Positions 1-64,000 of a stretch of DNA of 64,000 nucleotides are shown one piece after another. The stretch is from positions 21,638,001 to 21,702,000 of the forward strand of contig NC_135767.1 in assembly GCF_052425735.1 (NCBI RefSeq), in the 5' to 3' direction. A program made the position numbers and the translations under genes. The DNA is from Oculina patagonica. Its lineage: Eukaryota. The number at the start of each line of letters is the position of its first letter. The stretch's first letter is position 1. A model generated the notes under the pieces. The model ran no database searches. It saw nothing but the letters and a program-made list of their open reading frames with translations, and had not been told where the DNA came from.

Positions 1-183
1 TTTAGGGTTTTGTGTTCTGGTCATGTGACTTTCCAAATATGATCATGACTACCGAAAATGAAGGCAACCTTCAAAACAACAAACATGTTCAAAACCTAAA
101 CACAGAACACAAAGGCACACCACGATATGACGGTTAGAAGTTATCCATAGTAACCATTGAGAGTCTCCCCCCTTCCCCCTTAA

Positions 184-832
184 GGACGTTCGCGCCAATT
201 GTTTATGCGCATCCCTACAGCGCACGTAATTCATGTCGCAACGCCATGCGACGCCATACTTTGAGCGCGCGCGCTGAGTAAAATTTCTAAGAACATATAG
301 GGTGAGTTGCCGCTCCGCTCGCTTCGCTTGCAATTTGCTCTCTTAAATGGTCGGTGACACCTACTTTTTTCTCAACAGACCACTTTTGTTAATTGATATC
401 TACGTTTTGCGAGAAAATAAAAAAAAATCTATCGAGTGGAAGTTTGATTTTTTGTCACACTGACGGTTTGATTTCCACTTTTTGAGCTTTCCTTTTTGCC
501 GTACGACAGTTTCAAATTCGTTTTTCCAGGGTTAAGTTTAATAAAAAAGATGGCAAAACTAGGAATTATTTACGCAACAGACGCACTTCTACAAAATGTG
601 ATTAAGATCGTTAGCCTCCGTTTACTCATTTTGATATTAAACCCTGTAAACCATGCTGAATGACCGTGCGCCAATTTTTCAAAATCAGGGTAGTTTTCCA
701 CACGCTTTTTCTCTGAAACGAAGTCGGTGACCCCAACTTTTTTTTGCATTTCTGACAAAAGTAACTCATTATCTGACCGCAGCAAAAAAATTAAAGAAGT
801 CTATCGAGTAGAAAATTTTGGCGCGAACGTCC
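184..832. mobile_element. Non-autonomous DNA transposon (Kolobok-like MITE)
   Basis: TIR GGACGTTCGCGCCAA...TTGGCGCGAACGTCC flanked by TTAA on both sides (180-183, 833-836). Confidence 0.75.
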
Positions 833-861
833 TTAATGTGCCGATTCCTCAAAACCTGTAG

Positions 862-2188
862 GTTGCCAAGACGCTCTAGGTATGGAAAGCGGTGCAATTG
901 AGAAGAAGCAACTTATTGCATCCTCGAGCAATTATAGAACAGCTGGTCCCGAGCAGGCCAGATTGAACTTAGAAAGAGACAAGGGGAAGACCGCAGGATC
1001 ATGGAGGGCAGATGACGAAGACTACGATGCATGGTTGCAAGTTGATTTGAACAGCAACTATACTGTAATAACTGGTGTAGCAACACAAGGGAGAAAACAT
1101 CAGACCAAGTGGGTGACAAAATACAAGCTTCAGTACTGGGGACATGATGTGGATGTCCAATACTACAAAGATGAAGGGCAGTCTGGCCCATTCAAGGTAA
1201 ATTGATTGAATTTTGTCATTTTTATATTGATTTTCTTGGTGTAAGCCTAAAGTATTAGTCGTTGTCAACTTTCCTTCGGAAAATTGCCTAAGTCCGCGTT
1301 TGTTTGCGAAGTTGCTAATAAACATGTGATGTACCCTTATGACGTCATGCATGCTGCCATGATTGTTTTCGGCGTGCTCGCGACTGTTGGAGCTAGCTTT
1401 TGATCGAAAAGTAAGAAGCTTAAGCTAAGCTTTTGAAATCATGTCGTAAAATTTACCTTTTTCTCTACCGTCAAGATAAGGCCACCTCATTACTAAGTGT
1501 CAGGCATTATTAACTACAAAACTTGCATTTTCTGGATTAGTTCTCTAGTTTATTGGCTATGTGTATATGGGTAATTTCCGTTAGCTGATGCCTAAAAGGC
1601 CATGTTACAGAAGGCAATTTTCCTTGTAACTTGCAACGCAACGGTGACGATTGAAAAATATTGCAAGTTGCAGAGGAAGTGTCACACGTTCGCAATTTTT
1701 CCACGCAACTTGCAACGAATCAGCTGGAAATCGTCTTGAAATCTCCAACAAGCGAAGAACGCGCTCTAATTGGCTCATTTTAATAAAACTGCATTACAAG
1801 TTGCGCTTGCCAGCGCTTGGCATGTAACACACAGCAACGTTGCGAAAAGTTGAAGATAGTTCTACTATTCTTTCAACCTGCAAGCAACATTTAGTTGCAT
1901 TGCAGGTTGCAAAAGTGGGATGTTACACGTGAAACTGGCAATGCAAAAAAAAATTGCCTTGTGTAACATGGCCTTAAAGCGATACTAAGACTGATACAAA
2001 GAGTATAAGTCTTACAAATCCTTAGCAACGTTCTATTTAACTGATTCAGGAATTTGCTGGAAATACAGACCGGGATACTATTGTTTATCATGAGCTTAAC
2101 CTACCAATCAGGGCACAGTTCATCAAGTTTATTCCAATGGCTTGGGTAGGCAAAATAGCAATGAGACTGGAGCTCTATGGCTGTGAGG
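862..2188 (+). CDS. Gene A discoidin (F5/8 type C) domain, two exons
   Basis: [13 protein letters not shown]...WLQVDL...GVATQGR...WVTKYKLQY / [16 protein letters not shown]...MRLELYGC. Confidence 0.92.
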
Positions 2189-5100
2189 GTATGTTTTTAA
2201 TATTCATTGCATCTCAAAACGTAAAACCACATTGTCTTTTAATGATTGGTCTTATCAATCTGACTTGTAACAAATACATTAAGCCTATTTGCACCGGGAA
2301 GGGGTGGTGAGGAGGGGGCCTTGCCTCCTAATCGCAATCATAGTGGAGAGCAAGACCAATCAAATAACGTCTTTGGAGGCAACCAAAGTTAAGGAGTGCT
2401 CAATTAAACTTATCAGAGAACATTCTTTCTGTTCCAGCAAGGAATTACCAAACTTTTGTAATATTCTGTTTATTCTCGTTTTGTTTTATTTTTTTGTTTT
2501 GTGTTATTTTTTTTAGTTTCTCACTTCCTTTCCATTATGAGTTGACTATGAGTAATTGTTTATAAAGCCTACCTCTAGCTTACCGAGAATGTAGTTCCGA
2601 AGGTGTCCGTAATAGCGAGAGTTGACATTAGATCTATATTCTTAATATCGCTGAATTTAGGCCAATTGTTGTATTACACATAAACATTCCTATAAATATA
2701 TTTAAATATAGTTGCGTTTAAGCCGGAAGGAGGACGTGTGTTACTATACTAAGTAGGGACCGTCGTTACATCGTTTGTGACATTCTCTTATTATCTTAAA
2801 ACTTCAGACGCGTGCCTGTCCAGTCCATGTTTGAATGGTGGTACCTGTATCAGTAACTACACTTCAGGAACTTTTGTATGCATTTGTCCTTCAGATTACT
2901 ATGGTGAAACTTGTGAATTAGGTAAGATAAAAAAGTAAAACCAGTGTTTGGTTGGTAAGCACTCAGAAATAAGCGTTAAAGGGAAGCTTGGAAGAGATGG
3001 TTATGCTCGTTTTCTAAAGAGTAGATAGAATCAGCCTCGTCGACGTACGTTCCCCTACTCGCCGCTAAGTAATTGAATTCTTTATTACACGTTTGACTGC
3101 AAGATTCTTCTGCAGTCCACAGGTTAAGATTTAACCTGTCCAGTCTTATCCAATCCAACCCAATTCAGTCCAGTACAGTTCATCCTAGTGCTATCCTACC
3201 CTATTCTATTCCTTCCGATATCCAATCCAATGCTATCCAATCCAGTAAAATCCATTTTATTCCAGTCCAGTCGAATCCAATCCGAATTAACCGATTCCAG
3301 TGCAATCCAATTGAATCCATTCGATCCAGTGCAGCACGGTGCAGTCCAGCCCATTTAAATCCAACCCCATTTAATCCAATCAAATCCAGTCCAGGACAGT
3401 GCAGTCCAGTCCAATCCATTCCAATTACATCCACTGCAATCCAGTCCACTCCATTCCGGCGCAGTGCAATACAATCCAATTCTACCCAATCCATATCATA
3501 TCGAATCGTATCGTATCGTATCGTTTCGTATCATATCATATCATATACTAAATTAACGAACCTGGCCGGTTTCATTACCTCGACCTCTCGATCCGAACTT
3601 CTGCGTATTATCATTAGCCTTTGGTGCCTACTTGTGTAATCTATTAAAAGCGACTTATTAATCTAAGACGCATGGTTGATTGGATGTGGTGGATTGATAC
3701 TGCAAACTGACATTTATGATTATGAGATTATCGAAAAACTGTGCTTGACTTGTGAAACATGTATGCTTTTATGCAGTTCACTAGATTCCCTGTAACATTT
3801 TAAAATCGCTTAGTTACAATAACAAGTTCCCTAGCTCTTAGTCAAAAGCAAGGCTTCGAAAGTATTTGTTGTTTTAACAGGTAATCAGTGCTTGCTAAGT
3901 CCATGTCTAAATGGAGGTACCTGCTCGTCCTGTAATCACTGGCCGCATTTTGAATGCAGATGCCCTTCTGGATACATTGGCTTCAACTGTGGCACTGAGC
4001 TAGGTAAGAAATTGTCCTTTCTCATAAAAGCTATGACGACAATATTAAATAAGACGATCCAAAAACGATAAGAAAATGATAATAAGAAAAACTGATCCAG
4101 CATATTGGTTGCTGGGCGAACAGAAAATCATCACACACCACTGCGCATACGTATTTACTCAGAATGTTTTTTTTTTTGTTTTTTTTGCCGTGTAAAATGA
4201 TTACGTACATATAATGTAATGTTGTACACGGATTCCACTTCTGACATCAAGTGACGACAGCACTAAACAGCAATCACACAAAGGAAACAAACATACATAC
4301 ATACAGACAGACCGACAAATAAAGAACAACGACAACGACAAAAACAAAAACAGCAAAAAATCAACAACAAAACAAACAAATGCCCTCTGTAGTGGCTTTT
4401 TTAATATTTCTTAATTTAATCCATAAATTATGTGATTGCTGGTACTTGATTACTGGTAACAGCCAGCATCACTAAATTAAAGAAAATGTTTTCTTTGGCA
4501 AGTCCAGAATTTATATAGTTAGTGTCCGAAAGAGGACTTCGCACATTAGTATTATTGAAATAAAACATAAAGCTAAGCAAGAGACAACGGTTTACTAAAA
4601 AAGAAGCTTCTTTCTGCGAGTAAGATTTAATTTTCAGTCTGTTTCCAGCAGCGTAGGACAACGTAAAAATTTATTGGCGTTCTTTTAGTGTCGAAGTCTG
4701 ATAAAAGCTAGCAATGGACAAATTTCGTTTTTTTTCCTAACAGGTGATGCGTGCGCAGCCAATCCTTGTCTGAATGGTGGCACCTGTACAGCGGAGGACA
4801 ATTCGTTAGGTTTTACATGCAGCTGCACAGGATTAATCACTACTTATAACTGCGACACTCAAGGTGATACGTATTGCCATCCCGACAAGATAACTCAATA
4901 CTTAGTGTGTATTTGCATTGGTTATGACCATAACCGACACCTAGCAGGCTCTGCCCGGAGGTCTAAGCCGTTACCCTTTTATATGCCATTTGAGACGGGA
5001 AAGGTTACCCTTTCGTAAACCTTTAATATGAAAATGGTTTCTCTTTCATATACCTAAACTGCAGCTCTTTTCTTAATTTTTCACTTATAAATACCCCAAA

Positions 5101-8100
5101 CATTTTTCAATGAATTGACCGGTTCGGTAAGTCTTGATGAGATATTTTGAAAGGTCCTTTAAAATACTTAAATGACGGTTTTCGCTATCCTTTTATATAC
5201 TACAACTCGTGAAAGCCCAGTGCTTTTACATACCTACAGCCTGAAAAAAGTTGCCCTTTTAGGCAGAGCCTCCCAGCTCTAGGGATTCTCCCTTGAGCGG
5301 GAGGCTGTAAGCTTACACTTACCAACGTTTTTCTTAACAGGTACAGCCAAAACATAACTCTTATGTTGGTTTTGTATCTTTTCTAGACGACAGGATTTGT
5401 TGAGATTGATTTAGCACAACCAAAGGAGAAATGACTTTGTGAGAAAACAAAATCCCCTTCTAAACAAAGCTATGAAAAAGTTGTGTAACAGATACGTTTG
5501 TGATTTTTCACCAGCTGTTGCGTGTTTGCCCAATAATCCTTGCCTAAATGGAGGGACCTGTACGGTAGTTATTGACTGGCCGTTGTTCACATGCAGTTGT
5601 CCCTCTGGATATTTTGGTTATAATTGTGGATTTCCACAAGGTAAGACACGTCGTCACGAGGTAGCCTTTAACTAACCTTTTTGTGTAAATCATCATCGTC
5701 ATCAAAATCATCATCATCATCACAATCGTAATTATCATCATCATCCTCATCATCATCATCATTATCATCATCATCAACATCATCATCATCATCTGTTTCC
5801 TTTTTTAGTATAAAAAAATGTTTCTATTGTCTTGTATTTTTCGTTTTTCTTTTCTCTTGACAATTTATTGAAGGTTAAGCAACATAAATTGCAACACCAA
5901 CAGAAATAAAGTTCAAAAGTTGTTGGAAAATAAATATACAAAATGTTTTTAAATTTCAGATGGCTGCACACAAGTTAACCCGCCCAAATTTCTGGATCAG
6001 TATCTCTTTTTGACAAAGACTTACAAACGCTCAAAGCTAATCAGAAATTGTACTTCTTAACAGGCGACCCGTGTTCAGACGAACCTTGCAAGAATGGTGG
6101 GACATGTACCGTGGCTGATAACTCGGTTGGATCTGAATGTACCGTGGCTAATAACTTGCTTGGATTTGTGTGCAATTGTCCTTCAGAATATATCGGCTTT
6201 GATTGTGGCACTCTGAAAGGTAATATGCACCCTCCTAAAAATGAGACTAAAGTTTTTATGAGTCAACGAGTCATGAGTCATGAGTCAATGAGTCAAATCT
6301 TAAATTAGAGGTATAAATTTGAAAATAGTGCTACCCTTACTAACAAATTAAAGCTAACCGCAAGCAAACCAGAGTGCAACTAACCGCAAGCAAAAAAAAC
6401 TTTCCAATACACCCACTACTCTTCTTGCCACCCACCAGGGGCCAAAAAAAGGCTTCATTAAGGGTGAGACACTCAGACTTCTAAGAACCAACTCCACTGA
6501 TAAATTATTCAACGATAATTAGAATAAATTCAAAACACGCCTCCATGCGAGAGGCTACCCTAAAGCATTCGTTGAAAGAATAACAAGCGAAGTCAAATTC
6601 AGTGAAAGAAAGTTGGCTCTAAAACAGAAAGAGAAACAACAGAAAAAAATTCTACCATTTACAACAAAATTCCACCCGGCTCTGCCAAACATAAAAAACA
6701 TCCTTATGAACAAGTGGCATTTAATTCAAAACCAACCAAAATTGAGAGAAATATTCAAGGAACCTCCCTTAATCTCATACAAAAGGGGCAGATCCCTAAA
6801 AGATATGCTCGTTAAAGCTAAACTTTGATACAGTAACGTTTCCCTCATCACGGAAATATGAGTCGTGTTTGGCCTGTCTACACCTTTTTAGTAAAAATTT
6901 CACGACAAAAATAAAAAATCACAACAATAAATAAAAAATTACCAAAATATTATTTTAGCAGATTATGAGGACTTATTCTATAGGCCAATAGCTGGATTTT
7001 AAAGCATGCTATATATTTTAATCTTCTTGAACATATTTTATCTTAGCTTGCTATACCGATCGAAATTCAGTTTAAAAAGATTTGATGTATACTGTACGCT
7101 GTTTTCTCATTTAAATGAAAATTTCAAATCATGTTGATAACTAACTGAATTAGCCTTGCAGAATTTCGCCAAACGGATCAATAAACTGTGTGTGAGTCAC
7201 ATGACATTCTAATGCCAGCGAACTGTGCACTTGCTCCTTAATTTACCGAGGCATCAAATCGCGCGCTGAATTTGCCGCAAAATCTTAAGTTCTAGTAGCT
7301 CACTATGTTATTAATATTAACATTATTTTGCTCTAAAAAGGACCAATTTTGTTTAAATATACATGTATTTCTCAACAGCGTGTTCCCCCAATCCTTGTGC
7401 AAATAATGGCAGCTGTACAGGGGCGACCAACACACAAGGGTTTACATGCAACTGTTCTTCAGAGTACATTGGTGATACATGCGAAAATAAAATTGGTAAG
7501 ACAAGCTTTTTCAGCTCCTTCCAGTTTTCTTGGTTTTGCTGACATTGAACACATTTCAAAGAAGTTTTTTTTTTTTTTTAAAAAAAAAGACAGGTTCAAA
7601 TACAGCAAATTATAATTAGGTTAACGTGGCACAAATAAGTGTGCCTAATTCGTGCATTTCTTATGACATTGGAACAAGGGAACTACTACAAAGACATCAG
7701 ATGCTCAAAACACGCCTCTTTGATCCACGTTCCATTAATTTCTTTCTATATATTCTCTTTATTAAATTTAATTTTTAAGTTTAATTTTATTTCAGTTCAT
7801 GGCAACTGGAGTAGCTGGTCTCCATGGCCTAACTGTAACAAGCCGTGTAATGGCGGAATAAGGACCAGAAAGCGCATGTGTGATAACCCTGAACCAGCAT
7901 TTGGCGGGAACAACTGCACTGGTCCGGCAAATGAGACTGAGCCCTGTAATTTGGACAGTTGCCCACGTAAATATACTTTCCTCTTGTTTTATTTTGCACT
8001 GTCACTGCCATTAGTGCTCTAGTTTATATTTAAAACAAAATTATTAATCTTCTTTTGCAATAAAAAAATGTAAAGAAAATTGAACCATCTCATACAAAAT

Positions 8101-11100
8101 AATAAACATTCGTTTGTTAGCCTGCCCCCCCCCCCCCCCCACCCCTATTGATCCCCACACGTCTTACATTGTAGTAATGAAATTTACAGTGTGTGCAAAG
8201 GAACGAGCATACGTTCATTATATTGCACTCGTGTGCAGGTTATAAAGTCGTATAATCATAGGCGTACGGGCACCTTCGGACCTGGGGGGGCGGAGACCTA
8301 ATTGCCCGAAAAAAAAAATGACATGCATTGAAAGCCGAATAAAAAGGCATTTAAAATGGACAATGAAACGTGCATTGAAATAGTTGTGTACAAACCTCAA
8401 CTTGCCTGCTTGCTTTAAGGAAATAAACGATAGTTTTTTTCATTAATTTCGTGGTGTTGCCCGAAGATGTCAATGCACCGTATCTTTTTTTTCTTCGGAA
8501 ATAGGTTATTTATCCACTCCTGAGTTCAGCAAAAATTAACGTATTTTCGGGCAGCCAATTTACATTCCCTCACTTGAAAGATATGTAAAAGCGTGTCAGG
8601 TAAATGGGTTAAAACATTTCGTTGAAAGTTTTGAGCTAGCCCTTACGACTTAACTTAATAACATTTGAGTCAAAGCACTAGCTTCATCACATCTGTAACA
8701 ACTTTTGTTTCAAGGTCTTAGGCTGCGCGCAAACGATCGAGCTATGGAGAATCCTAACTTCTGGTCACCTTCGCCAATTTCCTTCTTACTTCAAGTGATT
8801 GTAACTAAATCAAACTGTGGGGTAACACAAAATTTGCCAGAAAAATCGAACGGGATTATAGCAATTTGCGAGAGGAAACGAAAACATACATGAGAAATCA
8901 GTTAGACTTTTGAACCACAAAGTTATATTTCCAATACTTTTTTCTGTTGATGTAATTCGTTTTGAACGTCATGTTGAGATTTGTCGGCTTATTTTCTATT
9001 TTTTTTCTCTAGGCTTGTTGCCCGAATTCCAAGCATTTTGCCCGAAACATTTCATCCCTGGGGGGGCTGCAGCCCCCCCCCCCCAGACCCTCCCCCCCCG
9101 TTTCGTACGCCTATGCGTATAATACTCAAATGACGTCACACATTTAAAAAGGTTTGCCATATTTAGTTTGCCATCAAGAAATCTCCAAAATTGATTTCAA
9201 CAGATCGAGAAAAACATAAAGATAGATAAGCTGTGTAAAGGAAATTCCTCATAAAAAGAAAAATATCACTCAAACAGAAATTTGATTTATTTTAAGCGGA
9301 AGAGATAAACTATAAGGTCAAGCTGACAAATGACGCCTGGAATGATAATCTAGCCAACCCAGCAAGTCAACCTTATATTGAGCTCGAGGACAAAATCAAA
9401 CAAGATGTAAGTTGAGCGATCTTGATTCACTTTTCTTTTCCTGCTCACTTCACTTCACTTCACTTCACTTCACTACACTTCACTTAATTTCGGACCACTG
9501 CACTTTTAACTGCACTTATCTTATTTTACTGCACTACACAGCATTTTACTGTACCCCACTACACCTTACTACACGCCACTGTTATTCACTGCATTGTGCT
9601 ACACTGAGCTGAAATATAACTTAACACTAATAAAACTAATAATTCAAGTGATTTTACAGGAATGTTTGAATGATCTAGGCATATGAACGATAAATATTGT
9701 CTATTCCAATTATAGGTGAAGGATTTCTACACGAAGAGGAATTATAATGTTATTGTGAAGGTCTTAGAATTCAGGTAATCCTGCTGAAAAATCCATTTTT
9801 CGAATAAAATTTTCTCACTGATGAAAGGTCTTTAGTTAATTAACTTTGTAAAAAAAAAAACAAATTTTAAGGTAGAGGTTTCGTAACTATATTTCCTTCC
9901 TATTCACTCCTTCCTTTCTTTTGTGATGGAAATTGTTCTTTTATTTTCATCCATTAATTTTTTTGAGGAAAATTTTAGCGGATTTCCCAGCGGCCCAAAC
10001 GCAGAGCAGAGCCCCATACCCATAGAAAATTAACAGACCCATGCTTTTGGTTTTTCATGGTCATCATGGCTAGCGGCATGGTTCGCGGGCGCGTGCGACG
10101 ACGTCGCCCCAACATGGCGCCCCCATACTCCAGAAATAGGTTTAAGGTTATGGTTAACGTCAGCTTACATCTTTAATATTGGACATCCATGTCATGGTCA
10201 ACTGACAGCTGTCAAACCAAGGTATCTGCTGACCAATATCACATGACCATATGGCGAGCTCACATATAGAACTCATCGAGGTCGCATGTTTTTTTGAAGT
10301 TTACCGCTGACTTAGTAATGGTTTACATTGGATCGCGGGCTCAAGTGCTAGATTTTTCCTGTTATCGGTCAGTAAATTCGGATTTACGAAAGGGGCGAAG
10401 TAAATAATCGGAGAGCTCCGCTTTTAGGCTTGGCTAAATCTATTGTGAGATATTTCCGACTTATCATAAAAGTCTCCAAAGATATTTTCCCTGATTCTTT
10501 CCATTGTTTATAGGGAAGGGAGCATCATTTCCAGTTTCAACGTGACCTATTCTTCAGTAGACTCGTTTCAAATTGTCTCACTTCAGGAAGAAATTGCTGG
10601 TGGATCCTTAGTTGATACACCAGCTGAATTACTCGACATCACAACTACTAACGGTACGTGAGAAATGATTTATAACAACCTCAAGGGATTCATATAAAGG
10701 GAAACCCCTAAAAGGCACCATAATGTCAAATTCTTTTTCGTCCTAAGAAGTACCAATTCTTTGTAACAAACCGCCTCTGTTGATACACCATTTGAGAACA
10801 GTACGTAAGTAAAGATTTATAACAACTCCCAGGGATTTCATATAAAAGGAACCTCTAAATGGTTTTAGAATATCAAATTCATTTTCACCCCTAAGCAGTA
10901 CCATTTTCTTACAAGTCGCTCCTTTTAATACAACCTTAACATCACAACTTTTAAAGGCATACGAGTAAAGATTTATAATAACCCTCTGGGGTTTCAATTA
11001 AAAAAGAACCCTAAAAGATACCGGGAGTTCGAATTCCTTTTCACCCCCAAAAGTTGCCAAATCTTTCTGACGATTCGTTTCTGTTCATGCACCAGTTAAA

Positions 11101-14100
11101 TTAGTTAACACCGCAACTTCTAGCGGTATGTGAGAAACGATTTGTTAAAATACCATAAAAACACTAACTACACTACGAAAATGTGTAAATATATATTCCT
11201 ATAATACCCTTTAAACGACTCATTTGTTATAGATTTCCACGCAGATTGAAGACTTAATTCGCATTTTAGAGGCCATATGTTTTTTTAGTTTGAAAACTGG
11301 AACAGATGCAGCTATTTTTTATGGTGACAACTGAGGACATAAGCTTATCTTTTTAATTGAGGTCTGAAGGTTCATAGATATCAACATAATGTGCTTTTGC
11401 ATTGTTTTCTTCGCAGTACCAAACGAAGCTCCGGTTATTTTGGAAGTTAAGAGTAACACTTCAACATCAATTGATGTTAAGTGGTCAGAAGTTACAGACT
11501 TCATGCCAATTCTTGGTTACGTAATCGCCTACAAGGAAATCAACAATAAGTTCCACCCAGAAATCCTGAAATCAGTAGAGCCAACACCTCGTGAAGCGGT
11601 GTTGGAAGATTTGAAAGTGTTTACAAATTACACTATACGAGTGTACGCTTTTACTGCTAACGGTAATGGAGTGCCGAGTGAAGCAGCCTCTTTAAGAACC
11701 CAGGAAGACGGTAGGTTTATACCAGGTAGTATTTTAATGTAGTTCATTCTTAGGGTGCGTTTCTTTGGGAAAAATCCAATTCCGGATTCTTGATCCAAAA
11801 ACGGATTTAGCGTTTCTTTACCTATATCCGAAAGTGGATTAATCTTGGATCAATGATCTAAAGAATCCACACTTCGAGTGGATACATCAGATCATATCTG
11901 AATCCGGATTTTTAGGATTCATGATCCGTGCGTTTCTTTGGGAAAGGATTCGAAAAAAGTACCATGGCCCAGCGGTCTTTGCTGTGAAAATACAGGTTCG
12001 CTCTTTGTAAACACTGTCATACGGTAAGTTTTCAGGCGTCATTTCGATCAAAATACAAAAGTATTTCACCATAAAAGGAAACGGTAGCTTGATAGGTATG
12101 AAGTGTCATTTTAAACTGGATACAGGTTTTCTAGAACAGCCACCGTGTGCCTACGGAAGTTGTATCCTTTTGAAATTGTCACGAGTGAAGTTTGCATTCG
12201 CAAACATTCTTCGCTCTCAGATGCTTTCTCGCCACATTGTGCTTGAGGCTAAAGAGGAACTATTTCGACGTGTGATTTTTGTAAAAGATTTTGTATGCCG
12301 AAATTATTTTAGCTAGGATACATTCGACGAAAAATAAATTTGTGCCGATATTTTATGTTCTGTGCGAAATGTGTTTACGGGGTTGTCATGGCAAAAAATC
12401 CATTTTCGGATTCTTCGTTTCTTTGGGAGCAAAGTATCCGTGTGATCTGAGATCAATGATCCAATTTTGGATTTTCCCAAAGAAACGCACCCTTAGTTTC
12501 AGTTTGGGAGAGGTCAATTTAATGATTTTTTGCACGACTATATATAAGACAGCTGATATGGCTGGAAGCCATATCAAGTATTCTTTATAAACGTTAGACC
12601 GGGAAACGTTTTAATCGTAAAATCGTGTAATAAATATTTTATGAATCAACATTGCTATGGACCTTACTTTAATCACAACGAAAATTGTCCAAAATAATCT
12701 GAAAGTTCCATTAATTCTACTTTCCAACACTCAATAATTGTTTAAGAAAACATGATCCATTAATTCTACTTTCCAACACTCTATAATTGTTTAAGAAAAC
12801 ATGATCCACTTGCCCAACCAGTAAGATTAGCCTGTTTTTCCACGCCTGCCGTTTAATGTCTTCTAGCTCACTGTGTTGACTGTGGTTGTCGAGATTGTCA
12901 ATTGGCCTTGGGATTTTGAAATTCGTTTGGAAAGGTCACTCTGTTTTTTCTACTTCCTTATCCTAATCTACTTTTCAATTGGCCATAAAATGCCACTTTC
13001 CTATCTCCAACAGTGCCTAGTCGGCCACCACCGAACAGCATCATTAAATCCACGAGCACAAGTACAATCGACGTTTCATGGGAGCCAATCAGCCAAGCTT
13101 ACGTACATGGAATACTCTTGGGATACGAGGTTAGATATGCAAAGGATGACGGGTCGTCGCCATTAACTTGGGAAACAGTGACACTTGATGCAAACACGCT
13201 TGGAGTGGTTTTAAGTGATCTGGAATATTTTACCCGGTACAAGGTGGTGGTCTGTGCTAGGACTTCCAAAGGATGCGGCGCGGAATATTCCGACATTGCT
13301 TACACATTTGGTGATGGTGAGTAGAATATAAGGGAACATTACTGAGAGTTTCCATTCCGGTATTTACTCCTATGTTTCAGAAATGAGCTTTATTTAGCAA
13401 CATACATGTGTTAGTCTAAGGACGCTTTCCATTTGTCAGAACTGGCCGGCCGGTCCGGTGGTTTTAAATGCGATCTGGGCCTTTTCCACGAGATTTTCCC
13501 ACAAATCCACCATGTCAATGTATAATATTTATGTATTGACTGATTTCACAAAACAAATTTGTCTAACAACGGAATTCTGTCCTCAAATATACCGGTCTGA
13601 CCGTCCAATTCTAACAAAAAAAAATCGCCCTTAGACCTTGCCTTACTGAATGTAATACATGTGGGCCATAGAATGTTAGTATTCAATGAGTAATAAATTT
13701 ATCAGGCGACGTTCTTTGCATTTCTGATAATAGCCCAATTGGTTTAATGTAATAAACGATATGTTGATAGAAACTTTCAATGAAACACTTACCAATTAAT
13801 GTAAGGTATAACCATTGCGAATAGCGTTTGTAAATATTCTTCGCGTTAATTGTATATTGATTGGTGCGTATACTTTTTCTTTCTTCTAAGTACCCAGCAT
13901 GCCTCCTCAAAGTGTGACAGCCCATAATCTCACATCCGCAGTGGGAATAAATGTTACTTGGACGCCTGTCCCTATGGGTCACGTGAACGGCCTTCTTATG
14001 GGCTATTCCATAAAATATCGAAGAATTCAAACAGCTGAGAGGGAAGTGTTTGACACAGAGGAGTATACAGTGACGGTAAAATCAACTGACCTTATGGTTG

Positions 14101-17100
14101 AGCTTCCAGTTCAAACGTACTCGATTTACGAGATTCGCGTGGCTGCCTTTACTCAGAAAGGCATGGGAACGTACAGTGAGTTCGTCTATGGTGGTAAGTG
14201 AATAGAAGTTAAAACTCGTTACGAACCAGACTAGTGTACTGGACTTTGGACCGACCGATCCAGGTTCGGGCCATGGCTCAGATCATTCCGTTATGTTCTG
14301 GGGCAATTAACTTACCTTCTAAGTTTTTTTCTCCTCAATGTGTGTAAAATGAAAGGGTTGAGGTAACCTTGCGTTAGATTGGACACCGCCACAGGGGATA
14401 ATGGATCCCTGTAGATACGCGCGTCGGCCAGATGGGCAAGTCGACTCAAAAGCGACTTTACCATTATCTACCTTACCACGATAACATATAATGTGAACTA
14501 AAATATTAAGTCCTCATTATTGTAATTGATTAATTATAGGAATCAATAAATAGAGAAATAGGAGCCTGGCCCGGGTCATTGTTTTGTGTTGTCGGCCAAG
14601 CAATAGTGCTCCTCTCCACAAGGTGACAAAATGGTCACCGAAAGAATAATGCTGGGCATAACCTTGAGATGGACAGCATCCTAACAAAGGGAAATTGAAA
14701 AATACTCCTGTTGTTTCATGGAGATACGCAGATAAGATCCGGCCCGATCGGCACCTTAAGACAAACGTAAACCTTCATTTATCTTACCATGTTTACGCGT
14801 CATGCGAACAAAAATATGCAGTCCTCATAATTGCAATCGATTATGAATGAATCGATTTCAATTTGAGATATCGTAACCTTTGTGTATGTGATTCTTTTCT
14901 TCTCCATAGAAACCTGCCGTTGCCCAAAAATCCTCTACACAAACTATTGGTCGAATTTTCCATATCTTAAGGTGAACGACGAGGACAATACACTAGAAGG
15001 AGTACTTAGTAGAATTGTCCCAGACATGGTGCATTATGCCTGTGGGATATGCCCTGCACACGGCGATACCTTCATCGACATAACTACAAACGGCAAGGAA
15101 AAGCCGTCCGCCAAGAAAAGCGTCTTAGAAGTACTTCGCGACATGGATGACGTTCCACAGATCAGCTTTCCTATCTACGGCAACAGATACATCGAAACGT
15201 ACATGGGGGAATATGCGTACATCAATCTTGTGGAGTCCCCTGGTGTGGCTTTTATTGCCGCTAAGAGGCCCCCTGGAAAAGCCGCTGACAACATGATAAG
15301 CGCGCTAATTGACTGTATGCCTGTTATGGTGCTATCAGCGTGTATGGCTTTTTTATCAGGGTTTATAATTTGGATTTTGGTAAGTCGCTGCTGTTGGTGC
15401 TTACTGTCTTTCCTTAACGAAAATTAATACAAAGTCTGTAACTTTAAAATCACAGAATTGATACGTTGTGCGTGCTTGGCAATGTCATGATGGCCAACCA
15501 TTGCAGTCTTATTATATTATGTTTACGTAATTACCCACGCAGAACTAGTGCCAATGTCAAATATAATGACTGTTAGCAATAGTGGCATTATCAAAGCAGT
15601 ATTAAATAATGGCTTTGTGCCCGGAAATCAGTACTCGCCACTTTAGAAACGAAAATAAATGTGGGACGAGTGTCATCTTGCAAGCGCTAAGGGACGTGCC
15701 ATTTCTTGGGACCAAAAAAAAGACGAGAAGCCGCTTTTTGCCGTAACGGTCCCACAAGCGACTGTAAGTGGCAAAGTGCACTATATTCCTTCGCAACAAT
15801 TGTTATGAACATTTTGACAGTTTAAGACCGATCAACGAGTTGATTACTAATGATCATGTTTCCTTTCAGGACACGAAGTCCAACCCCGATGAATTTCCAG
15901 CAAGGTTTAGCAAAGGTGTGGCTGAGGGATTCTGGTGGTCGTTCGTTTCCATGACTACTGTTGGGTAAGGTGATCAATTTCACTATTTTTATACGAACTT
16001 TGTCATTTGTTCATTTAAATACATGCATAGTCATAGTGATTCCAAATATAGAGATTTTCTTGGATAAAATAGCACCATTAATTTTTACCCATTTTTTTAG
16101 CCGCAAAGTTCGAATCGAAACTTAAATTACCGCTCAGCAAAATATCGAAAAACCAAGTAACGCTGGGAAAGCGTTGGCAGAATTTAAAGCCCGAATTTAT
16201 AGCTTTATCAAAAGATGCTTTTAAATTTTTATGATGTCATTAACTCCACCTGAAGAAGCCTGCAGTACGCCACCAAACTGTTCATTGTTTGTAATATGTT
16301 TTTTTTTTATATAAAATCAGGTGTCAACGTTTCCTATCATTTTCACAGTTAGAGTAAAGCTAATTGTTTGGTTGTTTGTTTGTTTGTTTTTTTGTTTAAT
16401 GACAGATACGGAGACCGGTCACCCCGGTCTATCCCTGCCCGTATTTTTGCTATCATGTGGACACTGACTGGTCTTGTTATCATTGGCATTCTGATTGGTG
16501 CAATTGCCTCGTCACTCACATCTGTTACTGTAGACCATTCCATCATTCTTTATGGGTCAAAGGTGTGTTCAAATTACAAATATGCATGTAAACGTATGTA
16601 AGTCTTAGTGTGAAGACGGGTAAATAATAGAAACAGTTCGTTCGGACACTTAGTCTGAATTGAATTATAAGCATTTGTATGTAATGGAAGATAGATTTGC
16701 AACAAACCGCTACCGAGAAAAATAATAATCCTTTTTAGAGTGAAACAGAGCTCCTGACGGAAGAATAGCTATCTTTTATAAGTCTCCCAGAGTCTCAACC
16801 ATCCTTAACGTTTTTGGCAAGTTTATTTTCTTTTCTTTTTTTTCCTTCTTTGGTGATTGCATCAGAGTTTCTTTTAAATGAAGAGATGATCCTCGCAGTT
16901 ATGAACACAACTAGTTGCGAAAAGAAAGCCTGAAAAAATCAGGCTTTCCGGCACTAGCCGGTGAACCCTGACATCTTCGATACCGGTGCAGCGCTCTAAC
17001 CAATTGAGATAACAAGCCAATGCAATGGTCATGTTTGGTTCGTAATATACCCGGGGAAGATGAAGATGAAATTATGAATATATGAAGAATAAATGAAGAC

Positions 17101-20100
17101 ATGATCCTCGCAATTATGAACGAGGATCATCTCTTCATTTATTCTTCATCCGCAGTTCAAATATATGATTTCATATATTCATAATTTCAGAGTTTCTTTT
17201 ATTAAATTTAGATTGGAGCCATTCATAACTCCACGGAACATCAAATCGCAACCCTTAAGAACGCAAGAGTGAATGAAGGTACGAAATATTAGACTTCTTT
17301 TAGACAGCAGTGTTTTTATAAGAGGACTCAAAGCAAAAATAATCAAAAAAGTGATTATTTGTGTTGGTTTTAATGGGATGAAATTCAATGGTTGAAAAAA
17401 AGGCGAAAAAATGTAGGCGCAACCAAATGTACAAACCCCAACCTCCCCCTAACAAGGGCACTTTAGGTTTACGGTAGTGTGGTGTCCATCTATGAATTTT
17501 TAGCATTGGGTACTTCATAAAACTTAATCTCTCCGGATCCCTTTAAATTTAACTCAATTGAAATTTCTATTTTATTACTTGTTTCTTCATTAACATATTG
17601 CCATTACAAATATAAAATATCGGATTAGGTTGTGAACCCCTCATTCTAGCATATATGAATGTATTTTTTTGCACGGCACCTTAAGGAGATAATAGTGGTG
17701 CTAAAAAAGATAGAATACATAGAGCCTCCAATTATAATCTTCCCTTGACTTTTACCGCCTGCTGCTTGAAATCCTTAAGTTCTGTTTCATTTTTTGTCCG
17801 CAGATCGAAAATACAGAAACTTTGAAGAAATACGAACAGCACTAGAAGATGGAGAAATCGATGGAGCCCTGCTAGACACATATGTTGCTGCAGAACATAA
17901 AGAAGAGATCTTTAGCGATAAGATATATGTCAAAGAGATCATGGACCGGCCATTTGGTTATGGCGTGGTGCTGTCAGGTGCGGCAAGGAATGTGGAACAA
18001 AGATGTCGGGATTATATTGACATGCAAATACGCGAAATATTTGATATCATCCAGAATACTACAAAGACACTTGACGTAAGTTTCTTGATAAGATCTGTGC
18101 TATTCCAGTAAGAGGTTGGTTGGAGGGTATTACGTCTCCGCCGTCACATTAGTTTTTTATCTATTGAATCATTTTTCAAAGGTAGAACATTGTCACTTAA
18201 CTGAATCAATCGACAAAACGAGCTTTACGATGACTATTGTATTTGAAATTCACCTAATTTTATCTTATTTTAAAGTTTTTTTCTTTGTATTTAATTAGTA
18301 TTTTTATGACTTTTATTTATTGCAATTACTTATCTTTTCACTTCATATTTACATGTAACCTTTACTAGTTAACCGTTAACTAGCTTATTATTCCACTCTT
18401 ACGTCATTGGACCAATCATGGTCAAAGGAACACACAAAATATGGCACGCTCTTACACACTAGTATTCCGTTGTAGACTGTAATGCTCCATTTTGGAATTA
18501 AGAAACACGAAAAATGTACTTGAGTTCGTACAATAACAAATCCCGTCATTATAGTCCTTGCTCTGTAAAAGGCCAACCATGCTAGTTGAAATATTGGCCA
18601 ATGAATACTACTTTCCTTTTTCGTAGTTGTGCCAGCTTTGCAATTAATTTGGTTATATGTTTTTTTTTTTGGTTTTTCTTATACTCTATTGAAATGTTGG
18701 TAGCACAGGTTTACATCTTTTTCCTGTCTTTCCACAGCCGGCCGCCCCAGATGAGGAAGTGGAAGAAAGTACAGGACTGTTCGATGGTTCCTCAGATATG
18801 TTTTTTATGGCCATGGTGGTTCTGCTTGGTATACTGGGAGTAGCTGTCCTTGCAGGAATTTCCTATCAGTTTTTGATATTTGTTCCCCGAAAAAAGAGAG
18901 GTAAAGAAACAGTAACGACTTGTGATGGATCGGGACCGCAGTAACAGAGAGCGTCATGGCTTTACTACAAGAAAAATATCATAAGTTCAGAATAATATCT
19001 TAATATACGAATTTTCACATTAGCTTGCGTGTCAACACACGGTTTCCATTAGTCCAGTCGCTGTACTCTTCCTATCCAGCATAAAATAGGGGTTGAACCC
19101 AGACGGCAGAAGTTGTGGATATCTTGTGCTCGTGCTCAAAACGACCCAATCAAAAATGGCAGAGGAGGGTGGCGTAACTTACTTGGGAGGCGCGTGCTAG
19201 ATTAAAACTTGCTCTCTCAAACTTCGGGTTCAACTACACAACCCAGCATGCGACCAAAATGCAAAGAAAACTGTCGTTCAAACTTTCGTCTAAAGCTAAT
19301 TCAATTAACATGTACTAAAGCCAGAAGTATTGGAACAACTCCGAACACTCTTAAAAGGGCAACCCTGATCATACCTATAGTTAATTGTTTACTATTGGGT
19401 AGCTCACTCGTGAAAAACTCTACCGAGTGGGTTTTTATTAGTACCGGAATTACGCGATCTGTAGTTGGAGAATAGCGATTAGTGTTTCTGACCGTTAGCT
19501 TTTAGTGAATACTGGCTTGCACAATTTGTTTTAAGTTAATACGGTGTTCCTGCTTCAGTGGATGGTCCCGTAGTTGAGTTCGCCTTCTGGCGCGCACGTT
19601 TTCAAAATTGCCGCCCTAAATGCCCCCCCCCCCCCCATTTCTTTCTTTTCCTTTGGGGGGGGGGGGTGGCGATGGCTGAGTTCTGAGCATAGGTATCCAA
19701 GTCATTTTAGAATCTGTCTTCTCCGGCCTGTTTGCGACCTCCAAATAGGGAGGAGAAGGAAGAGTTCAGGGACTGAACTGGGTTGCAATTTTACCGTCCA
19801 ACAGCTGTCGGGTAACTGAAATGACCAAATACAGCAGCTCCTAAAAGGTGGTTATTACAAAGTTAAATCCACAGTTCAATCCCACTCACACCCCCCTCAC
19901 CCCCCCCCCCCCCCCAACCGCCTTCTAGCTTGTACGTCGTACTGTTTAGACCCGTACGCACGCTGTTGAATCGCGCCTAACATAATTTTTTTTTAGTCTT
20001 CTTGGCAACGCTTCACAGCTAATTGCTTCAATCATATTTTTTTTCAGTTGAAACGTTGAAAGCCTCCGCATCGCAATATGCTTACAAGGAGGCCCTCGTT

Positions 20101-20463
20101 ACAGAAATGAGAGAATTCGTGGACTCGTTCCACTCTGCGATAATAAAGAAGTACGAACGAGCAATGAAGAAGATGAACACAATAAGAAAATGTGCAAAGC
20201 ATTCCAAAGAATGTGCATACCTTTGCGAAGGGGCCTCGGCAAATACGATCATAAATCCAGTATATTCAGGATCGCCAGGAAAACAGTCGTTTGATTTGAA
20301 GAGAGAACTTCTTGGGACTGAATCGACGAAATGCATTCTTGACCAGCCTCGACCATGGCATTCAGCAAATGCTGCAGCTCTGAACCGTGCAAGAGATGAC
20401 AGACGTGAAACAAATTTGTATAAGAGTAAAGTGAAAAGATCCTACAATAATGCCTATCATTGA
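862..20463 (+). CDS. Gene A (5'-truncated by window): F5/8C - 6xEGF - TSP1 - SEA - 3xFN3 - iGluR-like S1/M1/pore(TTVGYGD)/M3/S2/M4 - cytoplasmic tail; adhesion-ectodomain K+-filter glutamate-receptor-like channel
   Basis: Hand-spliced GT-AG exons with consistent phases: 862-1196, 2050-2188 (F5/8C); 2808-2921, 3881-4003, 4744-4863, 5515-5640, 6064-6219, 7379-7495 (EGF); 7796-7966 (TSP1); 9297-9406, 9716-9774, 10514-10653 (SEA); 11417-11710, 13014-13316, 13891-14193 (FN3); 14910-15379 (S1+M1); 15870-15964 (pore helix, MTTVG); 16406-16562 (YGD+M3); 17212-17278, 17804-18075 (S2); 18738-18900 (M4); 20048-20463 (tail, TGA). About 1,416 aa in window. Most exon lengths equal those of the paralogue. 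Confidence 0.9.
1598..1973. mobile_element. MITE, PIF/Harbinger-like
   Basis: TIR GGCCATGTTACA.AAGGCAATTTT / AAAATTGCCTTGTGTAACATGGCC with internal TTGCAAC repeats. Confidence 0.7.
3130..3548. repeat. Degenerate pentanucleotide microsatellite (ATCCA/GTCCA, then ATCGT/ATCAT)
   Basis: 5-bp periodicity visible; generates spurious minus-strand ORFs. Confidence 0.85.
5689..5792. repeat. (ATC)n microsatellite
   Basis: Direct reading. Confidence 0.95.
6400..6890 (+). mobile_element. Penelope-like retroelement 3' remnant (RT C-terminal/thumb region)
   Basis: [13 protein letters not shown]...[15 protein letters not shown]...RLHARGYP...[26 protein letters not shown]...[11 protein letters not shown]; contains a frameshift and a stop. 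Confidence 0.8.
8257..9115. mobile_element. hAT-like non-autonomous DNA transposon
   Basis: TIR CATAGGCGTACG...CGTACGCCTATG; perfect 8-bp TSD CGTATAAT (8249-8256, 9116-9123). Confidence 0.85.
9445..9610. repeat. Pentamer microsatellite (CACTT/CACTA/CACTG)
   Basis: Direct reading; a similar tract occupies the same intron of gene B (about 53665-53935). Confidence 0.75.
9985..10443 (-). mobile_element. Interspersed repeat (family ending TAGATTTAGC(C)AAGCCTAAAAGCG.AGCTCC)
   Basis: Reverse-complement similar to 53978-54440. Confidence 0.65.
10611..11140 (+). repeat. About 160-bp degenerate tandem repeat (about 3.3 units) spanning an exon 3' end and splice donor
   Basis: Recurring GTTGATACACCA...GGTA(C/T)GTGAG...GATTTATAACAAC...GGGATT(T)CATATAAA units. 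Confidence 0.7.
11753..12492. mobile_element. PIF/Harbinger-like MITE
   Basis: TIR GGGTGCGTTTCTTTGGGAAAA...TTTTCCCAAAGAAACGCACCC with 3-bp TTA TSD. Confidence 0.85.
12708..12808. repeat. 49-bp direct tandem duplication
   Basis: CCATTAATTCTACTTTCCAACACTC.ATAATTGTTTAAGAAAACATGAT x2. Confidence 0.85.
14225..14780 (+). mobile_element. Two degenerate copies of the tRNA-derived CORE-like SINE
   Basis: Similarity to 29634-29915 and 51047-51290 (GGGTCATTG..TTGTG...GGCAA, GATAAG.TCCGGCC, ACTTTACC tail). Confidence 0.5.
14910..18900 (+). CDS. Gene A channel core exons: periplasmic-binding-protein-like S1, M1, pore helix plus K+ filter, M3, S2, M4
   Basis: [14 protein letters not shown]|[38 protein letters not shown]; S2 motifs [22 protein letters not shown]; hydrophobic M1 ([19 protein letters not shown]) and M4 ([22 protein letters not shown]). 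Confidence 0.88.
16877..17186 (-). mobile_element. tRNA-like-sequence-containing retro-repeat with 15-bp TSD
   Basis: Flanking direct repeat TCAGAGTTTCTTTTA (16862-16876, 17187-17201); minus-strand A-box-like TATCTCAATTGGTTAGAGCG; internal direct and inverted copies of AATGAAGA.ATGATCCTCG. Confidence 0.7.
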
Positions 20464-20716
20464 CGCTTAGTTCAAGTTTAACCCAGCGTCAAACAAATTT
20501 GTAACAAAAAGAAAGGGTCGCGTGGAAACTGATCGATGTTCTTCATGCGGTCCTTACTATTGGAAGTGCAGTTTATAAGTATTTCGAACAGATGTCGTGG
20601 ACTGCGCTTTGTGATAGTCCTTTCATTTTATTCAGTACAAACTGTCGGGAAATTATGCACCATTAGCTTAGCGGCGCCTTGTATATGGACACATAATCAC
20701 TTAAATTTTAAGTATA

Positions 20717-20892
20717 CAGTCAACTTCCTCTATAACGGACATCTTCGGGACCACATATTGGTGTCCGTAAAAGAGGATGTCCGCAACAGCGAGAATTATT
20801 CTAAGTAATTTGTATTTCCCGGGATTTCATTTCCTGTCAGTAATAACGGTGTGACCGTTTTAGCGAGGTGTCCGCAAGGCAAGAGTTGACTG
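20717..20892. mobile_element. Tc1/mariner-like MITE downstream of the gene A stop (probable 3' UTR)
   Basis: TA-CAGTCAACT...AGTTGACTG termini with internal GTGTCCG repeats. Confidence 0.6.
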
Positions 20893-20965
20893 TCTGTATT
20901 TGTGTTCTTGTTGGTCACAAGTTTAATATTTTAAGGAATTATTACATCCACGGTTATAACACTAG

Positions 20966-20971
20966 AATAAA
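20966..20971 (+). terminator. Candidate polyadenylation signal of gene A
   Basis: AATAAA about 500 nt after the stop codon; no transcript evidence. Confidence 0.35.
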
Positions 20972-21429
20972 AGAACGATTTCCGTCTTCCTCATGTCAAA
21001 AGGAACTACGGAAAGAATAGACATTTTTTACAAATGCGTTTAGAGGAATGGAACCTTTAAGACATCATATCTCGTCTTAAATTCATTCTTGATTCTAACT
21101 CTTTATATGCTTTTATTATGAGGATTTTATAGTTTTTCGCACTTGAAATTTTTTTAACTTATTCCTGAAACTTTTACCCCTCATTTCGTTAAAAATTAAA
21201 AGCTGTTCTGTTTTGGGGGATTTTTGACCATTTTCCAAGGTTAAGATTTTCCAAAGTTTTTATAACAATGTTTTGTAGATTATTTGTTTCTTATTGATTG
21301 ATTATTTGTTTTTATTAGTTAAAGTGCTATAGGCCAAGTAATTGAAAAATTTTTCGGACATGAGTACCTTGCATTTTGTCACGTGTATATTTGTAGACAA
21401 CACCAAGCCTAAAAGGAAGGCATTTGAGT

Positions 21430-21842
21430 TATGGACCCGAAGTGTTGGGGTACTTTAAACAGAGTGGCTTCGCGCCAAGGTTCAAAGTCTTACCTTTAAA
21501 CATACTCTTATTGACAGAAAATATAAACTTTTCATACACCTTCAATAGAAATGGTAGCCCTTTCACATAGTAACAGAAAGGATATGGCATTTTTTTTTTC
21601 TTACAACCCTTAAAATACCTAAATGAATCGGCCGTTTCGTGGGTCAGGTCGCGATATCTTGAATTATATTCGATATTTTGAAATGTCTTTTTAAATACCC
21701 AAATTACATTTTCCCCTACACTTTTGTACACTCCAACTCGTGAAATCCTTACCCTTTTATACACCTAAATTTTTTAGACACCTACACCTTTCTGGCGGAG
21801 CCGCTCCGTATAGTCCTTTATACTGAGGATCCCTCCCCTTGG
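21430..21842 (-). mobile_element. Degenerate copy of the CCCGGG-terminus MITE family (another at about 4950-5300)
   Basis: Reverse similarity to 27940-28370 (CCCTTTTATACACCT, GGCGGAGCC.C.CCGTATAG). Confidence 0.55.
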
Positions 21843-22018
21843 GTCATGGTTTGGGTTAAAAATGTTGTGACCGTCCGGCTCTGCCACACTTTTCCAAGGA
21901 GCAACAGTTTACGACTGTAGTTATTTTTGTCCTATGTTGGGCAATTTTGTATTCATAAAGTGGAGATTGAAAGGTTCTTACAACTGTGAGGTAATCATGT
22001 ATAATTATTGAAAAAATT

Positions 22019-22093
22019 GGCCGTTTTTATACTAGAGACGAGTTACCCGTCTAGACGAGCTTCGGCAAAAATTTTGTTGCTCGTCTGGTTATG

Positions 22094-22124
<31 letters not shown>

Positions 22125-22460
22125 GTTACCCGTCTAGACGAGCTTCCTTTCGTTGTCCGTCATTCAAGACGAATTTCGAAAAGTAGCTCGTCTAGACGGG
22201 TAACTCGTCTTGTGCCCGTCTTTATACTAGAGACGCGTTACCTGACGAGCAACAAAATTTTTGCCGAAGCTCGTCTAGACGGGTAACTCGTCTCTAGTAT
22301 AAAAACGGCCAATGTCGTTTAGCAGGATTTCCATTTTACTTTATTTTGCTGGAATGTTTGAGAGAAGTTTGCGTCAGATAACATTTGCCGTTTTTATACT
22401 AGAGACGAGTTACCCGTCTGGACGAGCTTCGGAAAAAATTTTGTTGCTCGTCTGGTTATG

Positions 22461-22491
<31 letters not shown>

Positions 22492-22571
22492 GTTACCCGT
22501 CTAGACGAGCTTCTTTTCGAAATGCGTCTTGAAAGACGAATAACGAAAGCAAGCTCGTCTAGTCGCGTAAC

Positions 22572-22602
<31 letters not shown>

Positions 22603-22899
22603 CATAACTAGACGAGCAACAAAATTTCTGCCGAAGCTCGTCTAGACGGGTAACGCGTTTCTAGTATAAAAACGGCCATTCGTTGCTCGTCTAGTTATGC
22701 GTCTCTAGTACAAAAACGGGCACTAGACGAGTTACTTTTCGAAATGCGTCTTAAAAGACCGATAACGAAAGGAAGCTCGTCTAGACGGGTAACTCGTCTT
22801 GTGCCCGTCTTTATACTAGAGACGCATAACCAGACGAGCAACAAAATTTTTGCCGAAGCTCGCGCAGACGGGTAACTCGTCTCTAGTATAAAAACGGCC
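22019..22899. repeat. Cluster of three palindromic MITE copies (22019-22310, 22387-22677, partial 22680-22899)
   Basis: About 290-bp near-perfect palindromes GGCCGTTTTTATACTAGAGACG...CGTCTCTAGTATAAAAACGGCC built from CGTCTAGACG sub-repeats. Confidence 0.9.
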
Positions 22900-25558
22900 A
22901 TTGCTTAAAAGCCGCTGGGGTAGCCCAGTGCATTCTGGGATGGATTTAGTTCGTCCAGATCGACAGGATATAATTTAAACATGCAAGCAATTTTTGTACT
23001 GATACAGCGTAGCAATAAATAAAACAAAACAATATCCTCTGCTTGTTTTGTTTGTTTGTAGTTACAACTTTGGCTTAAGAAGAACTCCAAAGTCTTGTGA
23101 TGGTGTCATGCTGTTATATTTTGTGCAATTATTTTCGCTCATTGGAGTTCTGCAGGGATGTTTGGGGTGAAAAGGTTGACTTTGTAATCGATGAACTAGT
23201 GATCTCACGCCGTCACATCAAACAAGGGTCTTGCTGTGTACATTATCTGACAGGGATTCATTCGGCTTATTATTGCTTTTTTTGCTGCAAAACTACTCGA
23301 AGCAATAAAAATTGAGGGAAACCGTTTTTGACTTTACTGACTATTTTACCTTCGCTGGCTATGAGCTACTGTCAAAAAAGGAGTGAAATCCCTTTATAAA
23401 ATGGCCTTCACCCTTTCGCATTGATATAAACTGCTTTATACCCCAATGAAACCTTTTCAGAAGTTCTCGAATGTTGCAATTTACGCATGTGAATAATATT
23501 CATACCCAGATTTAGCTTTTTGTACCTCAGTAATACGTAATAATATAATTGCACACAAAATTTTACTTGATAAATTTCAACTATATGGCTAAATTATAAA
23601 GCCTTAAATGCCCAGAAAACAGGTGATTATATCAGCTAAATGTTTCCTTGCACTAATCTCTAAAAATAAAACAGATGATTTATTAAACAAGCTACCGCAT
23701 ATTGTGCCCTTGGTAAATGTTTATATAAATTCCGACCTATATAGGAGACTGTTTTGTTTTCAAATTTGTAATTAAAGCAAGGCCGTGTTTTTTATACAAT
23801 AGTTGACCACGATTATTAAAATAAGTGCATGTCTAGTGCAGAAATTAAAGCAACACCAAATAAAGAAGAAAGTTAAAACAACATTGACAAAAAAATGGTA
23901 AAATGATACAAGTTTATCCACGCAATTATTGAATTATTCACCATGAACGTACTTCTCTAGAATGTTGTTTAAAAACAAACGGAAGTCAAAGAAGTTGGTT
24001 TATTAAATCCATTAATATTAAAGGCCTTGAATTGCTTCCCTGGCATTTCGTTTAAACACCAAACTGTTAACATGCAAAACGCTAAGATGAAGGTGGTTCA
24101 GGTAATACTATAAAATTAACTTGGTAAATTCTGTTTGCTTTTACCTGATACACTAACACCGTATCAAATTCTACCCTGCAGCTTTTCTTGGCTTTACTTT
24201 GCCTTCTTTCTAACTTGGAAGTTAAAGGTATTTACATCTTTATTGTTTTTCCTTAAAAAATAATTGTCAATTCCGGAATCTTAGTCCACCAAATATGTTT
24301 CTTTTAAACAAGAAAAAAATGGTTTTATACACTTCGTGAAAATTGAGTGCTAGTTAAACAGACAGAGGAATTATAGGAATTGAGATTCGTATCCTTAAAT
24401 TCACGGTGGCAATTGCATCTTGGTTTAAAAAACCAAAGTGAAAATAAAACCGATTAAATCTTCAGGTTCCAAAATTAATCTTCGATAATAGTTTACAATG
24501 AAAGGTTTACGTAAAATTCTCTACCACGCCTAATCAATTATTCCAACTCCATTGCCCACAAGCTTATTAATTATAACTGACTTTATTTTGGGTTCAAAAT
24601 GTTTGATATTCCCTTTCAATGTCAAGTAGACACTTTTTCTATTATTTTACCCATCTTCCATCTTCTTTATCTTTGAACCATCTTCGATAATCCTTTGCAA
24701 GTATATGAAAGTATTTAGTATTCCTTTTCAACCCGCCAATCCGATATAAAAAGTTTTTTATAAGACGGCATTCTTGTGGAGATCAAGGTGGCGGGCTGTG
24801 AGTCGAGCTGCAGCTTTTGTATTCGACGGATTGGAATTGACTGACGTGCTAAGAATTTGTGGTAAATATTTCTATTACGGTCTAAATTAGCCCAGATGTC
24901 ATTTCAACTAGTAAGATGCTTTGAGGCTTTACAATATATACTTAATAAGATCAGCTATCAAATCGGAATGACGGGCGTGCTATTATCCGTGTTCGACGAC
25001 TCAAATATGTTGCTAAAAGCTTGATGAATGTAGTCAAGGTAGTTGTTACTGTCCATTGTTGTGATAAATTAGCCCAGGACTAGCAAGATGCAAACAAACT
25101 TCTCGAGACTTGACACAGGCACTAGAAATCACCAGGACACCAGTCAGAGAAATACCTCAACCAGTCAAATTTCGTGACCGATGAAATGTGTTCCACCGAT
25201 AAAAATGTATCAATTCTCGTTCGATGATAACATTTCTCGACAAACTCGAATTGTGAACCCGGCAGACAAGACCAATTTTTTTCTTTTCTCTAATGGTGGA
25301 TTTTGATCACAGTAGCTGTGATTATTTGCCATAAAGATGAACACAAAAGATACTTATCTTGATCTATTTTGTCAGTATGGCTTTCAAAAGCAACAAATTA
25401 TTATTCTTTTGTAAAAACGTAACAAACAAAGTAGACGGAATTACAATGATACATTAAACGCACTAGCTAGTTACTTAATTTAAAAGTTGTTGAAGAATGT
25501 AGATTTACAGTAAAACAGGGGTTCATCTGTATTTGTCTAATTTATTCGGCACTTTTAG

Positions 25559-25954
25559 GAAATCCATGTGAACTTAATGATTACAAAGACCTGAACCAAG
25601 GTGATCGTTCAGAGGGCTACAAAGATGCCACAGACAAGTGCGATTCTGACGACCTTGCAGATGAATGGCATTATTGGTACATAGTAACTGGAAACGCAGG
25701 AAATGCCCTTTCTTCTAACAACGCTCCTCAAAAAGATTCGTGCGGAACAAAGGACCGGCTGTATCTCAAGGATGCACATCCAGAATTCAGTGACGGCGAG
25801 GTCACTAAAAGAGTGTGCGTAGCTCAAGGAAATACGGCATGCGCTAGTGAATTGGATATACAAATAATCAACTGCGGTGCTTTCTACTTGTACAAGCTCG
25901 TTGATCTGAGGGACTGCTCAGGCGATCCATGGCGTTACTGCACTAATGGAGAAG
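25559..25954 (+). CDS. Uromodulin/GP2/OIT3-type D8C domain exon (absent from ORF track)
   Basis: Phase 1-1 exon: [17 protein letters not shown]...CDSDDL...WYIVTGNAG...SCGT...[18 protein letters not shown]...[14 protein letters not shown]...RYCT; 8 Cys; motif pattern matches the UMOD D8C domain. Confidence 0.8.
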
Positions 25955-28900
25955 GTGAGTTATAAAGATAAGTTGCATATAAATAAAAAATGGCTCAACT
26001 GCAAATTAAATGGATACCTGAATAGGAAACCCACATGATAAATTGTGAAATGAAACAATTTAAAATGAGGGGAGAATTGGTTTCATTCGCTGTTAGCAAA
26101 GCCGAACTATCTTGCCGGTTGACAATTCTAATGTCTGACGAGTGGCAACTGTAACGCTCGTACTTATTAGCACAGCATTGCAAAATCACAGATTTTCCAG
26201 CTGTAAAATGTACAATTGTCCTGCTCATTCTTTCGAAATATATCTGATTTTGGCCTCACTGAAGAAAATACTGTCACTTAGCAACAACGAGTGGTATAGT
26301 AGCAACGTACATAATAAAAAAAAAAAAACATAACAGCCGTGAAACGGTATTTGTTTACTGAACTGTTTTCGTTTGTTTTTCGTTTTTGTTTGAACAGAAA
26401 GCATCACTTGTGAAGGCTTTTCCTGTCCTGATGGTCAACTTTGTTCGCTGAGAAACAATGGCAAACAAAAGGAATGCGTTTCTGCTTCAGGTGATTCATG
26501 TTATTGGTGTATTTTGTATTTTGATCCATTTTTTTGTTTTTGTTTTTCAAGGCTCTTTGGTTGGCTGTTGTCATAATTATGATTGACGGCAGCATAAAAC
26601 ACAATCGTTAGATAGATTTTGGATTTCAGAGCTCGCGACTACTAAAAGGCGCAGAAAAACTGTCTGAACAAACCGCGATGACACAAATGCAGAACTACTA
26701 AGGTCTACAGCAAATTGAGGCTTACATTAAGATGAAGTTATACTGCCCTTAAAATCTTAAGAGGGTCCTGCTCTTAGAATCGCCTGTACATATGCAAGAT
26801 AAATAAAATCGATTTTATCAAACTTTGTCAGGATAAAGGCTTTTACTAACTTGTTTCAAAAATGTATCTTTGAGATTGTTTCGATTTTTATTTTTTTCGT
26901 CGAGACGACTCTTCGGATTTGGCCGCTCGAAGCGCCAAATTCGGCTCTGAATTACCACTTTTTTCGAAGGCGAGCATAATAAAATATGATCCGTAGCAGT
27001 AAAGGCTGGTACATAGTATTAAAATATCATCTTTCAACAGTTATTTAACGCTCTCAGATCCGAATAAAATTTAAATCTGAATTTTTATCAAATTTTCAAA
27101 ATTATACGCTTCGGCCATGATGCATCACGCTTAAATTTAAGTCAACTTCGTGAGCCAAAAAGTCAATCTGGTACATAGATTAGGCTGTCAAAACTATTTT
27201 TCTGAATAAAGGTATCACTTCATCTTCGATTTAATCCAAAAACTAGATTAGGTAAATAAAACGGAAAAAATCGAGAGCGGCTTGAAAACATGACACTTGA
27301 GCTAATTACTTGGCGGTTTGACCTTTCATGTTGCGATTGTTATCGTACGCATTGATCTAGAAAAGTTCGACTTTGGGTCTTATCCCCCGTCAAATAGTTT
27401 TTTTAGTCTCCCAAATAGCCGAGAGAATTCATTTATTATGTTTCAGAGTCAAAATCAAGCCTCAAATGAGAATCTTTAGCACAAGTTTATTTTGAATTAC
27501 CTCGCCGTTTGGCGACATCGGACAATGCACGCAACGAAAATATCAGTTTATAAATCACAACCGATAAAAATCTTTCGTAAAACTCGAAGAATGGATAGTA
27601 CACTAATTAAATAACATGTTTTCTTACCTCAATCGAGCTTGTACAAAGCGTTCGTTTGCAAGTTACATATTTTCTTGTCACCCGGATGTGTGACAGCGGT
27701 TCGCTACTTCCTGGTATCAAATTTCCCGATATTGCGGTACACGTGTTTGTGGGAACAAACGATATTGACCTTGGAAAACTGCTGTTGTTGTCTTGTTTTT
27801 AAAATTAACTTCCAACTGTGTTGTGCACACTTTGGGTTGCGAAATACCTAGCTGGAAAACTAGTAGAATTGTGCTTTAATTCACGATCAATGGCTTCATG
27901 TGGTTTTGCCACACTTGTTGGAGGAGCGTGCGGATCCAGCCCGGGAGGGGGGGGGGGGGGGGCACTCCCTATAATGGCCTATACGGGGAGGCTCCGCCCG
28001 AAAGGGGTACCTTTTTCAGGCTTCAGGTATATAAAAGGGTAGGGATTTCACAAGTGTAGGTATATGAAAGGGTAGGGATATCGGTCATTAAGGTTTTTAA
28101 AAGGGCCTTCAATTAAATTATTTCGAACAGACGCACCTTAAGGCTGAATCATTTAAATTTATGAAACGCTGCATAAAAAGGACATCCAGACTTCCTGTTT
28201 CAGGCCTATGCCATGTCTTGTAGGTATATTAAAAGGGTACCTTTTTTCAGTAAAAGGTGTACGAAAGGGGTGTCTTTTCTGTCAAAATTGTCTATAAAAG
28301 GGTAAGGGGTTGGACCTCGGGGCGGACCCTCCCCGTACAAAACGTTTTTGAGTAGCCCCCCCCCCCCCGGGGATCCAGTGCCACTAATCCGGCTAATGTT
28401 AAATGTGGCGTTGTGGGAAGTTGCAAGAAAAGTATCCAAGGCCACCTGGGTACCTACCGTGTTATTGGAGACTCTCTATTAGATTGTGAGGCGAAACTCG
28501 TATTCTCTCGAGCAGGTAAGCAGCTTTATAGTATATGTTTTGTATTTTAAAATAATTGGTCAAATTGTTTGTGTGATCGTTGTCTTTATTTGCGTATTCC
28601 AATTATGAACAGCTTAGTTTTAAAACGAAGATACATTTAATATCGGGCCTTGTCTAGTTAAGGTCGCTATGCACAATCTGATTACAAAATCCCGGTACTG
28701 TGTCACACATTCTGCATGATCGTCACGCAAGAAAAAAAAAACAATCAACCCTGTTCCCAAGGGAGGAAAAAGAGAGAGGCACTGGAAACGAGGCTGGTAA
28801 AAATTCAGAAAATCTTTACGCATTTGGTGTTTTACAGTTGTCTGTACAGTAGCCCGCGAAGAACGGGCCTATGAAGTTTTTGAATGCGCATTTAGAAAAC

Positions 28901-31900
28901 GAGCGTTTTCCAAATGCGCACATCAAAACTACGTAGGTTACATAAAGTACGTTGTCTGGATTGTCACGCTGGTCGTAGCGGGATCTCATTAACACTAAAT
29001 TTCCCGCTTTTTATCTCGTATCCAGAAATGACAGAAGTTTTTTAAAACATCCTGCGAAGCGGGTCTGTTGGGTGGGGGTGTGACTTTGAATGGAAAAAAG
29101 CTGTAGTATATCAAAGTAAGTTGCCTGAATAACTTTCAGTATAGCGAGCAAGGAGTAACTGTCTGGAGAGCGTTTGAAGTCGGACATGGGAGACTAATCG
29201 ATTAAAGCCAAATTGAAGGTACGTATAGCTTGCACGGCGTACCAGTAATTCAAGATTTTTGGTGTTTTATTTTTTTATTCTTGTAATGCCCAAAAGAAAC
29301 GGTTTCTATTTGTTATTAAATTCCGATGGCTAGAGAAGTTATCTAACATATGGTTACGCTGTAATATTCACAACAAGGTGTTTGGGGAACTCTGATAACT
29401 CTGAAAACTTTCAAATTGCTGGCTGAATGACAACATTTTTAATAGCTGATCTAGTTCCTGAGTTTAAACCCATTTATCAGCACTTTTTGCCTGACTCAGT
29501 ACCGGTAAATGATTGATTGATTGTTTTAGCAAGATATAAAGTAATTAACATGCATGCCTTATATCATCTCAGAAACGAGATTTCAGGTCAGTTGGAGAAA
29601 GTAAATTAATATTTAGAGAGTATTTTCTTTAACTGAGAGGCGCAGTGGCCTAATGGTTAGCGCGCTCGCCTCTGAGTCGAACGGCTCGGATTCGAGCCCT
29701 GGCAGGAGTGCTGCGTTGTGCTCTCTCCACAAGGTACATCTCTCCACCCAGGTGTATAAATGGGTAACAGCAAATTTACTGCTGGGGGTAACCCCGCAAC
29801 GGACTAGCATCCCATCCAGGGGGAGTAGCAATACTCCTAGTCGCTTAATGTAACAGAAACCGGGATAAGCTCCGGCTATTTACGGGCCACTTGGCTCGGA
29901 CACAGACTTTACCTTAACCTTATTTTCTATAATGAATCCTGAGTTTGAAAAAGTTTGTCAACATACAACTTTCAACGGCGCTCGCACTTTTTCCATCGTG
30001 ATTATATTAAAAAATCACTGGTTCACTTGACTCAGTTACTCAAATTAGACGCATGTATTCCCACTGTTGTATGGTATCCTTTACGACGATATGTCTGTTT
30101 CTTGCAGTTCCAAATTACTTGCAAAATTGTTCTTTTGTTGGACAATTTTCGTCTGGAGACTTTGTAAGTGTTTCTCAAGAAAAGTCAATTAAAGTGCGGG
30201 AAAATGATGATGAGCAACCAGCAGTCGAGAAAGACGAGTCCTCGTGCGTACTCCTTGAGTGCCCCGGCCCAATGAAGGTTGCGTAAAGATGTATCAGCGA
30301 CACTCAAGTTTAGAAAAACACCTTCTGTTTGGACATTGTAAGATGGTAGCTGAAAAAGAAACACTTTATGACATTGCAATGAAAAAGTACCACGCCCTTT
30401 TAGCTGACGGAACGAGTGAGGCAGTGTCGGCAACCCCTGATCAAGGCCACACCTTTGAAAGTGCAAGCCCGTTACCCGAAGGCTGGACCTTAAAGACAAC
30501 TAAAGAGGCTACTCGTTTCAACGACGCCCAGAAGAAATACGTAGAAGAAAAATTTAACCTTGGGCAAGCAACAGGCCAAAAACAGGATCCCAACGTCGTA
30601 GCACGCGACATGCGATTTACAAGAAAAATGGATGGCACGAAGCGTTTTAAGAGTGATGACTACCTCAAGCGCGCAGCAAATACAGGGGTTTTTCTCAAGA
30701 ATGGCGGCGAAATTGCGTCATGGTCAGCTGGATCTTCTGGAGGAAGGCATCAGAGCAGCAGAAGAAGAGCAGATGATGGACGACACACGGCAAGCTATAC
30801 TTGAACAAGTGCAGTTGCTAACCAATCGTATATGACAACCTTGATATTTGTGCCATGTATAGGGAAAAGCGGCTGAAGCAACTCAGTATTGCAATACTCA
30901 ATACAATGTGCATTTATTTTGACATTTCTACGGAGGGATTTAATTCCAAGCGTAAAGCAGAGTACATTGCTGTTTTAAGTGAGCTTGCCCTCGCTTGTGA
31001 CTGTTGTAAGTGAATGTGAAACTGACTTGTCCCCAGGCCTCTGTGTGTAAGGCGAGAAAAATCTTTTATTGAACGAAGCATGAAACATTTCCAGTACTAA
31101 AAAAGGTTGTGCTTCTGATGTTAATGAAAGTAAGAATAATCAGTTACTGCCTTCAAAAGACAAGACAAAAAAATGCGTGTTTGAAATTACAAGAGGACAA
31201 ACATGCTTCCTTGATTTCAGGATATCTATCATGTTAAATGGAAAAAAATGCATTTACGGAGGTATTTTTCCTACAGTTTGTTAGGTATCTATTTGCCCAA
31301 GATGCGAATTAATTTATTGAAGGCAAAGATAACACAATCGTGTCAGGTGGAAAGAAAAAAGGAAAACTACACTAAAGATGATTATCATTATAAATATTAT
31401 CCTGTGTCGCACCTTTTCAAAATAAAGAACTGAGGACAAGAAAAGTGACCGAAAGCAAAGAGTTTTTTCATTGTTAAAGCAAAATTTCCACTATAACTTG
31501 CTTTATAGCCTTTAAATTTAGCGTTTCCTTTTTTTTGAGTCGTTTTTATTTACACATTGTACAAAACCCGTCCCCCACCTCGCCAGTCTTCAAGGGGTGC
31601 TTGGGTACCCTGTGTCTGTGGTTAATATGTAACTTGAGAACATTCGCCGACAGTTTATGAATTTGTAGAATGGACGCATTTACGTTACCACTTCTCGTCA
31701 AAATAGGCTCGATAAAGGTAGGAAAACGTGTAATTAATTTAGTTTACTATCTATTCTTCGATTTTTAGGGAAGATTTATCTCGGTGGTGATTTATAAACT
31801 GATATTTTCATTGCGTGCATTGTCGGACCTCGCCAAACCGCCAGATGTAATTTGCAGAATTTGTAACTCAAAATAAACGTGCTAAGAATGTTCATTTGAG

Positions 31901-34900
31901 GCTTATTTTTACTATAAAATATAAAAAATAATTTCGCTCGGTTATTTGGGAGACTAAAAATACTATTTGACGGGGAATAAGACCCGAAGTCGAACTTTCT
32001 AGATCAATCTGTGCGATAACAATCGCAACATGAAAGGTCAAAATGTCAAGTAATTAGCTCAAGTGTCAAGTTTTCAAGCCGCTCTCAATTTTTTCCGTTT
32101 TATTCTGCCTCGTCCCCAGTCGCTCGCGATCGTTGGGAGAAATGTTAGTTAATCATTGAGGAAAGCGAGGGCGAAGGGCTAGTTTTTGAATAAATTTGAA
32201 GATGAAGTGATACCTTTATTCAGAAAAATAGTTTTGACAGCCTTATCCATGTACCAGATTGGCTTTTTGGCTCACGAAGTTGACCTAAATTTAAGCGTGA
32301 TGCAACATGGCCGAAGCGTATAATTTTAAAAATTTGATAAAAATTAAGATTTAAATTTTATTCGGATCTAAGAGTGTTAAATAACTGTTGAAAGATGATA
32401 TTTTAATACTATGTACCAGCCTTTGCTGCAACGGATCATATTTTTTTATGCTCGCCTTCGAAAAAAGTGGTAATTTAGAGCCGAATTTGGCGCTTCGAGC
32501 GGCCAAATCCGAAGAGTCGTCTCGACGAAAAAAAAAAATCGAAACAATCTCAGAGATACATTTTTGAAACAAGTTAGTAAAAGCCTTTATCCTGTCAAAG
32601 TTTGAGAAAATCGATTTTATTTATCTTGCATATGTACAGGCGATCCTAAGAGCAGGACCCTCTTAAAATCTACTTCTGCGTTTACATAATACTTAAAAGG
32701 ACTGTGTCACGGCTGAGTAAAGTTTATTTTATTGAGTTTTGCCGAAACTGACTCGCTAAGAAACTGACTTTTTGGAAAGAAAGTACTTCCCTGGATCTAA
32801 ATGACAAAACCATGCATAGCTTCATTGCAACCAAATTTGTCTCCTGGGAATAATAATTTAAAGTTTCAAGCAAACGAGATTATCTTTGATCAATGTTAAG
32901 ATTCTCTTTCAGCCCGAACAACATTTGAAAAACCCATATCGCAATCCATTTCAATCTTCGTCACTTTTGGCCATCCATACCTTCTTTTGTTTTTGCTGTG
33001 TTATTGAAATGTTCCTTCACTGTTTTAAGAAGTTATTGTTATATTTCACCGAATTTGATGGTCATTTCCCATGCTTAAATTTGGCTAAAATCTGTGACAC
33101 AGTCCCTTTAATTTCAACAGTACCCCCATCAGGTGATCCATGTTCGTCTGATCCGTGCCAGAATGGTGGTACGTGTAACGGCGATAACTCTGGAGGCTTT
33201 ACATGTAGTTGTCCTTCTGGGTACACTGGGGATAACTGCAGCACGAGCGCAAGCAGTCAAGGTAAGAGACCCTATACATTGTAAGAACTATGTTCCTTTG
33301 GTACATAGCAATTAAAGTAAAAGCACTGTTTGATGCTAAAGCGTTGCTGTAGATGTACTGACAAAGAATATTCCCCCGCGCAATAAATTGCTCATCATAC
33401 AGCTGATCATAAGCGTACCGTTTCTAAAAATGTTGTTGAATAACAAACGGAAGTGTCACAAAAGTCGTATAATAAATTGATTTATTAATATTGAAAGATT
33501 TGAATCTCTTTCGAATTCGTGGCGAAAAAGGGATTGTGCGGAAGCTCTCTAATAATTGGGCAATTAAGGTGACAAAATAATTTAATTCTCCGTTTAATCG
33601 TCTAAATCGTTTGAAGAAAGCCTGTATCTACATGTGTGTTTACATGCATGATGCTTAATTTTAACAGCGCCCCCAGCTGATCCATGTTCGCCCAATCCGT
33701 GTCAGAATGGTGGTACATGTAACGAAGATAACTCTGGAGGCTTTACATGTAGTTGTCCTTCAGGGTACACTGGGGATAACTGTAGCACAAGCAACCAAGG
33801 TGAGAGTCTTAAAACATTTTAAAACCTGTGTGCGTTCGATACAGAAAATAGTAAAAAAATATTAAAGGAACTATGTCACGGGGATTGCGCAGATTATTGG
33901 TCTAGTAAAACTGTTCTGATATAAGTGGTAGGCAACTTTACCCATGAAAAACATTATCTTTGAACATTTAACTGAAGATATAACCTTTATTTGGGGATAG
34001 AAATCAAACTTCGAATATAAATATCGATTATTTTGAAGGCGCGTAGAAACAACTTGAAAACGTTGGTCAATTTTCGTTTTGTGTACAAGGCCGTCACATT
34101 CTCCCACCAACACGTTCTGCTCCGTGGCACCGCTTTGGCCGCATTCCAACTCTTCCGCCCCGCCTTGTTTCTCCCTTTCATTACAGTCCTTCTTTAAGTG
34201 ATCTTTGGTTTTCCTCTCACCTTTCGACCTTCTGATGCCCACTTAAACGCTGAAAAACAGTCTTTCATACTCTCTTTCCTAAGTACCTGTCCTAACAAGT
34301 TCCACTTTATTTGTCGTACTTCGCAGCTTATGTGATTCATCTCTGCCATCAGTGCCATGTTATTAACTCTTTGTACACCCTCCTGGGGTGTCCAGTCAGG
34401 TAACTGTGTCCCATTACGACACTCAAGTAAGGTGTCGGGAGCGATCGACTACTTTGCCAAAACAACTCTCTTTAGCTGTTAAGATAATGACAAAATGGAT
34501 TTGTTTTTTCTTTTTTTGTCGCATTTCTTGTTGAAAGCTTTAGATCCATGTTCGACTGATCCGTGTCAGAATGGTGGAACATGTAACGACGATAACTCTG
34601 GAGGCTTTACATGTAGTTGCCCTTCAGGGTACACTGGGGATACATGTAGCACGAGCGCAAGCAGTCAAGGTGAGAGACTTAGAACATTATTGAAGCAATG
34701 TAATTTTGACACAAAAAAATAGCACTGCTTGGAGCTAAAGCGGGAAGAGGGTTAAGATTTGTGCTGGGATTTGGATTTAAATATGGATTTGATCTATCGA
34801 TCTGAAAATTACGGTGATTATAGAATAGTGCTTTATTAAACGATATTCTATTTAATAATCCTGCTCCCGTAAAGTACTAGCGTCTGATTGGATTGACGTC

Positions 34901-37900
34901 AGAACGATTAATCCCAAATTGTATCGCTAGTTGAACAATTTAAAAAAATTAATTGTATCGCTAAAATTCGAGGTTAGGAAGTCTTTAGGAACCTTTTTTA
35001 AAAAAAAGTAATTTTGGTAAAAAGGCGCTTCCCCCCCCCAAAGTTTTGCGCCAAAAAACGCGGATACACCACCATCACAACTCGTTCCCAGTCTGTTGTG
35101 GTTTCAGCTTTCTTTCTTTCTTGAGGAATCGTCAAAGATCGATCTAAAAACGATGTACTTTGAAGGCCCTAATCGACAAATTTACTCTCGAACAGAAATG
35201 AGGGAAAAAGTAAACAAGTAGACATTAAGATTTTACGATTTTCTTTTAAAAATAAAGCTCACTTTAATCGACTTTCAAAGCTCAATAAGCGACGCTACGC
35301 CTGAGGGACGCCTAGAACAATTTAAGTCGCATAAACACAAAAATTTTGCTGAATTCGGAAGCTTGTAGACCTTGTATTACGGTAGCATTATTATTTAAAG
35401 GATTTTTTCGAAACAGTAAGGGATTAATTGTATTTGTGACCAGATCGAACTATTTCTAATTTCCACTCGTGACATTTACTAAAAAGTCCGATCTGTTCAC
35501 TCATACAATTAATGCCTAATTGTTTCTCGAAAGCACACGTTTTCCTATACTTATAAAGGCATAAGTCAATTGACCCCCCCCCCCCCCCCGACCTCCGAGA
35601 CATAGCAGGGATTAAATACGTCCAAAGCGGGGATTTAACGCACATTTTAGTGAATGGATGGTAAGGTAAAACGGCGCGTTGACCTCCGGTGGGCGGTGGA
35701 TTAAACAAATTGTCAATAGACCAGGGCCGTAGAACGGTGAGTTAACATCACGCGAACACCTGAAGCGGGGACGACAGCCGGGGATTTAACATGAAGGACT
35801 AATGTTTTCCGTACATATACGTTGAGAGGAAGCTGATTTAAGAGCGCCACTTCTCCCTTGATTAAGTCTTTTGTGACGCCTGGTGGGTGACACGAATAGA
35901 AATTCGTGTATTGAAACGTCTCTGTAGGTTTGTAATGTTTCCGCACGTCAGGAATAGACCCCTTTGTGGAATCTGTCACCCTGTACGCTATGTCCTAGAA
36001 AGTAGTTCCTGTTTCTAATATTGTAGCCGTGAACTTTATCGTAGGGTGAAAGCTGTTTGCCAGTAGAAAGTATTTTGTCTCTGCTTGTGTCCTACGTTGA
36101 AAATTGTCGTCAATAAATCGCTCCCAAAGGATGGGTTTATTGCTACTTTGTCTGAGTAATTCGTTTTCTATTTTGACCATGAAGAAGTTAACAGAAGCTA
36201 CGGTCATTTTCAAGGCCATGGCTCTTCGATGGGTTTGAAGGTAATCTTTTCCGAGTTTTCTTGAAGGATCAGAGTGAGCATTTCTCTTCATAACATGGTA
36301 GGAACGGGAGGGTTTCCTTAATAGAAATTCTTCGTATGTTTTGCATACAGTTCTAAATAACCACTTTTTGTGGTATGTTAGTGTACTGGTGACTTCCATA
36401 AAGACAAGGAACTCTTTCTTAGCAGTTTATTCTTCTCAATAAATTTAATTTTTTTGTGGTTTTTTTTTTTTTGGGTGAATTGTGGTTGAAAAAATAATTT
36501 TGCTTTCCCTTTTGGTTTTTTTTTTTTTTTAAAATTTTTTTTTTAAAAAAAAAAAAATTAAAGAAAAAAAAAAAACAATCCCTAAAAAAAAAAAAAAAAA
36601 AAAAAAAAATAAAAAAATTTCTGAAAGTTGTTTTGAGTTGTTTCTTTCTTTGGTTCGGATGCCTCTGCTATGCAAGGCTTTTAACAGACGTCTTGGCCCC
36701 GCGGAGGGGTAATCAGCCGTCTTTTAACACTTGGTAAACGTTCATTCCTCAACCTCGTCCCGGTTGTAAATTCCTCGCTGACTCCCAGGGGCCGGGGGGC
36801 CGGGGGGCCGGGGACCGGGGTTTCAATTGACTGATGCATCATACTGACTGTGTCACGGATTCTAGCCAAATTTAGGCATTGGAAATGACCATCAAATTCG
36901 TTGAAATATACAAATAACCTCTTAAAAAGTGTAGGAACATTTCAATAACACACCAAATACAAAAGAAGGTACGGATGGCCAAAAGCGACGAAGATTGAAA
37001 CGGATTGCGGTATTTTGGGGCTGAACAGTTTTCAAAGTTAATCTTGTTTGCTTGTAACTTGTAACTATGGTTTTGTCATTTAGATCGATAGAAGTAATTT
37101 CTTTGCAAACATAAAGTTTCATATTTGGCGAAACTGAATAAAATAAACTTAACTCAGCTGTGACACAGTCCCTTTAAATCGTACATTTTCATTTTCCGTT
37201 CCCAGTCCCTCCAGGTTGTCAAGGAGCTCTGGGCGTGGAAAGCGGCCAAATCCCTGACGGAAAAATGGCTGCAAAATCTTCTGAGAATGTTAACCTAACC
37301 GGCCCCAATCGGGGCAGGCTGAACTTACAACAAGAAGGATCCAAATCAGGGGGATGGGTTGCTGGAATCGTCAATACAAATCAATGGTTTGTTGTTCGTT
37401 TTGAGAATGATTTTACCATAGTAACAGCAGTGGCAACACAAGGGAGGCAAGATGAAGAGGAGTGGGTTACTAAATACCACTTACAGTACAGGACATTTCA
37501 GAATTTTGCTCATACCGATTACATTGAACCAGGACAAAACACGACCAAGGTAATTAATTAAAATACGATTAACATAATTAACTTCGCCTTCTCCTTCTTG
37601 ATGTTTTCTCCTAAGCCTGGTTCTCATATAATCACCCCGATCCTTTCTATCGCCTCTGTCACTTCAAAACTTTTTCTTGCGATCGGGGCGATTATATGAT
37701 AACATTACACAGACGATCGCTAACGCCTGCGGCGATTGGGGCGTTCACGTCCGCTTGGATCGCCCCTGTTCTATCCTTTTAGCTTCTCTTTCCCTTCTTC
37801 GCCGTAGAACTGCAATAACTGCATGAGAAGATAGGAGGCCACGAGTTTTGCTCTTTCATTGAAGGCTGCCATTGTGTCTAGGGCTAAAATGTTTTTTTTT

Positions 37901-40870
37901 TCGTATTTTTTCCCTCATACTAGGCGATCGGGACGATCATATGAGAACCCCTGATCGCTTCCAATCGCTTCGATCGCCTACGATCGTCTCAGTATTTGCA
38001 AACGATCAATGCGATAGAAACGATCGGGGCGATCTTATGAGAACCAACCTTTACTGTCGTCCTGCGTACGCTTTTTAATTCACCCTTAATCAATCTGCCC
38101 TATGCACATGTTTTTTTATACTCTCTGCGGCGAAGATCAACTTTATGTGTTTCCATATAAAAAGTAACTACGTCTCGATGTACCCACCATCTTGGATTTT
38201 ACAATTTCCTAGAAAGTCAGAAAATAACGGAATTGAAATTTAAAATCAAGCCAGACAGTATGCTATTCGAATGTAAAATTAAACAAATCGTATAATTTTG
38301 TTTTAAAAGGTGAAAATAAAAAAAATGTCAAAAATGACGGATTTAGCCAAACCTGCTTGTAATTTTGACGTTGTTATGGTGATGCCAAAAATCGTGAACA
38401 CGTAGCTGACCTAACAAAATTTCCACAAGGGATGAATGAACAGCTACTGAAAGTTCCAGCATTATAGAGAAAATCCCATATTTTAAAAACCCAGAGGGGG
38501 TGGCATCTACCCCACCTTCTCGTACGTCCTAGGGTTAGCGAAAGCGGTAGTCCTTTTTAAAAAAAAAATTCAATGTAAGCGCTTTGTCTCTTTTTAAAGG
38601 TGGGTAAGCCAAAAATACAACAATGTAACTAACGCCGTCTCAACTATAGTAAGCAGTCTTGATGTGACCGCAGCCATCGTGACATAATTTTCTTCAGTTA
38701 CTTTTAAATCAACTTGACCGAGCCCTTTGAAGTTTTTAAGCTAATAAGTTGCATGAAAAAACCTAAATATAATTTTCTTGTCCTAACAATGTGCTATTTT
38801 ACGGATTTAGGAATTTGTTGGAAATACAGACCAGAATTCTGTAGTACACCATGAACTAAGCCAACCAATCACCAGAACATATGTCATCAAATTCCTTCCA
38901 CAAGAATGGCATAACGGCATAGCAATGAGAGTAGAAATTTATGGTTGTAAAGGTACTATAAGCTTATATTATCCATTGGACATCCATTAAAGAGCTTTAA
39001 TTTTTGCATCCAACCTGCATAATAAGTATATTATTAATACACCTGGTTGAAGAATCGTTGACCAATGAAAGCATGAACCAGGTCTGATGCGACCCAAATG
39101 TTGACTGGGAAATCGCAAAAAAAAAATGACTGTTGTCGTAGAAAGAATAAATATGATAATAAGACAGGTTGCAAAAATCGTGCTCTTAAGGCTTTCAAAG
39201 AAAGAACAAATCTCATGATTATCAATAAAAGGAAAATGACTAAGCTTACCAAGGCTGTCTGCCCAGAATACCATTTGGTCATATCGGTCATAGTTTATGC
39301 TCTTCACATGGTCAAAGTTCTAAAAACAAACCTAAACAATGCAAAAATAATTCTACTTCATTTAATTACCAATTCAAATGCAACTAATGAAGAAATGTGC
39401 GGGCCCGTAGGCTGGGGAGGTTCGGGGGATTCGGACGAACCCCCCCCCCCCCCCCCCACTGACTGAAAATGTCCGGGCTGCGGAATGATACAGCATATTG
39501 TCCCCTTAAAAGATTTTATTGTATTTAAAGGAGATTTTAAAAAAAAAAAAAAGTTTTTTTCCCTTTTTTTGGGGGAAATTTTTTTTCTTTTTTCTTTTTT
39601 CTGGGGTTTCTTTTCATTATTGATACCCCTGTGCACCTTACCTTGACGCGAAAATAGGCTGTTGAGCTCACTTACACCCCGTAGACAACAAAAGCTGATA
39701 CGTAACGGTGGTAATGGCGTAGCCAGCATATAGGCTAGTACTCTAGGGCATACAAATTTTTCAGCATCGTATTTTTTCAGTTCAGGCTGGAGCTTTTTTC
39801 ATGATAAAATGAAAAGCAATATTTACTGGTAACGGATCACGTGTCTCTACCCTTTCGCGATGAGATCAAGGCTCATCGCGCAAGTGAAAACTCCGGACCA
39901 ATGCAAACACGTACAATGACGTTAAAGACAAGCTCGTTTATAAAGGAATGAGTGAAAATAAGTGCAATCCTCTGTTGTGATATCTTATTCTTTTTGTGCC
40001 GCCAAAATACAAGTAAAATCACCATAAAGTAAAAAAGAAGGCCTTTTCAAGGGTCTTTATCTGAAAAAAAAAAATTCCCCACGGAAGCATACCCCCCTGC
40101 TGGATCCTCGAAAACGGCGGCCCTTACGGGCCAGTTAACCAGGCCTACAGCTCTTCAAAAAGCTGGCTTTGTAACGAGCCTGATAGCATTTCGTGTGCAC
40201 TGGTTAAGTGAATAAAGAGAAGAAATTACTAAGAAAATGTTCAATCTACAACTGTTTGGTGCGCTTTAAGAGAAAATGAACCTACCCGGGCAAAAACCAG
40301 GCTACGGGCCTGATTTGAAAATCCATATGGGCACGCTGTGACCTCACAAATATAGGATGGTAAGGGTGTGATTATAACCAACGAGGCGCCTGGCGCCGAG
40401 TTGGCTATCTACCATCTCATATCCAACGCGCGCTCTTGGAATAATTGTTAAGTATACACAGGAGTATATTCACCTGGTTATGCACTCTTCAATATGTTCT
40501 GTAGTCCTTTCACTTCTTTCATTCTTTTTACAGTGGAATCTCGATACTGCAAAATATGTTAGCTGGAACGAGGTTTCGTTATATCGGAGTTCTTTTCGTT
40601 CGATAACCGAGGACTTCTCCATATAGAAGTTCTTTGAATCAAGGTTCCAGTGTACTTATCAATGACCTTTTTACAGATGCATGTATGTCCAGTCCGTGCC
40701 AGAATAGTGGTACCTGTACCAGTAACTACATTACAGGAGGTTTTACATGCAGTTGTCCTTCAGGATACACTGGTAATACCTGCGCCACAGGCCTTCCGCC
40801 AGGTAATGAGATTTTGAGAAAAATTTTATGCAGTCCATGAATGCCATTTGCTATGTCATTATAATCATCC

Positions 40871-40916
<46 letters not shown>

Positions 40917-43900
40917 ATTCATCATCTTCATCATCATCAACCCTCAGCGTGCGAGTAGGTCAATAAGACCGCCACGTTCTCCTAACAGTACTCTCTGTTC
41001 CGTGCCACTGTTTTGGTCACATCCCAGCTCTTGAACTTCCACCCCGCCTTGTTTCACTCTTTCTAGACAGTCCTTCTCCAGATGATCCTCGGTCTTCCTC
41101 TCGCCCTTCGACCTTCTGTTGTCCACCCAATGTTGTAAAACAGTCGTTCATACCCTCTCTCCTGAGTACTTGTTCTAACCAGTTCCACCTTCTTCGTCGT
41201 ACCTCGCAGTTAATGTCATTGACCTCTTCCATCTGTGCCATGTACTTCACCCTGCACACACCCTCCTTGGGTGCTTGGGTGCGTAGTTTTGAACTTGAGC
41301 TTCATTACGAGCTTCAAATGCTCCAGAAAAGCCGACACGATCGCTAAAAACTATACTTTTTGCTGTGAAGATAATTACCAAATGGGTCTGGAAGCGGGTT
41401 TTTTCTTTAATTTTTACTTATTGGGTATTGAAACCTTTAGATCCATGTTCGCCTAATCCTTGTCAGAATGGTGGTACATGTAACAGTGACTCTGGAAGCT
41501 TCACGTGCAGTTGCCCACCACCGTACACAGGGGATGACTGTAGTACAAAAGGTATTAGGTAGCGTTATAAAGTTATACGTAATAAGAAATATATTGGGCA
41601 CAACTCATAGGGTGTTTTTTTAGGATTACCACCATAGTTTCCATTGGAAACAACTCGTGCTATTGACGTCAGCAGTCAGTCGCACTTTTCAGTGATTCAA
41701 CTTTCGCGAGAACGGGACTGTGACGTCAATAGCACGAGATGTTTCCAATGGAAACTAGCTCTGTCACCCCTGACAACAGCAGTGTTTTAAAGGTAAAAAT
41801 TTGGGCGCGAAACTTCCCTCGTTGCATGCTTAACTAAAAATCGTAGAAAGGACATTTTCTAGCTGACATATTGTTATGTCGTTAAACTTGAAAGTTTATT
41901 TCGCCAAATAGCCTTGGAAATTAATATTAATGGCTTTGCACTACGTTTACAGTTAATTGTGATTATTTGGCCTTGGCGCTTAGTTGATAATGAACTGGAT
42001 TAGGATGTGTTCCCTCTACACTCTAATCTAAAATTCATTTAGATTTCCATAATTCTACTTTTAACCAAACATATAAGTTTGTAGTATTAAGCCATTCTTT
42101 CCTGAGAAGTAAATGAGTTAGAGTCCATGGATAAGTAGTTGCGCACTAGTGAGCTGATGGCCTTAATAGGGTTGATCCGTGTGCATACGCACCGGCGTTA
42201 CTATTTTATAAATATCTCGACACACCCTATCTGTACTGTAATATCATGTTACTGGTCGTTGCCATTTCAAATGTTACTACACTGAAGAGGACCGTTACGG
42301 TCGAAAGGCCTATGTAGTTTATTAAAATCGTAGCTGTATGGCGATACACAATTTGTTCTTTTTAGTATATTTAATTTAATACACTTCCACATTTAAAACA
42401 CACTTTATCTCACACGCGTAATTAAAGGGACTGTGTCACCGCTGAGTCCATTGTATTTTCTACGTTTTGCCAAATGTTCACTATGAAAGTTAATGTTAGC
42501 TTAGAAGTTACTTCTATGGATCCAAATGGCAAAATTATAGCTTCATTACAACGATATAATTCCAATGTCCTCCAGGCGTTATAATTAAAAGTTACAAGCC
42601 AACGAGATTTTAAAAGTAGCCAAACAGCCTTTCAAAACTGAACTCATATCGCAGGTCATTTCATTCTTCTTCAACTTTTGTACATCCGTTCTTTCTTTTT
42701 GTACTTGCAATGTTATTGAAATGTTCCTTCACTGTTTAAAGCGGTTGTTTTTTGGTGACCCTTTTCTTATGTCTAAATTATGCTAAGACTCATGGCACAG
42801 TTTCTTTAATGCTCGAGTAAACAGACAAAAATAGTCACCTGCGACATGCACACTAATGTGTACAATATTTGCATCGATTTGAAAAAAAAACTGTAGGTTG
42901 TCAAGATGCTCTCGGGATGGAAAGTGGCGCAATTGAGAAGGGGCAACTTGTTGCATCCTCTCAGCGTGATAGTCTTGCTGGTCCCGAACACGCCAGACTA
43001 AACTTAAAAGCAGTCCAAGGACGAAGCAGAGGGGCTTGGATAGCAGCGGACTACGACTACCACGCGTGGTTCCAAGTTCATTTGATTAACCCGTACACTC
43101 TGATAACTGGTGTAGCAACACAAGGGAAAATAAACCGTGACTGGTGGGTGACAAAATATAGGCTGCTGTACTGGGGAGCTGGAGTGCATGTCCAGTGGTA
43201 CAAGGAACAAGGACAATCCGGTCCGTTCAAGGTGACTCAATTTAGTTTTGTCATGTGATTTGCTTGGTATAAACCGAATGGGGGGTGGAGCAGGAGGTGC
43301 GGAGAGGGGGTAGGGTCAGGTACCATTTTATGACGAAATTTCTTTCGCGAGAATTGAGGCGAGCGTTTATATTTGGAAGTTCCTTGAAAACGAGAATAAA
43401 GGTCATTCATTAGACGTAAGTATTGCATTTGCCAATCCTTAACCCTTTTTTTGATTTTGGGGGGTGCTTGCCACTGTTCGAACTAGTCTTTGATTCCAAA
43501 ATTAGAATCGGAAGCTCTTTCACCGAGATATTGTTGTAAAATTCACCTTTTAACTCGAAGATGATATATGCAACTTCATTACCAAGTGGTGGGCATGAAC
43601 CAACTACAGAACTTCTATTGACTGAATATAGTTCTAAAATATATTGTCGTTAAAAGGTGTGGTTCATTTCGGTGAGCTGTTGCCTTAGATCGAGTCCAAT
43701 ACAAGCAATATAAGCCTTAAAAATCCTTACCAATGTTCTTGCTATCTTACCGATTTAGGAATTTGCTGGAAATACAGACCGGACTACTATTGTTTATCAT
43801 GAGCTTAGCCCACCAATTAGGGCACAGTTCATCAGGTTCATGCATCTGGCTAGGGTAGGCAAAACAGCAATGAGGCTGGAGCTTTATGGCTGTCAAGGTA

Positions 43901-46900
43901 CTATTTTAATATTTATCTCGATTTAGCATCGTGACAGCAAATAACCTTGTTTGTGTTTGAGATTTTTAAAGTGACGCTGCAGATGTATTAACTATATTCA
44001 GAATAGGAAGAGAATAGGTGAGAGGAATGTCATCCCCGCCCCCCCCCCCCCCCCCCACCTACTTTGTAATTGCTAACTAGTAGGCATCTTCCAGACAAGA
44101 TTGCACTTTTCGTCTGTTCTTGATTTACGGCGTCCCCCAATTAGCAGTGCTTAATCCACAAATGTCATTTGAAGTGTTCCGTTGCTTGTTTGAATATTTA
44201 CTCTTTAAAGGTTTATGAACAGTTTAACTGTAAATCTTAACTTTCAGTAAGCGAGTAGGTTTAAACTAAAGCTAGAGTAAACCTGAGATAAAGACCTCAA
44301 CTTTGATTTTAAACTTTTCCAGGACTTTAAAGAACTATCTATAGATCTATTAAAAATATACCCAAAGAGGTGCTAAAACTAGTCGGCATACTTGGAACTC
44401 TAAAATGCTTCACATCCCGCGGTACAATCCCGCCCAGGGAAAAATTATCCTTCTTTTTCAGAACTGGTAACTTTGGAACTTATTAGATCCTTCTCTAAAG
44501 TTGAAATTATTTATTTTTATTTTTGTTAATATACTTCAATTAACATGTATTTTGTAACCTTTATTCTGCAAAGCCTTTTGGGACGAATAAAGTATGTTTG
44601 TATGCATGTATGCATGTATGCATCTATTCTTAATATGGTGAAATTGTTGCCAGAAGTACTTGCAGTTAGCAATAGAGATTGTCGTCCCGTCACTTGTAAC
44701 TTTCTCATCATTTGGAACTTCTTCAGATGCATGTCTGTCCAATCCATGTTTAAATGGTGGTACCTGTATCAGTAACTACACCTCAGGAACTTTTACATGC
44801 AATTGTCCTTCAGAATACTTTGGTGAAACCTGCGCCTTAGGTAAGATACAAAAACGTATTTTAACTTGGGTCGGTAAGCATACAGATAGGAGCGGCAAAT
44901 CGAAATACAATCTTGAGAATACAAGGCTACATACCTTACAAATGACTATTCTAGCTTTTCAACAGTGGAATAAGCAGCGATGTTAACGACTCTCGATCCC
45001 CGGCCGTTTGAACACAGTAGTCATCTACAACCTAAAGATAAAAGTTTTAGCAATCTAGTGTAGTCCAATTTCAGTTCAATCCATTTCAGTCTTTACGGTC
45101 GCAAGAGCCAAATGGCTCATCCACGTTAGCGAACTCCGGTGTCCGTGCCAAGAAAAGACTTAAGGTGCTATCACACCTAGGAACATGTTGGGGAGACATG
45201 TCTCGACACGTCCACGGCACAGCAACACGTCGCATTGTGCCACAATGGGACAATGTTGGACACCAGGGGAGAATAAGACCCCTCTGGGCGAGTCTCTTGC
45301 AAGGTCAATAGCAATTTGTTGGTCCATTTATACTACTGATTTGGACATTTCTGGATTTGGCCATTTCATGTTGTTTTTTTTTTCGCAGAGAACGGCCAAG
45401 AAATGTATCATGAAGATTTAAAACACACGTGTAGAATAATTCAGTTCTGCTGCTTAAACACTTTTTTTGGTGACGTTCTCCTTTACGTTGCCGTTATAGT
45501 TTCCTTAAGCTTTCTATTAATCACCTTGTTGCGACAACAAGTTTCATCTTGCAAGCTTACAGAGCATTGAGCTGTTTTCAATTTGTTTTTCAACAGTCAA
45601 TCAGTGTTTGCACGTTCCATGTCTTAATGGTGGTTCATGCTCGACCCTCAACGACTGGCCGCATTTTGAGTGCACTTGTCCTTCTGGATACATTGGATTT
45701 AACTGTGGAACTCAGCTAGGTAATACACTTCACTTCAATATGCTGGGATTTAAAGAATCCGCACTGAGCTCTTTGCAGCTTACGGTCACATAGTACAAAT
45801 TCTGCCATGCTGGAGGGTAATCTACGCTCTAGGGCACTCAAAACAAAGGAAATTGAAGAGGAAAGTGTTTTGGATGTCCCCGCGCGTAGCTTGCCCTTCA
45901 GTATGGTGGTATTTTGTACCATGTGATCGTTAGCTTAACCCTATTCAGGACCGGGGGGAGCTTTTGAGGTCCGCGGTGACTTTGAACTCTTATAACATTT
46001 TTTTTAAGATTCAACCAAACGTTGCCAAAATTTCTGAGTTTTCCTAAACTTTATCTGGCAATAATTTGGTAGGGTTGGATGATGTGTCAGGAACTTGACA
46101 TCGCCATGGCAACGGCATTTTGACAGGCATGTTTTCCCAAATTTGTTATTTTGCGTGTTTCTGTTAATAAAAATGAGCTTTAACGGAATTATTTTTACAT
46201 TTTTAGGTTTTTTTTGGGGGGGGGGGGGTGGTTTTCTGGCATTTTGGAAAAATTTTGAAATCCAAGATGGCGGATCCAAGATGGCGGCTGTTTTGACATA
46301 ATAATGTAATTGTCACGTGATGTGACGTCACCATCCCACGTGACGTGTACTAAAAGAAAGATGTTCGGACATACAAGACATAAGTTTCATTGTGATTGCT
46401 TCAATATTCTGGAAGTTACATAGGGGGGCTTCCGAAGGCCCCCCCCCCCCCGGGTCTGAGAAGGTCAAAAAAAGCCCGGTCTGAATAGGGTTAGAAGGGC
46501 CGCTTATAAGATAAGGATTTAAGACAAAGATTATTTTAAAAAAGCTACATATATATCTTAAACAAAGATATATAGTTGTAGCCGTACTAACAAATGAATT
46601 CGAAAGCTTCTCAGGCCTATCGATGTGTTAATAGGCCTGATTAAGTCTACAAATAGATACTCGATGTTGGAGCGCAAATTGGAAACTCGAAACTCAACCT
46701 CATTCAATTTCGAACAATAGACGATGATCTGAAAAAAAGACAACTATTACCTCATACATGGGACTTCCAAAGATAAGCTTTTAAATCTATTTAACAGACA
46801 ACAGGTCCAGAGACTAAAATTTAAATAAGGTTAAAAATACCTTGTGGCACACTAGATCAGTCACGTTTTCTATTGACAAATCTGAAAATGAATGACAAGT

Positions 46901-49900
46901 CGCAAGCTAGGTCACATAACATTTAAAAATATTTTTTCTTTTGATTCATCAACAGCTGACCCTTGTTTGCTCAACGCTTGCCTGAATGGTGGTTCCTGCT
47001 CTGCAGAAAGTGGCTGGCCGTATTTTGAATGCAGTTGTCCTTTTGGATACATTGGTTTCAACTGTGGCACCCAACTAGGTAACGTAGTTCTTTTTTTACT
47101 CCGTTTTTCTTATGGGATAAGAAAAGTAGCACCGAGAGATATGAATAGGGAAATAGAGGAAACTGTTCTCACGATCAGAAAGTAGCACTTACAAGATATT
47201 GCTAACTCCGAGTACCTCAAAATGGCGTTTCTATGAATGAGCTTTCTTTAGAACATTTTAGAAGAGGAACTGAGAATAGCGTTTTGCAATGATTAGAAAA
47301 GGGGCTCGTAATGGGGGTGAAGAGGCAGATGATGTTTTAAGAGAAGTTTTACGTTCAGATAATGACCTTCCGCGTAATTGCGGGTAACATCCACAGGATC
47401 ACAGTTCACGGCAAAATGAGCTTTGGTAAAAGTTCATGACCAATCGTTAAGGTTAATCTCAACTCACTGAACACGCTTAAGGACAAAAATATTAAACAAA
47501 ATGACGTAGTCTTTATGAATATATATTATTATATGAATATATATTGCGTTATAACATTGTCAAATTGTTGTGGATTCACGAGCCGTAGGCAAGTGAATCC
47601 ACAACAGTTTGGATCACAGGCGTCCCAAACCCACGATTCGAGAAATCGATCGACTAAAGGATTTATGTAAGCGTATGAATGATTTATGCGAGCGTATGAA
47701 TGATTTATGTAAACATATGAGTGATTTATTTCAGCGCATTGAGTGGGACGCGATTGCTTGAAGTGCGCGGTGTTGTGTTACAATTTAGGCCGTTGGAGAT
47801 TTGAGCGCTCTATAAGACTTTGTATGGAGTTTAAAATAACGCGGAATAAAAGCGCTCGACAAAATAAAATTTTACCTTCTTTTCAATAACTATAAAGAAA
47901 ATGTACTCACCTTTCTTGATTTCTGTTGTCCTTTTGGGCTATTTCATCGTTTTTGGGTGGTTTTGAGGTTTTTGTCGTAGCCTTCATAAGACGAAGTCAA
48001 GGCTGGACAGGGCCATTTCGAAGGAGCCGTGCCGCGAGGCCATTTTCTCGCCAAAATGCGAATCCGCGGCCTCATTTTCCCCTCCGACGTAAAGAAGGAA
48101 AGTTTATTTTTATCCTTGTCTGGTCGGCTTGGAAAAAACTTCATCCTTTCCGCTCCAAATCGAACGATTTATGCATTACTACTGGAGCTTTCAGTTTTCC
48201 TGAGCACCTTGTTCCTGTCTTTTCGACTACGGCACAGTTGGAAATCAAACATTGCGACCGCTCCAGTGTGACAACTCTTTCCCCACGACCCCACGGTAGA
48301 ATTTCGACGCCCATTGTAATGTAAGACCAACCACGTGAAAATTTTGACTGTGCACCCGTCCGGTCAGTCGCAGTTGTCACGCTGGAGCGGTCGCAATGTT
48401 TGATTTCCAACTGTGCCGTAGTCTAAAAGACGGGAACAAGGTGCGCAGGAAAGCTGATAAAATTAGCCAATCAGCGCGAGAGAAATCACTCTGTTATTGT
48501 AAAATTTTTGATTAAAACTGGTAGTGGGCAAGCATCCTGTCTCTCAACAGGTGATCCCTGTGTAGGCAGTCCTTGTTTGAATGGTGGCAACTGTACAGCG
48601 GACGAGAATTCGTTAGGTTTTACATGCAGTTGCACAGAAGGATACACAACTTACAACTGTGGCACTCAGCAAGGTGAAAATAACTCAAAGAAAATAATGT
48701 CTAGAAAATAACATCTTGAGTCAAAACACACCGTACATTAAGGGGGGGGGGGGGTTAAAAGCCGTGCTTTTCATCAGTTGAACGTAAATCAGAAAAAAAA
48801 ACAGTTGTGTTTACTAATTTGCACTTGGTTAACTCATTAAAATACGACTTTTAACGCCGACCTTATATTAGCTTATATTATAGATATTGAAACTATTATT
48901 GTTTCCTATTGTTCAATTAACTAAGATGTAATTTTTCGCCGATTTCATTTCATCTTACACTTATAACATTGCATAGGAAACATGTTTAGGTTTTTGTTTG
49001 TATAAGTAATCACATTATTTCGAGTGCAATTTGGGATAAATAAGCACTCGTAAATTTTTCAAAGGCTAACAAAATTGCACGAGCCCGTAGGGCTGGTGCA
49101 ATTTGTAGTCTTTGAAAAATTTACGAGTGCTTATTTATCCCAAATTGCACGAGAAAAATCATGTAATTTTTACTTATTAATAATATTCATGAAAAAATTG
49201 CGAGAAAATAACATGCGCAAATCTAATAGAAAAACAATTTATTCAAACTCGGCAAATATCATCACGCGTTCATTCAAAACAAGGTGTGGAAGCCCAAACA
49301 CCGTAAGGTTTCTCAATGTTTTAAAAGTTTTTTTGCCAAAAAATCTGGCTAAACAGTCCAACGAATTGTTTGAATAAAAGTTTCTGGGTTTTACCTCTTC
49401 CAGAGATTTTCTTCTGCTTCAAATACGTTCAAATATGTTCTCTAAGTACAGTGTCTTTCAAGCGATGTAGTCATTACCTTGAGGCTATCCGTTCCATAAT
49501 CTTCGAAAATGTGTTTGTTTTTTAATTCGGCAAATTCGGCGTAAATAAATTCGCTCAAGCAAAGCGTGAAACTTAGTCGGCTTGTAGTTTCGATTTCGTC
49601 GGCAATTTCCTTCTTGAGAAACCAGTTATTCCAAAACGAGAATAAAAAGCCAGTGCTTTTTAGTGCTATGGTATTTAGAGCTGTCTTCTGGTCCTCTACT
49701 GTGCTCAAAATGCCAGCCATTTTTTTACTCGCATCTCGAAGCAGATCCAAACTGCGCGCCATTCAGATCGCGTGGAAGCGTTTGATTGGCCGTCTGCGGG
49801 TGCCTTTGTTTATTAACCAATCAGAACGCTCTGTTTATTTCTCTTTTTTTGCACCTAATTTTTCTGCACTATATTAACTCATTTCTGCATCAAATTTACT

Positions 49901-52900
49901 AAAAACTGCATTTCTCTTAGCCAATCAGATTTGAGACATTTTTTTCATGTATTTTATGAGTGGACATATGTTAACCATATTAAGACTGTATAGAAAGGGT
50001 GCATGATTACGGTAGGTGAATGCAGAAGGCGAGTGAAAGGGGGACTGCTCATCTTCTATGCATTTCGTTGTAAATTTTTTCTTGCAAGAAATATTAATTT
50101 GAAATATTGGTTGATATTTTAGTGGTAGGTTAATTGATATGTTGCAATTGTTTTGAAGATACTGTATCACGTAGGTGTGTCTAACACCTGAGTCTGTGAT
50201 TTTTCGTTAGCTGATCCGTGTTCGCCCATTAATCCTTGCCTTAATGGAGGTACATGCTCAGCAGACAGTGACTGGCCATTCTTTACATGTAGTTGTCCGC
50301 CCGGATATATTTGGTATAATTGTGGATTTCAACAAGGTGAGACACATGGTCAAAACATAACCCTTAACTGATTCGGAATGAACTTTTATTGTGTAAACTT
50401 TATAGCTTTCAAGTCTATAAAAGTCTATAAACAAAAAACAATTAAAATCGCTTGGGTCAACGCTCTGGAGCACAAAAGACAGACTTCTCGCAGTCTATTT
50501 TCATCATCATCATCGTCATCAACATCATCATCAACCTAGGATATTTTTGTTTGATTTAGCATTCAGTTGATAACATCGTTATTCAAATTACGTTCATAGC
50601 ATCAACAGAGCTGTAAATTCTTCAGCCTTTAACCAGCACAGTTTCTAATTTTTTGCAATTTTATTATGGTGTTTTCTAAACGCTGCCACTTAAATCTGCG
50701 TTTGAGTTTAGTTACCTAGTTTTTAAGACCTCTTTTAAAACTATTTTTTTCTTTTTCATTTTTTTTTTCAGCTGACCCATGTTCACCCGATCCTTGCCTG
50801 AATGGTGGCGTCTGTACAGCGGACAGTAATCCGCTTGGTTTTAAATGCAGTTGCCCTTCAGGATACATTGGCCTAAACTGTGCCATTCAGCAAGGTGATA
50901 TACAATTTTCTCAAACCTTGCGTCACCTTCTCCGCAACTCAAAACAAATCCTCAGTTACAAAGTTTGTTGCTTTTTAACACTTATCTTATCATCAAGATA
51001 CAAAAATCGCTTTTTAGTTTTCGAACAAAAATGTTACAGCATTAAACGTGGTGGTTTATGGTCCGCACACTGGACTCCAAAATAATAAAGTGGTCCGGGT
51101 TCTAACCCTGGCTGGGGTCATTTTGTTGTGCTATTGGGCAAGACACTTTACTCTCACAGTTCCTCTCTCCACCCCGGTGGACTAGCATCCCATCCAAGGG
51201 GGGAGTAGAAATTCTCCTAGTCGCTTTATGTTACCAAATCCGGGATAAGCCTTGGCTTGATGGGCCACTAGGCTTGAACGCTGTCTTTAACAGTTCTGGG
51301 ACAAGGTCTCTTTTGGACAAAGGCTTGTAAAACTAATGTTCAAACTTAATCAGGGTTTCGATTTCTTAACAGGTGATCCGTGTTTAGACGAACCTTGCAA
51401 GAATGGCGGGAAATGTGCCGTGACTGATAACTTGGTTGGATTTGAATGCAATTGTACCTCTGAATATATTGGTTTTGATTGTGGCACTCTGAAAGGTAAT
51501 ATGGATATCCTCAAAGATAAAATTAAAAAAATAAATAAATAAATAAAAGTGCGCTAAAAGCAAACAAATCGTACATTTTTAAAGTTTTGGACGACAAAAC
51601 CAAAATCAGTGTTGTCAATAGTAGTTTTCTGACTGCTCTTGAAGATGGTATAGAAAATAAAAAAATGAGGATTCGAACCTTGTGAGCACCGTCACAGTTA
51701 ACTTCATGCGTTTTGTTTTCTTCTGGAGCTGAATATTATCGCAATAAAACAGATGTTCGTTTTAAGCACCATCAGAAAATTTTGGACATTATTCGTTATT
51801 AGAAAACAACAATTTTATCACCACCGCCGAAAAAGGACAATATTGGATGTATTTAAAAATACATTCAATCAAATCAACCGTTTTAAAATCCCTTACAACA
51901 AAGCGCTTTCAAAACAGTTAATCCAATTGGCTAGATTTAAATTTCCTTGTTAAAATGTAGCCAATGGAATCTTGTATCCCCAAAGCAACTTCTTTCTCGT
52001 GCACAGGCTCAGCTGGCTCAGTATCCATGTTACCACGGCCTGCTTGAATCGCTTTACATTCTGACGCTATCCGTTCATTTGTCATCAATTTTGTCATAGG
52101 CTTCCAGATCGCACACCAGATTTGTTGCAAGTTTTGCTAGAGTAAGTTGTCTCTCTTTGTTAAAATTTTGTTCTTAGAAGCACTGATTTCTATCGTATTT
52201 CTCAACAGAGGATCCGTGTTCCCCCAATCCTTGTGAAAATAACGGTAGCTGTACAATAGCGACCAACACGCAAGGGTTTACATGCAACTGTTCTACAGAA
52301 TACACTGGTGATACTTGTGAAAATAAAAAAGGTAAGTCAAATTTTTCACCCCGGGGGGGGGGGGGGGGGGACTCGCATGTGAAAGTGACGGGGATGCTCG
52401 TCGTCTCGCTTAGGGGTGTAAATTTCGGATTTTTGGTCTCGCTTAGGGTGTTCCGGGCAAAACGCCCAAAACGCCAGTATTTTTAGCCATAATGGTCTCG
52501 TTTAGGGTTACACACGAAGAAATATACAAATATAAACTCCATTCTTAGTTTTTTGGTATCTTTTGGGGGTCAAGAAAAGCTTGAGCCACACCCAGATTGG
52601 TCTCTTTTAGGGGTTCTTTTCAAAATTTCTGACGAGCATTCCCGTCCGTTTCATGTGGGAGTCCCCCCCCCCGGGTTTTTCACCTCCTATTGGAAGCTTT
52701 AGGTTTTATAGTCAATTAATGTGGTCGTTCTGGGAAACGCCTTTCGTTGCCTTGCTGGCATTACATGTCAAAGTACTACGATATCAAAAACATATTCAAA
52801 TGCAGCTAATTGGGTTAACATGGTAGAAATGTATGTGCCTGATTTTACTAACATTGGAACGAGAGAACAACTAAGAAGATACCAGATATTCAAAATGCCT

Positions 52901-55900
52901 TCTCGACTCCTCCTTATCCACTTTCTATTTCTTTATGTCTCCTCTTTATTCTTCTTTTTTTTTGTTACTTATTGTTTTTATATTCTACTATGTTTCTTAA
53001 TTTCAGTTCATGGCAACTGGAGTAGCTGGTCTCCATGGCCTAACTGTAACAAGCCGTGTAATGGTGGAGTCAAAATAAGAAAGCGGCTGTGTGATAACCC
53101 TGAACCAGCTTTTGGCGGGAAAAACTGCACCGGTCCGGCGAATGAAACTGAGCCCTGTAATTTGAACAGTTGCCCACGTAAATAAACCTTCTTATCGTTT
53201 TATTTTGCACAGTCGCTACCATAAGTGTAAAAGTTCAAATGACAATCTCGATCTCATTTTGCAAAAAGAAAATAGGAAACGGGAAACAATTTGTAACGCA
53301 TGAAAGTACTGCTTAATAGCAAATTATTATAACCTTATTGTACAGCATAACACCCATCTTGCGTAGGCCTGTCCATCAACCTTCCCCAACCACCCCCCCC
53401 CCCCCCCACCATACTACCACCACAACCAAATAATTTTATACCAAAAAAAAACATATCACTCTAAAACAGATAATTTGATTCATTTTCAGCTGAAGAGATA
53501 AATTACAAGGTCAAGCTGACAAATGACGTCTGGAATGATAATCTAGCCAACCCAGCAAGTCAACCTTATATTGAGCTTCAGGAAAAAATCAAGCAAGATG
53601 TAAATATTGGTTTAGCTGTTTTCACTGCTTATTTTAGCCATCTTGATCTATTTTCCACTTTTAGCTCACTTCACCTCGGATCACTGCACGATGCTGCACT
53701 TACTGCACTACACTGCATTTTACGGTACGTTTCTGTATTGACTGCAATGAGCAGGTACATAGCCGGAACCACACTGTTATTTACCACACAGAATTGCATT
53801 GTACCGCACTTAATCACTGCACTGAACTACATTGGGCTACACTGAAAAGCTAGCCGGGGTGACATGGGCTGGGCTAAAATGCCTGAACCTCACTGTATTT
53901 GCACTGTGGTGTAGTGCACTTCAGTGTGCTACACCAGAATATAAATAGGAAACGTCTGTATCAAATGTAACTATTAAATAGATTTAGCAAGCCTAAAAGC
54001 GTAGCTCCACGGCTATTTACTTTGCCCTTTATCCAAAGCTGAATCTACTGACCATAGACAGAAAAAAATACGACTTGAGCCCGTGATCTAATGAAAAACC
54101 ATTAACTTGTCAGGTCAACTTCAAGAAAACACGCGAGCTCGATGAGTTCCACACTCGAGCCTGCTATATGGTCATGTGATACTGGTCAGCGGATACCTCG
54201 TTTTGACAGCTGTTAATTGGTCTAATATTAAAGATGTTAGCTGACGTTAACCTGTTTCTGAAGTATGGCCGCCATGTTTGGGCGACGTACGTACGTCGTA
54301 GAGCTCACGCGCCCGCGAACTGTGCCGCTAGCCATGATAACCATGTAAAATCAAATGCATGGTTCTCCTATTTCTGTAGATTTTGTATTGCTATGGGACT
54401 CCGCTTTGGGGCCCTTCGGGCTCCTGGGAGCTCCGCTTTAAACTAATTAGTCTTAACTTCAAGCGATGTTTCAATCAGGAACATTTTTATAAATCACGGA
54501 AAAGTACTAGAAACGATGGTTTATTTCCAATTGTAGGTGAAGGGTTTCTACACCAAAAGAGATTTCAATGTTGTGGTAAAGGTCTTGGGATTCAGGTAAA
54601 TCCGTTTTAATAACTATTAAAATAAATAACTACTCTATAATGTACAATAATAAATAACATTTCGTCGAATAACATTTTTACACTGATGAAAGTTATTTTA
54701 GTCCTTCCAAAAATTAAGTTAGAGCTTTGCTAAATCAGAGTAAACTTAACATTCACTCTTTCATTCATTCATTCATTCATTCATTCATTCATTCATTCAT
54801 TCATTCGTTCAGTTCTTTTGGAAGGTAAGAAGGTCAGGAAGTAAGTAATGTTTCTTACTCCCAAAACTGGCTGCACTTGGTCTTCTCTGCAAAAATCGAT
54901 GTACATGAAAGGAGAATTTAAAACATGAGGGAAATTTAAAAAGGAACGGAATAGTTAAATCATAAGGGAATTTAAAATGAAACGTAGAAGTTAAAACAAG
55001 AGGGAATTCAAAATAAAATAGAATAGTTAAAACATCGCGAAACTCAAAATGAAACGGAATAAGTAGTTAAAACATGAGGGAACTCAAAATGAAACGGAGA
55101 AGTGAAAACATGAGAGAACTCAAACTTCAACGGTGAAGTGAAAACATGAGGGCACTCAGAACTAAACAGAAAAGTAAAAACATGAGGGAACTGAAAAACA
55201 AATGGAGAAGTTACAACTTGAGGGAACTCAAAATTCAACGGAGAAGTGAATACATTAGAGAACTCAAAATTAAATGGAGAAGTGAAAACATTAGGGAACT
55301 TAAAACCAAACGAAAAAGTGAAACAGGAGGGAACTCAAAATCAAACGGAGAAGTGAAACATGAGAGAAATCAAATTCAAACATAGGCATTAAAAGATGAG
55401 GGAAATTCAAAATCAAACGGAGAAGTTAAAAGATGATCTAAATTCAAAATCAAACAGAGAAGTTAAAAGATGAGGGAACTCAAAATCAAACGGAGAAGTG
55501 AAAACATGAGGGACGTTAAAATCCAACTGAAAAGTAAAAAATGGGGGAACTTAATTTCAAACCGAGAAGTGAAAACAAGAGGGAACCCAAAATTAACAGC
55601 TGTTTCTTCCTTTTTGGCAGAACCTTTTAAGATATTTACACGTATTATAAACATCCGCAAGGATCTAATTATTCTCTGAATCTCGTTCCTGTTTGTAGGG
55701 AAGGAAGCGTCATTTCCAGTTTCAATGTCACCTATCCTTCAGTAGATTCGTTACAAATTGTCTCCCTTCAAGAAGAACTGGCTGGTGGCACATTAGTTAA
55801 TACACCAGCTAAATTACTCAACATTACAACTACTAACGGTATGTGAGTAAAGATTTTATGTCAAGACGATGAAAACACTTATTACAGTATCGTAAATGGT

Positions 55901-58900
55901 TTGAACCCAGGAGTATCAGTAGGTCTTATAGTGTGACCGTCCGGGTGTGAGTAGTTCTGAGAAGAACTGTTGTTGGTGACTGACGTTCAGTTCGACAACC
56001 TGAGTGGAAGTCATCTTCAGTTCATCTCAGAGCTACTCTTACCCGGACGATCACACTATACGACCTACTTAGTACAGTGTTAAGGTTAAGCTCACCCTAT
56101 TTAGATTTGCATTTTAGAAGACATGTGTAATCAAATTTAGTTATATAACTGAGGAAAAGGGACACGTCGATTGTGACGAAAGCTCGTAAAAATAGACCTA
56201 ATGTGCTTTTGCATTGGTTTCTTCCCAGTACCAAACGAAGCTCCAGTTATTCTGGAAGCAGAGAGCACCACTTCAACGTCTATTGATCTTAAGTGGTCGG
56301 AAGTTAATGATTCCATGCCAATTCTTGGTTATGTAATAATTTACAAGGAAATCAACAAAATTTTCCAAGCAGACATCATGAAATCAGTGGAGCCATTACC
56401 TCGTGAAGCGGTGTTAGAAGATTTGAAAAAGTTTACAAATTACACCATACGTGTGTACGCCTTTACTGCTAACGGAAATGGAGTACCGAGCGAGGCAGCC
56501 TCTTTAAGAACCCAGGAAGACGGTAGGTTTATTACTCGTAGCTCCAGTATGGGAGAGAACATTAAAATGTAACTGCACGACCTAAACTGTCAAGATGGTT
56601 CATAATTAAACCAGCCAATCAATCTAATTTCTTTATTGCCAGTCAGGTTTTTCAGCTGTTTGACCTGTTACAGTTTTTATAGGTTTTGTTCAACCATATG
56701 GTCAGGTGATAAGCATTTTATAAACCAAGCTTGCTCCGGACCATACGCGGGGAATATCGTTCTTAGGTCGTTTCTGTTCGGACTTCACCGAGCTTGATCC
56801 GTGCAGTCAAGATCCCCGACTGAAACTCTTCCAGGGCGATCCCCTTCTTTGTTAAATAAATATCTAGATCGATTAGAAAGAGGTAACTTAACGTTACAGT
56901 TACCTTAGTTAACAACGCAACAAACAAGGCCAAGAACAGTAGATTACTTAGTTTGTAACAATCCTGAAATATTCAGGATTTGCTTTGGCTTTGCTTAACT
57001 ATTATCTGCATGTTATTGGTCAAGACAAAAATTGCACCATTAACAAAACCAGTCATAGGAAAATTTAAAACTAATCACGCTTTGTTTAAGTGTGTTTTCT
57101 AACGTTCGAAATCGTTTTGGCTTGCTGTGTTGATTACGTTAGTTGTGATTGTCATCGGGACTGCCTCGTTTTGGTTTCTTTTCAAAATAACGTTTTCTGT
57201 TACTGCTTTATATTATCTACTTCATAAGTTTAATTTATTGCTCAGTAAGTATTGAAATATGAGTTCTCTGTCGCCATCAGTGCCCAGTCAACCGCCACCA
57301 AACAGCGTTATTAAATCTACAAGCACCAGTACAATCGACGTTTCATGGGAGCCAATCAGCCAAGCTTTCGTGCATGGGATACTATTGGGATACGAGGTAA
57401 GGTACGCAAAGGATGACGGGTCGTCGCCGTTGACTTGGGAAACAGTGACACTTGATGCAAACACGCTTGGAGTGGTTTTAAGTGATCTGGAATATTTTAC
57501 GCGGTACAAGGTGGTGGTTTGTGCTAGGACTTCCAAAGGATGTGGCGAGGAATATTCCGACATCGCTTACACATACGGTGATGGTGAGTAGAATGTTATA
57601 GAAGGAAATTACTGGGAGAGCCCTCTGTTGTATAAGCTGCTGTGTTTAACCCTAACCCCAGCCGTTTGTTGGCCAAAATTGTGAAACCAACCATTTGCCA
57701 CCAATCTCGGCACGATGATAGAATTTTGCCGTTGCAATCGAATACCGTTTAAGTTTCCCAAATTCATCGTGATTTTCTCACGTTAACAGCAATTCGAATT
57801 GCAACCCTTACCTTAGCCGTTTTTTATTGCCAAAATTTCAAAATCAACCGTTTGCCACAAAACTCGGCACGATGATAGAGGTTTTACATTGCAATCGAAT
57901 GCTGTGCAAATTTTTCAAATTCATCGAGATCTTCACGTTAAGCGCAGTTCGAAGTTGCTAACCCTTACCTTACTAGTATACTATATATACTGACTCACTA
58001 CTAAATCTGCTTGTTTACTAATGCAAATGGGACAATCTGATTGGTTGATCTACTCGTACTCTATTAGATTAATTAAACTGATGAGGCCAAAGGCCGAACC
58101 AACAATCACCTCATAAAAATTGAGAGCAAATAATCTTGTTTTAGTAGAATTCATACTGAAGATTGTCCATTTAAATGATTTCCAATTATTTATGCATTAT
58201 AAAGTAAAATTGACTTCATACATACCGAGCTCGTGCGTACAGGTATACTGATAGTAAACGAGTAGCTTAACCAATCAGATAGTCGCATTTGCATTAGTAT
58301 ACTAGTAGATTTCTACTTATTGTTAATCTTTGTTAACTTGTACTATCTTTTCTCTTTTAAGTACCCAGCATGCCTCCTCAAACTGTGACAGCCCATAATC
58401 TTACATCCGCAGTGGGCATAAACGTTACTTGGACACCAGTCCCTATGGGTCACGTGAACGGCCTTCTAATGGGTTATTCCATAAAATATCGAAGAATTCA
58501 AACAGCTGAGAGGGAGGTGTTTTACACAGAGGAGTATACAGTGACTGTAAAATCAACCGAACTCTTGGTTGAGCTTCCAGTTCAAACGTACTCGATTTAC
58601 GAGATTCGAGTGGCGGCTTTTACACAAAAGGGCATGGGACCGTACAGTGAATTCGTCCATGGTGGTAGGTATTTTTTGAAATAATCAAAAATTCGTCATG
58701 TTCATCTAAACAAAGGAAATCGTTACATTGATGGTGGTTGTAATATGTAGATATTATTGGCATAGATGTTATCGATTATCTTTGTTTACTTCTTGGTATA
58801 AGTCCAACTTCAATGGGGAGATATTTGTATTACTCGAGACAATTCTTCATTCCATCTTTAAACACCTCAAATTTTGTCAAAAATTAACTTGCTGTGTGTC

Positions 58901-60172
58901 CTGTATACAACTTTCTTCTCTATGATTAGAAATATGATGAAGCACTGTATTTCGTGTTTAAATACTGATTCAAATCTGGATTAAGTTACCATATAAACCA
59001 TGAAGATGAATTGTTCAACAATGACACAAGCATGGGACAAAGAAAAAATCTGTGTCCCTGACGGGAATCAAACCCATGGCCTCCCAGATACCGGTTGGGC
59101 GCTCTAACTAACTGAGCTATGAGAGACACGTGGTGAGTTGGGCCATTTACTAGGTTGATATATGACACGCGTCCTGCATACTGCTAGGATCAGCAATGTC
59201 GAAATCATCAAGTGTGTAGTAAATAATAAAGATGGTAAATTTAAAGCTCGGTGGTAAATATTCAAGATGAATTGTTCAACAAAGACACGAGCAAAGAAAA
59301 AATCCTAGTCCCCGACAAGAATCAAACCATGTAACAAACCATGTTACCGTGGCAAACGATTAGTTAATTGATCAATCATGCGATGCAATATGACACACCA
59401 TAATCTTTGTGTGTTTTTTGCAGAAACCTGCCGTTGTCCCGAAATCCTCTACACAAACTATTGGTCGAATTCTCCATATCTTAAGGTGAACGACGAGGAC
59501 AATACACTAGAAGGAGTACTTAGCAACATTGTCACTGACATGGTGCATTATGCCTGTGGGATATGTCCCGCACACGGTGATACCTTCATTGACGTAGCTA
59601 CAAATGGCAAGGAAAAGCCGTCCGCCAAGAAAAGCGTCTTAGAAGTGCTTCGCGACATGGATGACGTTCCACAGATAAGCTTTCCTATCTATGGCAACCA
59701 ATACATCGAAAGATACATGGGGGAATATGCCTACATAAACCTTGTGGAGTCCCCTGGGGTGGCTTTTATTGCCGCTAAGAGGCCCCCAGGAAAAGCCGCT
59801 GACAACATGATGAGCGCACTATTTGACTGTCTTCCCTTGCTGATGTTGTCATTGTGCATGGCTTTTATATCAGGATTTATAATTTGGATATTGGTAAGTT
59901 GCTACTTTTTGAGTTACTCTTGAGTTCCATCCTGACATGAAATCATTTGTAGCTTAAGTGAAATTCAGTTTTCACTAAAGTGGAGAAAAGAACACCTAGT
60001 CTTTGACGGCAGTCAAATGACTCACTCTTGTTACTTGTTTAATTTCTGAATGCGTTTGGTAATGTCATGAACATTGATTAAGCTCATTTCTTAGTTTTCC
60101 GTCCTTTTAATAATAATAAAAATAATATATAATAATAATGAGGATGACGACGACGACGTTGACGACGACGAC

Positions 60173-60217
<45 letters not shown>

Positions 60218-63200
60218 CGTTATTTGAAACAGTTATTTTAATTTCAGTTTTTTGCATGGCTAAAATGATGTCTAGATGTCACTAAGTATAGCACTATGTA
60301 CCGATGCAACAATTCATGCGAAACTTTGATAGTTAATACCCGGACAACATTTTCATACGTATTCATGATGCTATTATTTCTTCCAGGACTGCAAGTCTAA
60401 CCCTGATGAATTTCCAGGCGGCTTTAGGAAAGGTGTTGGTGAAGGATTTTGGTGGTCGTTCGTTTCCATGACAACTGTCGGGTAAGCCGGCATTAGGAAA
60501 ATCTTTTTTTTTTTTTTTCATGTTTGGATTATTAAATTAGCGTGCGAATGTTTTTTTTCAGTGGGTGCAAATATAAAGTTCGTATGACCCATTGACCTAT
60601 TCTTCCACCCGCCTGTTTCAATTGAGTCATAAAATTACGACGGCAAAAAATGAAGTAAAGTAAAACGACGTAAAGACTAAGATTAAAACAACACGCACAG
60701 TCCGTTGTCACACTCTTAGGTAAAAGGGAAATCTCAAATTTTTGTTTATTAGTGTGCACGTGTGTGTGTTTCGCTGTTGCTGTTGCTTTTGTTTTTGTTT
60801 TAATTTCTTTTTTTTGTTTGTTTTACAGATACGGAGACCGGTCCCCCCGCTCTATCCCTGCCCGTATTTTTGCTATTATGTGGACACTGACTGGTCTCGT
60901 CATCATTGGCATTCTGATTGGTGCAATTGCCTCGTCACTCACATCTGTTACTGTAGATCATTCCATCATTCTTTATGGGTCAAAGGTGTGTTCAAAATTA
61001 CAAATATGCTTGTATAATTAAACGTAAGTACAAGTATTACAACGAAAAGTAATTTTAGTGACACTTAGTGTAACATTATGCATGTCCAAACTTGCTAGTT
61101 TGTGTCATGCTACCCTTGGAAGGATTTAGTAAATTAATTAGACTGTTCATTTTGCTGCTTTTAAGAGAAAATTACTCGGAGAGGTTAAAAAAAAAGTGAT
61201 AGTTTTTTGGAATCCGTCGCTAGAAGTATACCAAAATAAAAACAAACATCGATGACAAAACTTCGATAACTGGGCTTTTATTTAAACATATTTAGTTGTA
61301 AAAGGGTGTCGTCGTACCTCACTATATGAAACGAGTCTGAGTATAGACGGTAGCAATGGGAGACAGATGTGAACAAGCTTCAGCTGGGGAAGACAGATAA
61401 CTATAGAAATGAAGAAGGGGAAGGAAGAATAATTATCCTTGCAAGTCTTTAACAGACTAGACAATCATTGTTCTGTAGGTTTACGGTATATTTGGTCCTT
61501 TTTTACCAAACTTTTAGTGATAATTTTACCATACCTTGATAATATTGTATCACTGACAGTTTTCACGATGAAGTATTCTGCATTCTAAAATCTAGATTGG
61601 AGCCATTCATAACTCCACGGAACATCAAATCGCTACTCGTAAGAACGCAAGGGTAAACGAAGGTACGAAATATGAGTTCCAGTGTTTATGTAGTTACGTT
61701 TTTAAATAGGAACTCTTAATTAAGTATAAAATGGATTGATAAATGTATTACTGATGGTTTTTGAAGCGAAATGGGATTAACAGACCAAAGCAACAAAATG
61801 CGAACTTCGGATTAAGCTCAGTCTTGGTGTACGTCTATTAATTTTCGACACAAATTTTTGACGAAACCTTCATCTTGCCCAATGTATTTCGAAACAACCA
61901 ATTCTCCCAGTTCCATGCCTATTTCTTCATTTCTTTCTTCATCAACATCTCGCAATCATAAATTTAAAAAAGTTATCAAAATTCGTAGGACCTTCAGCTC
62001 TAGTGCAGAACTTAAGACGGAATGAAACCCCAGTGATAGGTTGTGTGTGTGTGTGTGATTATTATGGATGGTATCTGTTTTTTGTCATTGTATTGTATTG
62101 ACATTGACATCTCATTCATATTTTTAAAGACTGGTTACATAAAACTTTTAGTTCTAACTAATATTTTTTTTTAAGAATAATGTGAAAACGCATTAAAACA
62201 TTTAGTTTCTTGCACGCCCCATGATCAGATTTCGTTGACCTAACGGTGCATAATTATTTGCCTACAGAACGAAAGTACAGAAGCTTCGAAGAGCTTCGAA
62301 CAGCACTAGAAGATGGAGAAATCGATGGAGCCCTGCTAGACACGTACGTTGCTGCAGAACATAAGGAAGAGATTTTTAGCGATAAGATATATGTGAAAGA
62401 GATCCTGGACCGGCCATTTGGTTATGGGGTGGTGCTTTCAGGTGCGGCAAGGAATGTGGAACAAAGATGTCGGGATTACATTGACATGCAAATACGTGAT
62501 ATATTCGATATCATCCAGAATACTACAAAGACGCTTGACGTAAGTTTCGTGGTAAAATTTTTAATTTTCAATTAAATGTTACGCGGTAATAAATGGGCCA
62601 AGGGAGGTTCAGGGTGGCTGGAACGACCAGAAAGGCTGTATCACATCATTTTGCTGCTTTGAAACCCAAATATAACTTTGTCACAGAGTGTGAAGCCATG
62701 AATGCGTTTGCCCTAGGGCCCTGAGTAGGACCCGGAGCCCCGCAGCCCAACGTTTTCGGTCATGGAGCCCTGGAGCGCTTAATACCTTAAATGACACTGA
62801 TATAATTAACTTCAATGTGTCTCGCAATGTATTGAGATGACGGTAGCAAAGTTTCACTTTTTCCCTTGTCTTTCCACAGCCGGCTGACCCAGATGAGGAA
62901 GTGGAAGAAAGTACAGGCTTGTTTGATGGTTCTTCTGATATGTTTTTTACTGCCATGGCGTCTCTGCTTGGTATCTTGGGAGTGGCTGTAATTGCGGGAC
63001 TCGTTTATCAGTATTTGATATTTGTTCCCGGAAGGAAAAGAGGTAAAGGAAATCCTTTCATATCACAGTTGTGGGGAACAGTTGCGTAGACAATAACAGG
63101 GATTGGCGCAGACAACACGACTTTTTTGTGTAAATTAAACAAAAAACTTGCTTAAAAGTAAGCAGCTTGCTACCCCCATTCCATCCCCCCCTTTCCCAGT

Positions 63201-63777
63201 TCCATCCCTCGCTTGTGTTGACTATTGGCCAAGCTTACAGCTAATCAATTCTATTATATTTATTTTAGTGGAAAGCTTAAAAGCCTCTGCATCGCAACTC
63301 GCTTACAAAGAGGCCCTCGTTGCCGAAATGAGAGAATTCGTAGACTCATTCCACTCTGAGATGTGCACCAAGATCACTGCAATAATGAGAAAGTACGAAC
63401 GAGCAATAACAGAGATCAACACAACAGAAAAACAACGTGCAAAGCAACGCAAGGAATTTGCAGGCCTTTACAAAGAGGCCTCGGTAAAAAGCTGTAGGAT
63501 TACAAATCCAGTATATTCAGGATTGGCAGAGGAACAGTCGTATGATTTGAACAAGAAACGTATTTGGTCTGAATCGACGAAATACAATCTTGACCAGCAT
63601 GAACCATGGCATTCTCTTAATTCTGCAGCTTTGACCAGTGCACGAAAGTCTTCAAGTACAGAAAGCGCTTGTCCTTCACTGCTATCCTACGATGGACTAC
63701 CAGTCACCAGGCCAAAAGAGGAGAGACGTGAAAGACGGGAAACGAATTTGCATAAGAGTAAAGTAAAAAGATTCTGA
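25559..63777 (+). CDS. Gene B: D8C - 3xEGF - F5/8C - 2xEGF - F5/8C - 8xEGF - TSP1 - SEA - 3xFN3 - iGluR-like S1/M1/pore(TTVGYGD)/M3/S2/M4 - tail; paralogue of gene A; start/signal exon not identified
   Basis: Exons: 25559-25954; 33121-33261, 33668-33799, 34544-34669; 37215-37549, 38811-38952; 40677-40802, 41441-41551; 42897-43231, 43759-43897; 44727-44840, 45597-45719, 46956-47078, 48551-48673, 50211-50336, 50772-50894, 51373-51495, 52209-52331; 53007-53177; 53490-53599, 54537-54595, 55699-55838; 56229-56522, 57281-57583, 58362-58664; 59424-59893; 60387-60481; 60829-60985; 61596-61662; 62268-62539; 62880-63042; 63269-63777. All GT-AG, in frame, about 2,020 aa. A few acceptors have alternative in-frame AGs 6-12 nt away. 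Joining the D8C exon to the rest is inferred from phase and strand. Confidence 0.87.
27940..28370. mobile_element. MITE with CCCGG(G)-polyG termini nested in transposase exon
   Basis: 8-bp TSD GGATCCAG (27932-27939, 28371-28378); removing it restores the reading frame. Confidence 0.85.
29634..29915 (+). mobile_element. tRNA-derived SINE (CORE-like) nested in the Sola3-like element
   Basis: A box TGGCCTAATGG, B box GGATTCGAGCC, body CTCTCCACCCAGGTGTATAAATGGG, tail ACTTTACCTT. Confidence 0.8.
32696..33107. mobile_element. MITE with AGGGACTGTGTCAC termini and TTAA flanks (Kolobok-like); other copies at about 36843-37177 (inverted) and 42422-42809
   Basis: TIRs and shared internal sequence among three copies. 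Confidence 0.75.
34085..34355 (-). mobile_element. RTE-clade LINE 3' fragment
   Basis: Degenerate minus-strand [13 protein letters not shown]...[11 protein letters not shown]...CWWENVTAL; homologous to 40945-41245. Confidence 0.7.
35559..36839. mobile_element. DNA-element shell (TIR GCAT.AGTCAATTGA) enclosing a Penelope-like RT remnant
   Basis: Inverted ends GCATAAGTCAATTGA / TCAATTGACTGATGC. Confidence 0.55.
35845..36440 (-). mobile_element. Penelope-like RT remnant
   Basis: WERFIDD (YIDD-like), [37 protein letters not shown]. Confidence 0.8.
37615..38051. mobile_element. Harbinger-like MITE with GATCG-rich subterminal repeats
   Basis: TIR GGTTCTCATA.../...TATGAGAACC. Confidence 0.6.
40863..41245 (-). 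mobile_element. RTE-clade LINE 3' end with (GAT)n tail
   Basis: Minus [26 protein letters not shown]...; followed on the minus strand by the (ATG)n microsatellite 40863-40940. Confidence 0.75.
41635..41757. repeat. Short hairpin/MITE with about 37-bp inverted arms
   Basis: TAGTTTCCATTGGAAACAACTCGTGCTATTGACGTCA...TGACGTCAATAGCACGAGATGTTTCCAATGGAAACTA. Confidence 0.85.
42276..42318 (+). ncRNA. Minimal type I hammerhead ribozyme motif (Penelope-type)
   Basis: Helix I ACUACA/UGUAGU, core CUGAAGA, helix II GACCG-UUA-CGGUC, GAAA, palindromic GGCC helix III, UA cleavage site. Confidence 0.65.
45939..46490. mobile_element. piggyBac-like MITE
   Basis: TTAA-CCCTATTCAG(G)ACCGGG...CCCGGTCTGAATAGGG-TTAG. 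Confidence 0.8.
47535..48506. mobile_element. Hairpin-ended non-autonomous repeat
   Basis: Palindrome TGTTGTGGATTCAC...GTGAATCCACAACA near one end, AGCCAATCAG motif at the other, internal inverted repeat 48226-48270/48375-48450; same layout as 49003-49965. Confidence 0.55.
49003..49965. mobile_element. Hairpin-ended non-autonomous repeat with about 150-bp palindrome
   Basis: GTGCAATTTGGGATAAATAAGCACTCGTAAATTTTTCAAAG...CTTTGAAAAATTTACGAGTGCTTATTTATCCCAAATTGCAC; ends AGCCAATCAGA...TTTTTTCATGTAT. Confidence 0.65.
51047..51290 (+). mobile_element. tRNA-derived CORE-like SINE
   Basis: GGTTCTAACCC B-box-like motif, TTGGGCAAGACACTTTACTCTCACAG CORE-like block, same 3' body as 29634-29915. Confidence 0.75.
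52350..52675. mobile_element. MITE with CCCGGG-polyG termini
   Basis: 8-bp TSD TTTTTCAC (52342-52349, 52676-52683); absent from the equivalent intron of gene A. Confidence 0.85.
53978..54440 (+). mobile_element. Interspersed repeat, same family as 9985-10443
   Basis: TAGATTTAGCAAGCCTAAAAGCGTAGCTCC...GGAGCTCCGCTTT. Confidence 0.65.
54760..54811. repeat. (TTCA)n microsatellite
   Basis: Direct reading. Confidence 0.95.
54905..55595. repeat. 36-bp minisatellite (about 18 units)
   Basis: Consensus AAAACATGAGGGAACTCAAAATCAAACGGAGAAGTG. Confidence 0.85.
55918..56069 (-). mobile_element. Short Penelope-type non-autonomous element with inverted ends and a degenerate hammerhead
   Basis: Inverted ends AGTAGGTC.TATAGTGTGA.CGTCCGGGT; minus strand CTGAAGATGAC...GTCGAA core. 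Confidence 0.6.
57660..57972. repeat. About 155-bp two-copy tandem repeat
   Basis: TTTGCCAC.AA.CTCGGCACGATGATAGA...TTGCAATCGAAT...AACCCTTACCTTA x2. Confidence 0.75.
57973..58306. mobile_element. Small inverted-repeat element
   Basis: TACTAGTATACTA ends; TAATGCAAATG.GAC.ATCTGATTGGTT inverted at 58268-58297. Confidence 0.6.
58990..59330 (-). mobile_element. tRNA-like-sequence-containing repeat, partial tandem (about 1.3 units)
   Basis: Minus strand TAGCTCAGTTAGTTAGAGCG (A box) and GGTTTGATTCC (B box); AAGATGAATTGTTCAACA recurs about 260 nt apart. Confidence 0.7.
59424..63042 (+). CDS. Gene B channel core exons S1-M1-P(TTVGYGD)-M3-S2-M4
   Basis: [14 protein letters not shown] (60387-60481) spliced to [18 protein letters not shown] (60829-); exon lengths identical to gene A (470/95/157/67/272/163). 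Confidence 0.88.
60110..60216. repeat. (AAT)n/(GAC)n/(GAT)n compound microsatellite
   Basis: Direct reading. Confidence 0.95.
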
Positions 63778-64000
63778 AATAGTTAAGGCTATAACATTTA
63801 ACACGTAGTTCAAGTCAGCCTAGCGTTAACTTGACTAAGTTTGAGGACAAAATTGGCAGGAATCCCGCGGAAATCTTAAGACTTGTCGTGGAGTGCGTAT
63901 GCTTACCATAGACCGGAAATTCAGGAAATTTCGCAACTTTCGCGGAATTTTGTCTAATTTGGAAATTAGAAATTTTGATTTAGAATTCATTCCAGTTTGT

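Follow-up and report, generated by a model that had tools for sequence, protein, structure and literature searches.

Two neighbouring tandem genes, A and B, were found on the + strand of the Oculina patagonica window, the whole 64-kb stretch of DNA that was analysed. They are paralogues, both are transcribed, and both encode in the same order discoidin, EGF, TSP1, SEA and three FN3 domains, followed by S1-M1, a pore, M3, S2, M4 and a tail. Taken as a whole, the data are best explained by a GluR0-type receptor-channel with an adhesion ectodomain, in which the pore is probably a ligand-gated K+ pore and the ectodomain mainly an anchor. The two genes belong to a large, expressed cnidarian family under purifying selection that combines a K+-type pore with a GluR0-like clamshell, an M4 helix and adhesion modules instead of an ATD.

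Gene structure and transcripts

Translation across GT..AG sites, begun at the last FN3 exon, meets no stop in either gene before the terminal codons at 20461-20463 (A) and 63775-63777 (B) and yields channel modules of 546 and 577 aa, respectively. For each ectodomain an in-frame chain of phase-compatible exons was found, in which Pfam detected F5/8-C (discoidin), EGF, TSP1 and three fn3 domains, with D8C in the possible 5' extension of gene B. The ectodomain of gene B (42886-58664) is collinear with that of gene A by blastn. Since its first exon opens with a phase-1 acceptor, gene A starts upstream of the window. The parts of the genes are:

Gene A
window start to 20463, +, gene A, first exon opening with a phase-1 acceptor
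about 851/871-1196 and 2050-2188, +, discoidin (F5/8 type C) in two exons (Pfam F5_F8_type_C 9e-14 and 2e-5)
2754-7523, +, six EGF-like exons with approximate borders (Pfam EGF, translations, in-frame chain)
near 2815-2920, 3900-4000, 4760-4860, 5520-5640, 6060-6220 and 7390-7500, +, EGF cores
7812-7966, +, TSP1 repeat (Pfam TSP_1 1.5e-15), with WSPWPNC at 7816-7836
9297-9406 and 10473-10653, +, SEA-like domain in two exons (Pfam SEA 22.2 bits), with REGSIISSF at 10512-10538
11417-11710, 13014-13316 and 13891-14193, +, three FN3 domains (Pfam fn3 5e-14, 1e-11 and 2e-9)
14910-15379, +, S1 lobe and M1, the latter at 15317-15379 (splice sites, family alignments)
15870-15964, +, pore-helix exon ending in TTVG (RNA joint 15379>15870)
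16406-16562, +, exon with YGD and M3, which ends in IGAIASSLT (Pfam Ion_trans_2 25 bits)
17212-17278 and 17804-18075, +, S2 lobe in two exons (RNA joints 16562>17212 and 17278>17804)
18738-18900, +, M4 exon with the transmembrane segment at 18798-18884 (exact RNA contig)
20048-20463, +, cytoplasmic tail exon including the stop codon (translation)

Gene B
at least 42886-63777, perhaps from 25559, +, gene B
42886-43231 and 43759-43897, +, discoidin (blastn against A, Pfam)
44727-52331, +, eight EGF exons (Pfam, phase-1 exon chain)
53007-53177, +, TSP1 (blastn against A, Pfam)
53490-53609 and 55662-55838, +, SEA, with REGSVISSF at 55697-55723
56229-56522, 57281-57583 and 58362-58664, +, three FN3 domains (Pfam, phase-1 chain)
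59424-59893, +, S1-M1 (RNA joints)
60387-60481, +, pore (RNA joint at the 5' side)
60829-60985, +, M3 (RNA joint at the 3' side)
61596-61662 and 62268-62539, +, S2 (RNA joints)
62880-63042, +, M4 with a hydrophobic helix at 62940-63026 (RNA joints)
63269-63777, +, tail including the stop codon (RNA joint, translation)

Possible 5' extension of gene B
25559-41551, +, whole extension, phase-compatible with gene B
25559-25954, +, D8C exon (Pfam D8C_UMOD 5e-8)
33121-34669, +, three EGF exons (Pfam)
37215-37549 and 38811-38952, +, discoidin (Pfam F5_F8_type_C)
40644-41551, +, two EGF exons (Pfam)

In both genes the filter is interrupted (TTVG|YGD) by a phase-2 intron, which divides the Gly codon GG|A. 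The exons ending at 15964 (A) and 60481 (B) close with [11 protein letters not shown], those starting at 16406 (A) and 60829 (B) open with YGDRSP. All motifs lie where the original prediction had placed them, its FN3-S1 junctions (14193/14910 and 58664/59424) are exact, and M3 does end in IGAIASSLT, without SYTANLAAF. A G|S motif lies in the SEA-like domain of each copy (REGSIISSF in A, REGSVISSF in B), and the two exons of gene A line up in order with the SEA region of Stylophora XP_022801143. Of the ectodomain modules that had been listed, discoidin, EGF, TSP1 and the three FN3 domains were recovered by Pfam and D8C is present, whereas SEA stayed below threshold on the single exon (22.2 bits against 26.4; homologues 18-27 bits) and D8C lacks an RNA link to gene B. 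No RNA contig joining the D8C, EGF and discoidin exons at 25559-41551 to gene B was found, and crude scans of 20470-25558 for a signal-peptide first exon of this gene gave nothing convincing. It is possible that the D8C 'cap' belongs to gene B.

RNA contigs of run X1, which match gene B at 95% or more, revealed the GT..AG joints 58664>59424, 59893>60387, 60985>61596, 61662>62268, 62539>62880 and 63042>63269. The first of them connects the last FN3 exon with the S1 exon; the junction for which RNA had been proposed as a check is thus spliced exactly at 58664/59424, and ectodomain and channel exons do share one transcript. One contig has a loose end before 58361, corresponding to the end of the second FN3 exon, and a 2150-nt contig covers S2b, M4 and the tail and continues beyond 63780. 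RNA depth in the introns of gene B was zero except at one repeat; ARAGORN detected no tRNA gene within the window, the highly transcribed intron repeat included. For gene A, error-free contigs cover 15245-15378 (joined to 15870) and 18738-18900. The joint between pore and M3, which has repeats nearby, rests on the reading frame, on its identical placement in A and B and on gene models of homologues. The dN/dS comparison of A and B gave 0.045/0.342 from FN3c to M4 and a ratio of 0.14 from S1 to M4.

An annotation artefact, in which an adhesion gene lies beside a separate small channel gene, can practically be dismissed. No point in its favour was found. The spliced contigs joining the last FN3 exon to S1 refute this reading of the junction, and two separate genes were rejected on these joints. 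Moreover, the same arrangement occurs in both copies and in independent gene models of many species, and S1 possesses neither a start codon nor a signal peptide of its own.

Pore, fold and topology of the channel module

The predicted retention of a TxVGYG filter was confirmed in both genes, which read TTVGYGD after splicing, and in the family, where 22 of the 24 aligned modules retain T[TS][VL]G[YF]G[DE]. The WW pore helix and GYGDRxP are also kept in 22 of 24, across cnidarian classes. Degraded filters occur in a few members, namely P0080 (GSQGFGD) and P0054 (deletion). In sequence, the pore most resembles true K+ channels, which rank first with the family pore profile (LmK 4e-14, then Kv4, Kv7, Kv1, KvAP and KcsA) and match it over pore helix, filter and inner helix at E values of 4e-14 to 1e-10. 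Ion_trans_2, which had been proposed as a check in one reading frame with FN3, scored above threshold on the M3 exon of the window alone (25.0 bits against 22.5; homologues 28-57 bits), and the exons are in frame. Pfam Lig_chan was borderline, with 21 bits on this exon and 20-34 bits in homologues; its threshold of 30.8 is passed by a few members. From the sequence we infer K+ selectivity; a K+ signature alone is no guarantee of it in an iGluR-type pore.

The fold was studied on AlphaFold (AF2) monomer models of two homologues, 38% and 61% identical, that stand in for the window proteins and have mean pLDDT values of 85.5 and 79.1. The exons of the window fall in the same alignment columns as these homologues. 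Both models consist of a clamshell (S1/S2) interrupted by the pore, and all top matches in Foldseek were iGluR LBD-TMD chains (E about 1e-13, about 450-480 columns). With VIA-align, the best matches were the GluR0 cores 2pyy and 1ii5 (Z 20.8/20.6 and 20.3/20.1), which superposed at an rmsd of 2.5-2.8 Å over 202-210 of 217-221 residues and cover both S1 and S2 (model residues about 10-355). GluA2 and GluN1 reached Z values of about 18.9 over 345-350 residues. A bilobed PBP-II ligand-binding domain with an inserted pore is predicted with confidence by these models, which support the S1-M1-P-M3-S2-M4 order with a PBP-II clamshell proposed originally. An M4 helix follows S2 in both genes, and the alignment of the models with iGluR chains extends through M4, to residues about 405-411. 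The predicted helix order M1, pore, M3 aligns with the iGluR TMD as well, and the tail forms a long conserved helix. With the ectodomain and S1 placed outside the cell and directly followed by M1, the pore loop would dip into the membrane from the cytoplasm, the orientation known from glutamate receptors. The position of S1, outside and next to M1, and the union of S1 and S2 in a single modelled domain led us to reject a K+ channel of normal orientation that has large loops.

Searches with the single S1 exon gave no match in Pfam or the PDB, and neither the S1 family profile against the PDB nor hhalign against S1 of the bacterial GluR0-type protein gave a significant one. Hence, homology of S1 rests on structure only. 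S1 of gene A opens with ETCRCP and carries four family-invariant Cys residues. Apart from these, conservation in S1/S2 comprises an invariant Asp in the S2 motif 'LxD', which aligns with the D of the GluR0 'MFD', and the motifs NSxEY and YGVVLSG. In the family alignment no conserved Arg was visible in S1 at the place where iGluRs and GluR0 bind the ligand carboxylate. For this reason the ligand may be something other than an amino acid, or small ligands may not be bound by the clamshell at all.

The cnidarian family and its relatives

The S1-M1 exon matched 396 clusters, 173 of them at E<=1e-10, and the whole module, always C-terminal, is 28-38% identical in at least 30 long gene models. Members occur in Anthozoa, Hydrozoa and Scyphozoa; the species include Nematostella (at least 15 loci), Stylophora, Porites, Acropora, Montipora, Oculina, Desmophyllum, Hydra, Hydractinia, Clytia and Rhopilema. 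While the channel module is constant, the ectodomains are highly varied, with discoidin, EGF, TSP1, SEA, FN3, CUB, Ig, LamG, MAM and further Pfam modules. Their length ranges from 1000 to 4000 aa, but some members have very short ones, reduced to one FN3 or, in a 469-aa protein, giving no Pfam match. FN3 adjoins S1 in most long family models analysed; the CUB+Ig subgroup differs. The M3 end follows the consensus GxxTSSLT. ANF_receptor (LIVBP-like ATD) was never found by Pfam in the window genes or the family models analysed. The proposed substitution of this domain by adhesion modules was upheld, with a composition that varies widely over the cnidarian classes.

Automated pipelines call members "contactin-3-like", "sidekick-1", "PTPRQ" or "Cubilin". 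These names mirror the ectodomain alone and mislead: the true contactin, sidekick, PTPRQ and cubilin are alike in FN3/Ig/CUB modules, but none has an ion-channel module. Apart from such gene models, no characterised protein of this architecture was found, in agreement with the original prediction. Literature searches retrieved no publication on the family, word-indexed protein searches with Nematostella and Macrostomum queries gave few matches, and in the passages searched of a survey of voltage-gated-like channels in 623 species the family is not mentioned. The metazoan iGluR survey of Ramos-Vicente et al. excluded sequences with fewer than four residues of SYTANLAAF (PMC6307864). The family has been missed; this survey used SYTANLAAF as a filter, and genome pipelines name the proteins by their FN3/CUB/Ig parts.

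Beyond the family, the nearest relative is a bacterial protein of the GluR0 type that combines SBP_bac_3, Lig_chan and Ion_trans_2 in 352 aa (E 2.7e-28; hhalign 99.7%, 35% identity from M1 to the start of S2), which shares GYGDRSPKT and a similar M3. Unlike in this relative, Pfam SBP_bac_3 was undetected in the cnidarian proteins. GluR0 itself (Synechocystis Slr1257) likewise has a clamshell split by a two-helix K+ pore with TxVGYG. GluR0-type proteins are the best match both by structure (Z about 20, 2.5 Å) and by S2 sequence, the S2 profile finding Slr1257 (9e-4) and the Nostoc GluR0 homologue as best PDB matches. However, GluR0 is prokaryotic, intronless and devoid of M4, N-terminal ectodomain and cytoplasmic tail, whereas the cnidarian genes have all three as well as introns, and their Cys-rich S1 cannot be aligned to GluR0 by sequence. 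A K+ signature filter is also present in a eukaryotic receptor, AvGluR1 of the rotifer Adineta vaga, which a review places between GluR0 and animal iGluRs (PMC12332018). It is set apart by the ordinary eukaryotic iGluR architecture ascribed to it, in which an ATD presumably stands where the family has adhesion modules. Animal and plant iGluRs (AMPA, kainate, NMDA, delta, epsilon, IR25a, GLR) agree with the family in fold and in the LBD-TMD-M4 order, with VIA Z values of about 18-19 across some 350 residues, but have a Q/R/N-type pore, a SYTANLAAF gate and a LIVBP-like ATD, where the family has TVGYG, an M3 ending in ...SSLT and adhesion modules. Membership in the canonical animal iGluR clades was rejected on the missing SYTANLAAF, the missing ATD and the K+-type pore. 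The predicted placement among glutamate-receptor-like channels is supported in domain order and modelled fold, but is to be refined to a GluR0-like position that is not near canonical animal iGluRs. K+ channels (KcsA, LmK, KvAP, Kv1/4/7) are alike in pore helix, filter and inner helix; their membrane orientation is presumably opposite, and the family adds M4 and an extracellular clamshell to drive the gate.

Proposed gating and possible evolutionary significance

In the most likely reading, that of a GluR0-type receptor-channel, four subunits would form a K+-selective pore, and closure of the clamshell on a small extracellular ligand would pull M3 open, as in GluR0 and iGluRs, whereby the cell would be hyperpolarised or shunted. 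The variable ectodomain would take the place of the iGluR amino-terminal domain and mainly position or anchor the channel at contacts with matrix, cells or particles. It may also modulate gating. By contrast, the original prediction proposed a candidate adhesion- or force-gated K+ channel. In such a channel, binding to or a pull on the tethered ectodomain, possibly after SEA autoproteolysis, would be transmitted by the FN3 stalk to the clamshell or to the linkers of M3, so that the pore opens without a diffusible ligand. Such gating, and the coupling of contact to hyperpolarisation, is conjecture and appears unlikely. It would suit an ectodomain made of adhesion and matrix modules with FN3 beside S1 in most long models, the SEA-like G|S motif of both genes, the missing carboxylate-binding Arg and, as expected of a sensor, an ectodomain that varies next to a constant channel. 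On the other hand, the strongly conserved clamshell (invariant Asp, NSxEY, YGVVLSG) suggests selection on a binding pocket, the ectodomain is very short in some members, and Pfam SEA is sub-threshold on the window exon.

Delta receptors are synaptic organisers. Similarly, the proteins might serve mainly in adhesion or as organisers, with a channel that conducts little or nothing, or they might form a non-selective cation channel. The huge and varied ectodomains, the long conserved helix of the tail and the few degraded filters (P0080, P0054) would be in line with this, but it is rather improbable in view of a filter, WW pore helix and GYGDRxP kept in 22 of 24 modules from classes of very old divergence, of the dN/dS of 0.14 over S1 to M4 and of a pore profile that scores like a true K+ channel. 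More far-reaching, and doubtful as well, is the idea that a macromolecular or mechanical event at the ectodomain, on matrix, a neighbouring cell or the surface of prey or a microbe, directly gates the K+ pore through a clamshell freed from the need for an amino acid, in a surviving animal branch of GluR0 grade that gained M4 but never an ATD. If true, this branch would be a living intermediate in the assembly of glutamate receptors from a K+ channel and a binding protein.

Glutamate receptors are traditionally derived from a K+ channel pore fused with a bacterial binding protein. As links, the literature examined on this origin cites only GluR0 from bacteria and AvGluR1 from one rotifer. Should the pore be K+-selective, cnidarians would have an inhibitory K+ conductance opened by a ligand or by contact, for which no counterpart is known in animals; control of cnidocytes, mechanosensation and recognition of symbionts or prey are possible, speculative roles. 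The relative timing of the gain of M4 and of the N-terminal domain has become accessible to phylogeny and electrophysiology.

Layout, transcription and selection of the two genes

The window (64 kb, ~39% G+C, zero N) harbors two collinear genes, A and B, on the plus strand. The 21-letter S2 motif and the M3 end IGAIASSLT occur twice each, exactly where the original prediction had placed them. In gene A, the open frame of the pore helix stops at 15965 and the frame containing YGDRSP begins at 16407; the respective positions in gene B are 60482 and 60830. The codon of the filter glycine is split (GG/A) by a phase-2 intron with GT..AG sites in both genes. From the last FN3 domain via S1-M1, pore, M3, S2a, S2b and M4 to the tail, an unbroken frame leads to a natural stop in either gene.

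Exons of the channel modules (window positions; GT..AG sites, stop-free frame)
Gene A, plus strand: 14910-15379, 15870-15964, 16406-16562, 17212-17278, 17804-18075, 18738-18900, 20048-20463
Gene B, plus strand: 59424-59893, 60387-60481, 60829-60985, 61596-61662, 62268-62539, 62880-63042, 63269-63777

A global alignment of the two channel modules comprises 583 columns, 456 of which are identical. From the last FN3 domain to M4, dN is 0.045 and dS 0.342, while the intron between S2a and S2b, the sole intron pair compared, can no longer be aligned. Due to the low dN relative to dS and the diverged intron, it is concluded that both copies are under purifying selection.

Transcription was analyzed with Logan contigs from runs labelled 'RNA?'. 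Contigs of run X1 were placed on gene B at a likeness of at least 95%. Their coverage is confined to exons, and intron depth is zero except for a repeat at ~58825-59421. The FN3 and S1 exons of gene B are connected by a GT..AG joint (58664>59424), which bears out the proposal of a single gene across this junction and rules out separate adhesion and channel genes there. Further GT..AG joints of gene B in X1 are 59893>60387, 60985>61596, 61662>62268, 62539>62880 and 63042>63269, in a list that leaves out pore>M3 as adjoining repeats were skipped. A contig of 2150 nt runs from S2b through M4 into the tail and continues beyond 63780, and a loose end before 58361 corresponds to the final part of the FN3 exon before it. 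For gene A, error-free contigs cover 15245-15378 (spliced to the pore exon) and 18738-18900, and the joints 16562>17212 and 17278>17804 were also detected. A comparison of mismatch tables revealed that the FN3-S1 contigs aligning to gene A have two sources, gene B and a third, closely similar copy or allele. One X1 contig of depth 55.8, which also contains the FN3-S1 joint, has 17 mismatches to gene A (14975-15177) and three to gene B (59489-59691) over 203 positions. Since it differs from both genes, there must be expression of another very close copy or allele, the third.

Interspersed repeats lie in introns of gene B (58825-59421) and gene A (13300-13700), where every RNA run placed on them reaches a very high depth (up to ~15,000 in X1-X4 at 59024-59222; >1000 in X1 at 13300-13697). 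Some of their loose ends are tRNA-like (GGTTCGATTCCCG); ARAGORN found no tRNA genes in the window. The high-depth intron repeat is probably a transcribed SINE-like element.

Ectodomain modules and their surroundings

Stop-free ectodomain chains were obtained for both genes by dynamic programming through GT/AG sites. The original prediction of a D8C/EGF/discoidin/TSP1/SEA/FN3x3 ectodomain was confirmed by Pfam as follows. Gene A contains three copies of fn3 as well as TSP_1, EGF and F5/8 type C; the region comprising gene B and its upstream sequence yielded EGF, TSP_1 and, twice, F5/8 type C. D8C was found upstream of gene B (D8C_UMOD, 25471-25962). SEA remained below the Pfam threshold on a single exon; its position matches the SEA part of a collinear Stylophora model. 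The SEA-like domain contains REGS[IV]ISSF at 10512-10538 (gene A) and 55697-55723 (gene B). A G/S motif of this type is the autoproteolytic cleavage site of MUC1-type SEA domains. The intron splitting the SEA domain of gene B harbors a 36-bp tandem repeat (54911-55593, ~19 copies, 75% matches), which translates as repeated 12-letter-like ORFs that are not exons.

Between the D8C exon (25559-25954) and the last FN3 domain of gene B, both included, nearly all modules (D8C, EGFs, TSP1, FN3s) are encoded by one symmetrical phase-1 exon each, flanked by good splice sites, which is the classic layout of exon shuffling. The discoidin domains between 25559 and 58664 are each split into exons of phase 1-0/0-1. 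Gene B exceeds gene A by two EGF exons. The stretch 25559-41551 is phase-compatible and possibly constitutes the 5' part of gene B, even though the phase fit does not prove this assignment because all these exons are phase 1. A search upstream for a signal-peptide exon of gene B yielded none. The first exon of gene A within the window begins with an acceptor site, and thus this gene starts outside the window.

Between the stop of gene A and the D8C exon, a 222-bp tandem duplication (22501-22902, 1.8 copies, 91% matches) is located; ORF-like repeats related to it reach from ~22005. The D8C exon is separated from the first EGF exons by a stretch containing a 181-aa open frame (30259-30801) that is unrelated to adhesion or channel exons and may be transposon-derived.

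Pore, predicted fold and gating

Searches of the PDB with the family profile returned K+ channels first (LmK with 4e-14, followed by Kv4, Kv7, Kv1, KvAP, KcsA and MlotiK), the matches extending from M1, or from the pore helix, to the inner helix (M3). Ion_trans_2 was significant on the window's M3 exon and in the homologues, Lig_chan borderline. With the S2 profile, two GluR0 cores scored best (8.6e-4 and 2.6e-3) before amino-acid-binding proteins. The nearest non-family protein found is a 352-aa bacterial GluR0-type protein (P0191, E 2.7e-28) encoded on compact prokaryote-like Logan contigs (L001-L003) with same-strand gene arrays. Its identity is 35% between M1 and the beginning of S2, a region that includes GYGDRSPKT, and it shares with the cnidarian family GYGDRSPKTVGGR and the M3 end ...ASALT. 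The K+-type filter is retained in 22 of 24 modules. As originally predicted, M3 terminates with ...SSLT and not with SYTANLAAF.

AF2 models were built for a family member from Nematostella and for the closest coral homologue of full length (pLDDT 85.5 and 79.1; >90 in folded parts). Both models show an alpha/beta clamshell, M1, the pore helix, M3, a return to the clamshell and then a single long helix of ~95 residues formed by M4 and the tail. Foldseek gave at least 500 PDB matches at E<=0.001, the 50 listed all being iGluR LBD-TMD chains, and NMDA, delta, GLR and IR25a in the Swiss-Prot set. Whole-model TM-scores were <0.5, presumably because the domains are flexible in their orientation and the C-terminal helix is long. 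With VIA-align, GluR0 cores ranked top (Z 20.8 and 20.6; 20.3 and 20.1); GluA2 and GluN1 aligned over 345-350 residues (Z ~18.9). The ESM Atlas groups the query with clusters from cnidarians; bacterial SBP_bac_3+Ion_trans_2+Lig_chan proteins are among the structural neighbours of one such cluster, not of the query. The tail (20048-20463 and 63269-63777; alignment columns ~500-540) carries a family-wide helical motif, EL...V.EF...L...H..E, and its modelled helix may serve assembly as a coiled coil.

By analogy to GluR0 and the iGluRs, these proteins would form tetramers with an inverted pore whose opening is driven by the clamshell; a preference for K+ is suggested by the TVGYGD filter and the WW pore helix that accompanies it. 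Four cysteines and two prolines are invariant in S1, and the cysteines would fit a disulfide-bonded extracellular lobe. The aspartate of the S2 motif LxD is likewise invariant; a conserved counterpart of the arginine that holds the carboxylate in amino-acid receptors was not visible in the family alignment. Adhesion or force gating via the ectodomain, as proposed originally, is a live minority reading. It is favoured by the SEA motif and by the modular make-up of the ectodomain; the conservation of the pocket motifs and the existence of members with minimal ectodomains speak against it.

Family, distribution and placement

A search with the S1-M1 exon matched 396 clusters, many of them exon-sized fragments, among 1.84 billion representatives (173 at E<=1e-10). 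The channel module is C-terminal in all long gene models, to which the whole module (~450-490 aa) is 28-38% identical (E 1e-58 to 1e-98). Identity reaches 61-68% with coral homologues and 75% between S1 alone and a Desmophyllum fragment. The family covers Anthozoa, Hydrozoa and Scyphozoa, with at least 15 loci in Nematostella vectensis and members in Stylophora, Porites, Acropora, Montipora, Oculina, Desmophyllum, Hydra, Hydractinia, Clytia and Rhopilema. The smallest ectodomain is a single FN3; others comprise up to 3600 aa with pentraxin/LamG, fibrinogen, TLDc, discoidin, MAM, SEA and FN3, or contain CUB plus Ig.

Canonical animal iGluRs are defined by the SYTANLAAF motif, the ATD and their pore type. 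All three are missing from the cnidarian proteins, whose pore is of a different type, and this identity was rejected. The minimal architecture that defines GluR0 proper does not apply to them either. Taken broadly, the iGluR superfamily includes this family, which stands at GluR0 grade. In their metazoan survey, Ramos-Vicente et al. left out sequences without SYTANLAAF (PMC6307864), and a 2025 review names no more than GluR0 and AvGluR1 as links with a K+ signature (PMC12332018). In the literature searched, which omits most subscription journals, no published work on the cnidarian family was found. It is an unnamed family, whose gene models are public but misnamed by pipelines ('contactin-3-like', 'sidekick-1', 'PTPRQ', 'Cubilin', 'serine-rich adhesin').

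A protein of the flatworm Macrostomum lignano (P0167 and P0205; UniRef) strikingly resembles the family in the end of S1, in M1, in the pore and in M3 (40% identity, hhalign 99.9%), including the family-like stretch 'PLxxSP...WP...NPxEFPxxFxxGxWEGxWWAFITMTTVGYGDRSPKT'. No S2 was aligned in the Macrostomum protein, and the gene model, fused to an SGF29 Tudor fragment, looks chimeric. Judging from this sequence match, Cnidaria may not be the only group that has the family or a sister of it.

Follow-up and report, generated by a model that had tools for sequence, protein, structure and literature searches.

The window analysed here, a 64,000-nucleotide stretch of Oculina patagonica DNA (NCBI RefSeq assembly GCF_052425735.1, contig NC_135767.1, positions 21,638,001 to 21,702,000 of the forward strand), carries two tandem paralogues, genes A and B, which by their sequences and, for gene B, by structural models are both adhesion-protein-like potassium channel subunits, each with a genuine SEA domain. 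Positions below are those of the window, and all features lie on its plus strand. Gene B (LOC144628876) occupies 25489–63774, to which the RefSeq model P0163 maps exon by exon at or near 100% identity; its Pfam-supported architecture runs from a signal peptide through an EGF and F5/8C array, TSP1, SEA and three FN3 domains to the channel and a cytoplasmic tail. In gene A, tblastn places: the exon of a TSP1 repeat that immediately precedes the SEA domain (7795–7965, limits approximate; a 100% match to residues 598–654 of the GenBank model P0227, with Pfam TSP_1 at the equivalent place, residues 1052–1102, in P0163); three FN3 exons between the SEA domain and the channel module (11416–14192, individually about 11416–11709, 13013–13315 and 13890–14192), with Pfam fn3 likewise recognizing three stretches in both P0163 and P0165; and the channel module exons (14909–18909), which comprise the S1 lobe with M1 (14909–15403), the pore helix and filter (about 15870–15977 and 16383–16590), the S2 lobe (17794–18094) and the last transmembrane segment (about 18687–18909).

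A prior reading of the bare sequence (hereafter the sequence-only reading) had placed the SEA domain upstream of an iGluR-like K+ pore, and the downstream module bears this out. The gene B protein has three hydrophobic transmembrane segments plus a pore helix, and contains in its P-loop the K+ channel filter TTVGYGD, which conforms to the signature T-[VL]-G-Y-G and the G-Y-G-D columns of which are invariant across 30 relatives; PDB sequence matches of its pore are K+ channels, with E-values down to 1e-11. The AlphaFold model of the gene B channel module (pLDDT 84.3), in which the elements follow the order S1, M1, P, M2, S2, M3, matches the LBD-TMD chains of AMPA, NMDA and kainate receptors with E-values of 5e-13 to 1e-11, and Pfam Lig_chan (PF00060) scores at the borderline of its cut-off of 30.8 bits (28.2 bits in P0163 and 31.0 in P0165). 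The SEA domain is not juxtamembrane, being separated from M1 by the three FN3 domains and the ligand-binding lobe. In the channel-module tree, the deep branching is poorly resolved and includes long-branch joins, and hence we make no claim as to whether the SEA domain was gained once or multiple times. Members of this family are deposited under records without a functional name, and one paralogue is misnamed "PTPRQ".

In each paralogue the 102-residue domain is encoded by three short exons of 110, 59 and 140 nt, which had been proposed as missing from the list of open reading frames, and both their limits and their canonical splice sites hold. Exon 1 of gene A (9297–9406; a 100% match to P0227:656-692) lies between an AG acceptor and a GT donor, starts with 2 nt of a split Pro codon, and encodes beta1 and most of helix 1, matching Pfam SEA positions 4–35 by itself at 22 bits. 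Exon 2 (9716–9774; a 100% match to P0227:692-711) supplies the end of helix 1 and strand beta2, closing with ...VKVLEF and 2 nt of Arg. Exon 3 (10514–10653) contributes E-G-S-I-I-S, beta3, helix 2 and beta4; the Gly and Ser codons of the predicted scissile bond (GGG AGC, 10518–10523) can be read directly in the DNA and correspond to G63 and S64 of the family alignment. The gene B counterparts are exon 1 at 53490–53599 (22.2 bits to Pfam SEA for the exon alone), exon 2 at 54537–54595 (a 100% match to P0227:2687-2706) and exon 3 at 55699–55838, with the Gly-Ser codons at 55703–55708. All six exons have AG acceptors and GT donors, and the intron phases are identical between the genes, including the phase-2 intron that splits the Arg codon just before the Gly-Ser exon.

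The peptides originally read across this junction, ...VKVLEFR| in gene A and ...VKVLGFR| in gene B, are correct: the spliced domain of gene A is found letter for letter as residues 656–757 of P0227, and that of gene B as residues 1105–1206 of P0163; thus, two annotation pipelines chose the same exons. As a whole, P0227 clearly fuses two genes in error. The spliced peptides are free of stop codons and identical at 86 of 102 positions, with dS 0.39, dN 0.074 and a dN/dS of 0.19 that implies purifying selection on both copies, while the introns are largely unalignable between the genes. Neither protein is among the 50%-identity representatives, and both were reached through relatives in Pocillopora and Stylophora and through cluster look-ups; protein models of at least seven genera of cnidarians contain the same contiguous SEA domain.

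The whole domain, scanned against Pfam through the deposited proteins P0227 and P0163, matches SEA (PF01390) with 34.5 bits (E 2.3e-8) in gene A and 32.3 bits (E 1.1e-7) in gene B, both above the gathering score of 26.4 bits, though by only 6–8 bits. Scanned exon by exon against Pfam, exon 1 gave a sub-threshold SEA match, exon 3 none, and no other single exon matched. The SEA fold is an alpha/beta sandwich of the ferredoxin-like kind in the order beta-alpha-beta-beta-alpha-beta, and the AlphaFold model of the gene B domain (mb87a88ee7064, pLDDT 84.6) shows precisely this succession (E6-14, H29-47, E54-61, E66-73, H78-89, E96-105). The best 30 matches of this model among the Swiss-Prot AlphaFold structures are all SEA domains, including those of MUC1, matriptase, enteropeptidase, ADGRF1 and ADGRF5. 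Thus, the SEA domain claimed by the sequence-only reading is recovered both as a Pfam match to the spliced peptides of the two genes and as a predicted fold. In the PDB, the best fold matches are the SEA domains of MUC16, TMPRSS6 and TMPRSS11D. That these are uncleaved representatives is not evidence against cleavage of the coral domain, because cleaved SEA entries are deposited as two chains and Foldseek cannot match such entries as whole domains.

The residues at the tip of the beta2-beta3 hairpin read G-S-I-I-S in gene A and G-S-V-I-S in gene B, conforming to G-S-[VI]-[VI]-x, with G63 and S64 lying within a 4-residue turn (62–65) of the AlphaFold model. Cleavage between Gly and Ser is documented for GSVVV, GSVIV and GSVIA motifs (PMC2958558), and ADGRF1 and ADGRF5 carry GSVVV or GSIVA (PMC6954182); some members of the present family read exactly GSVVV (one in Nematostella) or GSVIA (several). 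Across 21 cnidarian SEA domains of the family, drawn from stony corals, Actinia, Nematostella and Hydractinia and only 23–59% identical overall, the Gly is the sole invariant column and the Ser is retained in 20; the single member without it (P0066) also has a 2-residue insertion. A PDB sequence search with the gene B domain by itself returned nothing meaningful; it took the family profile to recover ADGRF1 and MUC1. By sequence, this profile matches the ADGRF1 SEA domain best (7wxu_R, E 5e-8), gap-free around the site, and the N-terminal chains in crystals of cleaved ADGRF1 (8hc0_B, ending FRNG) and MUC1 (6bsb_A and 2acm_A, ending FRPG) terminate on the aligned Gly. The profile aligns without gaps to both proteins, i.e., the coral hairpin is no longer than those of cleaved SEA domains, whereas the uncleaved mouse TMPRSS11D domain (2e7v) requires two one-residue insertions at the site and is devoid of the Gly-Ser. 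As described for SEA domains, hairpin strain drives the cleavage, and a longer loop abolishes it (PMC10327162, PMC6954182). Hence, the description of the motif as MUC1-type is upheld in its sequence, its placement at the hairpin and its cleaved-type hairpin length, with no feature of the domain more conserved across cnidarian relatives than the Gly-Ser pair. However, the TMPRSS6 motif also contains GS and its cleavage is unclear (PMC2958558); therefore, the motif alone is no proof of cleavage.

Taking the sequence and model evidence together, we favor, with moderate confidence, the reading that these SEA domains belong to the self-cleaving subclass, such that the mature subunit would consist of two non-covalently joined chains with the SEA domain as a force break point. 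Put differently, the channel is probably made in two pieces; we infer alike the cleavage, the halves staying associated and the role as a break point. Briefly, we advance the following mechanism. Each gene encodes a type I membrane subunit with a signal peptide, an outer adhesive array (EGF, two F5/8C discoidin domains and TSP1), the SEA domain, three FN3 domains, and a module combining an iGluR-fold ligand-binding region with a K+ pore. While the domain folds in the ER, the strained, tight beta2-beta3 hairpin would lead the Ser hydroxyl to attack the Gly-Ser bond, with an N-to-O acyl shift followed by hydrolysis. The resulting chains, namely an adhesive N-terminal chain ending in ...FREG and a second chain that starts with S-[IV]-I-S-S-F and bears the FN3 stalk and the channel, would be held together solely by the four-stranded SEA sheet. 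The SEA domain would thus become the weakest link in series between the binding partner of the adhesive part and the channel, and a pull above a set force might unfold it and shed the outer chain. In known cases, the cleaved SEA halves do remain together until force acts (PMC10327162, PMC6954182). Counting against cleavage, the fifth residue of the motif is Ser here as against Val or Ala in the proven cases; and a conserved Gly in a tight turn is also explicable by geometry alone. Further, the SEA domain does not adjoin the membrane as it does in mucins and type II proteases, and therefore the geometry of the proposed fuse differs.

The most serious alternative, which we regard as possible but unlikely, is that the domain folds and stays uncut, acting between the FN3 stalk and the adhesive array as a glycosylated hinge or spacer, with the Gly-Ser kept merely for the tight hairpin. 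Many SEA domains, such as those of MUC16, agrin and perlecan, are uncleaved. MUC16 is also an uncleaved example in the literature (PMC4456727). The closest whole-domain fold matches in the PDB are of this type, the coral domain lies far from the membrane, and it contains two N-glycosylation sequons. However, turn geometry accounts for the Gly and not for a Ser kept in all but one of such divergent relatives; the short hairpin resembles that of cleaved domains rather than that of the uncleaved comparator with its insertions and missing Gly-Ser; and the sole Ser-less member has the longer loop as well, which is the pattern expected upon loss of the cleavage function.

An elaboration of self-cleavage, which we consider quite improbable, would make dissociation itself the gating signal: the loss of the outer chain under force would expose the new N-terminus as a tethered ligand for the clamshell or unload its upper lobe, thereby switching the K+ pore. 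The stalk joins the module at the N-terminal end of its S1 lobe, where the amino-terminal domains of iGluRs are attached. However, no sequence feature links the SEA domain to gating, three FN3 domains (a span estimated at roughly 10 nm) lie between the new N-terminus and the clamshell, and we know of no protein with a SEA-derived tethered agonist. Although GAIN-cleaved receptors are established examples of such logic (PMC6954182, PMC10327162), Pfam finds no GAIN/GPS domain in P0163 or P0165 at E-values up to 0.001. Finally, that the exons are pseudo-exons or an annotation artefact, with no SEA domain made at all, is highly improbable: their shortness, their absence from a plain list of open reading frames and the fused state of P0227 are outweighed by conserved canonical splice sites and phases, the low dN/dS amidst largely unalignable introns, and the contiguous domain in models from several cnidarian genera.

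Returning to the self-cleavage reading, autoproteolytic SEA domains have been described in mucins, type II proteases, dystroglycan and a handful of adhesion GPCRs. Our literature search turned up no paper on ion channel subunits bearing a SEA domain, and searches on this channel family and on a link to Nematostella hair cells via the misnamed "PTPRQ" paralogue returned nothing relevant. Thus, the two-piece build, with cleavage here being a prediction from sequence, is probably undescribed for any ion channel in the literature searched. If the domain is cleaved, these channels of cnidarians would amount to receptors made of two chains with a mechanical weak point built in, tying an iGluR-type gating machine and a K+ pore to adhesion and force, and offering a testable model for how the load on an ectodomain might be coupled to, or limited at, a channel of the ligand-gated type. 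It would also extend the "cut first, pull apart later" design to channels, beside GPCRs, Notch and bacterial anti-sigma factors. If it stays uncut, it would be merely another SEA spacer in a modular ectodomain. More speculatively, and in our view rather improbably, there might be a class of channels primed by autoproteolysis: an iGluR-fold K+ channel tethered via its self-cleaved SEA domain to an adhesive ectodomain, in which load at cell-matrix or cell-cell contacts either acts via the FN3 stalk to gate the pore, as far as the rupture force of the SEA domain, or switches it irreversibly once the outer chain is torn off. Such a channel would provide cnidarians with a sensor of contact or strain, its output inhibitory (K+) and its logic that of adhesion GPCRs.

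Among known systems, the adhesion GPCRs ADGRF1/GPR110 and ADGRF5/GPR116 resemble the coral channel in being signalling membrane proteins whose long, modular ectodomain carries a SEA domain at a distance from the membrane, and the ADGRF1 domain aligns to the coral family gap-free through F-R-x-G-S-[IV]-[IV]. They differ in that the partner is a 7TM receptor with an additional GAIN/GPS site, whereas in the coral it is a P-loop channel subunit of the tetrameric type with no GAIN by Pfam. MUC1 (FRPG/SVVV), the reference autoproteolytic SEA domain, shares the fold (TM 0.72 by query for human MUC1 1037–1151) and the position of the motif. The MUC1 picture holds in fold, motif and motif position, and differs in setting: the MUC1 domain is juxtamembrane under a mucin repeat array, whereas the coral domain, with GSIIS or GSVIS, sits between TSP1 and the three FN3 domains. 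Likewise, matriptase (ST14; GSVIA, the exact motif of several family members) and enteropeptidase (GSVIV) are fold matches with reported Gly-Ser cleavage (PMC2958558), but, unlike the coral channel, are type II proteases with the SEA domain beside the membrane anchor.

Polycystin-1, the adhesion-GPCR GAIN/GPS module and the Notch NRR share the concept of a constitutively cut ectodomain held together until force acts (PMC10327162, PMC6954182), and it is as an analogy of concept that the comparisons drawn in the sequence-only reading stand. The cleavage module is a different one: polycystin-1 and adhesion GPCRs are cut in GAIN and Notch, in its SEA-like HD domain, by furin at S1, whereas the putative one of the coral is a SEA domain. 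A GAIN/GPS module and a Notch-like furin cut are both rejected, given no Pfam GAIN/GPS in P0163 or P0165 and no R-x-[KR]-R furin site within residues 1000–1520 of P0163. On the channel side, the coral filter TTVGYGD is like the K+ filter of GluR0 (PMC12226733), and the module shares with iGluRs the order S1, M1, P, M2, S2, M3; in place of the iGluR-type amino-terminal domain, however, the coral protein has an adhesion-type ectodomain bearing the SEA domain.

Both genes of this tandem pair, which code for adhesion-protein-like potassium channels, encode a SEA domain. The sequence-only reading had placed one upstream of the channel, and the spliced peptides of both paralogues exceed the gathering score of the Pfam profile PF01390 (26.4), with 34.5 bits for gene A (E 2.3e-8) and 32.3 bits for gene B (E 1.1e-7); the first SEA exon by itself reaches 22 bits. 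For the gene B domain, an AlphaFold model (mean pLDDT 84.6) made from the alignment of 21 family sequences runs beta1, helix 1, beta2, beta3, helix 2, beta4, with residues 62-65 (E-G-S-V) forming the beta2-beta3 turn. This is a predicted SEA fold, and its top structural matches are likewise SEA domains: the best in a Foldseek search of the PDB are those of murine MUC16, TMPRSS6, human MUC16 and TMPRSS11D (TM by query 0.62-0.72), and in a fold comparison with the Swiss-Prot AlphaFold models all of the 30 best are SEA domains, among them IMPG1/2, MUC1, matriptase, enteropeptidase, ADGRF1, ADGRF5, TMPRSS11D, UMODL1 and TMPRSS6. The domain is of a known kind, within reach of automated Pfam annotation. 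In P0163, the RefSeq protein model of gene B, a signal peptide is present and Pfam detects, in order, EGF repeats, two F5/8C domains, TSP1 (residues 1052-1102), SEA, three FN3 domains (1207-1506), then Ion_trans_2 and a borderline Lig_chan match; the SEA domain is not juxtamembrane.

The motif at the turn is F-R-E-G-S-I-I-S for gene A and F-R-E-G-S-V-I-S for gene B. In the literature, the motifs at which SEA domains are cleaved read GSVVV in mucins, GSVIV in enteropeptidase, GSVIA in matriptase and GSVVV/GSIVA in ADGRF1 and ADGRF5, and in each the cut falls after the Gly and before the Ser, within the beta2-beta3 loop (PMC2958558, PMC6954182); some family members carry exactly GSVVV or GSVIA. 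Across the alignment of 21 SEA domains, 23-88% identical to that of gene B and drawn from stony corals, Actinia, several Nematostella paralogues, Hydractinia and one further sequence, the Gly is the sole invariant column and the Ser is kept in 20. The family profile matches the ADGRF1 SEA domain (E 5e-8) gap-free from beta2 through beta3, and the chains deposited for the N-terminal part of cleaved ADGRF1 (8hc0_B) and MUC1 (6bsb_A, 2acm_A) have a C-terminal Gly that aligns with the invariant Gly of the family. SEA cleavage depends on a short, strained hairpin and is abolished by a longer loop (PMC10327162). The uncleaved mouse TMPRSS11D domain (2e7v) lacks Gly-Ser, and its alignment requires two single-residue insertions at the site. 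The only family member without the Ser, Nematostella P0066 (LOC5501224, 4084 aa; SEA at 2486-2560), reads E-K-D-G-K-V-M-A with a two-residue insertion. Conservation, register and hairpin length together fit a cleavage-competent domain, in which the cut itself is a prediction from sequence.

We lean towards the reading that the domain self-cleaves while folding, giving a subunit of two chains in which the SEA sheet is the adhesive part's sole attachment. The first chain would comprise the adhesive array and the first SEA half, ending ...FREG, and the second everything from the other SEA half through the three FN3 domains to the channel. If so, the domain would cap the force that reaches the stalk and channel, and shedding would be possible. 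That it serves instead as an uncleaved spacer is unlikely, though it deserves some weight; the geometry of the turn alone hardly accounts for the conservation, register and hairpin-length results. A further proposal, that dissociation itself gates the channel, is the most interesting and the least supported, and we hold it to be improbable.

That the SEA exons are not real can be set aside almost entirely. They lie at 9297-9406, 9716-9774 and 10514-10653 in gene A and at 53490-53599, 54537-54595 and 55699-55838 in gene B, with 12 of 12 splice signals AG or GT and pyrimidine-rich acceptors; intron phases are identical, each set forms a phase 1-1 module, and splicing yields an open peptide of 102 residues in either gene, bearing out the exon-junction peptides first read from the sequence. 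The two peptides are identical at 86 of 102 positions (dS 0.39, dN 0.074), and their dN/dS of 0.19 is similar to that of the adjoining FN3 and S2 exons (0.06-0.23), whereas the introns are mostly unalignable; hence, judged on sequence comparison, the three exons are coding and under purifying selection in both paralogues. The predicted scissile Gly-Ser codons are at 10518-10523 and 55703-55708. A phase-2 intron (9775-10513 in A; 54596-55698 in B) splits an Arg codon two residues before this bond in both paralogues, so that the start of exon 3 all but coincides with the predicted new N-terminus. The TMPRSS6 SEA domain is likewise encoded by three exons (PMC2958558).

P0163 (Oculina patagonica LOC144628876 isoform X2, 2083 aa) maps exon by exon onto gene B at 25489-63774, at or near 100% identity, and its residues 1105-1206 are identical to the gene B peptide. 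In the GenBank model P0227 (KAL9960830.1, 3629 aa) the gene A peptide stands unchanged at 656-757 and that of gene B at 2651-2752; this single protein, in which both the SEA domain and the K+ filter occur twice, is a wrong fusion of the two genes. It maps to 861-63774 of the window and its first 187 residues fall to the left, so the window's left edge truncates gene A. Despite this fusion, two independent annotations chose the same three SEA exons in each gene.

A search with the large channel exon and two word-indexed searches turned up cnidarian proteins. The family has relatives in Scleractinia, Actiniaria, Octocorallia, Hydrozoa and Scyphozoa, all recorded as uncharacterized or misnamed (contactin-3-like, PTPRQ, sidekick-1). 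In Oculina, at least five or six tandem paralogues (P0163, P0165, P0167, P0220, P0228) lie on one 23.5 Mb contig, and F-R-E-G-S-[VI]-I-S occurs in all of at least five. Their N-terminal arrays vary, with one or two F5/8C domains, differing EGF counts and, in gene B, an N-terminal exon at 25489-25953; the part from TSP1 through SEA and the three FN3 domains to the channel is constant. A Gly-Ser SEA occurs in several lineages of the channel-module tree, whose deep branches are weak with some long-branch joins: a hexacorallian clade of 11 with good support, a group of three from Nematostella, one further sequence and Hydractinia. P0066, a very long paralogue grouping with SEA-less members, offers a natural cleavage-dead comparator.

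The window holds several repeats. About 470 nt common to gene A SEA intron 2 (9977-10444) and gene B SEA intron 1 (53977-54437), in opposite orientation at 73.5% identity, probably reflects separate insertions of an interspersed repeat. The second SEA intron of gene B contains a tandem array of ~40 nt units (about 54890-55600; ...gagggaactcaaaat.aaacggagaagtgaaaacat...) and a (CATT)n run (about 54765-54810), and gene A intron 1 a (CACTT)n run (9440-9480). A G-run/CTGCAG/C-run palindrome that recurs along the window, at 9060-9100 and with similar G/C runs near 19574, 27818, 28206, 35424, 39358, 46004 and 53400, gives spurious Gly- and Pro-rich ORFs on both strands and looks like a dispersed short repeat. 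ORFs on both strands of the long 5' introns of gene B are probably transposon debris: a minus-strand pair at 35713-36399, which looks like reverse-transcriptase remnants, and 30259-30804 (plus strand, 181 aa).

In the literature searched, an ion channel subunit that bears a SEA domain with its cleavage motif conserved appears to be undescribed. The likeness first drawn to adhesion GPCRs, polycystins and Notch is one of analogy rather than membership, since P0163 has neither a GAIN/GPS domain by Pfam (E up to 0.001) nor a furin site (R-x-[KR]-R) between residues 1000 and 1520. The description of an iGluR-like K+ pore, on the other hand, is justified by the channel module itself. Its pore region matches K+ channels among PDB sequences (E down to 1e-11), and the AlphaFold model of residues 1505-1915 (pLDDT 84.3) matches the LBD-TMD of AMPA, NMDA and kainate receptors over ~440 columns (E ~1e-12). 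There are three hydrophobic segments, with a 15-residue sequence between the first and second and a cytoplasmic tail of ~170 residues after the third. The FN3 stalk joins the N-terminus of the S1 lobe, the place at which iGluRs attach their amino-terminal domains.
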